NCBI GenBank assembly: GCA_964188305.1
Contig: OZ076888.1
Reading direction: 5' to 3' (one strand)
From: Podarcis bocagei
Lineage: Eukaryota
DNA: 64,000 nt
Each line of letters begins with the position of its first letter. Position 1 is the first letter of the stretch. Shown here piece after piece: positions 1-64,000 of this stretch. The position numbers were made by a program, and so were the translations under genes. Under the pieces are notes generated by a model. It did not search any database and had not been told where the DNA came from. It worked only from the letters and a program-made list of their open reading frames with translations.

Positions 1-649
1 TACTGTGAGATTCTGCTTCCAGTGTTAAGGACAAAGGAGGCAAAGTTTCAATTTCTGGCTCATTAGGAAGCACTCTGCCAGGGATTGAAATGTGGAAAAT
101 AGTTTAAAGTGTGTGTGTTTCATTATCAAAGAGCAGACTACTCAAATCAGTTCATAACATGAAAAAATGCTATAAAACGAGCTTGTATTTTAAGAAATAA
201 ACACCAAAAAAAATAATTGTTGTGAATTTTGAACTTTGAAAGATAGTTTTCAAATCCTGAAAGCGAGTTTATTTAGAGAACTTCCTTTTCTAGCAGCCTT
301 CTAAAGGCACTGAGTCCTATACACAATTTAATCCCAAGTAGACCAAGTTAGGTTTGTGCTGTAAGTCACACTGTTTGGAAGATCCGTTCATCCAGAGCAT
401 TTATACCCCATAGTAGCCTACAAATTAATAAATAAAAATTCCCTGCTTTTGGACCTTCAATTTTAAAATGCATGGCACGAAAGGTAAAAGGGATGGGAAG
501 GGAAGAAGAACACAAGCAAATTCATCCTGTTCTCCTACTATCTTCTTTGCAATCTTGATTCATGGGCATTTAGCAACCAATCCTTAAACTACCGCTTACA
601 CTTTCTGCTCATATTAAGTGAAACTTCAATTTGGCACTTTGATTCTTGT

Positions 650-650
<1 letters not shown>

Positions 651-686
<36 letters not shown>
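651..686. repeat. (CA)n microsatellite
   Basis: Direct observation. Confidence 0.98.
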
Positions 687-689
<3 letters not shown>

Positions 690-1739
690 ATTCTTTGCTC
701 CTGATATTCATTGCATCATCAAGTCATGGTCCCAGGGGCATGGTTAGAGGACACACTTTGCAGCCTCCTTGCTGAAGTTTAATAGATCTGGGCCTGGTCA
801 CCACCTGGCTGGGAAACCAGTGGGCCCATGTACGCTGCCATGTACACTGCCTCCCACTCAGCATGATTCCTCTGCTCTCAGGAGAGCAGGCTGAGATCAT
901 ACATACATCCTGATATACCAGCATGCTAGGATAACAAAGCAGGCTGCTAGCTGATCACAACTATCTCCCCAAAACCAGGGAGAGAGATTCAATTATAATC
1001 TAACAAGGACTTTTACTGATTATTTTTTTTAAGCAGTGAAAAGAGTTTTGCTGATTGACTAAAGTTGCTTCCACTTGCTGTCCCAAAGAACGGGCTGCTC
1101 AGCTGTGTGTCCTGCACAGTGACTGAGCAGCCTTCTGAGGCCACTTGCCAGTGGTGGGTGGGAATAGAGGCAATACGGGCAGAGCAATGAATGCAAATTT
1201 TCATTTTGTACAGGCTTCTGCACATGAAGCACTATCAGAGTTCTAACCAGGCAAACAATGGGTGCAATGGCAGGGAAGTGAGGGCTGTAGCCTTGGGAGA
1301 GTCCCAATTGCCCGGAGAGCAGAATCTCAGGGCCTGAGATTCCCTATCCCTATTGCAGGGTCTGCTGTGCTGGGACTGTCTCTTGGGAGTGCTAGCTGGC
1401 TAGGTAGTCAGAGAAGTTGGTACTGATGGTGCGCTTGAATCCCAGAGCTGTGCCCAGCAGACCCTCATAGTGGAAACAGGATGCTGGTGATACTGGAGGT
1501 GAGGAGCAAGGCAGCCGGGAGATGTGGCTTGAGTCACACATACCCCAGCGACTTCCGCGGCCAGCCAATCAAAGGGCCTTTTCTCTTTAAGCCTGTATGC
1601 TCAATGATTGATCAACTGACTAATTAAAGAGTCAACTATAGATAAGTCTGCATAGTGCTAAACCTCAATATATTTTGAGGATAGCAAAAGAAGCGTGAAG
1701 GAAGTTTATTTTCATAAAAGAAAAAGTGGGGAGAGACAA

Positions 1740-2150
1740 CTTAAACCCCTGCCAATAATTCTCCAAAGGAAAATCCATTTTTGATCTTGTCTTCTCCGGT
1801 CCATATTATGCTAAAATGTGCTGGAGCTAAGAGGGTCTCTGGAAAAAAAAACAAAAGTGCCCCTCAGCCCTGCCAATTAAATCCTCCCCCAAATTATCTG
1901 TGAGTGCTTTATTAGATTAATCTGCTGCTTATGTTGACGAAAACTTAGCGCTCTGGTTGATTTTTTTAAAAAATTAATCTTTTAAAAACATCTTGTCACC
2001 CACATTGAGCCAATGAGACAGCATGATATATTAATCCTCATCGTTTTGTTTTTTTAATGCACAGCCTAGCTCATTCTCCCCCTTCCCCAAAGGCAATTGT
2101 CACACTAAAAAGACAAATTGTTTTCAACTTTATTAGAAATCCTGCTACTA
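1740..2150. promoter_or_regulatory. Candidate conserved non-coding element/enhancer
   Basis: Non-repetitive, rich in TAAT/homeobox motifs (GATTAATC, TAATCC), repeated CCCTGCCAAT (NFI/CCAAT-like). Inference only. Confidence 0.35.
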
Positions 2151-4686
2151 CTGTGCAGCGTCCGCCAAAAAACAGAAGGCTGTCAGGAGTCATCCAGGAT
2201 GGTTGGGGTCCAGTAAACTCCAGAGAACAGAGCTATTCTGTTGATGACCTTCGATCAACAGCTCCAGTCACTCCACGTCAGTCAGCCGGACAAACAAACA
2301 AACAGCCTGATCATATGCCCAAATGCACATGATGGATGCAGATGTGAGGCTCTGAAAGGACCCCTTGGCATTCAGAAACACCTGCAGGAATTCCAGAAGC
2401 ATAGGAATGCCTTCTACCCTAATGCATCCGGGGAGGGGGGGGTGTGGATCCTCACACATATCTACACACACACAAAGCACCTCATCCCAGGGGATGCTGC
2501 TGAGCATCCCTTGCTCTCCCGTTGAGGTCAGCTGGGTCCAGGCTTGGCTGTGATAGAACAACTCCTGGAATTTGTGCTATCCCATCCCTGTGGCGAAGAA
2601 CAGTGGGGAAGGGAGGGGGAGTTCTTCCTGTGGCATTCCCACAATGCCTTGCACCTGCTTGGGAAACCAAGAATGAAAGGATTCCTTTCTAATCTCTCAG
2701 CCTAATCCTCAAACCGTGGTTACAGCAGCAACGTCTCCCTCGCCAGAGAGAAAGAAAAGGCCATCCCCGATGTCAGTTTTGTGTGGGCAGTGCATCCAAC
2801 TAAGAAGTCCATGAAAGGTGGCGGAGGAGGGTGAAATTGACAAGGGAATTTTACACACCTCATTTCTGGAAGAGCCCCTGCTTTTTAGGCTGAACAAAAG
2901 GGCCGGCATGAAATGGGTTTCCATTGCCACCAACGTCATGGGCTTGTGGCACCTGCACACTACTGCATATTTCAAGTGTCCTCCCTGCTGTTAAAATAAT
3001 TGCATTATCCAAGCGAGTGCATTTTGCTATTTGAGGGTTGGGTACAATGCAATACCTCAAAACACGTAAGAAGCATATTTTCCAGAGGGAAGTTGTCAGG
3101 ACCCTGAGCTTCACTACATGAGCCAATGGTCTGGAATTGCAACCTGTGTCAGTGTTCATGCCATCTGCTCTCTTATGAATCACTAAGCGGTTGCAGAACA
3201 CATACCTAACTTCAGTAACATAGCAAGGATGGGGAGATGGCAAGACCTGCCCCAGGTGCAACCTGGCTGAGGCACAAAATGGGCATTAAAGGTCATTCAT
3301 GTAATATATTAATAGTTATCAAAACAAATCTGAATTCTGTTGCATTTTTCCCCCTCTTGAGATTGGAATATTGAGGCATGGTGATGGGTGAAAAGGGAGA
3401 TAATCACTTTTTCTGAAAAGTTTGGTGCAAGAAACAAAATCTACAAAATTATTTTACTAATCACTCTCATTTTGGATCAGTCCAAAGGTAAATCCTGTTT
3501 TGGTTTTTTACTTTACTCCTCACATATAATCCATTGGCTATTTATTTTCAATTTGTGTGGAACCTGGTCCTGGGAAATAAGGACTGTAGGAAGCACCAGT
3601 TTATTTTGCAATTTCCACTTTTCTTCTGGGTTCTTTTATAGGAGAGGTGGTCTCACATGAGATTTTCCAACCTGACTGTGAGGCCCCTTAATGCAAGCCT
3701 AGACCAAATATTTCTTAACTCTTTGACACCCATCTCTTCTCCTTCCTTTTCTATATGCTTTTTATCAAGGTATTTCACTTTTAAAATTTTGAAAACTTGC
3801 ATTTTTAGCAAGCGGATGCATGGCTGGCTGTGCAATTTGAAGCTGGGGAAAATATCTAGCCTGCTCCTCAAAAAAGCAGCACCTAGTGGTCTCAGCTGCT
3901 CCAGAATATGTCGCTCTCTCACCTCCCCCCACAAACTTCCTTATACATCCATCAGACTCCCTTTCCTCTCTCACTGCTCACATGATGCTTTGTTTATAAT
4001 TGCCTCCAGAGACAAGGCCAAGTACCATTTCACCCCCTACCCCCAGTAGGTCGGCTAGATTCAGGGCCCCCACACAGCGAAACTTTAAACTTTTTCTGAT
4101 CTCCCTGAGTGGTGCTTTTCTTTCTCTATTCAACTTGTGCCTACATTTTGGGTTCCAAACAAGGCTGTTCCCTGGACCTCAGAACTTCTAGGAGCAGAAC
4201 TGGGTGCAAGCAAGTGCCAGACATTGTCCGCTCCTAAAGGATGCCAGGGAGCTGAGCCGCCCAGCAGCAAATTAGAAACTTTTGGCTCCTAAAGAATGAG
4301 CTGGGTTGTTTGTTCCTGCTCTCTGCAGCTGCTTCCCCCCTTCTCTTCCTCCCTCCCCTCCCCCCCCCCGTTTTTTGTGGTTTATTACACACAGGGTCCT
4401 TGATGAATGGGAGCCCCTGTTTTACAGTACACCCCACTTACAGGACTTCTCTCCAGGCCCACCACAGATCTGACTCATCAGCAGCAGGGCACCGCCATCA
4501 TAATTCTTCCTAGAAACCAGAGGATAAAAAGGGGTTTGTTGGAGGTTGGCTGGCCTGCCGAGAGTCCTGCCTGCAGGCCCTGCTAATGCCATAGCTAGTT
4601 GTTCAGGTCTTTGGCCGAATAAGGTAACAGAAACAAAGATTGTTCCCTTGTTGGGAAAGGCGACTGTGCCCAAGTTTGGGGCTGGG

Positions 4687-4689
<3 letters not shown>

Positions 4690-4764
<75 letters not shown>
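4690..4764. repeat. Compound (GT)n(GA)n microsatellite
   Basis: Direct observation. Confidence 0.98.
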
Positions 4765-4775
<11 letters not shown>

Positions 4776-5000
4776 CAGGGCACCCGTCCAAGTGGGATTA
4801 AGCCTGCGAGTGCAACTTTATGAGGTCTGGCTGTGTGGCGGAGAGACTCTCCAGAGTGGAAGGAGCCAGTTCAAACATAATTTATGACATGTCACTCATA
4901 GTTAGAGGCGGCTGTCGTTAAGAGTTAATTGTTGCATTGTGTTCAGCGTCTACTGATAAGAATTCTATAAGCTGCTTACATGTTATCATAACTCATGGGT

Positions 5001-5004
<4 letters not shown>

Positions 5005-5063
<59 letters not shown>
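5005..5063. repeat. (GA)n microsatellite
   Basis: Direct observation. Confidence 0.98.
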
Positions 5064-5067
<4 letters not shown>

Positions 5068-6336
5068 GTAAAGGGAAAATGAAAGTGATTACTCACCAGT
5101 CATCATCAGCGAGCGAGCGAGTGAGAGGCTGTTGTAGGATCAGTGCCCCAGGTGTAACTCAGGGGCACCTGAGGTTAAGCTCCCCTTGGCCAAGGACTCA
5201 TTGTGTGGGCCACTGATTTAGTCATGCTCTGTCTACATCAATTCCCCCACCTGTACCTTGGGAATATTTATCCCCAGTGTGCTATTGTACTGTAACTAGA
5301 CCTGCACTGTAATTGCTACTGGCCACAGAATTATGTTCATCCCAAGAACCTCAAGCACTCATAGACTGGCTAGAAAGTGCATTGTTGTTCTTGTTGCTGC
5401 TGCTGCTGTTGTTCCTTGTCGGGGAAGGGGGAACAATTTTTACAATTACTACTTGCCTTTACAAACTCGTCCTTCCTCCGCAAAACTCAAGAGCAAATAA
5501 AGAATATTTCTCCTCTCTCCTTTTATCCTCACAACAACCCTGTGAGTCGGGCCATGCTGATATAGAATCATTGCAATTTAAAACTGTGGTTGAAATGAAT
5601 CTTGGAGGTCATCCAGACTAACCTACTGCTTAATCGGAATATTCAACATAGGAAGCATCAACAGCATTCATGAGAAATGGCTCTGCAACCTCTGTTTAAA
5701 TGCCTGCAGTAAAGCAGAGGAGGAAGTCTGTTCCACGTTGAACTGTTTTTCTTGTCAGCAAGTTTATCTGAGTGTTTTAGCAATCTCTGTGCCCGCATCA
5801 CACCATCCTCCCCACTGCAAATTATCTAGCAAGAAAGGCAGAATTTGTGCATCCCTCCTGCACAAGTTCTAAATGTACAGGAACTCTTGAGAGTAGAGGG
5901 TGTGGCATATGAATTTATCAAATAAAATAAAAAAGAATAACTTGTACAATTCGCTCTGGGAGAGACATGCCAGTTTCACCCCTCCCAACTTACACAAACA
6001 AGAGTCACATCCCACTCCCCCCCCCCCACTGATCTGGAGGCACAAAACAGTTCTTCATTCATTCCTAGCTACTGCTTCGTGTTGCCTCACAGAGCCAAAC
6101 TAGTTGTGCCCCATTTGTTCAACCACCTGTTTGCTCTGTTCACAGATAAAGCAGGGAGGTAAGTGATTTTAACATCAATAGAGGCACGTGGTGCCATTCC
6201 AAATTCAACATCCTCTCTGCAGATCCACGTTGGCTCTCAGAAGCAGGGGTCTTGGCGCGGGCTCTGCCTTCAGCAGCAACCCACGCCCTGGTTATTCTGA
6301 CAGTTGATTGCTGACAAGCTTCTCTGATGCGCCTGG

Positions 6337-6500
6337 CTTCAGAATGCAGCTGCGTGTTTGCTCATGGCCTTGCACTGCCGCGATCATATTACGCCCACCA
6401 TGGTTGTCTCTAAAGAGAGGGATTGGCTTTAAGCCTGCGCTGTTCCTTTTTAAAGCTCTTAATGGAGTAGGCCTTGGATGTCTTAAAGACCTCACCCATC
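6337..6500 (+). mobile_element. Ancient L2-clade LINE ORF2 C-terminal fragment
   Basis: Translates to LQNAAACLLMALHCRDHITP and, after a frameshift, IGFKPALFLFKALNGVGLGCLKD. This matches the L2 QNAAAR...HITP...FK..L..KALNG motif. Confidence 0.65.
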
Positions 6501-9500
6501 AGACCCAGGCTTAAGGAGATCTTGGCCAAGACATTATCTACTGTTTCAAAAATCCACCATTCCTCCGCCGGCACATATACCCCGTGTGGGTCTCGCCTTC
6601 CATTATTTCACCCCTTAATTTCCTGCATGCTGCATTTCCATGCTCTGATGTGCGGCGTGCAGTTTGCAGTGGGAAGAAAATGCACCTTTGTGAAGGTGAG
6701 TCCGCCGCTGGATGTCATGTTGACCAAGGGGTATTGGGGAAGCTTGAGTTCCAATCCGCACACTGACATGGAGTTTCTGGGTCTTCAGGAAGTTGACCCT
6801 ATTTTCTAGTTAGTTTAGCTGAAATAGCTGTCGCCAACCACCACACAACACTGCTTTAAGAAATAAGGACCAATGGATTGATGAGGCACATTGCATAAGT
6901 AAATTGATATATAGATTTAATGACAACACACATACACACACAATCAATCAATCAAAACCCCAACAACCCTCCATTAAATAATAAGCTAAGACAGGGACAA
7001 GATACAAAACAGGTCCACTGCCACTGTTGGTAGCTAGCTGACTGGCCTTAACACAATGCTGTCATATGAGGTTGTAGAGAAACCAAAGCTTTCTAGAACT
7101 AGCCCTGTTAAACTCTCATTTACTGAGTGCCACGTTTAAGATTCAGAGATGGTCAAATTTTATTGACTAGCTTTATTTTGCTTAGGTAAAGTTTTTTAAA
7201 TTCCCTTGACTGCCTCTCATGACAAGACAGATTGATGGCTTGAGAGGAACTGAGGAAGCTGGTCCATCTAGCTCACTATTGTCCACACCAACTGGGTGCA
7301 ACTTTTCTGGATTGTAGGCAGAGGACATTCCCATCCTTCCTGGAGTTGCCAGGAAGCAATGTTTGTTGTGCTGATGAGTACATTGTGTAGCATAGCTGTT
7401 TTCAGTTCATCGCACTCCGGATGCTTCCAGACTTGTTGCTATTTTGCAGGTGGGATTCAGTGACATGCCAACAAATTCAGGTCACACCAACACCGTATAT
7501 TTAAAGCCCTCTTATATCACTTCAGCAGCCATGGCTCCCCCTCCCCACAAGGAATCATGGGTGTTGTCCATTGTCAAGGGTGCCGAGAGCTGTTAGGAGG
7601 CTCTTAACAAACCAGTTATCATGATTCTTGGGGTGGGAGGAATCCATGATAGTTAAAGTGATATAGGAGAGGGCTGCACTGCTAAAGTGGATTTGGACTC
7701 CTGTGCAACAAGCCCACTCCCAAAACAAACCGGGCCATTCTGCAGTAATGGATGTTATGGGGAAGTGCACTGGAAAGGGTGGGATCACCATTGCGTGACA
7801 CAGTGTCATATCAAACCCCCCCACAAACAAATCAGAATGAATGCTCATTTGCATGCAGATGGATAACGTTGAATGCTCAATAAACACAGGGCCAGCCCAC
7901 CCATGAGGCAGACTGAGGCAGCTGCCTCAGGGGGTGGAACCCCAAGAGGTGGTGCCCCCATGGGCACTCCGTCTCTTTCACCACTGGCAGAGAAGCATTG
8001 AGACAACACCTTTCCTTTTTCCCTCAGGTGGCGAAACAGGATGTGCCACACCTGAATAAGCAGGTCACCTGGGGCCAACCGTTGTGGCCTGGGCTTGTGG
8101 GTTGATTCAATGTGGTGGGAGCAGGGCTGAGTCCTCCCTAGCAGCAGTGGACACTGAATTGGTTCCTTGCAGCACTTATGCTTACTATGGACCTTGTTTT
8201 GAGGCAGATGTGTCTGTATTTAATGAAGGATAGATGTGTAGTTATTTTGGTACCCAGATGAGATGCTTCAGGGTTGAGAAAGACATTGTACTTACCTGAA
8301 ATCTTCAGAGGTAAGGTGGGCTCCCTGCCTTTTCCTCTGGAGCACCAAGGCCAAAGACAAAGCTGAAGAACTGTGAGGTGAGCTGGAGTTGTTCCCCAAT
8401 AACACACCTTTTGGGAAGAAAATCAGTGGGAAGGTTTGGCTTAACAGTTAGGCTCCAAACATAGTTGCATATACCTAGCTTGTGGCAGGCTTTTCTGTGC
8501 AGGTGGACATGTACACCCACATCCTCACAGCCTAGCACCTTAGTCATATTTGACTGTACATCCTGACACAGCAGTGGTGTAGTGACCAGGAAGCCTCTGA
8601 TTCGCATCTTGCTTCTCCATTGAACTCACACTTCCTCAGACTTTATGCCAATCCATCTGCATATGGAATGGGAAAAGCACTGTTACAAGGAGTACAAGAT
8701 AACGTAGATGGAACTTTTTCTTTTCTTTTTTTTTAATGCTTTGAAGTGCCATATAAATCTATGGTCCTTTCATAAAGTTTCCTTTCCAGGAAGGAAAATT
8801 ATGGCCGGTATTCCGCACACGCGTTCCATCAGCACAAACACTTTTGACCGCGCAGCAGAACTTCCCTTCCCACCCCACCCCCCACCCCCATGGGATTTTC
8901 TCCAACCCTGCAAAACAGATTGGGGGAGGATGCAGGGCACACTGGGAGAAGAGAGGGGATAGTTCTGCTGCGCAAATGGAAATCCTTGCAGTAACAGAAC
9001 AAGTACATTGGCTACTATTCCTATGTGTGGGAGCAGTTTCTCTGCTTTGCTGGATCATGGAGAAAAGAAGAGTCCTCACTTTAAAGTAGCATGTGAATAG
9101 AAGGACTGCAAATGCCATTGAATGCAGCCTTTGGCAGATGGGCTTTTGCAATCTCTCATTTCACTTGGGAAGTTGTCTCCCAAAATACATGCTTCAGATG
9201 GTAGCGCTACTCACACATGGAAGAAAAAGATGTTTGAGCCACTTCTGACCATGTAACAGATCCACATGTTGGGGAAAGGAAAGGTCAAATTGGTCAGTCA
9301 CCAGGGATGAGGAAGAGATTTTGTCTTTTCTTATGCATTTCAGTCTTATACATGTTTACACAGAAACAAGCCCTTCTGAGTTCACTGTTGCTTGCTCCCA
9401 AGTAAGTGTACATAGGATTGCAGCTTTAGCACCTGGCAGTAATTAAAGTTGCTCTGCAGGTATTTCAAGGTGGGTCCCCCTGGCTGTTCCCGCTCTCTCT

Positions 9501-10134
9501 TTATGCACAGAATTGTATTCTAGGTGATGCGAGTTCAGCAGTAAGGAGCTGATCATTACAGATAATTTCTACAGCTCTGTTCAGAATGCAGTGCTCAATT
9601 TTTCATTCAACATTGTAAGAGTTACATCCAATACAGAGTACATCATGCCCAATAAGAGCCTCAAATTTACAATGATATTACATTACTCTAATAGAAACCC
9701 TTCATGTCTGTTGACAAACAACCCAGATCTTCCCTCCAGACCAGACCAAACAACAGTAATGCAAGTTCATTAAGCCATAATTTTATTTCAACTGAAATGT
9801 CTCACCTGTGGTATTTTAGGTTTTCATTTAAGGCCCTGAAGCTGTCTTTTTAGACAGCTCATCAGATTCCCAAGTCCTTGCTGTAGTCCAGCACTTAAGA
9901 GTGAAAGGGTCACCCAATCCCACAGGAACCTGAGTGATCCCTGATAAATCTGATTAGCTGCAAAGATTTCCACATCAGCTATCAAGGCTTAACTGAACAA
10001 CAGGAATCTTTTTTTGCTGCATTGTGTTCCTGTGACTTCCACCTTCTTCACTGAAATTTGTCTCCACTGACCCTCCTGTTCTTATGCTCGTCTAAACTCC
10101 AGATCCTGCTCCTGGTCTTCCTGGCAAAACTTTG

Positions 10135-10990
10135 CATGGATAAGGAGAGCCTGCTGGATTAAGCTAATGACCCATCTAGTCCAGTATCCTGTTCTCACAC
10201 TGGCTAACGAGATACCCAAGGAAAGCCCACAAGCAAGACCTGGGTGCAGCAGTACTCTTCCCTCCTGCAATTTCTAGCAACTGGCATTCAGGAGCATTAC
10301 TCCTTCTGACAGTGGAGGTGAACATAGCCAGCATGCCTACTGGCCACTGATATCCTTTTCCTCCATGAATTGGCCCAGTCCTATTTTAAAACTGGGACGC
10401 GGGTGGCGCTGTGGGCTAAAGCCTCAGCGCCTAGGGCTTGCCGATCGAAAGGTCGGCGGTTCGAATCCCCGCGGCGGGGTGCGCTCCCGCTGCTCGGTCC
10501 CAGCGCCTGCCAACCTAGCAGTTCGAAAGCACATCAAAGTGCAAGTAGATAAATAGGTACCGCTTACCAGCGGGAAGGTAAACGGCGTTCCGTGTGCTGC
10601 GCTGGCTCGCCAGATGCAGCTTTGTCACGCTGGCCACGTGACCCAGAAGTGTCTCCGGACAGCGCTGGCCCCCGGCCAATAGATGTGAGATGGGCGCACA
10701 AACCCCAGAGTCTGTCAAGACTGGCCCGTTCGGGCAGGGGTACCTTTACCTTTACCTTTATTTTAAAACCATCCAAGTTGGTGGCCATCAGTGCCACTTG
10801 TGAGAGCAAATCCCATAGTTTAATGATGCACTGCATGAAGTACATACTTTGGTCTGTCCTGAATCTTCTAACATTCAGCTTGATGTTCTGGTGTCATGAG
10901 GGCGAAAAACTTTTCTCTGTCCATCTTCTCTATGCCATACATGATTTTATACGTCTCTATAATGTCTCCCGTCTTCTAAATGTTGAATTC
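10135..10990 (-). mobile_element. CR1 LINE 3' fragment, split by a Sauria SINE
   Basis: gagagcctgctggatt...cccatctagtccagtatcctg is a typical squamate CR1 3' end. The minus-strand ORF piece 'IIKLWDLLSQVALMATNLDGFK' resembles the CR1 ORF2 C-terminus. Confidence 0.75.
10394..10758 (+). mobile_element. Sauria SINE (Squam1/POM-type), full length, divergent subfamily
   Basis: tRNA head with B box GGTTCGAATCC, (ACCTTT)n tail, 11-bp TSD tattttaaaac (10382-10392 / 10759-10769). Confidence 0.95.
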
Positions 10991-11688
10991 TCTAGCAACA
11001 ACAACCCAAATGTACAAGGTGTAACATCTTCCCCCCTTTCTTAAATTAAATATTAAGTTATCGGGACAGAGTAGTTCTCAGGACAGTGTCTCATAGTGCA
11101 ACAAATTTAATCCAGTTTGAAACCCATTTAATTGTAAGACGCTTCCCTTCCCGGCTCCAAATGCTGGGGCTTGAGTAGCCTTTGTCAATGCTCTGTAGCC
11201 TCTTCTCAGAACTGCAGTTCCCAGGGCTCTTTGGGTGGCAGCCAAATCAGTACAAGAGGCTTGATAAACTGGTTCAGATTTAGAGAGTCCTGAGAAGACA
11301 CTGGGTGTTATTCGCACCAACCAGAGTGTCATGGTTCTGCTTTTTGAAGTTTCTCTCAGCAATGCCCAATGGGGAACTTGCACAGGGAAGTAAGTTCCCC
11401 TTTGAGTTTCGTATAAGGAACTCATGAATTCACTTGTGGGCAATTCTAATAGCCTCTGAAACTGCTGGTTACGTTCTGTGTTATCCACATGCCTTCTCCC
11501 CTGCAAAATTATTTCTAAAATTCAGCATCAAAGTAATGCAAGCACAACAAAGTTGAACATATTAAACTGCCTTATGTCAGGCCATGGGTCCACCTACCTC
11601 ACTATATTCTGCTAATCTGACTCCAGGTGGCTCCATGAGATCTCAAGCAGTGGCCTTTTCCTGCCTTCCTACCCATGTTCCTTTAACT

Positions 11689-12055
11689 CAGAGGTGGGGA
11701 ACCTCAGGCCCGGGGTCTCCCATGCGGCCCTCTGTGTTTCCTTATCTGGCCCTCAGGACTCTCCTGGACCATGCCTCTTCCCCAGGTCACACCCTGCATC
11801 AGTTCTCCTCTGTGTCCTCCTTGGCTGGAATATGATGCTTTGTACTGGCCTAGATGATGGAGATATGTGGGTGAAGGTAGACATCTCTGATGTTCATAAG
11901 GCTGGAATGTAGCCTTTTGTATGAAGGTGTGAGTCACATCCATTAAAGCTCTTCCCACTTTTGCCTGCAGTCCTGCCCACTGCTGACATGCAGCCCCTAG
12001 AAGGTTGCCTATGAGGTCGTATGGCCCTCAAACTGAAAAAGGCTCCCCCCTCGGC
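11689..12055. mobile_element. Old hAT-Charlie-like non-autonomous DNA transposon
   Basis: Degenerate ends cagaggtggggaacct...ggccc and ggccctc...aaggctcccccc. Confidence 0.45.
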
Positions 12056-12220
12056 TTTAGTTAATGATGCAAAGAGTCGTACATTGAGTTTTCCCATGCA
12101 TGTTAGGTGTTCTACCCCTGAGCTGCAATCCTCAAACCCAATATTTTGTGAACATTCTGATAAACGAGAAAAGCACATGTTCATTGTATATCAACGTTAA
12201 TTGTATGCAGGTCATCTCAG

Positions 12221-12798
12221 ATGGTGACAGCAGTCACGAAATTAAAAGCTGCCTGCTTCTTGGGAGAAAAGCAATGACAAATCTAGACAGCATCTTAAAA
12301 AGCAGAGACACCACCTTGCCAACAAAGGTCCGTATAGTAAAAGCTATGGTTTCCCAGTAGTGATGTATGGCAGTGAGAGCTGGACCATAAAGAAGGCTGA
12401 TCGCCGAAAAATTGATGCTTTTGAATTATGGTGTTGGACGAGACTCTTGAGAGTCCCATGGACTGCAAGAAGATCAAACGTCTCCATTCTTAAGGAAATC
12501 AGCCCTGAGTGCTAAGTGCTGAGTGCAGCCCTGGAAGGACAGATAGTGAAGCTGAGGCTCCAATACTTTGGCCACCTCATGAGAAGAGAAGACTCCCTGG
12601 AAAAGACCCTGATGTTGGGAAAGATGGAGGGCACAAGGAGAAGGGGACGACAGAGGATGAGATGGTTGGATAGTGTTCTTGAAGCTACCAGCATGAGTTT
12701 GACCAAACTGCGGGAGGCAGTGGAAGACAGGAGTGCCTGGCGTGCTCTGGTCCATGGGGTTACAAAGAGTTGGACACGACTAAACGACTAAACAACAA
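12221..12798 (+). mobile_element. BovB (RTE) LINE, 5'-truncated 3' end
   Basis: RT C-terminal peptides (LLLGRKAMTNLDSILKSRD; LQYFGHLMRREDSLEKTLMLGKMEG), gactaaac/(aac)n tail, TSD catctcag (12213-12220 / 12799-12806). Confidence 0.95.
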
Positions 12799-12815
12799 CA
12801 TCTCAGCAGAGCTTA

Positions 12816-13547
12816 TGTGGGGAGAATCTCCTGGTGGATTATGCTCTGTGGGGTGCCAGGGACTGGCAGGGCCCTGATGATTGTGCGACGGAGACAACGG
12901 GGCCAGAGGAGGACCCAGGAAAGGGAGGCAGCAATTTATGGGATTTAGGAGAAGGGTCCTAGCAGTCAGAGAATGAGGTAGGGGCACAGGGCAGGTTGGA
13001 AGCAGAGGACGAGGCTGATCAGATGAGGGATGGGCCAGTCAAACTGCTGCCGCCATCTACCCTGCTGTCTCCTAAGAACCAGGAGGGGCTTGAAGAGGCA
13101 AGCACAGCAATGACTTCCAGGAAGAAGTCGTCTCAGGTTGCATGTGCACACTCCATCAGACAAGGGTACATAAACCTGGGGGCGCATGGTCCCACTGTTG
13201 CATCAAATGCTCCACCAGGCACGGATCTGGAAAATAGTAGGCACTAGAAGTGTGTGTGCTTTTGTCAACAAAGTATTAACTAGCTGGCATTTGCCTTCCT
13301 TGGCTGGGTGTGAACAGGACATGGGGTTAGCTCTCCCTCCCATTCTTCCTGGTGCCCACACTCTGCTGCCTGAAGTATCCTTCTCACCTTGCTCTGTGGC
13401 AAGAGTGTCTCTATACATGAGGACTACATGAGTAATGGTTGTAGCACTGGATTCTATTTTTGTAAATAAAGCTGAACAAAGAATCCACTTGCTAAGGAAT
13501 TCAGAGTTCAGCTGATTTGTTAGCAAACTCCTGGCGCTGATAAAACA
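12816..13547 (+). mobile_element. Solo LTR (Gypsy/ERV1-like)
   Basis: Starts TGT, ends ACA, exact 4-bp TSD ctta (12812-12815 / 13548-13551), AATAAA at 13465-13470, GC-richer than its flanks. Confidence 0.65.
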
Positions 13548-14339
13548 CTTACATAAAATTATCTATGAATATTTGTTATCTTGTGCAGAGTACATTTCTT
13601 CCCCACATTAGAACTGGATCCCATGGAATCAAATGTGCGCTTAACTATTTGTTTTACAAAGCAGAAGTGGAACAGCCCAGTTAAACCAGCTCACCCTCAT
13701 TCCAGAGCATTTTTTGCATACCATGTAATTTCCTTGTCTTAATTTTTTAAAGCACCTGTTTTACTTGGGCACAATCCAAACAAAGTTAAGCACTTGTCAG
13801 TCCCAGGAAAATCAATGGGATTAGAATGTGCTTAGCTTTGGCTGGACTGTGCCCTTAATGTTTTGTTAAATCTCAGGATGGTTGCATATATTCCAAAGTT
13901 ACTCTTTTGAATATAGAACCTTCTTTAACAATTCCTGGACTATTCCTGCCAAGAAAAGCAGAAGAGGCATTTTAATACATACATTTTTAGCAATTATAGG
14001 AAGATACCTAGACAGTGAAGGAAAATGACTATTGTGTTCTGAATCTATCCATTTTTATTTACCCATCTGTTATTTATATGTGGATGCAGAAAGAGTTTTG
14101 ACTTCCAGCACAAAGGAAAAGCCCCCTTTCTACAGCAAAAAACAGGGATGTCCTTAACGTTAAAAGCACGATCTGAAGACAAGGATGGAAGCAGCCCTCT
14201 GCAAAGATTTACAAACAAACAAACAAAAAATAGATAGATAAATAAATGCTAACCAGAAAGTAACCATTAACAAGGATTGTTCCTCCCGCGCCCCCCCCCC
14301 CGCCCCATCTCAACCGCTGCAATTGTTTTTTAATATGCT

Positions 14340-14720
14340 TTTAATGACCTGGTCTCCTCATACCTACCTCCTTGCTTCCCAAACTGTTTGTACTGTCCCC
14401 AATAACACTCAGTGGAAAGCTGTCATTCCTCCCTAAATCCTTCCTTAGGTTGGATGCGATGCCGACGTTAGACAGGGTCAAGAGGTCACCATCGATTTTG
14501 GAGGCCACCTGGAGAGTCCAGGCCGTGAACTGACTCAAAAAATTTATATCAGAGCTGGAATGGCCCACCTCCCAGGGTTAGGCCTTGGCGAACATTCTGC
14601 CAGCAGGATGGGGCCTGCCTGCCCCAGCTCAGAAAGAGGCCAGAGTTGTTGACCCTGTTAGCTGACCTCTTCAAACTTCTGGAGAATTTTTCTGGCAGTT
14701 ACCACGGCGACTGGGCACTC
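14340..14720. promoter_or_regulatory. Candidate enhancer with a nuclear-receptor DR2 and additional half-sites
   Basis: GGGTCA-ag-AGGTCA at 14475-14488; TGACCC-n7-TGACCT at 14650-14668; further TGACCT and TGAACT half-sites; AP-1 TGACTCA. Confidence 0.45.
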
Positions 14721-16026
14721 CAAGCTTATCCTTCTTACTGGAAGGGGGGGCGGAATTAAGAAGAAAAAATGTTAAAATCTATCTTGCAGAGATGCCTATC
14801 AGAGATCAAATACATAAAATGTTTTAATTGTTTGCTTTTTGCGCTGTCTGCTCTGACATTAAGTTCAAAATTCTAACATCAAGAAGACAATTAATATAAA
14901 AAAATGTTTTGAGTTTCCCATTAAAAGTGAGGAGCGGTGCTTAGAACGAGTAGCGTTGCCTCTTCTACCACAACAGCTACTTCAAGATGTGCTGGTTAAA
15001 AACCAGAGGCAACCAAGAATACAGTCCAACCAATAATTTCACCACCAACAGCAACAACAACTAAAAGCCCACACATCAAAACTTTATTGACTTCTCCTTT
15101 TTTAAATGGTTTGATATAAACACAATTTATTTATTTATTTAAAAAATCCTGTCTGATATAAATGCTAATTGACTCCTTCTTAAAATTATCCAAAGTAAAT
15201 ATTATCCTATAAAATGATAGCTGCATGCACGGGAGGGAGGGAGGGAGGGAGGGAGTAGAGGTACCTACTGGCTTTCAGGAAAGGGTGTCAATTACTGGAT
15301 GTAAGCAAAGTCGAAAAGAAAGTTTGTGTGCCTTAGCAAGTGCTCCAAAGGATATGAGGAACAATCCTAAACATGCTTTCTCATAAATAAATCTCACTGA
15401 ATTCAATGGGATTTTGAGTCTCTTTACAGATCTAAGTTCATAAAGTTTCTTGGTGTCTGGAAATTAAACAGAGAGAAAAGTGGTTCAGTGAGTCATGTAG
15501 ACTCCATAAGACTCCTCTTCAGGATTCTCTCCCTGCCCCTCAATTCTTTATTTAGGAATTAACACAGGGCTGCAAAATCACCCTTATAATGACAAGATAT
15601 AACATATCAAATAATGGTTTGGTAAAAGAGTGAACAATGGGAATAATGGAGTACAGCAGAATATCAAATGCATAAAAATGAATCAATGAGCTAATTATAT
15701 TTAATCAAGAAAACAAGTTTCAAGAGGCTAATGGAAATGGGAAGAAACCAAAAAAGTATGGGTAGAGGAGGCAATAAGAAGAATATTCTGCAAAACAATA
15801 GCTGTAGAGATATATTGTTATAAGAAGACAACAAATCTCCAAGCAAAATTGTTAAGAATAGTCTGAATGTTGAGGCTTTAGCTTCCAATGTGCAAGAGTG
15901 CGTTCAAAAGGAGTCCTTTTACTCTTTGCGCCAGACCAATCCACACTGCAGTAAGCTAACTGAACTTTAGATTCAAGCAAAGATTCATAGAATTTTAGAG
16001 TTGGGATGGACCATGGAGGCCCATTA

Positions 16027-16383
16027 AAAGGTAAAGGTAAAGGGACCCCAGACCATTAGGTCCAGTCATAGTCGACTCTGGGGTTGTGGTGCTCATCTTG
16101 CTTTATTGGCCTAGGGAGCCGATGTCCAGCTTCCAGGTCATGTGGCCAGCATAACTAAGCCACTTCTGGTGAACCAGAGCAGCGCACGGAAACACCGTTT
16201 ACCTTCCCGCCGGAGAGGTACCTATTTATCTACTTGCACTTTGACGTGCTTTCGAACTGCTAGGTTGGCAGGAGCAGGGACCGAACAATGGGAGCTCAAC
16301 CTGTCGCGGGGATTCGAACCGCCGACCTTCTGATGGGCAAGCCCTAGGCTCTGTGCTTTAACCCACAGCGCCACCGGCGTCCC
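16027..16383 (-). mobile_element. Sauria SINE, full length
   Basis: Reverse-complement of the SINE consensus; 16-bp TSD ccatggaggcccatta (16011-16026 / 16383-16398); inserted into a CR1 3' tip. Confidence 0.96.
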
Positions 16384-16881
16384 CATGGAGGCCCATTACT
16401 TTGGGCCAATCAGTGCGCATAGCAAATGGCCATGATCCAGAATTCAGAATGCTCACAACTCAGTTCACAATCCAAGACATGCATCCCATGCCTCTGCAAA
16501 GCATCCAAGGCTGGATTGTGTCCAGCAGAAGATTGATTTGCCTGGATCAGGTTCCCGGTAGATAGCTATGTTAGCCTGCTGCAGCAAAAATGTTAAGGAG
16601 ACAACTTGAAGGTGAATAAATTTGCAATAAAAAATAACTTTTAAGAAGACTAACAAATTTATCGCAATGCAAGCTTTTGTTAGCTAGAGTCCATTTCATC
16701 AGATGCATGGCATATGGGCGCTTTTGTAAGGTTGGGGCAAGCTGAAGCAATCACATCGTGATTTGAAATGTGAATAGATAAACCCAATCCACATTCTCAA
16801 CATTCAGCTTTCTCTTTGAAAACAGAAGTACATACAGGCAGCTGCAATTGGAGACTGGAGAAGAAAGATCTTCCCTGAAAC

Positions 16882-17019
16882 CAGTGGCGTAGCGTGGGTT
16901 GTCAGCACCCGGGGCAAGGCAAGTAATTTGCGCCCCCTACCCCGTGGATTTGCGCCCCCTAACCCTAACCCCCAGATCTTGCGGCCGGCCCCCCCTGCAC
17001 CCCCCACGCTACGCCACTG
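16882..17019. mobile_element. hAT MITE (138 bp) with internal CCCTAA repeats
   Basis: TIR cagtggcgtagcgtggg / cccacgctacgccactg; exact 8-bp TSD cctgaaac. Confidence 0.93.
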
Positions 17020-17949
17020 CCTGAAACCCTCCAATCTCAAGTCTTCTGTTTATCAGTGCCAAACACACCACACCTGCAACCTTTCTATGAATTCTGCCAG
17101 CCAGGGTGGACAATGCTGGCTTAGATGGACCATTAGCCTGACATTATAAGGCAGCTTTTTCTGCCTTGCACAGAAACTGGCTCCAAATCTCAGGCCTCTA
17201 CAACAGAACCATGTCATTCAGAGAGCGGTGGATGTGTTATAGTGAACACTGAATGTAGCAGCTCACTGGGTTCATTGAGTGATCAGTTGGGACAGTGAAG
17301 CTTTTCTTTTGACATTTTCTGTCACATTCTTGTGGAACAGCTCTGTCCATCCGAGAGCGTGCCCTTCCTGGTTGCTGATGAACTCATGCTGTGGGTTGGT
17401 GATTCACATGAGAACCATGGTGCCAACTCATTCCCGGGTGACATGGTAAAATGCTGACTGTTCTGCCCACAGCCAAGCACCCCCTTGGCGACATTACAAA
17501 AAAAAAAAAAAAGGCCTTGCGGCTGGTAGAGCTGTGAGCTCCTCAGACCGGAAATGAAATCTCAGTCTAGTTTGAAAGCAGAAAAGCCTGAAGTGGTAGG
17601 ATTTCATCAAGAAAGCCTGCAGCTCCTGAGTCACACACTTCATGGGGAGGAGATCCGCTGGATGCTGGTAGGATGTAGAGGTATAATGAGGGCAGAAAAG
17701 AAGACTGGACTTTTGTATCATTAATAGTTGTGTAGCAGAGGGAGGTTGGAGAAGTACACATTTTCTTATGTCTACAGCACTGTGACACTGATAAACTGTA
17801 CCATCAGAACACTCTCTTCTGCATTTATTAGATGCACGGAAGTGCTGACTTCCAGTTCACTTCCATATCTAATTTCAACATATGCTTGGGATGGGAGTAA
17901 GCCAAGGCTATCACAGACCTACCTCCATTGATTCCACCATTTGCTGCCT

Positions 17950-18297
17950 GGTGGCGCTGGCGCTGTGGGTTAAACCAGAGCCTAGGACTTGCCGATCAGA
18001 AGGTTGGCGGTTCAAATCCCCGCAACAGGGTGAGCTCCCATTGCTTGGTCCTTGCTCCTGCCAACCTAACAGTTCGAAAGCACGTCAAAGTGCAAGTAGA
18101 TAAAGAGGTACTGCTCTGGCGGGAAGGTAAATGGTGTTTCCGTGCGCTGCTCTGGTTTGCAAGAAGCGGCTTAGTCATGCTGGCCACATGACCCAGAAGC
18201 TGTACACCAGCTCCCTCAGCCAATAAAATGAGATGAGTGCCACAACCCCAGAGTCGGCCACAACTGGACCTAATGGTCAGGGGTCCCTTTACCTTTA
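17950..18297 (+). mobile_element. Sauria SINE
   Basis: Same body as the copies at 16027 and 23702, ACCTTT tail; several CpG>TpG changes. Confidence 0.94.
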
Positions 18298-19609
18298 AGG
18301 CTCAGTATGCATGTGCTGATGTTACTTAGGGGAGACGAAGATTCACAGGCTGGTGGCTCAGAAGGGACATGCCCCACAACCTGCTTTGTTTTGTGGGGGG
18401 GAAGGTGTCCTAACTTGCCTTCCTTTTGTTACAGTCTGGGCCACCAGCTTTTATTTCCTCCATGGAAATAAATATCTCCCTTCATGGCTATCTATGGAGA
18501 AACGTTTTGCAAAAAGCATTCATAAGGGTGCCCAACAAATCATTTATTTCCATTTTGCTCAGGTGTATTCTCATAATATCTGCTCCCACACTGGCCAAAC
18601 CTAGTCCTGTCTCCTGTTCATTTTCTCCTTTGTCTGTTCCTTTTGCCACCTGCTAAATGTTTACCATCCCGCCATCAACCCTGCAAACATACTCATTTTT
18701 CCCCAGGTAAGAAAGTGAACAAAAGAAGTTTGTGCAAAACCTTGCTTGCATTGTCCACATCCTGCCTGTTCATTGTATCCCTGAATCCACTACCACGCTT
18801 CTGAGGCATAAGACCCCTGCAGGATTCTAAATAAAAGCAGACATACTCAATGGATTAATAATATAAAAAAACAAGCATTCATACTGGATGGTTTTAGGCA
18901 AGTCATTATATCCTGACCTGCACACCTCTAGCATGAGCAATGCCTACCTCACATTATAATACATTTTGTACTTCAGAAGTGGAAATAGACCACCTCCAAG
19001 CATGTTGTATAGATGACCCTTTTGATCCAAACATGTTTGTGGGCATACATAAATGAGAATCATTTCTAGCGCCATCCAGTAAATAGAAGACAATACTCCA
19101 AAACTAAATTCAAAACTCTCTCTTTCCTCAGGTGCTGATGAGTGGGATGAAGCAGAGGGTGAATGTGACCTGAAAAACCAAACCTATGCCGAAACAAGCC
19201 AAAATTTGCAAGGATCTACGTTGGTCAACCAGAATCAGCAAGGATATATTTCTGCAGCCACCCCCACTGTTCCCTGTTGGATGAAGACTGAAGACCACAT
19301 CAAGAGAAGCAGCAGGAATGAGTATGGTGGAGTGCTTAAGTTACAGGAGCCCACAAATCATCTTTGTGATGTCCCCATAGCTACTGTTTTTCATAGCTTC
19401 TGGGGGTGGAGTTTGTGGGCTTTCTTAAGGACTGCCCATTTTTGCACACACATTAATCCAAGCACTGATCAGGCGGTGAATCTCCTTTGCCCAAACTTGG
19501 CCAACTTTTCCCTACTGACCCCAAATCAGTGGTTGTGCAGTAGACTAGAGGTTCCAAAGGGGGAAGGAACAGCTGAGTACTCAAATGCATAGTGTTATGG
19601 CATCCCGAT

Positions 19610-19852
19610 AGAACTCTTTCCTCCTCTGGTTTCCTGCAACCAGAGTTTCTATTCATAATTATTACTGCCTCTGACTGGCTAGTAGCCACTTATATCCTAA
19701 TCCAAATGCCATAATTCAGTTGTGAGATGTGTGATTAAGTACTCCCATTTGTCAGTCCTGAACCTTCCAACTTTCAGCTTCATTGTTCTAATACTATGAG
19801 AGAGGCAGGAAAACTACTCTTTAAGCATTTTCTCCATGCCATGCATAATTTT
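19610..19852 (-). mobile_element. CR1 LINE fragment (same family as 10135-10990)
   Basis: Shares blocks gtcctgaa.cttc.aac.ttcagctt and ttctc.atgccat.cat.atttt with the 10.8-10.95 kb copy. Confidence 0.6.
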
Positions 19853-20569
19853 GACTAACTACTGCAACCACACAGGTTCTTAACTTCTGCTACACAGAGA
19901 CACACAAAAGTAAAGAAAATCTCAGATCTTAATATTCCAAGTGTTCAAGAATGAATTAAATGGAACAAAAAGCAAGGTCAGGAAGTCACTTGAATATTGC
20001 TCAGATTCCAGCATTCCATCCCAATTCTGGACTTTCCTGAGTAAGAATGAGTCAGGTTTTATTTGCATTGCCATTAATCCCTAGGCAAGGTACAGATGGG
20101 GAACAGGGTTGAGGACCAAACAGTATGTGTTTTTTTGAATAGTGAGATTAGCAACTACAGTGCAGGAGTCAATAATCATCTATACCGCATTTACTAAAGA
20201 TTTTTTCAGAATATTTCCACCGTGTCCTGATGTGGACACAAGTAAAAGGATTCACAGAGATTTGTGAGTCAACATCCCATCTGCTGAAGTGTGTGTAAGC
20301 ACTATGATGTCATGAATTGCCCCATTGTGATCTGGTGGGAATGGGTTATTCTGCCAGCGGTTGTGATATATGTGTGTGAATTGAGTGAGTGTGAACATGA
20401 AAGATCTTGAATTTTTTTGGCTAATACAGGCTCCACCAACCTGGTGCCCTCCCATCAGCCGCAACCAGCAGGTTGGCAAAGCCTGGTCTAATACACAGTC
20501 TCTTGGAAGAAGGTGACAGCTTGTCCCCGTAATTGCATGGAGTTATTTGTGTGGTATAGTATTTTTAAC

Positions 20570-20760
20570 CTCCGTACCCTCCCTGTGATTAAAAACAACA
20601 ATAATATGTTTGCCCTCATAACTGGTGTGCTTTTTAATTTTTATTAGCACATTGTGGCAGGGATGCCTGCAATTGATTTTTTCACCCTCCTCTTGCTAAT
20701 CAGCCTGGAGAACCCTCTCAGCTGTAATTAAAGCCCATATTACAGGCCTCTTGGTGTTCA
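20570..20760. promoter_or_regulatory. Candidate conserved non-coding element
   Basis: Sox motifs (AACAAT, CATTGT) and TAATTA/homeobox motifs in unique sequence. Inference only. Confidence 0.3.
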
Positions 20761-21132
20761 CTTGTCTCTTAGCTTACTGTGCCATGAAATACCGTACATC
20801 AAATGGAGTACTACTGTACAAGATAGGCTCCCTGCCAACTCCCGGGGCTATTATACAAGCTTGCCTTTCGTGTCCACACAAGATGCTAGCATCATCTCAG
20901 GCACAACATCAAGAGAAAAACGGAAGCAATCTTTGGAGAAGGGGAGATAGAAAGAGGGGCATTGGTTGTGGGGAAGGGGGACAGTGGGTGGCCTCCTACA
21001 GTTTGTACTTCATGAGGCTGCAACCAGTGGTGGACCCACATTTTGGGGGCCCTGAACTGTTATGCAGGCCCCTTCACAACCAGCAACAAATTCTGGGTAA
21101 CCACTGTTATCTTCTTCAGTGGGGTTGTTCCA

Positions 21133-21427
21133 TAATAATAATACCCCATTCCTCTGACTGGGTTTCCCCAGCCACTCTGGGCGGCTTCCAACAAAGATTA
21201 AAAATACATTAAAACATCAGTCATTAAAAACTTCCCTAAAGAGGGCTGCCTTCAGATGTCTTCTAAAAGTCTGGTAGTTGTTGTTCTCTTTGACATCTGG
21301 TGGGAGGGTGTTCCACAGGGCGGGTGCCACTACCGAGAAGGCCCTCTGCCTGGTTCCCTGTAGCTTGGCTTCTCGCAGTGAGGGAACCGCCAGAAGGTCC
21401 TCAGCGCTGGATCTCAGTGTCCAGGCA
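21133..21427 (-). mobile_element. L2 LINE 3' end
   Basis: Minus-strand peptide RAFSVVAPALWNTLP...FRRHLKAALF (L2 ORF2 terminus) plus a (TAT)n tail. Confidence 0.85.
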
Positions 21428-21763
21428 TGACAAATCACCACCATTTAAAAAAGAAATTTAACTCCTGCATCTCAAAATTTTGATTTAAAATGTCCTAGAT
21501 TATCCCACATGTCAAAGTCACTGGTGTGAATAAAAAATTCCTATGCCTTTTGGTTTACGGGTTATGAGGAGTGGAATGAGGGAAAATGAGGGAAATATTA
21601 TATATATGCATAATGCACTATTTAAAGCTTTTTTTAAAAAAAAAGCAATGTGGACTAAAGTTACTTATGGAGCCCCTCTGGTATTAGGGGCCCTGAAGTT
21701 TAAGCAGTGAGCCTCCCTGAGACTTGCAGGTATATAAATTCAATAAATAAATAAATAAATAAG

Positions 21764-21999
21764 CTTTGGCCACCTCAGGAGAAGAGAAGACTCCCTGGAA
21801 TAGACCCTGATGCTGGGAAAGATTGAGGTCACAAGGAGAAGGGGATGACAGAGGACGAGATGGTTGGTCAGTGTTCTCGAAGCTACAAACATGAGTCTGA
21901 CCAAAGTGCGGGAGGCAGTGGAAGACAGGAGTGCCTGGCGTGCTCTGGTCCAGGGGGTCACAAAGAGTCAGACACGACTAAACAACTAAACAACAACAA
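21764..21999 (+). mobile_element. BovB 3' fragment
   Basis: Near-identical to 12567-12798; gactaaac(aac)n tail. Confidence 0.93.
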
Positions 22000-23701
22000 A
22001 TTAGTTTCATAGTAGATCCACCCCTGGCTTCAATAAGCTATTCTGGAGTGTTCTCATTAATTTCAGGGGCATCTTCAGAGCTAGTGCTGTGACTACAGCA
22101 AGGTTCGTGTTTGTGACTTATGTATCAAGATTCTAAGGTGGAAACATATCTCATGGGAACACTTAGGGATGTGGTGCTATGTGGGGCAACTGAATCACCC
22201 GCGCAGTAACTTTCATTTAAAAGACTCTACTCACCCACTTCATATATCTGATAAAGGAAGTTGCTGCTGCTGCTGCTGTTATTTGTAATTGTTGAGGTCA
22301 TAATAAGGTATCGAAGGAGAAGCATTATGATAAAACATTGCTTCCTGGTTCACTGATGATACTAAATAGGGGGAAATGGGGTGGGCGGGGGGGGGGATAA
22401 GGTAGCATGTGTCAGGTAATTTTTGCACCCGTCTCACTGTCCCTCTAAGTAAAATGCACTCCCACTGTTGATCCTCTGCACTCTGCAGTCTTCAAACTAG
22501 TGATGCCCAAAAGATGCAGGGGGAATATTATTTCCATATAATTGTTCTCAGCTTCAGGCCAGATGACTGAATTTTTGCTTGCTCTGTTTTTACTTTCGTT
22601 CATTGATTCTATATTGCTGGGTTGGGGAACCTGGGGATAATCATATGTTGCTGGACAAATCCCATCACCGCTATTGGGTGTGCTGATTGGGGCTAATGAA
22701 AGTTGAAGTCTAACAACATCTAGGGTCACAGGTTCCAAATCCCAGTTTTACTGTCAATTCTTCAAGGCCTCAGATGTCCCAGTGTATGGTTTTTTGCTCA
22801 CAGGGACAATGCATCATGTGCTTTGTAGTCAAGCCCTGCATATCAAAACCTACAACCACAATTCTGTATCCCCTTACCTGTGAGTAAACCCATTGTACTC
22901 AATGGGACATACTTGAGTGGAAACATGCATGGAATTAAGCTGAAAATCTATCCATGTTAACTTAAAAGTAAATCTCAATCAACATGATCCAACCAATGTC
23001 AAGCACTTCTATGTCGCTATGGAAAAACTCCTAAGCACTTTATTTTATTTATTTATTTATTTATTTTTAATTTCTATACCACTTTATATTTTTAAGAAAA
23101 ATCTCAAAGCGGTTTACAGCATATTAATTCAATAAAACATAAATAAAACAATCTGAAGAAAGTCAAATATAGAGTATGTCAAAGCAACATAACAGAAAAC
23201 TAAAATATTACGTATCTTAAAGCTTTCAAAATAAAACTTGATTCTGTCTCCCATGGAAATCTATGGGACTTTGAGAGCAAAATCAGATTGCAATGAAATC
23301 TCATCCCAGCTAACTTTACAATGATATATACTCTCAATGATTTTTTTCTGAAAACTATGTTGGCTCAGGTAGCCTAACAGCAGAGTACAAACATTGGAAC
23401 TGACCTGAGTTAGCTGTGCTGATGCCAACCAGCAGAGCAGCAGCATCTACAACAGAATTAAATTAAATTTACTGGATAATACATGACTTTCCTGGCACCT
23501 CAGCTCAAACTAGTTCAGATTAAGTATTTAGATTTGAAAACAATTTAGTGCCATTTGGGGACTAAAACTTCTTTCAAGAATTTGGCCTACGTGCACTGTG
23601 AATCAGAATGCTTTCACTTTGAATCCAACTTTAAATCCAACCCAATCCTTGGAAATACTACCTGCTGTATTTAATAGGCCTTACTACCCAGTGTCCTTAG
23701 A

Positions 23702-24051
23702 GGGATGCGGGTGGCACTGTGGGTTAAACCACAGGGCCTAGGACTTGCTGATCAGAAGGTTGGCGGTTTGAATCCCCGCGACGGGGTGAGCTCCCATTGC
23801 TCGGTCCCAGCTCCTGCCAACCTAGCAGTTTGAAAGCACGTCAAAGTGCAAGTAGATAAATAGGTACCGCTCCGGCGGGAAGGTAAACGGTGTTTCCATG
23901 CACTGCTCTGGTTCTCCAGAAGCAGCTTAGTCATGCTGGTCACATGACCCGGAAGCTGTACGCCGGCTCCCTCGGCCAATAAAGTGAGATGAGCACCACA
24001 ACCCCAGAGTCTGCCATGACTGGACCTAATGGTCAGGGGTCCCTTTACCTT
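23702..24051 (+). mobile_element. Sauria SINE, full length
   Basis: SINE consensus match; 17-bp TSD tacccagtgtccttaga (23685-23701 / 24052-24068). Confidence 0.96.
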
Positions 24052-24101
24052 TACCCAGTGTCCTTAGAAAGAGCTGCAGACTTGCTTTTGTTTATACTGT
24101 A

Positions 24102-24231
24102 GCAGGGTTGGGGAGCTTACGGTCCTCTGGGTGTTGCTGAACTCCAATTACCATCAGCCCCAGCCGGCATGGCCAATGGTGAAGGATGATGGGAGCCGCA
24201 GTCCAGCAATATCTAGAGGGCTGCATCCCTG
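24102..24231. mobile_element. Degenerate hairpin hAT-Charlie-like MITE
   Basis: Related to 28381-28516 (ggatgatgggag...agtcc...atct.gagggc). Confidence 0.55.
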
Positions 24232-24693
24232 GTATACAGCTATCTGTACATTTACCTGGGGAAATTTCCTAATAAATAGAGGGGCTTACTTTCCAACACA
24301 GTCAGAGACTGGTTTGTTGGCAAATTTCTCAAGAGCATGAAATTATCTCTCTTCCACCTCCCCCAGAGAGTGAGGAGGAATCACTGGAACAAACTGGATT
24401 TGATCCAATTGCAGACTACAGGAGAGTAGTCTGCAATTGGAACACTTGATATTCTTATCATGTGGCAGAACTAGAAATACTACTGCTACTACTACTACTA
24501 TTTATGCTAATGCTGATGATAGTAATAGTAGCCATCCCAAGGACAATTTTTATTTTTCATGTGAAGGCAGTCTCCCGACACTGCAAACCTATACATCTTT
24601 ACCTAGGAGTAAGACTCACTGAGTGGAGCTCACTTCTCAGTGGACATGCATAGAGTTGTTCATGCACTTCTAAAATAAGCTCTGTGGAAAGTT

Positions 24694-24696
24694 TGT

Positions 24697-24737
<41 letters not shown>
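24694..24737. repeat. (TG)n microsatellite
   Basis: Direct observation. Confidence 0.95.
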
Positions 24738-24739
<2 letters not shown>

Positions 24740-24962
24740 CAGTGGTACCTCTGGTTACGTACTTAATTCGTTCCGGAGGTCTGTTCTTAACCTGAAACTG
24801 TTCTTAACCTGAAGCACCACTTTAGCTAATGGGGCCTCCCACTGCTGCCGCGCCACCGCACAATTTCTGTTCTCATCCTGAAGCAAAGTTCTTAACCCAA
24901 GGTACTATTTCTGGGTTAGCGGAGTCTGTAACCTGAAGCATCTGTAACCCGAGGTACCACTG
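24740..24962 (+). mobile_element. Tc1/mariner (pogo/Tigger-like) MITE
   Basis: TIR cagtggtacctc / gaggtaccactg, TA target duplication on both sides. Confidence 0.92.
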
Positions 24963-24987
24963 TATATTATTTGCCAAGTCTGGGTGT

Positions 24988-25184
24988 CATAGGAGCCAAC
25001 TCCTAGGGGCCAAGGTCCCTTCACCCCCCATGAAATATTTCATTGGGCCAGGGTCGCCTCCCCCCCCCCCAAGTTGAAAGCCATTACCATTTGAATGGTG
25101 TGCGTGTGTAGCATCTTGTGATCGATTCTGCAGGGTAGGGCTTACCTGGGCCTCCCGAGTATTTAATTCAAATTGACACCCCTG
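24988..25184 (-). mobile_element. hAT-like MITE (same family as 39621-39809)
   Basis: Ends cataggagccaact / aattgacacccctg; reverse-complement similarity to 39621-39809. Confidence 0.75.
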
Positions 25185-25559
25185 CACTGGGTAAGGGGGC
25201 CTCAAGCGTTTCAGTTTTCATGGGGCCAGTTAACCTCCCAGTTCCAAAGTCTCCCACTTTTGAAAGCGAAAGAGATACAGGCAACTGAAGACATGATCAA
25301 AACGGAGACACTAGAGCCGAACAGGCCCTGAGAGAAAACCATACTGAGCAATGCCCTGTAGGGCTACAGAGAATAAACTGACCAGTCGCGGGGCAAAGTA
25401 GCAAACGCCTTTTGGTCGCGCTTGGGTATTATTTTTTCCAGGCAGGGTCAAACTCCTTTGGGCTCCGCAATCCTCCGCTTTTGAGTGAGGACGGATGAAC
25501 GCTTCTGTACATTAATGCCTGCGCCCACCTCGATTCCCCTCCCCTCGTTTCTCACCACT

Positions 25560-26330
25560 CTCCTGTTCTCTCGGGAGGGGGAAGCAGGCCAGCGGATAAT
25601 TGCAACCCCCTCCCTTCAATCCTCAGAGCTGCGCTAATCCGAAAACTCAAGTGCCCGTAAGTAAAACTTCAGGGGGGAAAAGTGATTGAATCTGACAAAT
25701 ACAGGGTGACAAATAATCAATAAAAGCCCAGTTCGACATCCTTCATTGTTTTCAGGCACTAACGGCAAGTAATGAAACCTCTGCTGGAAGGGAGAAGGAG
25801 AAGGCGGCGGGCAGGCAGGGGGGCGCCCCCCACTTGGAGACCTTCTGCGGGGGAGCCCCCGGCTCCAGAAGCCGGATTAATGGCCTCACCTCATAGGCAG
25901 ATCTGGTCTTCTCATCAACCTTAATTAAAATCATTTTTAAAACGTCGGGGCTCTGCCTTCAGCGTGGGGGGAAACGGAGAGAGGTTGGCTGCGGGCTTCC
26001 TTTGGGTAACGAATCGCTTTTTAATTGGGGTGAGTCACTCCCCTCCCCTCCCTCCAATTTCTTGTTGACTAACAAGCAGGTGATTCGTAACATCCTAATG
26101 CCGGTCACCTTGTAGCAGAGCGCGGAAGTGCGGAAATACGTTTTTAAACAAAAAGCAATCGGGTCAGTTGTGCGCAAAGGAGCGGCGAAAAAGTCCCCAC
26201 GCCGTCGTGTTTTAGTGCCCCGCGCCGTTGTGTTTAGGGTTAGGAGTCGACTCTCAGCTTGGTTGACTTTGCTTATTTGTTTCGTTCGAGCCCCCGGCTT
26301 TTCAACCAAGATGGGCTTACAGTGAAAATC
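25560..26330. promoter_or_regulatory. Candidate SOX2 enhancer (CpG-rich CNE-like block)
   Basis: Otx-type TAATCC (25635) and GGATTA (25874), Nkx2 TCAAGTG (25647), Sox CATTGTT (25744), TTAATTAA, ETS CGGAAGT, AP-1 TGAGTCA. Confidence 0.45.
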
Positions 26331-26682
26331 TGCGCAGAGGTATAATATCATTGGGGACACGTGTTGGAGGGAGGAGAGAGGTAGGAGAGGCTCTCCCTTC
26401 CGGCCCCAGGGAGTTGGCGCTGCAGAACAGACTCCGGGCACTTCTCTCCCAAGCTGGAGGGGGCCGAGGAAGCCGCAGCTGAGCTCAGGGACTGGCTGAT
26501 GGGTAAGGATGCCAGGCGACAGAAGCAACCCTAAAAGTCATGCTCGGAGAAGACCTCCCTGAAATTAATGGGTTTAAGATAGTCATGGGTGTAGTCTGAG
26601 CAGAATTAACAATACACACGCTCCCTATGTCCATTACTTGGAGATAAGTTTCACTGAAATAATTGAATTGCTTTTAAAAGTA

Positions 26683-26942
26683 CAGTGGTACCTCGGGTTA
26701 CATACGCTTCAGGTTACATACGCTTCAGGTTACATACGCTTCAGGTTACATACGCTTCAGGTTACAGACTCCACTGACCCAGAAATAGTACCTCGGGTTA
26801 AGAACTTTGCTTCAGGATGAGAACAGAAATCGTGCGGCAGCGGGAGGCCCCATTAGCTAAGATAGTGCTTCAGGTTAAGAACAGTTTCAGGTTAAGAACG
26901 GACCTCCGGAACGAATTAATTTCATAATCAGAGGTACCACTG
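26683..26942 (-). mobile_element. Tc1/mariner MITE, inverted relative to the 24740 copy, with 4x 16-bp internal tandem
   Basis: Same TIRs, TA TSD; (GGTTACATACGCTTCA)x4 near the left end. Confidence 0.92.
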
Positions 26943-28380
26943 TATACGATTTAGGATCCAAGTGTCACCGATTCTCTGTCCCGAAGGGTGCGATCCCTCC
27001 TAAAGCGCCTTACTAAGGAGTTAAGAAGCATATTTAGCAATTCCGCGACGCGAGTGGAACACGGATGAAACGTAAAACGTGCACGTGCCCAAACAATTCG
27101 TATGCGAACACACGTGTCGTATAACATCGCTAATGCCACACGCCGTGTTTATCCAGAAGGATAGGAAAGGCAGTTTTGCACGTCCTTTACGCCCTTTTCT
27201 AAATGCTATTGCATTAGAAGCAGATCTTATTGAGTCAACGAAACTTCTTTGGAAATAATAAGCGCGTGTATATGGATGCTTCAGGCTGCAACCTTGTGCC
27301 CCTTAACCCGGGAATAAGCGACACAGAATGTAGTGGGACTTGCTTCCAAATCAATGCGTTTGTCTGTGTATTTCGTTTGCGCGCTCTCCCTTCCTCTCTC
27401 ACACACATGCGAATAGGGCGTTAGACAAAAATGACACCACAATCCTATACACGAATCTTCCCTATATTTACTCGGGAACAAACCCCACGAGACTGGAACC
27501 CAACCAGCTCAGCAAACGTAGGCCGGGCACGTTAGCATCTTAAAGCCGAGGTCTTAAATACACCTGAAGGAGTTATGGCTTGCAATAAGGTGTAATGTTC
27601 AGGATTCTGCTGCAAAAGCTGCTGGCCATCTAAGCTTTTCGCTTTGCCGGGGCAATTCCTTGTTTAACACCAACTGGGAATGTCCTGCAGTCCTGAAACA
27701 ACTCGCTTCGACTTTGCTTGGCCCTAGTCAGTGGATTGTGAGTCCCCACCCCAAGGACATATAGGGCTTCGCTTGCTTTTCGTAACTCGCTCCCAACACC
27801 CTTTTTAAAAGTGCGTGCAGGTGTGTGCCCTATTTCCTCAATCATATTTGTCCCATTATCTAGCTGAAATCTTGCTCGGTCCATCTTGCCCGCGGTCTCG
27901 CCAGGAAGGCCTTGAGAAACAAGATACAGTACTGCAGAGCAAGAAGGAGAGAGCCATTGCGAGTGTCCCTCTGTCTGCCCATCCTATGGAAAGGGACAGA
28001 CAGAAGCACACCTACGCACAGGGATGCCCACAGGTTCCCTTCAGCGAATGTATCAACCGGATACTGTATAAGTCATTGAGCTGAGCTCCACACGTGTACA
28101 GCGATTCACACGTAACGTCCAAGAGTGCACAGTCTGTGTACCTGTGGACAAAAGAGCGGGACTGTACAGATCAACAAATGAACGTTCTTTCACACAAACA
28201 CTTGTACGTGTCTACAGACCACTTGCATCTGTATTCAGTGTGATGGGGGAACAGGCCTCATACAAACCTTAGAAACATATCAGGCTTGGAAAAGGCAAGT
28301 TCCAGAAAAGCTTCCTTCCTACTCAGATGCGCTGCTCTTCGGAATGTTACTGGAAACCAATTGCTGGGGTGCGATTAGAT

Positions 28381-28516
28381 CAGGCATAGGCAAACTCGGC
28401 CCTCCAGATGTTTTGGGACTACAATTCCTATCATCCCTGACCACTGGTCCTGTTAGCTAGGGATGATGGGAGTTGTAGTCCCAAAACATCTGGAGGGCCG
28501 AGTTTGCCTATGCCTG
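28381..28516. mobile_element. Palindromic hAT-Charlie-type MITE (URR1-like)
   Basis: Near-perfect ~55-bp inverted arms; exact 8-bp TSD gattagat with central TA. Confidence 0.94.
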
Positions 28517-29798
28517 GATTAGATGCTAGGAGATGAGATCTATTTCCGCATCAACCTTATCGAATGGAGCCGCCAGCGCCAGCCTGCTCTCAAAATATGG
28601 CCAATGCCACCTTGTAGGTAACTGAGGCCTGCGCAACCATCTTCAGCCCTCGGGGACGCGTATTATGGGTGGTGCCCGGGTACACCCAAGCCACAGAGAA
28701 TATTCCCCATTCACACCTATGGGGTCCCGATTGCTCCTACTGTCTCCCCACCCACACCCCCTGGGCAGTCGAGACGGTTTTTGTCTTTCCGGGCGCCTGT
28801 TCGCCTTGACCTCTTGCTTCAAGGCGGTTGTCTGGCCAGGTCAGGCGGGAAGCAGACGCTGCCTGGACCCGTTCGGCGACCGGCTCGGGAGTGTCTCTCC
28901 GCATTAAAATCTGATCGATCAGGTTCCAGGGCCTACAGGAAGTGGAGTCGCTTCTCTGGGAGGCTTCCTTGTCCAAACGGGAGCTTCTGGGACTGCGCCG
29001 ATGAAGCGCACTGTCACATAATCGATAAGGAGAGCTCAGCTGTCACGGATCCGAAAGGGGCTTCCGACGCCAGCAGTAACGTGATTTGGCACCTTCAGGT
29101 TTGGGGATGGGCAGCCTGGGCTACTAAGACGATGCGAGGGAAGAGACGGGCGGGGGCCAGAGGAGTTGGCGGCAGCAACCCAGGAGTCTGAAGGGCTCCG
29201 GTTTGGCATTTTTGTTCAGATTCCTCTCCCTCGGGCGAACATTTTCAGCTCCACGATTTGGGGAAGGGGGAGGGAGAGAGAGCTGATCCCTTACCGCCAA
29301 GTTTGCTGTTGTCATCCTGCCCCACTGTTCTCCAAGCCATCTCCAATACGTCTCGATTCAATTCCATGCCGAAGGCTGAAGAGCTCCATGCATCTCCAAA
29401 TGGTTTGGCAACCTGGACAGAAAGTTCAACGGGGAGTATTGTGAGACCACCACTTAAAACAAAAACTGTACGTCCCCCTCCCCCTCCTCTCGCAATGGCA
29501 AATGCATGTTTTCGGAAGTGATTCTGATGGAACTTACTTCCAAGTAAGGCTGTGATTCTAACACTGTTACAAGAACGAAGTCAAAGAAGATTGCTAAGGA
29601 TCGAAGGAGCAGTCCGTGGGCCACACCTGGATCCAGTGATCCAATAAACGGAGCTTCCAGGGTGTGAAAAGGACCTCATCGGGGCGTGTTAAAATAAGAT
29701 TGCAACTCCCCACCCTTGCGCATCAGTCCAGGGGGGAATATGTAACCACCATTTGCATAAGAGCGGCGATTCTATGGCTTAGTTTTTATCAACAACGC

Positions 29799-29944
29799 CA
29801 GTGGCGTAGCGTGGGAGGTGCAGGGGGGCCGGCCGCACCGGGCGCAACATCTGGGGGTTAGGGTTAGGGGGCGCAAATCCACGGGTTAGGGGGCGCAAAT
29901 TACTTGCCTTGCCCCGGGTGCTGACAACCCACGCTACACCACTG
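29799..29944. mobile_element. hAT MITE, same family as 16882-17019, opposite orientation
   Basis: TIR cagtggcgtagcgtggg; exact TSD aacaacgc (29791-29798 / 29945-29952); internal GGGTTA repeats. Confidence 0.93.
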
Positions 29945-32755
29945 AACAACGCTAGAGCTACAGTAGTGGGGAAGTCTGCACCTGTTGGATTTATCCCTGT
30001 CACGCAGCAGTTAAAGGTATAGAAACCCTGAGAAGTAGTGGAGAAATTCTTTATAAAGAATTCGGAGGTGTAGTTCGCGTTGGTTTTAGCCCTGCGCCCG
30101 GTCCCAAGATTTAGGGGAGAAGCTGACCGCTTGACCTACAATTGAATTAAACCGAAGCGTTAGATAGAAATCAGTGGGCCTTCAAGAGAGTAAATGTGCA
30201 GCGCCCAATCAACATACTTCGGAATAAATTCCGCCAACTTTAAACTTCCAGAATAAATATTGTTGGAGAGATGCGAAAATATTTGGATTTCAGCTAATGA
30301 CTCTTGGATGATTTGTCAGCGTCACCTGCAGTGACTTTTTTCCTGAACTTTATTTTGAATAAGAAACCGGCAATAGCGTGTTCGTGTATAGGGCTTAGCA
30401 AGGGAATGTTTCAGCTTCGGTGTAAGGTTGCTGCCTTTGAAATCGTGATCCGGTTAGCTTGTGGAAAGGGATCTTAGTTAATTCATAGTTAATGCGCAGC
30501 GTTCAGCGGGCACCTGGCTGTTGTTGTTCTCTGAATATTTAAAAGCACCCGTGTTCGATGATAAATTTATGAAAAACGAAGTGAACCCGGGGCTAGGAAA
30601 AGAAGGCTGCCAGGAAAGCCGATTTCTGATTGGTCGGGGAAAGGACTTCCGGGACTGGATTGGCTAATGAAGATGCCGGGAGTTACAACTATTGGATAAT
30701 CTCCTTGCCTGGGTCTTCTGCAGCGCTCTCCATAGAGCAGAAGGCGACGTTCTCCTGAAGGAGGGTGGGTTGCTCACGGGAGGGTATTCCCCCAATAGTT
30801 CAGCATCTGCGCTGGATCTCTGAGTATTTTCCCGACAAATGCTCCTATATAGCACTAAAAATGTTTAAATGCCGGGGCTTAAAATATCTGATTGAGGGGT
30901 CCAACTATTATGCACTTGTCTAAGGCTGGCTTCTTAAAGACATCCGCCCTGAGCTCCATTAGAACCTTGGATCAGTGATTCCTTCTGCGGGAGACTCGCC
31001 AAAGGCCGAGCCCGAGAGGTTTCACACATCCATGCGCAGGAGCTCTGCCCCAGCGTCGCATCACTGACTGACTGACTCAATAGAAAAAAAGACAACCATT
31101 GCGTTTTGAAGTTATTTGTGGTGTTTGATCTATGACGGTCCTTTCACGCGTGCTGGCCATCACTTGATGTTGCAGACAAGGCGTCGACTTATCCTGAGTT
31201 GCCACCGGTGGCCCAATCTTTGTCTCCCGCTTCACATGGAGGGGAAGGGACCGAATGTCTCTTATATTGTCCATCAGTTTAGCGTTTCCCTGCTGTGTTT
31301 TCTGGATGGATGGGCTGAGGGGGCTGAAGCTCCAAATAAATATGAAATACCCTCATATTAATATTTTTTTAAAAATGATCCAAGCAGGTTGCGCCTGAAG
31401 AGAAATCTTGCAAGGGATACATGGCTGCACTTCCCTTTTTAACTTCAAATTAGGAAACTCTGTCAGATGAAAGGGCAGCTTCCCTTTGGTGGAACCGCAG
31501 CTTCATTTGATCAAATCTTTATTTGAGTGTTGCCTGAACAATAGGAACCTGAAGGGAAAGAATGAAGAAATTGCGTTGCAGTTGATCCTTTGATTCTGAC
31601 AGAGGGAAACTGTTGCGCGTTTATCAGATTAGAACTGTCCAGAAGTGAGTGTGTGAGCGCGCGCGCATGCGCGCATTATATATATATATACTGTATAACA
31701 TATAGGAAAACTAATCAGGCGACCGGGGGTTGTGTGCACGCACGTCCACAGGCGCGCGGAAGAGTGCTCTTAAGTACCACAGCTCCTTCAATCCCCATCT
31801 GGATAAGATTCAAGTCTCTCCCTCGGCTTACAGTAATATACTCTGCCAACCATGAGGCTCTCCCCCCCCCCACAAAAAAAAGAAAAAGAGGGATTTAATG
31901 AGGCCGAGCTTAGACCCTTCTATAATTTAGAGGATTCGCCAGAGCTGTAAAATGACAATGGGGACATGTGTAGTGCAAGAGAGGTGAAATCCCATCCAGG
32001 GACAAAGTTGCTTATTTCTGAAGGAGCTGTCATTTCCAGCAGGGGGGACACAATGGCAGGGCCAGGAGGGACGGAGCTCTGATCTCCACCTCGGAGAGAG
32101 ATAACCACCTGATTAAAATGGGCCTCTTGTTCTCTCGGTTACTCGATCGTCGTGTGAACTTGCCTTACTTACTATTCTGGGCAAAGACGACTCAGTCTCC
32201 CCAGATTTCAATGCCCTGAGAACTCCCCTCCCTCCTCTTTCTCTCTCTCTCGCCGCTTCGCTTCGCTTTTCCTTGGAGCATCATCACGGCCAGTTCTTAG
32301 GCAGCCGACACTTAGGTCTACGAGGATTCACGGGTCACGAAAAACGCCGGGGGTTTTAGGAGCACATAAAAGTTTCGCACAGCTATGGCGCATCTATTAT
32401 CACACACACACACCCAAAATGGCACAGGAAAGATCCGCCCCTTTGCTATACTTTTTACCCTTTGACGGCTTGGGCCACACATAAGGCTGGCTGTTCACAG
32501 GTTACTTAAATCTGTGCACTTGTATGTGAGAGATATGTACATTTGGATTTTGAGCGGATTTATCGAGTTTGGTGGGGACTTACTCCCTAATAAGTGTGTT
32601 CAGAGTTGCAGCCTTGCGCTGGGACATCCCATACAAAAACTTCACCAGACCTTTCAAGGGCACCCTGGATAACTGACGGGAGGATTGCTCCTGAGTTGCT
32701 CCGAGATTCTTGGCTTATTTCACCTATAGAAGGATGGTCATCTGTCATGTATGAT

Positions 32756-32816
32756 CTAGGGGGTTGGACTAGATGGCCCTTGGGCTCCCTTCCAAGTCCA
32801 CAATTCTATGATTCTA
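32756..32816 (+). mobile_element. CR1 3' terminal tip
   Basis: ggggttggactagatg...cccttcc...attctatgattct (ATTCTRTG tail). Confidence 0.75.
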
Positions 32817-35800
32817 GTTATTTCAGATATCTGGGTTCCTAACCACGCTTACTTGGAAGTAGGCTTCATTGGATTTAATGGTTGCAACTCCCAAGTAAAC
32901 ACGTTTATAGCCAACGCCTCTGCCTAATTATTCCTATCAGTCCTATGCGTATTTACGCAGAAGAACAACCCCATTGAGTCTGAAGTAAAGGCGCGCCAGA
33001 TTGTGGCCTTCTTAACTAGGAAGAAAGTACTACAAGTTGCCTATTGACATATTTAGGATCGAATTTTTCCTTGAAAAGAAGTGGGACTGACTTCAGCAGA
33101 AGTACCATTTGTAGAACTGCGTCCATACAGGCCAATTCTAAACACGTTTCTGCAACAGTATATCCCGTTGACTATGACTCAGTTATAATTCAGGTGCTTT
33201 TGTTGAATAAGATTGGAGGTCTTTCTACAAACTTGCTATTCAAGTGTTAAGCGCTGTCCACTGCTTTGTAGATAAGTATTTTATCTGCAATTTGCTGATC
33301 AAAGCAGATTCCCCGCCCCTCCGTACTTTTAATAGATTCGGATCCCACTCCAGTTCAGACAATTAATTCAGGAAAAGACATTGAAATATGCACCCAGATC
33401 TCCTCTGCCTCGCCTCTATTTATAGGATTCTGGTGCCCGCTTGTTTCTCATTCTCGTCGCCCTAAAGGGCTACATTTTCTGTAAAGATGGGAAATAATAA
33501 TAATTCATTATTTCTACTGGTTGGCCCGGGCCGGGCGGGAGGAAAGAACACCCCGCCCGTATCAACAAGTTCCCAAAAAAATAAAATATTATTTCCCTTT
33601 GGTGACATTTCCCCGTCCCTCTCCCAGCTCCCCGCCCCCGTCTCTTTTCCTCTCGAAGAGCTTATCTGACCGAATTCTTTGACAACCAGATCCTAAACAT
33701 AACGCTTCCTGTGGAAGAAAGCGCCTTGATTTCAATAAATTCAGCTAAAGGCGTTTAGGATCACCGTTTTAGCCGCCGATCTTTCTCTTCCCCTCTCCAC
33801 AACAGGTGTCTCTGAAAGCCGCAACTAGCATTTTCGCCCCTTCTTCCTTTGGAGGCTCTTATTTAAACAGGCCAGGGGCAAATAGACGGCAATATTTCAG
33901 ACCGTTTCTTTTGAAAAAAAATATATAGTTTTGCGCATTAAAGTTAAAAAGTAGAGGGAGTGAAAAAACTTAATCTACTCTGTCAGCCCTGATGGTGAAG
34001 CTGAAGGATTTATCTGGTCGGTCTTCTTTCTCCATCTACCCTCAAATCAGTGAGCACTTAGAGACATTTCCTTGAGAAACCAGCCTGTTGGTTCTCAGTG
34101 GGGTTTTCTTGCAAGTAAAAGGTTTGTAAGATTTGAGCATAAATCGTCTTAAATTCTAATATTGCATGTGTGGTGGTGGGGCTTTTTTGGTTGGACTGAC
34201 CTGTTTGAGCAGGAGAGGAAAATACTTTTGACAAAAGCAGGAGTGTTGTATAAGCGGTTTTATATATATCAAATTAATCTAGGGAATACCCAAATATTTA
34301 TGGCAGAATCTAGGTAGAAAGATCTTCTGCATTTTGCGCAACTCGCGTTTATTTCAGTGGGCCTATATTGGGCAGGAGAATTTCCAGAGGAAAGTCCTTT
34401 CACAGAGAATCTGCAAGGCTAATGTAATTCTGTCCGTCTGAATAAATGGATGATCAACTGAATCTCTCTCACACATTCTATTATGTCCATCTCTTGTGAA
34501 GACAGGAATTGCACGAAGTGCAAATCTGTTTCCTGCTATTATTTTTATTCTCTGATTATTGACAGTCTCTTCTCGGACTATTTATTTGAATGTTCCAAGT
34601 TAGGATATCTGATCTCCTAAATGCCAGTTAATTGCCAGGAGATTATCTTGAAATCAGCGGGGTTTGCTGCCGTGTAAACTGCGTTTTGGATCGGGATGTC
34701 GGCGAGATTAGCGAGAGACTGATTAGAAGATAATTATCTTCGTATAAAAACACGTATATTGTAGCTATCTCTGTAAAGAATACCTCGGGCGGATAGAGCG
34801 ATAGCATCTCCATAAACAGGAACGAATTCATCAACGAAAATTTCCTTTTATTGCCACGTCAGTCTGCTAATCGATCAACCTGAAGCAGAATCCAGATCTG
34901 GCTCCAGGGGGAAGAAAACCAAATAGAAATACATGCCAAACATTATGGGATAGATTGATCTCTATGAACAGCTCTCCCTGGGAGCTTTTCCCCTATGCAT
35001 CAGACAGATTAGGGATTGTCTGTGTTTTCCTATCTAGACGGACAACCCTCGACGTTTTGATACTCTGTACTAAAATGGATTTACTGAAATAGATTTTGTT
35101 TTTAAAATGTCAAAAGACACCAGCCGTCCCATCGCAGTGAATCCAGAGTAGTTCGGCCACTCAGAATCGCTAAAGGAAACCAAGGAGGCCCATAGTTGAG
35201 GAGTTATGGCGACAACTTCGGTCGCCCGCTTGCAACTTTTCCATTATTCCGCCTGGATCAATCTGTAAATAGTGTTTTCCCACGGCCCGATTCGCTTGTT
35301 AGGCACCGGACTAAAGTCCTCGGAGAGGGCGCATCGCCCTCCTTATATGCCTTCTCCAGGCGATTGTCGCTGACTCCCGCTTGGTGTTTGTGTCTCTGTT
35401 TGTTTGGAATTATTTCCGGTTTGGTTTATTTTTCTCCCCCTGCTATTTTCCCTACTTTAACACTAAATTGACACACCTACAGAGACAGCTAGCTACCTCT
35501 CCGGGTCAACATCGGAAAGATAATTCCAAGCCCCGCACCCTCGTCCCCTCCCTCCCTCTCCGGCTGCATTCCACCACTCTCTCTCCCCTCCTGGCTCAAA
35601 GTAAATAGTAAAAGGCCCATTCAGGTCCGTGGACCACACGGAAAGCCTTAATTAGGCTGATGAAATCCCCAGAAATGTATAGATTCGCTATAATCGAGGG
35701 TGTCCCAACCCTACCCCCGCCGCTCCTCTGGTGTCTATAGTCAAGGAATACGGGAGCAGCTGGGAGAATAGAAAGACCCGTCGGGGGTGGGGTGGAGGAA

Positions 35801-37469
35801 GTCATGCATGTAATTGAGTATATTTAACATAACTATTTTAATGATTAGTGATTAAAAGTGCACCCTCCTGGAAGTTGGGGACCTCCGCAATTTGTTCTGA
35901 ACAACTCTGAGGACATATCGATCTATCTATCTCACGCGTAAAGAAACAAAATATGCACAAAGCGTTTTTTACTTGTTGGTTTCAGAAGGGAGGGTCTCAC
36001 CCTGGCCTTAATCGTGTTGGCATGGGCGGCGGGGGGGGGAACTACCTTTCAGCAGGTACTCCAAGTTTCACCGAATGATGATGATGATTCCTGCCTCCAT
36101 TTCCTCCGCTTTTCTTGGACCTCCTCCTATATCAAATTTCAGGGGGGGGGGTCTCTATTTTATTTTATTTTATTTCTTACTGTAATGGACCTGTCCTCTC
36201 CTTTTTTGTAACAATAAAATAAAATAAATCATGCAGACGGGTGCCGCTATATTAATAAGCAAAGGCTAGTCCCGGGAAGCTGGGAAATAATATGTTCATT
36301 TGAGCATATGCAGAGTGCATTTGTCTCTTTATTGAGAATCTGCCGCCAGCAGACTAGCCGGTCCATGGCATCTTCCCATTTAGGTATTACGTTTGGAGAA
36401 ATGGTATGCATTTCAGGGCTAAACGTACTAAAGACATCAATTCCTTCACCTTTTGAAGAAAAGCAAATCAGTGGTAACTCTAAAGTTTACACGAACTTGC
36501 ACCAATAAAAGACAGTATGACATTTATTTTATAATCAGTTCTGTATGGCGGTGAATTGGGTTGTTTCCAGACAACAGCGTAATTGATTGCTTTTGTCCAG
36601 GGAATATGCAGACTTTGGAGTTACTCAGCATTCTTTGTCAGTGGAAAAGGAAAAGGCAGCTATTTCTCAAATGAGTGTTTTGGGTCAGTTCAGACAATAA
36701 CACAAGCAGACAACTAGCTTAGTTTGCTGCCCATTGCAGAGAACTTTTGTGGGGGTTTGCCTCCACTCTTTTCCTGGAGTGCCTAAAAGATGTGCGTTTG
36801 CAATCAGCAGTTCTTTCTCTTCGCATCTCCCATTCCCCTCCGAAAAGAATTCTGTGTAATTCCAAAGCTTACATGCTCTGGTTTTAGGGAAAGTTGAGCT
36901 CGACATTTACTTTATAATCTACGCGGGGGTGTTTGCATGCAGTAAAAGAAGCATCCTTTGAAACAGCTTACTCCAGTGCTATATTAATTAATCACTGTTT
37001 AAGGGCTCCCTTTCCTTAGCTAGGTCACACAATTAGAAACGCAGACTGAAGTGAGTGCGTTTTCTTAATTATTTATATCAGATGAATTGTGGAGGAGGCT
37101 GGCATATATATATATATGTGCGCGCGCACATGTGCGCGTGCCTGCACAATCCTCGCGTTTATTCCTTGAATTCTAAAAGGGCTGCTTTCTTTTCTTTGGC
37201 TGCTCTTTGGGGAAACAGTGGGAGGAGGGAGATTCTCTCTTACCCATCAGCTACTCAGCGTGGAAATAATAATATTTAGTGCATATTATCCTAACTTATT
37301 TCTGACAGTGCGTACACAAGGGGACGATGGAGTGGCGGCTGTATCGAGGGGGGGGTGTTCTTTGCAGCAGATTTTGGAGGAATCTAGCACGGAAGCCTGA
37401 CAGAAAGCGGGCTGGTGGTAGAGGGGCGATATATTCCACAAAGCCTGCCTTGCATAGCAGCAATCCTGT

Positions 37470-37637
37470 CATGGGCGTAGCCAAGGGGGAGGCAGTTGCC
37501 CCTCTAGATCAAGTAAAACAATAGAAATTCTGAACTAGCTGACCAATCACGCCGGTTCTGCCCCCCTAACAAAAGTCCTGCTCCCCCCTAACCAAGTCCT
37601 GTCCCCAGCCTCAACAAAAATCCTGGCTATGCCCATG
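37470..37637. mobile_element. hAT MITE
   Basis: TIR catgggcgtagcca / tggctatgcccatg; degenerate TSD aatcctgt/aaccctgc; internal ccccctaac..aagtcctg tandem. Confidence 0.8.
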
Positions 37638-38199
37638 AACCCTGCTAAACAGAAGCGCACTCTGTTTCAAATTTAACACCGGGTTGATTCGGGATGAAAC
37701 CCGGCGGAAACCCCACGGAACTTTTCTTCCAGAGTAAACTCCTTCGAATCCCAGCCTTGGTAGTTTTGAATTGAAATGGTTGGACTTCCTCGGGGGCTTC
37801 TGGGAGATTAGGTTCCTTCCTGGCCTTTTCTTTCACTCGGGTTGGAGGCAATGAATAAACTGGTCATTGTGGAACCGCGACACAAGCCAACTTCTGGCTC
37901 GCTCGCTTCCCCCGCCCCAGCCCTTTTATTCTCTCAAAGCACACACTTGCCTTAGTTTAGAAAAGGCTGGAGGGAGCTCAAATTTTGCCGGATCACGCCT
38001 GGAGGAAAGGGGCAGCCAGTGTCCTCGCTTAAAGGAAGTAGCCCCAAAAGGGGAACATGTGGTCGAGAACCGAGCCACGGGGAAATCTGGGGGATAACTG
38101 AAGGATTCGTATCCCTAGGCATCCTGGAATCTGCTTCCCAATAAGTTGGAAAGGGCAGAATCCGGAGTAGAAGGATGGAGAAAGGAAGTTTAAACATCA

Positions 38200-38316
38200 G
38201 AGGGTGGATGGATTTCTGTCAAGGATTCTTTAGTTGTGATTGATGCATTGCAAGGGGGCTGGACTAGATGGCCTTTGGGTGCCTTCCAGCGCTGCAATTC
38301 TACGATTCTGTGATTC
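38200..38316 (+). mobile_element. CR1 3' terminal fragment
   Basis: ggggctggactagatg...ccttcca...attctacgattctgtgattc. Confidence 0.75.
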
Positions 38317-38729
38317 ATCCCACTATAAGCAGATTCGATCTAGTGAAGTGCCATCGCTGCACACAACCTGCTCCGTTTCTGTCCTCAACCGGAATCCCAC
38401 AGAGTCTTAGATCACACGGGGGGAGGGGGTACTGAAAAAAAATCCTCCCGGGCGGTGCCGAGTTGTTTCTTTGGCGTCGTTTTGGTTTGGATGTGAAATT
38501 GGCAGACCCCCTTTATAGGGGGCAGGTGGTGACATTACTTGGCCCCGACTTGAGACCGTACTGAAGAATTCGCAGCCTTGAGAGCGTATTTTTCTTCTGG
38601 CTATAGTAGTACTTAAACGATAATGGGCGGCGGCGGCGGCGGGAGGGGGAAGAGAATTAAACTTTTTTTTTTTTTAAGAGGGAGGATGGAGAGCAATGGG
38701 GGAAGGGGAGAGGCGAAGATTTATATCTT

Positions 38730-39180
38730 CTGGAAAGTAGGACGAGCCAGATGGTAATCGCGTCATTAACAAACAAACGTGGGATGGACAAGTGAAGTTT
38801 AAAATTGGGGAAGAGATCTGGCGAACAAAGACGGTTGCTGTTGACCAAATAGAGGAAAGTGGGAGGAGGGTCTCCTTCCATTCTGCCTACAGCTGGATAA
38901 TAAACGAGGGTCCATCTCCCCGCCCCCGGCTTCCCCTGTTGTGCGCCAGAAAGGGCCAGAGATAAACTTTTTGCAATAGGCAAATGTGGCATTTATTTAT
39001 GTGTAACCCTTTGTCGCCTCAAGTGTCCCCAATGGGCCTTTAATTCAAATCCCTGGTTTGATAGGGAGAGATTGATTCGCCCGAGTTTATTTTGATGGAA
39101 ACAAAGCGCCGCTTGTGCAAGTTTGGAAGGGGCAAAGAGTTCAATGGTTATTGGGGGGAGGGGGCTGGTAAGCCGGATCA
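38730..39180. promoter_or_regulatory. Candidate SOX2 enhancer (CNE-like)
   Basis: Unique sequence with Sox motifs (CTTTGT, ACAAAG, CAATGG), Nkx TCAAGTG, Fox-like AAACAAAC and Pbx-type TGATTGA-like motifs. Confidence 0.35.
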
Positions 39181-39620
39181 AGCAAATCTGAAGGGGTGGG
39201 GCGCAGTCAGCTCCTCGGGCAGAAGAGAGGACGGGGCATTCCAGGCTTCCTGAAGCCCTGCTGTTCCTCTTGCGTAGCTTTATGGGGCAGCATTCCTTCG
39301 ATTCTGTTGCTACGAACGTCCCGGCGATAAAAATCTAGCCCGATCCTGTCCGCGTTCACTGATCTAAGTGGCTTAGACCTGGGTAAGCACGCCTGAGATT
39401 GCAGCCACACATCCCTCAGTCCCGGGAAACATCAAGAAGACAGAATGCGGCAATTTTACATACACCAGTTCCAGCCCCCATGAAATCTGTGGGGCTTTCA
39501 ATAGAGTAAGGATGCAGAGGTCGCTTGCTCCAGGAGCCACACAGTGAAACGTACCTTTTTATTCAGACTAATGTCTGAGTTACTTTTCTCCCAGGTTGTG
39601 ATGACGTCATTGAATTTAAG

Positions 39621-39809
39621 CAGGGGTGCCAACTTGAATAAAATATTGTGGGGGCCCAGGTAAGCCCCACCCACGTAATCGATCACGTGACGCAGTGCAC
39701 ACACCTCATTTGAATGGGAATGCCCATCAACTTTGTGGGGGCCCGGCCCCCGCAAATACTTTATTGTCAGGGCTGAAGGCCCCACGGTCCCTAGGAGTTG
39801 GCTCCTATG
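39621..39809 (+). mobile_element. hAT-like MITE
   Basis: Imperfect TIR caggggtgccaact / agttggctcctatg; homologous to 24988-25184. Confidence 0.75.
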
Positions 39810-41539
39810 AATGAGAGTGAGCTGGCACCGGGATCATACACTACACTGGACTCAACATTGCAAGTGGGATTCTGTTGTTTTACTCCGAGTAGACCCATTG
39901 AAATTAATGAACATGAGCAAGTGAGCGTCATTAACTTCAAGGGGTCTCCTCCGAGTTGCTGCCACATCCATGTGTTCAATAGGGTCGCAATCTCTATAGG
40001 TTGAATCCCAAATCCTTCAGCCTAAATAGCTTTGGGGATCATGCTGTGTTTGCAGTTTATTTCAGTTTAGCCTCCATCAACTTGTAAAAACTGGCATTAA
40101 GCACTCGGCGTTAGCCCTACAGTCTGACTTAACTCCTGCGTTTCATTCCGGACCTAGAGATCCCGGTGTATTTGCAGGCAGGACACAAAGCCTGCTCACA
40201 TCCAACTGCTGCGTCTTAACACGTTTGCGAATCACATCCTTAAGTCCAGATATGTTGCCCCAACACACCAGCAAAGAATGGGTCCGGGTGGGGGAGGGGC
40301 TCGACAGAATTAAACAGAAGTTTTTTACGTTTTTAGCAGATTTACCTTAGTGGGACGAAATAAATTTAAAACCAGGACAACAGCTTAAAATGTCTTATAT
40401 AGCACAATAAGGCCCTTGCGGTTTCGATTCCCAAGCATATGCCGATACCTAACTCGGCTAAACTGGTTGTGGATTCGAATTTAGTCCCGTGGACATCAAA
40501 TCCACTTAAATACGAAGGCTGCGGTGTGAATGGCTTGTAGATTGCGATACATGTTATATCCGGTACATGCTTCCTATGTTAAAATTTGGTGCACAAGTAC
40601 TCGAAGAAAATTAACTCCGTTTTCATGAAAATAAGTGATCTCACGCTACCTACAGCTCCTGCAAGCCAACACGCAATGGCGTTGGAAAGGACAACTTCAA
40701 ATTGAAGAAATGTCTGAATGCTCTACGTAACTGCCATGTGAAGTAAAAGCTCATTTAAGGCGGTGACATGAAGAGAAAGAGACAGTAGCAGCAGCAGCAG
40801 CAGGAGCAAGGTTGTGGCTCCTAACTCTATGATTGCACCTGCTGCCCCCACATCCCGTTATGACTGCAGCCTGTTACTTCCACATACAGTCGATTTAGGA
40901 ATAGAAGGCACTTGTGTATCTGGAAGCTGTCCCCCACCCCAACTTCGTTTCCCAGGTAAAAAAATGTTCAGGTGCAAGTAGCCCCATCTGAGCAAGCGTC
41001 ACGGCCCGTTTATTCCAAGGGAACTTGTTTCCAAATAAATACCCAAACGCAGCAGCTTTTATCCAAATCCTGCATTGTGGATAGGACACATTCCCTCACG
41101 AAGGAAAGGTTCCTTCTTGTTGTGGTCTAAGTAAGGATGGGGGTCTCCCAGTATCCCTCGCGGCTAGAGGCCGAATTCACTCTTACATGAGAATTTTGCA
41201 TGTGAAATAGACCCACAAAAGGTTCTCCAGCCGTCCATTGTAGTGTCGCAGCCCGATCCTACGTATGCTGATTCTGAAGGGCGCCCCGCTGAGTTCAAGG
41301 GTTCTTCCTCTTCCCCAAAGCTGAAGCCTTCATATCTGTGTGTTTGTGTCCTTATTCCCCAGTGATAAGTGTACTTATATGGAAATCAACTGCATTGAAA
41401 TTAGTGTAGGCTTTAGCTCCATTGAAATGCATTTGGGATGGGGTTAATTTTGAGCAAGGGCGAGAGGAAGGGGTATTAAGAGGGGAAAGTTTTTTGGGCT
41501 TAAATAAAGTTGCAGGCTGAGGAAGGATCTTCGCTTGAA

Positions 41540-41990
41540 AATACGCCCTTTGAAGACTCCAAAGTGACAGACGGACCTAGGTTCTAAAGTTGAGCAGAGT
41601 TTGGATTGGGGGAGTTAATCTAACTTTAAAAGGGGGGGGGCTGGAAATCTTTCAAAGCCCTGAGGACTTACCCTCAAGGCCTTATTCAAAGAAAGAGAGA
41701 GAGAGGAGGGAGGGGGGGGGAGAGAACCAGCCTGGCGTTTCGTCACAGGCAATTGTAAAGGGGGTTCAAAGGACCGATCAAACAAGTTGCAGAGTAATCT
41801 ACATTAAAAGTCCGGATGGCGATGTTACAGCCTGCACCTGCAGGGTGTTTGCTCGCCGAGCCCCTCGCCGAGCTACAAATCATCAGGCGAAAAAGCCGCT
41901 TATGCTTCCTCTTTGCTTCTCCCAAGAGTTACAGGGCTTCTTTCCTTTGATGATATTTATACATCTTGTTACAGATAAGAGATTTTATTT
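41540..41990. promoter_or_regulatory. TCF/LEF-dense enhancer, candidate orthologue of SOX2 N1
   Basis: LEF-like sites at 41548, 41651, 41685, 41765, 41777 and 41945; ETS core CCGGAT at 41812; E-boxes CAATTG (41750) and CACCTG (41835). Confidence 0.55.
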
Positions 41991-42702
41991 TTTTTGAAAA
42001 GGAAAAAGAAAGAAAGAAGAATCCCTGAACACACACACACACACCAATACGTTTCTGCAAATGGTCTCTGTGGGAGTAATCCTGTGGCTCAGTGTCCTTG
42101 AAATAACTGGCCAAGCCCCCGGGTGAAACAGCGCCCCAGGAGTCCCAACCGGAGGAACCCCATCTCCAACCTGTTGCTGAATTGATCAGGGCCAGAGAGA
42201 ATTAAGGGCTGAGCTCATATCGCTCCATTGATTTAATGAGGCTGTGTGGTCTGCAGACCTCAGGCCGCTTACACCGAAGTAAGCCCGATGATGTCATAGC
42301 CGGAGGAAGTCTTTTGGAGAGCTGAAGCTCAGTTCAGCTTAAAACTGCTGCTTAACTGCGTGTGCTGATGGGACAACCCCTTTGGACTGCGGGCCTAAGG
42401 TTCATACAGAGGAGGCGGTTTGTTTTTCCTGGGCTCAGTCTAGCGAGCCTCCCCACTGAAACAGTCCTACGGAAATGTTTGGAAGGACGACAGTGGCAAA
42501 CGTCACCTAACCGCAGAACTGCGTAACTGACTTAAAAGTTGCCTGAGTGCCACAGAAAGTTGTTGGCTCAATTCTCATATGCAATGCTTTATGAAGTCCT
42601 AGATGTAAACCGGCCAAAACCCAAGCAATTTAAATGAACCGAGGTTCGAATTATATAGTACGTGGGACCTTTCTCTAGTGGCGGGATACAAATCTTCAAG
42701 AT

Positions 42703-42833
42703 CAAGGATGTCCAACAGGTAGATCTCGAGACCCTTCCCCCACCCCTCCAAAAAAAAGCTCAACAACTTTGGTAGATCACTGCCAGTTTTTTTATATAGT
42801 GGATCTCAGTCTCTTGAAAGTTGGACATGCCTG
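42703..42833. mobile_element. hAT-Charlie-type MITE
   Basis: TIR caaggatgtccaac / gttggacatgcctg; TSD ttcaagat/ttctagat. Confidence 0.8.
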
Positions 42834-45800
42834 TTCTAGATAAATAAACCTATTCATCTGAAACCAGATCTAGCAGAAGTGAAGCATTTTCACCTTTCAC
42901 GAATTTCAGGCGCGCAGTTGTCCCGCGGAAGATAAATGCGCACGTAGCCTCAGCGCGTTTACTGGCAAGGAAATACCCTCCGAGTTGAATGGGATTTTCT
43001 CCGGAGTAATTAAAAACGGCTTCACTTTGGATGTATCTTACATTTTCTTTTTATAATGCCTTTGCTTTTAAACCCAACTATAGTTCTATATATTCACACA
43101 CACACCCCATAATCATGCTATGCTAATAGAAAGAAGAGTGGGAGGGGGAAGAGAAGCTGTCCCTCTGGAGTTTGGCCCTCGATTCTAAACCAGGGGGGCT
43201 CGCTTGAAAGTGAAGTTATGGTTTCGGGGCCTGACAGGTTACTCGGTAGTAAGCGCCAGTGTTCAGTGGGACCTCCATCCAAGAAAGGCTGCCGCCTGAG
43301 ATCATAGCAATGCAATTCTGGAGTGACCCCTTTCCTTTCCTAACTCCAGCTGAGCCCCATTTCTGCAAGTCACCCAAGGACCCACCCACCACTCCAGGGG
43401 TGATCCCGGTCTTTTTGTTATCTGTTGGGGGGGGGAGCGGCTGATTTGCTTCTTTTGAACACACTTTGGGGAGATGAAATCAGGAAAGGAGAGAGGGAGA
43501 GGGGGAGGGAGGGAGAGAGAAGGGAAGGGGGAGACTAGGAAATGCGAAAACCCCAAAGACCCTGGGAAAAGTGCACGCGAGTTTGGCAATCCAGGAAGGC
43601 AGAGAAGAGTTATTTCCTTGCGTGCGGCTCGGTTTGGTTTCTCCCCACTCCAAACCCCAGCAGCAGCTTGCGACGTGCCAGCCAAGATCAACATATATCT
43701 TTTCCCCTTTGAGCGTCAGCGGAGCGATCAGTAGATCGGTTACTTCTCCTTCGAGTTGCCACCGTAACCGGGGAGACGGAAGGAGAGCTGGGACGTATCG
43801 GAACGTTTAAAAGTCCCTGCAAAGATTTTCTCACAGCTGCGGGAGGCGCAAATATGGAAATGAGCTCATTATGTGGAGGGAGGGGCAGCAGGCAGTGCCC
43901 CTGCTCTCCCTCCTGCTTCCACAACTCCCAATCCTGGGATCATCTAAACACGAAATCAGCCAAAACAAGTCCTCGCCAAGAAGCTACCAACTGCAGTTTC
44001 GCCTGTACAAATATGTCAATTTCAACGATTATGCAGCGTTTTGTTTAGATCGCGCTGAGCGGCTTCTCTCTCTCTCTCTCTGTATCCCTTCGCAGACAGC
44101 CGTACCTGTTGTGTTATCATTAACCCTTCGCACGGCGGCAGAGACCTCACAACAATTTAGGGGAGAGTGGCAGCGGGGAGATAAGAGGGGGCCGGGAAGG
44201 AAGACCTCTTCAGCGAGCGCAAAAAAGAAATGTCATGCAAATTTGCAATTTGCAACGACGCCTTTGCCACCTCCTCGGAAGCAAGTCCGGCTGATTTCAG
44301 TGAGCGAGTAAGCGAGCCTAATCTATGTGTCTCCAGTCTGACTCACCAATCCTGATTATATTACTTGGAAGAGAGTTGCATTTAAATCAATAGGAGTTGC
44401 TTCCCAAAAACTTGCGAGTGGGTTTAGCCGTCTCTCCACAAATCCAAATGCCTGAAAAAGGGGCAACCGAAAACTTCCTGCCTTCCATAAAAGTATTGAC
44501 AAGTATAAACGGGAAGATGCGCCATACGAGGAAGGGGGGGAGGTCCGTTTGTGTGGAACAACCCAGTCTACACTTGGCGGGTTTTGCAAATTAAAACAGA
44601 GACAAGGGAGCCTTGCGAAAACTGGCACGGTGTCCCACCAACCCCCGGGTAAAACTCTGTGTGTGCTTGGAAGTGGTAAGCAAAACACCAAGGAAATCCA
44701 ATGGATTTGCTCGGTGGAGAGCTCTATCTGGCGCTTCTGGCCAGAGCTGTTTAGCTCAGCTCTTTACACCCTTGGAGAAGAAGAATGCTATACATCACCC
44801 TTTAATCTCCTACTGAGTGAACTCCGGAGCGCATCAAAGCGCGCATTGTTGAACGCTTGGGGGAGAACCAACAAGACTAGGCGGAGGATCGGCATTGTTC
44901 CCAAGGCTTGTTGGGGAAAAGTTTTCTAAATAAACTCCTTTCAGCACAGTTAGATTTAAAGGGGTGGCAGTGGATGGGAATTGGGGGAGGGGTGCTGGTC
45001 TATTGCCCTCCGTCGCTATTTTCCCAAACAGGTTGGCGATCCAAGCACGCACTGCCCGGTCCAAAACCTGCGCCCAGACTAGGATATATTTGGAGGCGAT
45101 GGGAAAGTCAAACCCACAAGCAATTTGGGACTCCATCTTAACCCTCCTGACGGTGAGGTTTAGTGCAATATACTTCTTCAGATTTAGTGTATAATCCCAA
45201 ATGGCTTCGATCCTGATGTACACCATCCTTACTCCAAAGTAAGCCCCGTTTGTTTTAGTGGGGCGATTCCCAAGTAGATGTGCTTAGGGATGCAACCTTG
45301 AATCTCCAGATATTTCTTTAGGAGGTCTATCCTATGGGTTTACTCGGAAGTAAACCCTACTGGGATGTTTGGGACATTTATCTGGACTGTGGCATTTTAT
45401 TGCATAGGCTGAAGCCTGAGACTGGGTTTTGGAGCGAGCTGAACCGAATTCTCTAGCTAAGTATTTCGGCGTCGCTCTCAGATCCACATTCCCTTTTAAT
45501 ATAAAAGGGCAGCTATACCAGAGTGAGGAGCTTCAGAGATGGGTTTTTTAAAAACCGGGATCCTGTTGCATTCTATGTGCCACTTGGTGTAAACACTGAG
45601 GGTCGCCCTAGTGGCAGAAAACAGGTGTTTTGTTTCTCTGTTGACGGCCCATTAGTATCTCGCATCTTGCTGAGAGTTTGATCAGTTTCACACGAACTGA
45701 GAAAAGAGGGGCGGGGGGAGAGAGGGGGGGATTGAGAGAAGGGCAGCCGCTGCTGCTCCCAGATGAGAAATTGACTAACAGGTAGTTGAATGAGCAGAAG

Positions 45801-46025
45801 GGAGACCAGAAGGCGAAATTCCCTCAGTAAGCAGCGGCCGAACAGACCTGGATATGTTTTCAGGCTGTTCATTGCTGCAGCGGAACCCGAATTCAACTGG
45901 AGCATAAAAGTCTTGGAATTGCTGCGAAACTGAAGCTTTCTCCCAGTTTGAGGCTGAGCCTCTCGTGCTTATAAACAAAATGAGGCTGAATAAAACAGAA
46001 GAAAACAGAAGCACTCATACAGAAG

Positions 46026-46027
<2 letters not shown>

Positions 46028-46070
<43 letters not shown>
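46028..46070. repeat. (GA)n microsatellite
   Basis: Direct observation. Confidence 0.97.
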
Positions 46071-46074
<4 letters not shown>

Positions 46075-47121
46075 GGAAGGGAAATTCTCTACGAGAGGAA
46101 ACCATGAGCGCAGTTGTGTGTGAGAGAGTTTTAAGGACCCGGCATTAATTTGCTGTGTAGTGTCCCTTTCTCCTTTCCTGTGAAACCTACCATATAAACA
46201 GGCTGTATAGCAACCAGGCACAAGGGGAAAGGGAGAGGGGGCTGTTTGTATTTGTTTCTGGAATATTTGGGTTGTTGCTAGGATGTCAGAACAAAACAAC
46301 AACAACAAAGCCCAACCGGAGAGATCTCCCCAAAGGGGCTGGGGAGGAGGGGCAGGGGGGTTGTGGCAGGGGGAAAGTGCAGACATCTGCTGAAGCTTCC
46401 ATCTCTAAGCTGGTCATTTCCAGGAGGCAACTTTCTGAAAATCTCCACAATTAGATCTGCATTGTTCTTTCCCAACAACACGGCGTGGAAAGAAAAGGTC
46501 CTCTCTGTCGGGGCCAATCCAAGGAAGCGTTTGAGGTTATTAAATAATAAAGCGATTGTGATTTACATTGTGGTGCTGGAAAAAAGGGCCAATTAACCAC
46601 TGTTATGTTGCCATAAAGATCATATTAACTCGAATTAGTAATCTAACAATACGCTGTCTTAAAAAAGAAAAAAAGGAAAAGGAAAGAGTACAGAAGGGGT
46701 GACAATACGGATGTTACTGTTGCAGACCGGGTGTGTTGTCTTTCCTGAATTCTTCATTCTTTTAAATTCCTTATTAATAATAATAATACAATGATAATTA
46801 ATAATACTAATAATCAGAAACACAGAAATGCACTTGAAAGATGAATTGAAGCTTCCTGCTAAAAAGATAACAAACAAAACACAGAAGGAAGAAAATTAAA
46901 ATTAAAATGGGGGGTGGGAAGAGGGTATAACCGCGCGTGCGAATACAGGAAGCTCTCCAGCAACGATTGTTTTCAATTAATTCTGAGCCCACCCAAATCT
47001 GATTCCCGAGTTCCCGTTTGGAAATGTTTTAGGAATTAATTAATCCTCTAAAGAGGGGGAGGGGAGAGCGGGCGAAACAGGGCTCCTTCATTGCTATGAC
47101 TTTTGCAGCTGTGGTATATAT

Positions 47122-47125
<4 letters not shown>

Positions 47126-47162
<37 letters not shown>
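47126..47162. repeat. (GT)n microsatellite
   Basis: Direct observation. Confidence 0.97.
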
Positions 47163-47165
<3 letters not shown>

Positions 47166-47541
47166 GCACGCATACACGCGCACGCACATATAGTTTGCAA
47201 GCCCCACATGCAACCCTCGACTTAAATCTGCGTGAGAGAGAAAGCCCAACCCAAACCTAAACCCTCGCCTTAGTGTTCTCCGCCATAATCAAATAATATA
47301 TTTTTTTTGCTTTAAAGCAGTTATTAGGTTTATAACTCGTTTCCCACTTAAATTTGTGCAACCAACCAAGGCAATCTAAATAGGCTGCAGCAGCCTCGTG
47401 GGTACCGCAAGCAGGCATTAATAAGAAGGATTAATTATGGGTGTGTACATCAATGGGGCACAAAGACTCTCAAGTAGCACGGGGGGGGGGAGAGAGGGGG
47501 AAGTCGCAGGCAGCCAGTGAGGAGCTGCATTTCGTCTAAGG

Positions 47542-47677
47542 CAGGCATCCCCAAACTCGGCCCTCCAGATGTGTTGGGACTACAACTCCCATCATCCCTA
47601 GCTAACAGGACCAGTGGTCAGAGATGATGGGAACTGCAGTCCCAAAACATCTGGAGGACTGAGTTTGGGGGTGCCTA
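47542..47677. mobile_element. Palindromic hAT-Charlie-type MITE (family of 28381)
   Basis: Same arms as the 28381 copy, inverted loop; TSD gtctaagg/gtctaagc. Confidence 0.9.
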
Positions 47678-48449
47678 GTCTAAGCGATGGCGCAGGTTCT
47701 CTACGCTGAGGGCAGGCTCCCACCCTAAAGGCATATTTTGGGAGGTAAAATATGCATGGAAGTCTCATGCGTGGAAGTCAATGCGACTTTCTCCCGTGGG
47801 TATATTTTTAAGGTGTGCCTGCAAAGTGTCCTATTTCCATCGACTGCTTTTAGAATCCGATCCATGACTCAGTTAAGCCGAAATCCTTGAGCTGACTGAA
47901 GTAATTAACTCTACTGTCTCGATCCACAATTAGTAAAGCCGAAGTCTTTGCGTCAAAACCCTTTTATAAGTCTCTAAATGATTTCCTCTAAACTGTGAAG
48001 GATTCGGTTTAGTTGAAGTCGATCCGCAGCTCAGTTAAGCCATTTAGGCGGAAGCTTATCATTGGAACTATTAACCCCTTCCACTACAACGTGCCCCTGC
48101 CGAAATCCTTCATTTTAAAAGCTGAACACTCCAAATTAGCGATTTATCGATAGTGTGGTTAGTGATCAGTCTCTGCATGCCGGTCAGCTTCGCCCGCCCC
48201 CATCTTTCCACAAGATCTTGGCCCGGCTGGCTTGTGTGCTGAATAGACCCAGCAAGTTTATATGGATAAAGACAAGAAGAAATTGGTCGGGTTATGGCCT
48301 CGATCCTCAGTCACTTGCGAGGAGGCAGCATCCTTGAGGTCAATGAGGCCACTCTCGAGAAGTGGCGTCAGGTGGCAATTTATAATGCACCCACTTGTGG
48401 GCTGTTGCACTTCGAACGGGTCTCGTTGAAGCTGAGCAGAACACTATCT

Positions 48450-48900
48450 AATATTTTGTGCTTTTGGAAAAGGGAAAGAACCACGTGAACATGCGCACAA
48501 CGCTTCCTCGGGGCCTTTTCTGTATGTCTCCCCTAGAAACACAATGCTGGAAAGGGCATTGAAACCGGAGGAGGGAGGGGAAGGAGGGGGCTGTTGCATC
48601 TTTCTGGCCCGGTTGATTGTCTCTGGTACCCGGGTTCTCTCTGTTGACATGGAGACGCTCCGAGACCCAGCCTCTCCGTCCTCTGAACAGGAAGAGTCAG
48701 CAGAAGAGAACTGCTTTGCCAACCGCTCCAGAAGTTGATGCTATTTGTTACCATAATTCTCCACCCCCCCCCCAAAGCCCCTTTTCCGGTTACATGGTTT
48801 TTCATAAGCAAACACTGAGCCATTTCCTCGGCGCAATGCATCACCAAGCCCGTCCAAAAGGGTCTAATCTGCTTCGCGCAGAAACCAAGCAGTAACAGCC
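48450..48900. promoter_or_regulatory. Candidate neural enhancer (RFX + Sox)
   Basis: X-box GTTGACATGGAGAC at 48643-48656, Sox ACAATG/ATTGT, E-box CACGTG. Confidence 0.4.
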
Positions 48901-50989
48901 TGGTAGGCTGCCCTTGTGAAGCTAGGAAAATACCTTCTCAGTAACTTGCCCCTCCCGCAATAGGAAGAATAGAAGAAGAGAGACGCGAGGGTGGGGTGGG
49001 GAGGGGGATGGACGGGGCCCGTCCTTTGCCTTGTTGCTTCTTAATACCCTGATCGTGTCCAAATAAGCCATCAACACTTGCACAGAATGCAAACTTTCCA
49101 AGCTCTACCTTCATTCTCTCCCCCTCCCCATCCCGAAATTATGATACGCTGCTCAATTGTAGCCCAGCCAGGCAACAACTCGATTATACTGGAATACAAC
49201 GCGTTTATTTTCCCGCATATAAGGCTTCAGGTTCCTGGGATTAATTGAGTCGCGAAGGAACTGGTCCAAGTTTACTAGCGGATCCAGAGATCCGGGTTGG
49301 GTACACAGATCCAGCCAAAGTGATGCAGGAATCCTTCATTCATGGAAGTCCGCGCGCCTTAAAAGGTTAGCTAAGTCCCGACTCTGTATATAGATAGGAT
49401 GGTCTGCTAAACATGAGGACATCAGGCTGAAATGAATGAAATTTGCTTCCCTTGTAAGGCTGACACGGTAAGGGGATCTCAGATGCCAGAGACCAACCAG
49501 CAAACAAGTTAAGATACTCTTCTTGCGGTTCAACTCACAACTGCCTGTACAATTCTCAGATCACGTAAGCCAAAGTAGACAGGTGGGAGTTACTAAATAG
49601 CCGAGAGATTGAGGAATGAAGCTGTTGATACAGCAACCCTAAATGTATGCAAGTAGATCTAAATCTTACTGAAATCAGCGGGGATGACTTTTAACTCAAT
49701 GTGCTTAACAGCTTAAGTGAAAGCATGTTGCATAGCAGGAACTTGTTCTATTGCTTAAACAATTTATATACCGCTTAGCTACAATAGTCTCCAAGCAGTA
49801 TATAAGCATATGTGCACTAGCCTTTGGGTTCTCAGCCGGCCAAGGCTGAGAGACAGCCCAGCCTGGTCCTTACAGGGAAATGAACACCACTGTAGTAGGA
49901 GACAGAGTTTCCTATTTCAAAAAAGTAGACATATGATTGCAGGCTTTAGCACAAATATTCAAGAGTAAGTCCTGCCTAATTTAGCAGCCCAAGCCTAAAC
50001 ATGCTTATTCAGATCTAAGTCCTGTTGAATTTAATGGGGTTTACTCCCAGGTAGATGGGGTTAGGATTGCAAGCCTGAGTGTGACTTACTTTCGAGTAAG
50101 CATGCACAGCATCAGGCTGCAACTCACACTTTGTTAGACAGAGCTTATATTCAGGTATAGGTGTGCAGGCTGACCAGGGCGGAAGTCCCATTAAAATTAG
50201 TTAATTAAAGATATCAATAAAATGTCTTTTATGATCGAGACCACAGCGAAGTCCATGGAATTTCAAGCAAATTTAAACGTTTATTTGCATACACGGGGCG
50301 GGGTCTACAGACTTCCGCCTACTGGAGCGGATGGGTCTGAAAAGGGGGAATGGGCGCCTCTAACGGTAGAATTCGTGCGTGTATGTGTGCGTGTCTACAA
50401 CCGAAGTTGGAATATCTCCATTCAGCTGACAGTTTAAACAACTAAATCAAAATGCTGGTAACGGCCCGCGATTGTAGACCGACTTCAATCCAAGTAACTG
50501 GGCCTAAGTGAGCCCGGCCTTAAATCGCGCCAAAAGATTTCGATAGGGCAGGTTGCCATCCTAAGCACTCTGAACCACTGAATTAAAGAAAACACACAAA
50601 GAAAGATTCGTCTAGCCCTGATCTTTACTTGCCCTGTTGTTCTGAAATCTTGATATAAATGGCTATAACACCCCCCTTTTTTTGCAATACTGAAGGAAGT
50701 TTTTATTAACAGAGTTTTATGTAATCTTTGTAGGCTCGCGTACTCCTGAGGCGTCTAGTTTCATAAACTGGAGATACTTTTAAAGGCTGCGATTTACTTA
50801 TTTTTAAGTGCCTACCTAGGGAGAAAAGGCATCAGATTTTGTGTTAGTGGGAGGAGGGGGGAAGGCCCAAATGTTCATTAAATGAATAACTCCAGCTAGC
50901 GTCACCGCATAGACACTTTCTGAACTGAGAACTGTGGAGAGGAGAAGGGGAGGGGGTTAAAGGGGGTGAGAGCCTGAACGTGTTAGCTG

Positions 50990-51400
50990 ATGCCCTGCCG
51001 GCTGACAGTGTGTGGTCTATTGTAGGGAATGTGCCTCTTCCACTGAACAGAACCTTCTCTCCCCCCCCCCCCTCACGCTTTCCACCCTAGCATTACTGCA
51101 CCTGCACTGGCTGAGGGAACTGCAGCCATTCACCACATCAGCGCAGAAGACATCTTTGACAGCACTCAATTCATTACATTTCTTCCTGCTTTTCAAACCA
51201 ACCAACACACGCACACACACACACTCACCAAATGAGCCTTGCCGGTGAGTGACAGTCCTCTCCCCTCCCTCCCTCTCTCCCCGCCCTCCCAAAAATCGTA
51301 CAATAAAGTTGTATGTATGGTGGTGGCGGCGCTCCTTTGGCGATTGCATGAAGAAGTGAACTAGCTTCCGTTAATAACTCGTCTCTCCTTAAAGGCAGCA
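50990..51400. promoter_or_regulatory. Candidate conserved enhancer
   Basis: Three Meis TGACAG motifs, Sox CTATTGT and ACAAT, TEAD GGAATG in unique sequence. Confidence 0.35.
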
Positions 51401-54400
51401 AGGAAATGAGTTAGGTTTTGTTAGGAGGGGTAACACTTCATTAATGTTCTGTGGTCCAGAAAGAAATTATAACCACCCCCAGTGTGGAGTGGAGAAACTA
51501 GAAGTCCGGTAACCTGGTTCTCTTGCAAGGAAGTCCCAGTGACTTGAAAGGGAGGGGTTTGTCTTCCGCCGAGGAAAAAGAGAATGCGCAACCCCCACTT
51601 AAAGAAACCCACAAGTCAGTAGGGCTAGGTTTATCTCACAAATCAGCCCTGGATACATGTACGTGAGAATGAGGCCCGGTTTGTGCCCAGGATTAGGAGT
51701 AGAGGTTAAATCTCTCCCCTCAAGTTGAGTTGGGATGCGGCTCGGACTGGCCACTCAAGAATCCACGCGAGATTCAACCCATGTTAACTGGTAGTAAGCG
51801 GAATTTATTTTATTTACTTAGCAGAATGTATATATTTATAACTCGGTTGTAATAAAACCTCTACGCGGCTTACAATAAATATTAAAAGTATCAGTACAAT
51901 TCTGGCAAGAGTTCTTCCTGAGCCGGTTGCTCAGAGTCCAGAATGGTATCATCATAAGTTCTGCTTCCAAATATCAAGATCTAGTGTCGTGAGAAAAAAA
52001 CACCCCTCCACGCACACTGAAAAAAAAAGGGGGGGGGGATTATTTCACCAGGGAATGAAAAGTGAAATTTTAAACCAGTGAAGAGGCCCAGAGCCTGCCC
52101 GACCCTACACCGGAAGTCAAAGCCACTGAAATCTATGAAGCTTCCTATCAAATTTAGCAATAATCGGGTAGCTGAGCTTTGATACAAGTACTCCGGCTCA
52201 AGTAGCTTGTGGATTAGGCTGACAAAACCTCTTTTCAATATCACTTTTAGAGCCCCATTAGGACTGGAAGCTGAACTCGCCTTGTAGGCGGTGATCGGAC
52301 CTAGTGGGTTCCAGCTGAACAGTTTTCGGAGTCGAAAACTGAAACTAGATTCTGCCCCGCACGTTCAAAAGACCCCGTTAAGCAGATTTGTTCATTTAAA
52401 TCTCGCACAACAAAATACCATTCTAAAGAAACTCTCTCCCTCCCTCCCCATTTCGTTTCAAAATATCTCAGAGCACACGTCTCCCAGAATTAATTCCCCC
52501 TCCTCTCCAGAGCAGATCATGAAAGTTAACGGGACTTATGGAGACAAATGGTTTTGTGGAGCGTAGCCCAAGCTGATTTGAAATGGAAAGCGAGCCTGTA
52601 TCTCAGGGTCACCAGGAAAGGCGTGTGTGTGAGAGAGAGAGAGACATTTCAGTTTCCTATACATGGTATATAGACAAATCGCACTATCGTTTAGAAATAT
52701 TTAACGGAATCGTTTTTGACTTAAATACTTGCTCACTGCCCTGAGGAAGATGGAGATGAGGTGTGAGAAAAACCATCTCCAACATCTCCAGCATGGAGAT
52801 TTCCATGAATATCTCCAACAACTCCCAAATAATCATTGCTTGTGCGAGGGAATTGTATACTGTATAAAATACGGGCTTTGTATGTAAGTGTATTGTGTAT
52901 GTTTAACTGTCAGCTGCTCTTAGTGGGGAGTCGAAGATTGCGGATCGCCTGGCAAAAAAAGAAAAAAGAAAAACCCTAATAATTTCAAAACATTCAATGG
53001 AGCGGCGGTGACGTCACGGGGTATTAGCATATGAGGAGGGGATAAAGTCAGTGTGGCTGAGGGTGATAAGGCCCCTCCTGAGGAATTCACCGCTTGTTTT
53101 AATACATTAATTATTTCGCCGCTGCCCGCAAGTTTTTGCCATTTGTAAGAGCTTAAGCCTTCTCGTGGAGAAGGGACTGGGCGGGTTAAGGGTGCAAAGA
53201 ATCCCTTTGCAGAATGTCTTATAGGTCGGCGAGCGGGAGGAATTGCTCAGGGGGATCTCACGCCCGTCCCCTCCTCTCAGAAAAGAAGGAAAGCCATGGG
53301 TTGCTATACTGCTCCTTTTGAAATACGGATGGGGTACTGAGTAGTAATCAGTACTATTTACGTACATACAGGCTATCTGCGACACACCCTACAGCCGGGG
53401 AGATGTCCTGAGCTAGGGAAGTGGGGAGCACAGCCCTGCCTCACTGGGAGAGGTCTTTCCCTGGCTCTGGAGCGGAGCCCTTGCAGGATCGCAGCCCGAA
53501 GATGCTTAAACGGGATGCAGCACAGGATAGGTGCTGTATTGCGCTGATGTCAAGATGTTCCCTGGCGACAGGGGAAGTCTCAGCACCTCCGTCCTCTTCC
53601 CCAGTCCCATCAGAAGGAAGGTGATTCTGCCGCTCAGTCACTTCTCCTCATGTGTTGTTATATAAAACTTACTTTTCACACACACACGTATGTGTGTATA
53701 GATCTCGCCCTGTTCTTCCACTCTCAAAGGAACGCCCATTAATTTTAGGCAAATTTATTTGGAGTAAGTCCTATTCCGGTCAGTGGGATTTGCTTCTGGG
53801 TAAGCACGCTCAGGACTGAGATGCCCCGTCTGATCAGGTGCTGTTGGGAATAATAAGGGTGGGGAAAACTGGAGAGAGGATCTTCATGGGCTGATCCATT
53901 GCCCCAGTTAAGCTGCAGGTCTCTTGGAATTCGGAGATCTCTCCTAAGCACATTTCAGGAGCAGTCGCAACGCTTCCCAGGGAACCTCCATCGCATAACA
54001 GCTCAGCTTAACTGGGCGACGGATCCTGGCTGAACAGCTGGCAAGGAAACGAAAGACCCCAGAGACGATAATTCGGAGCCAAACTCTGCCCCGCTTTATG
54101 AAGGGGCATCTCAAGGGGGAGGGGGGGGAGAGACAGGCCCTTCTCTGTCCGCCAGGGATTCCCTCAATTCATGTTCCGACAGCAGAAGGATTAGAACACA
54201 GATATATAATTTTGTACTGAGGGAATGAGAATGGCAGGTTCGCAGGGCCCTCTTAGCAGCAGCCCCGGGGTGTTCTCCGCAAACCCAAGGCTTTGCTCAG
54301 TCGGCAGCCTGCAGCGGTGATAGCCTCTGTCCTGAACTGGACTCGAACCCGCCTTGGCTGGTGACATCCGCGACAAGCGTCCCAAAAAATCCTTCCTAGT

Positions 54401-57400
54401 CTCATTACGCTCACATCAACCCTTCTAAAAGAAGACCTGCGAAGACATGTGCTACAAATGCGAACGAAAAAGCGCCCAGGAAACCGCGCGAACCTGCAGG
54501 CTAGGAAACTATGGCGTGCATTCCTGCTTTTGCCACTCTAGGCGTGTAATGTTACTAAGGTCAATGGGACTTCTCCAGTGCGAAATGTTTTCTATTTGCC
54601 AAAGAGTTGTGACGTTGGTGCGTCTGTTCAGCGCACATACCAAACCCAGCAGATATCGTATAGGCCTCACTAAAAACAACAGAAAGACTCTGATGGGTCT
54701 GGATTGCAACCTGGACCCACAACCCAACCACTTAACTGAAGCTCAAGGGTTTGAGCTGACGGGCTGTCCCTTCCTGAACACATACAATACTGCTCCAACC
54801 CTCCTGATCGCAGTCATATGCAAGTTTACTCAGAAGCAAGTCCCATGGAAATCAATGATATTTCGCCACAGGCCTGGTTTGGAGCCTAGCCCTAAAAGTG
54901 TTTAGGACTGTGTCGACAATCCTTCTTTACACAAGTGGTTTAGAACTGGGACACGTGCAATTCTTTCTGTCTGTGATGACATATATACACATACAGACAG
55001 ATACCTAAACCTAGATGTTGCGTTATTATCATAGCTGTACTATGTAAGTGTAAGTACAAATTTAGGGAGAGGAAAGAATCTAAATCCATTCCAAGTAATG
55101 GGATGTGTGGATCGTATCAGCAGACAGGCCATCTTCACATCCCATTTGACGCCAGTGACAAAATTCCTACTAATTTAAATGGGTCTGCAGTGCATTCACA
55201 AACAGCTTATAAGTATATGATAAACACAACACTGAAATACACAGGAGACAGGTAGGTGTTCACAAGCCAGTGCAACACAACTATTCTTTTTTGGCTCGGT
55301 TAGAAGAGCAGTTTCTAAATTTGAAACATGCCACCCCACTCCAAATCTCAAGAGCGTTTGAACGCGCAAACTCAGCCCTTTCCCTACAAACGACCATCGC
55401 AGACATTTGAAATGTACTTCCCTCTTACGTACCTAAAAGCCGATAACTAAGGTCCTGTTCGGAGGTGAGGTGCTTTGCCTACAAACTATAACAGAAATGT
55501 GAAAGCTACAAATTCTGAAGAGTGGCGCAAATAGAGGGCTCTGGAAACTAATTGGTTCAAGTAATCCATATTTTTAACAAGGGAAAATAAGTGAGAATTT
55601 TTTGGGGAAAGAGGCTGGTTGGAGAGGCTTTTCATCGTTTAACCCGTCACCTTCTCAAATAAAGTAACGCAAACTAAGGGATGTAACAGCGAAAACTTAA
55701 AAGCTGAACACAGAATACATTAGAGATCGGGATGGCAGGTTCTGCAGCATGAGTTAACTAGCGGCTAGGCATCCCCATAATCTCTACTGCTCCTCACAAA
55801 CACTGAAGTTATTACTCAGAGATATTTCTCATTTGAGTACTTTAACTAAATCTCTCATTCATTCATTCATTCATTCATTTTAAAAAGGTGTGGAAACTGT
55901 AAATTTCTCTCTACAGTTTTCTTCCCCACAATGACCAGATACAGTCGATGCGGCATGCCCATATTATAAATACCAGTAGTACAGTTTCGGGGTTGAAATT
56001 TTAACCATTATATATATATAATGTAATACACACACTTCTACCGCACGCCAGTCTCACCACAATATATAGTTTACCTGCATGTAAAACAATTAACCGCGTC
56101 AGCTTGTCACCTTCAGAACACCAGGGACACAAGTGAAATGTACGAGAGGGAAATTGACCGGGGTTGTTCCTCAGCTGCCAAGGTGACAACTTGAATTACA
56201 TTCCTAATGGAAAGGGGCTACTTTCCCCTCGATGCTAATTTGACCTTCAGAGAATACACGCTCTCTAGCATTTACTTAAGGGGAAAAAACGAGGAAAGCA
56301 ACATCAAAACGATATGTAAAGAAGAAGACAACGTAAGATCGCACCTGGCCTTTTAACTCTTTGCAAATGGAACTACCGGTAGTTTCCCCAGAAGTTTAAA
56401 AAATGAGCATCACGTTGTCTATGGCTGAGTTTGTGGGAAATGGGGCGAGGGGAGTTGGTTTATATGTGTGGGTATAAAACTAATATTACTAACTTGCTGG
56501 CACAATCAAACTTCAACCTCGGAACTATTAGCTTAAAACTACCAGCAACTGAAAAGTAAACCCAAAACACACAAAGGATCTGTTTAATTTTTTTCGTCCA
56601 GTGGGCTAAAATGAGGACCCCATCACTATGCACTTAAACGTTATTCCTTGTCTCCCTGAGGCGTTTGATCAGTTCTTTTCCCATGTGAGGAAACTGGCAG
56701 CTCCAAGGCCGTCAGTGGAACTCCCATAACAAAAGTCCTGAAAAGCTGAATGAATTGGGCATATAATTACTGCACACACACACACACACCCTCCTATCCT
56801 TTGCAGCTTATCTCTTTCTTATTCATGCAACATATATTGTCACCTAATCTCACCCTCAATATTGCGCTTCCTCGCTTTTTTTTTTTTTTTTTTTTTTTTT
56901 TGGTAAGCAGCTACCACCACAACAACTACTATGACAAATTCCTTCCCGGCAGAAATTAACCATAGCTTCCTATCTGTCGCAAAGCAAAGAGCCAAAGGTG
57001 AAAAACTGTGAAAAATGGAAGGGGTTAGTTATTTAAAGGTGGTTTGCTAATTACTCTTCCCCAGAGTTTAGGGAGTCATTGCAATCTGCGTCTTCCCCAC
57101 AAGGAAGGATGCTTTGACTAAGTTTTGTTTTGTTTACTTACATCTCGGGAACTATAAGGTTTGGTCTTTGCTCTTAACGTATTTACTTAGCCGGAAGTCC
57201 AACTGCCTTAAACAGAATTGACTTACTAGTAGGGCTGCAATCATGGCTACATTTTCTTGGGAGTAAGTGTAACTGAATTCAGCAGGACTCCTCAGTAAAT
57301 CTACATAGGACTGGGCTGTGTGTTGAGGACCTCAGCTCTGATTATTTTAGTACTTGAAGACAATATCAAAACTTGATTCCATGCATGTGAGTCAAACTGA

Positions 57401-58365
57401 ATCCAATAGGAGTAACGCCACATACCTAATCACTACTGATTAATCAAGAATGAATTAAAATACATCCAATCTTTCTGTCATAGTATATTACGTGTGTACA
57501 TATCACACAAGTATACTCCAAAGTGCAATACAGATACCTTAAACTGAGACTCATTTCATAATGTCTTTTATGGGATACTTTATGCACACTGGAATCGTCC
57601 TCAACACAAAATCAGTCCTTATTTCCTTGAATGGAACTTTTTTTCTGGGTACTTTGAATATCCACCTACCTAATGCAGATACCCAATAAAAATGCTCTCT
57701 ATACAATTGCCAGTTCTGGCTTTTATGCCCAGAATAGCTGTAGGATTTATATAGATATATCTGTATTTTCACATCTGTATTTAAAATAGGCAAATGCCTG
57801 CGATGAGCTACCGCAGCCTATCCCACAGACCTAAAAAATCTAACCACCTCCCGGCTCTATGCTCCATTGCACGGCCCTTGTGGGAAGAGAGAAGCCCGAA
57901 GTACCTTAAAAGCCGAAATCTGTTTGCCGTCCAGATTCAGGCAGTCATTCCCCAACCCCCCTTGAGTCTTGGAGGCCAGCCTTGCTTGCTTCTGGGTTTG
58001 TGTTCAGAGCTGGATGGAGAAGCTTGGGAGGGGGTGGGGTGGAGAGAGATCCTCCAGAGATTGCTCTACCGCAAGAATTTGTCGCTTGGAGGAATAAGTA
58101 CAGCTATTACAACCAAATCTACTAGCAGTCTAAATAATTAATTGAACCATTGCTCTTTGACCCTTGCAAAGTCCAATAGGGACCCGTTTGTAGTAATAAT
58201 ACCCCCCAAACGAGCCCTTGTCAAATATTCATTTAGTGGTTAATTCGAGCCATTTCCCCTTGGGACAGCCTGTAATACCAGCCTCTCCGGCTTGCCAAGA
58301 AACCCTGTTAATCTACCTCTCCAGGTCAGCAAAATATTTTAACACCCCGTCCTTAAAATGCTACC

Positions 58366-58413
<48 letters not shown>
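58366..58413. repeat. (AAT)n microsatellite
   Basis: Direct observation. Confidence 0.97.
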
Positions 58414-61400
58414 CCTCCCCCCCAAAAAAAAAAAAAATCGCAGGGGATCTCCTAATCTTTATCCATGGTCTGTCTATTTGCTGGGGCTAGGCTTAAGGAA
58501 ATGTGACACTCCATCTCTGCCACCCGACATCCAAGCAACGTGCCTATTTTTGAAAGGAGAAGAAATATAGGTGGAGAGACCAGCCCTTAAAAAGGACCAT
58601 GAGACCCACTTAAATGGGATCTGGGGGAAATACATTTCTACACACTGAAGGAGCAAAACAGGGGCGTTAAACAACTGTTATTCCTATATTTCAGAGATAG
58701 GAGGGAAATCGAAAATGCTGCCTCCTATTTGTTAAAGCGGCTGAATAAGGGGGGGGGGAGCCCTTTCTAGATTTGCATGAATAACGTTTCTGCTCAGTTC
58801 ATTTAACTGTGCCTATCTCACGGCCTCAATCACGGCAAGAGAGCGGATTTCAAATGCGTTTTCTTAATCGCGCATACAAAAGCTCATTATAATTTTCATA
58901 ATAATAATAAGTTTTGGTCACCTCACAGTTTGGAATGGAGGGGGAAGGTGGCAGAATTCATTAAGCAAATTTTGTTTAAAAGCAAATGATTATCTGCGGC
59001 CCTGGATGTATTTGCAAGCGTTCACGTAACAATCCCGCCACGTCGCTCAGTTTCTTTCAGACCAAGCTCTCCCTTCCAGGTAATCAACTAAAATTAACAA
59101 CAACAATAACAGTGTCGAAGTCGGTTGTACGGGATAAGAGAATTATCGTGAAAAGTGTACATTCAACCATTTGAAATGTGAGCGAAAGGGGAGGAAAGCT
59201 TTTTACCACGGCACGTGAAGAATCCCTCCTGGTCGCGTTTACCATCGCAAGCAAATCCTTCCAGACCGTTTTACATTCATAAACGTGGGGAGGAAATCGG
59301 GGCGAAGGACTTAGAATTCCAAATACTAATTTAACCCTTCTGTCCTATTCCTTTCTGGAAAGCGAGCAGATCGCTCCTGAAGCCCAAAGGGGGTTGAGAT
59401 CCTGCGTGTGAGACTCTTTGTAGAGCGGCCTTCTAGAAAGCAAGGCCTGCAATCAAACCCACCGATTGTAGTTTGCAAATTGTGGAGTCACACAAAGGGC
59501 TGGTGGAGAGGGTTTCAAGAATTCAATGAAATGCCCCGGACTTTTGTAATTAAACACCTTGCTCCTAAGAACCCGCATTTAAGCACTTTTACGGGGAAGA
59601 ACCTCACTCACATCAATAGCACTTGATTCCGAGTTAATGGGTCCCTAAGAACACATTGCAAGGATGTACAGTCGTGGGACTGACTTTCCAGAAAGCTGTG
59701 TCCTAATTCTTGCCTTGGAGCCCGATTTGGAACAGATTTACTGGAAATTCCCTCCCAGTAAGTATGTTTAGGCTCTGTTAGGAAGCCGTCCAAGCACACG
59801 GTGCCACTTTCCCAAACAAATGGATTTCAGCTGAGATGCCAGTAAGCGGCCTAAGCTAGCAGCTAAGGAAGAATCTCTAAAATAAATGAATAAATTGAAA
59901 CAGCTAACAATTGCCATTCACTGAGAAATAATAGTTTGCTGAGGAATAATTAAACACTTGCTTCTTCAGCTTTAAAAAAAATAAATGTACGATTTCTCCC
60001 AAAACGTTCTACTGTGAAATGGCTTTCAGAAATCCTAAACAACAGTATTCATTTTTGGTTCGGGTGGTGAAACGTATACTTTCTGAAATTTGCTGTATGT
60101 AGGAGGGAAATGGCTCTATAGTGCCTGAAGGATTTCCAGAGAGAAATCTAGTCTGCGCCAATGTCTTAAGCTTCTGTGGCGAGGGCTCTACCGTACAGGC
60201 CCGGATTTATTCCATTTTCACCCCAGATTTGGCATTAGTTTTTCCATTGATTCCCACAGAGCACACTTCTCTATAAGCCTGTTTAAAATGCAAACCACGA
60301 TTCACAAAACTCTCACTTTCACGATCCTCAGGCATTTGTCTGCAAGAATCGCAGCCCAGTCCTAAATACCTATACTTGAAAATAAGTCCTATTGATTTTC
60401 ATCGGGCTTTACTTCCGCATAAGTATTTTAGGATTGCAAATAAAGTCCCATTGATTCCAGTAGAATTTACCCAACAAACAGGTGCATTACAAACGGAGAG
60501 ATGTGGGAAAGCAGATATCTTTACAAGCTAAGACTCGACATACTTTTTCTTACTTTTAAAAAAAGTATATTTAAGGGTACAATGAAAATAACAGCATAAA
60601 GTTAAACAAGATATACCTCTCTGCCAGACGAAGTTGTCTTCTTTAATGTGCGTTTTGGAGGGGCGGGAGAGGGCTTGAGTTTCGCAGCTTTTTCCTGAAA
60701 CTGGCTGCTTCACCTCGCTGGTGAATTATGAACTAGGAAGAGAGAGCTTTTGTGAAAGCCTATGGCATTACAAAATTGAATAGATTATTATTCTCAGTAT
60801 TGATGGCTTACATTTAAATCCACCCCACCCCACCCCCTCGCCCTGGCTATCTCTTTCCCCACCTCCTCAGAGACCCCAAACCCCCTCGTCTGCAATGAAA
60901 AAAACAAACCAGGGAAAGTTTAGAAAGGCGCAGAGAGCTGCCCGTTTTTGCGTTGTTGTGGTGCAATTGTCTTGAAACCGCGACTTTGCCATTTCCCCAA
61001 AACACACACGGAGGACTGTAGAAAGCACACACCAGCACACACGCACACCCCAGCCAACCAAGCCTCACTTCAAGTCCATTTTCTCCCAAAGCACAGCGCT
61101 TCAAGCGGAGATCGCCCTTCTTACGAGAGAAGTTAAGAGAGCCACGCACCTCGCTCGCTTCCTACTTCTGCTGGTTCTCCTCGCGTTAACAGTCCAGCCT
61201 CATCTGAACTCCGGGGGCTTTGGTCAGCTTTCAGGTGGCAACAAGTGGTCGTTTCTTCCAGCAGCGAAAATCACCCAACCGACTTTCTATGCCATGTTAC
61301 TTTTCTCATTTATTATAGCAGAAGAAAAGTGTCACTTACAGTCGGCTGCGTTTTCCATTGTCGAAGGATTACTCATTTCATATAGTTATCTGGGCCACAT

Positions 61401-61640
61401 CCAATTTCAGGCCTTGCATTATTTTAAGTAGAAACTAATTGGCATTGAAATTACCTTCTGAAAACAAAGCAGGAAAAGATTTCCTCATTCCTAGAGTTTT
61501 ATTCTACAATATTATTTATCACACCAGTTTATAACTGGTCCTTGAGCAGCACGGAATTTAAAAAATAACATAAAATTCATCCTGCTTTCTGAAAATAAAT
61601 CGAAGACTCAAGTGTTATTTCAGTGTCCATATTTCAAAAA

Positions 61641-61646
61641 TTTATT
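61641..61646 (-). terminator. SOX2 polyadenylation signal AATAAA
   Basis: tttatt on the plus strand, about 20 nt before the inferred conserved mRNA end. Confidence 0.8.
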
Positions 61647-61708
61647 TATCTCAAACTGTGCATAATGGAGTAAAAACTTAACTCAAATATGTACCTGTTT
61701 ATAAGGAT

Positions 61709-61848
61709 NNNNNNNNNNNNNNNNNNNNNNNNNNNNNNNNNNNNNNNNNNNNNNNNNNNNNNNNNNNNNNNNNNNNNNNNNNNNNNNNNNNNNNNNNNNN
61801 NNNNNNNNNNNNNNNNNNNNNNNNNNNNNNNNNNNNNNNNNNNNNNNN
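61709..61848. other. Assembly gap (140 N) within the SOX2 3'UTR
   Basis: Run of n characters. Confidence 1.
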
Positions 61849-62889
61849 ATGGACTGCCGGCGGACTGATTTCAGATAATACACAGCCGAGTACAACTACG
61901 GGAAATGAGGAGGGACAAAAATTAAAAGAACTTAAAATAGCGTCACAATAAATTTACAGAAATATTACAAACCATAAGAAAATATTTCAAACACAAGAAT
62001 TTCAGATTGTTTTGCTGTCGTTTTAGCTGAACAGGAGAAAGTTTGAAAACAAAAAAGCTATTTAAATTAACAAATGTGTGTGAACCTGCAAGACAATTTT
62101 TGCTTTTTAAACAACGTGTAAAAAAATGTAGTACACCCTAAACTTTTGCCCTTTTATATAAAAAAAACAGTTCCAGTTCAATGGTATGCAAGTACTTATT
62201 CTATTTATTTTTTGCCTTTTGTACAATTGCTAAAACAATTAAAACGTCCAGATTTTTGTTTTAAAATAAAATTCAGCTTCCTTTTTTGTGCAGCTGCTAT
62301 AAATCCATCTATCCAATTATCAGAACGTCTTAAGTAGACTCTGATGTATTTTAAAAATAATTGGCAAATTCTCAAGGTTTCCCCCCTCATCTTTTTAATA
62401 TAAACAATGGGCTTTTCGATTGCCATGTTTATTTTGATAAATACTGTACAAAAGTTGCTTGCAAATATTAAAACATTTCCCACCCCATTTCCCAGTCTCC
62501 TTCCCTTCCCCCCTCCCACCTTCCTACGTCGCTTTCTGGAGTCTAGTTCTAAAGATTATGGGTCAAGACTTTTTTTATTTTTTACTTTTAAAAACCTTTC
62601 CTGCAAAGTACCATTTCCATAGGAACTTCGGGGGTGGGGGTGGGAGGGACGGGGGAGAACAGGTTTCCAAAGGAGAGGGAGGGAGAAAACAAAAATAAAA
62701 AGATCTATACAAGTTCCTTGATGGGTTTGGAATTTTTTTTTCATTTTTTTGTATCTGATTGGTTTCTCCCTACCCAGTTATTCTCTGTACAAAAATAGTG
62801 TCCCCCCCAGAAAAAGAGGACAGGAAGGGGAGAAAGGGGGGGAAAGTCAGAAGTTCAGAATTTCTAATAAAAGTTTGTTGCTCGGTCTA

Positions 62890-64000
62890 GATTTCTCGCC
62901 CTCGCGCCTTCCTCGCGTCTCGCCCACCCCCCGTGGGTCTTACATATGGGAGAGCGGGAGCGTGCCGTTTATGGCCGTGCCGGGCACAGGTGCGTTCTGG
63001 TAATGCTGCGACATGTGCAGTCTGCTGGGGGCGGCCGGCTCCGCCACTTCAGGCCCGGGCAGGTACATGCTGATCATGTCCCGGAGGTCTCCGGTTTGGC
63101 ACGGAGCCCTGGAATGGGAAGAAGACGTGACCACGGGGGGACTGGAGCTGGACTCCGTCTTGACCACGGATCCCATGGAGCCCAGGCTCATTCCCGGGGT
63201 CCCCTGCTGCGAATAGGACATGCTGCTGTAGGTGGGCGAGCCGTTCATGTAAGTCTGAGAGCCCGCCATGGAGTTGTACTGCAAGGCGCTCACGTCGTAG
63301 CGGTGCATGGGCTGCATCTGCGCGGCGGCGGCGGCGGCCGCGGCGTTGTGCGCGTTCAGGCCCGGGTGCTGCGGGTAGCCCAGCTGCTCCTGCATCATCC
63401 CGTAGCCGCCGTTGGTCCAGCCGTTCATGTGCGCGTAGCTGTCCATCCGCTGGTTGACTCCGGCCGCGCCCAGCGTGGCCCCCACGCCGACCCCCGCGCC
63501 CATGGAGTTGGAGCCCGGCGCCAGCAACCCGCCCGGCAAAGTGTACTTATCCTTCTTCATCAGCGTCTTGGTTTTCCTCCGGGGTCGGTATTTATAATCC
63601 GGGTGTTCCTTCATGTGCAAGGCGCGCAGCCGCTTGGCTTCGTCGATGAAAGGTCTCTTCTCAGCCTCCGAGAGAAGTTTCCACTCGGCCCCGAGGCGCT
63701 TGCTGATCTCCGAGTTGTGCATCTTGGGGTTCTCCTGCGCCATCTTCCGCCGCTGGCCCCGGGACCACACCATAAAGGCGTTCATGGGTCTCTTGACCCG
63801 ATCCGGGCTGTTCTTCTGGTTGTTGGCCCCGGAATTACTGTTGCCCCCCGCGCCTCCCCCCGCTGTCTGCTGGGGGGCGGGAGGCTTCAGTTCGGTTTCC
63901 ATCATGTTGTACATTCAAACGGCTTTTTTCGGCCGAGGGGGCGCAGCAACGGGCGGCCGGGAGGTTTCGGAATGGTGGTGGGCAAACAAACCAACGCAGC
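62890..64000. promoter_or_regulatory. CpG island over the SOX2 CDS and 5'UTR
   Basis: Very high GC and CpG density; continues to the window edge. Confidence 0.85.
62940..63914 (-). CDS. SOX2: SRY-box transcription factor 2 (SoxB1 HMG-box), single exon, 324 aa
   Basis: N-terminus [12 protein letters not shown]; HMG box [42 protein letters not shown]...; group-B motif [11 protein letters not shown]; C-terminus [13 protein letters not shown], all diagnostic of SOX2. Confidence 0.99.

What the first reader, a model, noticed from the sequence alone, without database searches (positions are those of the whole stretch)
24960..64000. Sharp CpG/TE boundary at ~25 kb: fossil edge of a >=38-kb SOX2 germline methylation canyon
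Seen: from about 25.3 kb to SOX2, CpGs are frequent even in AT-rich unique DNA (e.g. 27040-27150, 34680-34870, 59000-59300), whereas 1-25 kb is largely CpG-depleted. All four Sauria SINEs, both BovB copies, the larger CR1/L2 pieces and the solo LTR lie left of 24.1 kb. To the right I see mainly MITEs under 260 bp and tiny CR1 tips. Established: developmental TF genes sit in Polycomb-associated methylation valleys and transposon-poor regions. Inference: the lizard SOX2 valley extends about 38 kb downstream and ends abruptly next to a TE cluster.
Basis: partly seen in the sequence, partly recalled or inferred. Interest (0 to 1): 0.7.

Follow-up and report, generated by a model that had tools for sequence, protein, structure and literature searches.

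The report
CpG-rich block downstream of lizard SOX2
About 37 kb of DNA downstream of a lizard's SOX2 gene has kept more than twice as many CpG sites as the DNA beyond it, and the change happens within half a kilobase. This is the footprint expected of a long-lived low-methylation "valley" around a developmental gene. It is a large, clean example of something already known, and no methylation data were available to confirm it.

Summary
CpG observed/expected is 0.26 over 1-25.2 kb and 0.61-0.64 from 25.2 kb to SOX2 (CDS 62940-63914, minus strand), at almost equal G+C. TpG/CpA falls in step (1.26-1.31 to 1.03-1.05). There is one change point, at 24.7-25.4 kb (LLR 120; highest of 1000 permutations 17.6). 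The right block is Poisson-uniform. The step lies inside about 0.5 kb made of a (GT)n run, a TA-flanked MITE and a second repeat.

Four SINE copies and two BovB tails are all on the left. On the right I found only small MITE-like repeats.

The composition fits long-term reduced germline methylation, roughly one fifth of the flank's excess CpG mutability in a simple model. Selection is unlikely, because the first 1.5 kb of the block diverges as fast as the flank in four related species. However, CpGs there still change about 9.5 times faster than other sites (CI 3.6-25), so the block is not fully protected and may be partly a decaying relic.

No methylation or Polycomb data could be reached. 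Broad unmethylated domains at developmental genes, including Sox2 in mouse, are published, so this is a new member of a known kind. The scan has an unchecked note of a similar boundary at GATA3.

The parts
1..25200 (.). CpG-depleted flank. CpG o/e is 0.26, or 0.206 without the identified young repeats. TpG/CpA o/e is 1.26-1.31.
10394..10759 (+). SINE copy 1 of 4.
16027..16383 (-). SINE copy 2 of 4
17955..18299 (+). SINE copy 3 of 4
23702..24055 (+). SINE copy 4 of 4. Very high word depth in four related genomes.
12566..12800 (+). BovB-type LINE 3' tail, copy 1. Named from my own recollection of the BovB 3' end.
21764..21998 (+). BovB-type LINE 3' tail, copy 2. It is 92% identical to copy 1 and has high word depth.
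24694..24736 (.). (TG)n microsatellite at the step. The short-read contigs of all four related species end here.
24736..24966 (.). High-copy MITE with 23-nt terminal inverted repeats and TA on both flanks. It sits exactly at the step.
24987..25185 (.). Moderately repeated element, 72% identical to 39620-39810 in inverted orientation. It is the last repeat before the unique CpG-rich DNA.
25201..61708 (.). CpG-retaining block. CpG o/e is 0.61, TpG/CpA o/e 1.03-1.05, dispersion index 1.15. No internal break is significant at the 99% threshold.
25201..31000 (.). Distal and most CpG-rich part of the block: o/e 0.72, G+C 0.50. The stretch 25200-26599 is single-copy in four related genomes.
26681..26947 (.). 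Second copy of the boundary MITE, inverted, high-copy, lying inside the block
28372..28523 (.). Palindromic MITE inside the block. It gives a sub-threshold match to the miRNA family mir-5408.
47535..47686 (.). Second copy of the palindromic MITE inside the block
61709..61848 (.). Assembly gap or masked stretch of 140 N. It lies in the SOX2 3' untranslated region and was left unfilled.
61641..61646 (-). AATAAA polyadenylation signal on the SOX2 strand, about 1.3 kb after the stop codon
62940..63914 (-). SOX2 coding sequence, a single intact exon of 324 aa including the stop codon. CpG o/e 0.87, G+C 0.64.

Best explanation
From 25.2 kb up to and including SOX2, the window is one continuous domain whose CpGs have been lost to methyl-cytosine deamination much more slowly than in the neighbouring bulk DNA. 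The most likely cause is that this domain has long been weakly methylated in the germ line and early embryo. That would make it a broad non-methylated island, also called a DNA methylation valley, of the kind that surrounds developmental transcription-factor genes in vertebrates and is usually marked by Polycomb.

The edge of this domain has stayed at the same place long enough for both sides to approach their own CpG equilibria. As a result the sequence records the edge as a step less than 0.5 kb wide.

Large retroelements (SINEs, LINE tails) have accumulated only outside the domain. Inside it only small DNA-transposon relics persist. Either insertions in this enhancer-rich block are selected against, or its chromatin is a poor target for them.

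Shown: the compositional step, its uniqueness, its sharpness, its independence from G+C and from TE content, the SOX2 gene itself, and the lack of constraint at the domain's edge.

Inferred: that low methylation is the cause, that the germ line is where it acts, and that Polycomb is involved.

The intermediate level (0.61) and the CpG changes seen between species mean that protection is partial, not complete.
For: - CpG o/e is 0.26 on the left and 0.61-0.64 on the right at equal G+C, with a reciprocal TpG/CpA shift from 1.26-1.31 to 1.03-1.05.
- There is one change point, with LLR 120 against a permutation maximum of 17.6. No second break appears by binary segmentation.
- The right block is Poisson-uniform (dispersion 1.15), so it is not a patchwork of islands and methylated spacer.
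- The left side without its young repeats is even poorer in CpG, at 0.206.
- In a neighbour-dependent mutation simulation, o/e 0.61 corresponds to a CpG transition excess k of about 3. The values 0.26 and 0.206 correspond to k of about 10 and 14. The block has therefore seen about one fifth of the flank's excess CpG mutability.
- Divergence from four related species is as high at 25.0-26.7 kb (135/6244) as in the left unique DNA (116/6331). Constraint therefore does not explain CpG retention there.
- The SOX2 ORF is intact, with SOXp and HMG domains. Its best solved-structure matches are SOX-2.
- Published work: broad non-methylated islands at developmental TF genes are conserved across vertebrates, in a study that included Anolis testis and liver (PMC3583005). 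DMVs are hypomethylated in germ cells, sperm, oocytes and embryos, and show low deamination rates (PMC5806489). Sox2 appears in that paper's supplementary gene tables, 21 times in file 2 and once in file 3.
Against: - No methylation or chromatin data for this species were reachable.
- An o/e of 0.61 is well below the level of fully unmethylated DNA.
- In 25160-26359, 8 of the 16 listed transitions against organisms F and G involve a CpG. That is 8 per 114 CpG positions against 8 per 1086 other positions, about 9.5-fold (CI roughly 3.6-25). This is at or above the k of about 3 expected at equilibrium.
- Paired TE copies on the two sides give no clear difference in CpG retention.
- No contig from the four related species bridges 24686 to 24993.
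- The modelled TpG/CpA value for k = 3 is 1.19, higher than the observed 1.04. The simple model therefore does not fit perfectly.
Confidence: 0.62

Rival explanations
1. Decaying relic. The block was unmethylated in an ancestor, when its o/e was near 0.9, but it is now methylated in the germ line like the flank. Its CpGs are being lost, and 0.61 is a snapshot on the way down to about 0.25.
For: The CpG transition excess at 25160-26359 is about 9.5-fold, close to the k of about 10 inferred for the methylated flank.
Against: - The lower confidence limit, about 3.6, nearly reaches the equilibrium value of about 3.
- Only 1.2 kb at the very edge was sampled, and valley edges are known to be the least protected part.
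- TpG/CpA is 1.03-1.05 across the block, so there is little accumulated deamination product.
- The uniformity over 36 kb and the sharp edge would require the whole block to have switched state at once.
- Sox2 appears in the supplementary DMV gene tables of a study of present-day mouse tissue methylomes.
Confidence: 0.17
2. Purifying selection. The region is packed with conserved SOX2 enhancers, and CpGs are kept because the elements that contain them are under constraint, whatever their methylation state.
For: The SOX2 3' region is known to hold many conserved enhancers (established knowledge). The scan's unchecked note s1-335576 proposes an N1-like enhancer at 41540-41990.
Against: - Retention is uniform in 500-nt windows across 36 kb (dispersion 1.15). 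It also holds in windows with under 40% G+C and in inserted MITEs, which have o/e 0.55.
- The stretch 25.0-26.7 kb diverges as fast as the flank, 2.2% against 1.8%, yet has o/e 0.6-0.8.
Confidence: 0.07
3. Assembly misjoin. Two unrelated genomic regions were joined at the (GT)n run and high-copy MITE at 24.69-24.97 kb, so the 'boundary' is an artefact of assembly.
For: The step coincides exactly with a microsatellite and a repeat of very high copy number. None of the short-read contigs of four related species bridges 24686-24993.
Against: - There is no N at that place. The only gap in the window is at 61.7 kb.
- Short-read contigs break at such repeats everywhere, so the lack of a bridge carries little weight.
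- Both flanks are present as single-copy DNA in all four species.
- Even if the join were false, the 36-kb CpG-rich block next to SOX2 would remain.
Confidence: 0.04
4. GC-biased gene conversion or a recombination-rich domain raises CpG on the right.
For: Unmethylated CpG-rich regions can act as recombination hotspots in some squamates and birds (established knowledge, not tested here).
Against: G+C is almost the same on both sides, 0.449 and 0.465. GpC o/e is unchanged, 1.06 and 1.02. Only CpG and its deamination products differ.
Confidence: 0.03

Closest known systems
DNA methylation valleys / canyons / broad non-methylated islands / K27HMDs at developmental transcription-factor genes (Xie 2013 and Jeong 2014 from my own knowledge; Long 2013 PMC3583005; Li 2018 PMC5806489; Nakamura 2014 as cited in PMC4331722)
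   Same: - A multi-kilobase domain that includes a key developmental TF gene.
- Sharp edges and a low-deamination (CpG-retaining) signature.
- Li 2018 calls DMVs highly conserved across vertebrates, and Sox2 appears in that paper's supplementary gene tables.
   Different: - This one is known only from sequence composition. Methylation and H3K27me3 were not measured.
- It reaches at least 36-38 kb on one side of a single gene. Single-gene examples given for medaka are 4-20 kb, and only the hoxa cluster reaches about 90 kb.
- CpG o/e is intermediate (0.61) and uniform, not a string of islands.
- Apart from the SOX2 coding sequence, the highest CpG retention is at the edge farthest from the gene.
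Hyperconserved CpG domains underlying Polycomb-binding sites (Tanay et al. 2007, as cited in PMC4804638 and PMC5806489)
   Same: Large CpG-rich domains at developmental regulators, read from sequence. 77% of the human ones lie within DMVs.
   Different: Those domains are defined by CpG conservation between species. Here 6 of 57 CpGs in the sampled 1.2 kb differ by a transition in species only about 3% diverged, so hyperconservation is not shown.
Transposon-free regions around developmental genes (Simons et al. 2006, as cited in PMC3465993)
   Same: SINEs and LINE tails are absent from the 36 kb next to SOX2 and present just outside it.
   Different: The block is not transposon-free. At least five MITE-like repeats and several roughly 53-nt retroelement tips lie inside it.

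Membership tests
DNA methylation valley / canyon / broad non-methylated island | Contiguous region of at least 3.5-5 kb with very low CpG methylation in measured methylomes | not testable with these tools
   None of the 24 runs returned is labelled as bisulfite. The four with library descriptions are WGS or Hi-C. No lizard methylome for this locus turned up in the paper searches.
DNA methylation valley / canyon / broad non-methylated island | Encloses a developmental transcription-factor gene | tested here: met
   An intact SOX2 ORF at 62940-63914 lies inside the CpG-rich domain.
DNA methylation valley / canyon / broad non-methylated island | Reduced deamination, seen as CpG retention relative to the surroundings | tested here: met
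   By composition: o/e 0.61 against 0.26, TpG/CpA 1.04 against 1.28, one change point. The direct substitution test at the edge was inconclusive.
DNA methylation valley / canyon / broad non-methylated island | H3K27me3 / Polycomb occupancy in cells where the gene is silent | not testable with these tools
   No chromatin data available.
Hyperconserved CpG domain | CpGs conserved between species beyond the neutral expectation | tested here: inconclusive
   In 25160-26359, 6 of 57 CpGs differ by a transition and 5 by a transversion in organisms F and G. Only the edge was sampled and the table was truncated.
Classical CpG island (G+C at least 0.5, o/e at least 0.6) | Both thresholds met over the region | tested here: not met
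   The block as a whole has G+C 0.463. Windows meeting the island criteria cover 41% of the right side and 10% of the left.
Transposon-free region | No transposon-derived sequence over at least 5-10 kb | tested here: inconclusive
   Small repeats lie at 26.7, 28.4, 29.8, 39.7 and 47.6 kb. There was no repeat library, and copy-number information exists only for 21-27 kb.

The most novel reading that the evidence does not exclude
In this lizard lineage the SOX2 valley is unusually large. It would be a single, uniformly protected block of at least 36-38 kb that covers the whole proximal 3' enhancer cluster. Its far edge would have been fixed to within 0.5 kb for tens of millions of years. Outside the SOX2 gene itself, the strongest CpG retention is in the distal 6 kb (o/e 0.72), not next to the gene. 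That would point to a separate, sequence-encoded nucleation or boundary element about 37 kb from the gene. Such an element could be located from sequence alone and then tested.
Probability: 0.22. Interest if true: 0.55.

Novelty: new member of a known kind. Interest (0 to 1): 0.35.

Why it matters
If the block is a germline low-methylation domain, the sequence alone gives a base-pair-scale, evolution-averaged map of its edge in a species with no methylome for this locus. Such 'fossil' edges could be used to map valley boundaries across non-model vertebrates. They could also show whether boundaries are fixed by sequence, and how transposon tolerance changes across them. The unusual one-sided length, and the CpG maximum at the far edge, make this locus a convenient test case. 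The underlying principle, that valleys at developmental genes have low deamination and few transposons, is already published.

Tried and rejected
I could not fetch SOX2 flanks from other species or extend the view upstream of SOX2.
- Pfam scans of 29 long open frames, 20 on the left and 9 on the right, gave no reverse transcriptase or any other domain.
- ARAGORN found no tRNA-like SINE heads. Rfam gave nothing at gathering score and no SOX2OT exon at E up to 1.
- The CTCF core consensus gave 0 hits with up to 1 mismatch, against 0.5 expected by chance.
- The test of CpG retention in paired TE copies had too few informative sites. The element pair 24987/39620 favours the right copy 4:0, but the other pairs are balanced.
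Logan contigs of four related species were laid on 21000-26999.
- Paper searches found no lizard methylome usable for this locus. Tanay 2007 is not held in the library.
- The scan's own notes had nothing under 'SOX2'.
- gBGC and 'TEs dilute CpG on the left' were considered and rejected on composition.
- The N stretch was not filled.


Full report
What is there.

The window ends in an intact single-exon SOX2 gene on the minus strand (ATG 63914, stop 62940, 324 aa). It has SOXp and HMG-box domains, and its best matches among solved structures are all SOX-2. Everything at lower coordinates is therefore DNA 3' of SOX2.

The 140-N stretch at 61709-61848 lies 1.09 kb beyond the stop codon, in AT-rich non-coding sequence. 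A minus-strand AATAAA at 61641-61646 lies just to its left, so the gap sits in or at the end of the 3' UTR. From memory only, untested and without supplying any letters: the two flanks read like consecutive, co-linear parts of the conserved vertebrate SOX2 3' UTR. No frame crosses the gap and no statistic below depends on it. I did not fill it, and I could not test its continuity with reads.

The observation.

- CpG o/e is 0.263 for 1-24960 and 0.628 for 24961-64000, at G+C 0.449 and 0.465. GpC o/e is 1.06 and 1.02.
- A Poisson likelihood scan puts the single best change point at 25300, on a plateau from 24700 to 25400. Its LLR is 119.8, and the largest value in 1000 bin permutations is 17.6.
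- Binary segmentation with a 99% permutation threshold returns exactly two segments, 1-25200 and 25201-64000.
- The contrast holds in every G+C class. It is mirrored by TpG/CpA, at 1.31/1.26 on the left and 1.03/1.05 on the right.
- Counts in 500-nt windows are almost Poisson on the right (dispersion 1.15) and over-dispersed on the left (2.18). The left-hand excess comes from young, CpG-rich repeats. The identified repeats there have o/e 0.58 and the remainder 0.206. Transposons therefore raise CpG on the left. They do not lower it.

The step itself.

The last unique DNA on the left, 24151-24686, holds 3 CpGs in 536 nt. The first unique DNA on the right, 25251-25500, has o/e 0.77. Between them lie only three things:
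- a (TG)n run at 24694-24736;
- a MITE at 24736-24966, with 23-nt terminal inverted repeats and TA on both flanks;
- a second repeat at 24987-25185.

Word depths of contigs from four related species confirm the pattern. Bins 24600-24999 are very high copy and 25000-25199 is moderately repeated. The stretches 24200-24599 and 25200-26599 are low-copy or single-copy. The step is therefore as sharp as unique sequence can resolve, under 0.5 kb.

Transposons.

Four copies of a roughly 350-nt SINE and two BovB-type 3' tails all lie left of 24.1 kb, with no copy on the right. On the right I found:
- a second copy of the boundary MITE (26681-26947);
- a palindromic MITE in two copies (28372-28523 and 47535-47686);
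- a CpG-dense 140-nt element (29799-29944, with a partner at 16882-17019);
- the partner of the 24987 element (39620-39810);
- several roughly 53-nt fragments of one old family.

By self-similarity, 2459 nt on the left and 908 nt on the right are repeated within the window. No repeat library was available, and 29 long open frames gave no Pfam domain. The CR1/L2 pieces and the solo LTR therefore remain unchecked.

What causes the CpG difference.

The signature is that of a difference in methyl-CpG deamination: CpG up, its deamination products down, G+C and GpC unchanged. In a neighbour-dependent mutation simulation (transition/transversion ratio 2.5), o/e 0.61 corresponds to a CpG transition excess k of about 3. 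The values 0.26 and 0.206 correspond to k of about 10 and 14. At equilibrium the block would thus have had roughly one fifth of the flank's excess CpG mutability. The model is crude. It predicts TpG/CpA of 1.19 at k = 3, whereas 1.04 is observed.

Selection is an unlikely cause.
- Retention is uniform across the block. It is present in windows with under 40% G+C and in inserted MITEs.
- The first 1.5 kb of the block diverges from four related species as fast as the left unique DNA, 135/6244 against 116/6331 differences (table 8).

gBGC is excluded by the unchanged G+C.

A caveat from the same reads experiment.

In 25160-26359 (57 CpGs), the listed differences from organisms F and G include 6 transitions that remove a window CpG and 2 that would create one. 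There are 8 transitions at other positions. That is 8 per 114 against 8 per 1086 positions, about 9.5-fold, with a rough 95% interval of 3.6-25. Five of the nine transversions also hit CpGs.

The CpGs at the edge of the block are therefore clearly still hypermutable. This fits partial methylation, or erosion of the valley edge, and it does not exclude the reading that the block is a relic now decaying. Paired TE copies across the boundary were also too few to decide.

Inside the block.

CpG o/e is highest at the far edge: 0.72 at 25.2-31 kb, 0.62 at 31-45 kb and 0.55 at 45-59 kb. The Spearman correlation is -0.43 with p = 0.009. Protection does not simply fade with distance from the SOX2 island. 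The distal 6 kb may be a CpG-rich nucleus of its own. This split did not pass the 99% threshold in the segmentation, so I treat it as a lead.

Contiguity.

No short-read contig of the four species bridges 24686 to 24993, because they all stop in the microsatellite or the MITE. The window has no N there, and both flanks are single-copy in all four species. I rate a misjoin as unlikely, about 4%, but it was not independently excluded.

Comparison with what is known.

- Broad non-methylated islands covering developmental TF genes and marked by H3K27me3 were described in a study of seven vertebrates that included Anolis testis and liver (PMC3583005).
- DMVs are hypomethylated in primordial germ cells, sperm, oocytes and embryos. 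They are conserved from fish to human and show low deamination rates. They contain 77% of Tanay's hyperconserved CpG domains (PMC5806489).
- Sox2 appears 21 times in that paper's supplementary file 2 and once in file 3, which are its gene tables.
- Sizes quoted for medaka are 4-20 kb for single genes and about 90 kb for the hoxa cluster (PMC4331722).
- Transposon-free regions near developmental genes and CpG islands are also known (Simons 2006, via PMC3465993).

The finding is therefore a new and unusually long instance of a known kind, read from sequence alone. The scan holds an unchecked note of a similar boundary at GATA3 in the same genome (s1-340310).

Limits.

- No methylome was reachable.

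Noticed in passing
window 28381-28516 and 47543-47676; weaker at 24130-24213: The palindromic MITE hairpins match the Rfam miRNA family mir-5408 below its gathering score (56.6 and 48.7 bits against 90; 29.7 bits for the third). This looks like a MITE-derived hairpin family, not evidence of a miRNA gene.
   Followed up: partly
window 25160-26359: Five of the nine listed transversions against organisms F and G are C<->G changes at CpG sites (25207, 25493, 25500, 25547, 25572). This excess of CpG transversions is unusual and unexplained. The numbers are small.
   Followed up: no
window 24288-24455: These 168 nt are replaced by about 22 other letters in a contig of organism F (record 4), and a contig of organism G breaks off at the same point (24287). 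Contigs of organisms C and E cover the stretch. It is a lineage-specific indel just left of the step.
   Followed up: no
window 16882-17019 and 29799-29944: A young (90% identical), very CpG-dense element of about 140 nt with inverted ends, one copy on each side of the step. Both copies keep 10-11 CpGs, so it is too young to record the methylation difference.
   Followed up: partly
window 25201-31000: Outside SOX2 itself, this is the most CpG-rich part of the block (o/e 0.72, G+C 0.50), and it lies at the edge farthest from the gene. It could be an orphan CpG-island cluster, a poised enhancer or an unannotated promoter.
   Followed up: partly
window 61709-61848: The 140-N stretch interrupts the SOX2 3' UTR about 65 nt upstream (in the mRNA sense) of the AATAAA at 61641-61646. 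The coding sequence is untouched.
   Followed up: partly
window 21000-21400: Word depth is very high in four related genomes (up to 3.4 million). Many loose ends at 21153 and 21193 mark the ends of another high-copy element that has no second copy in the window.
   Followed up: no
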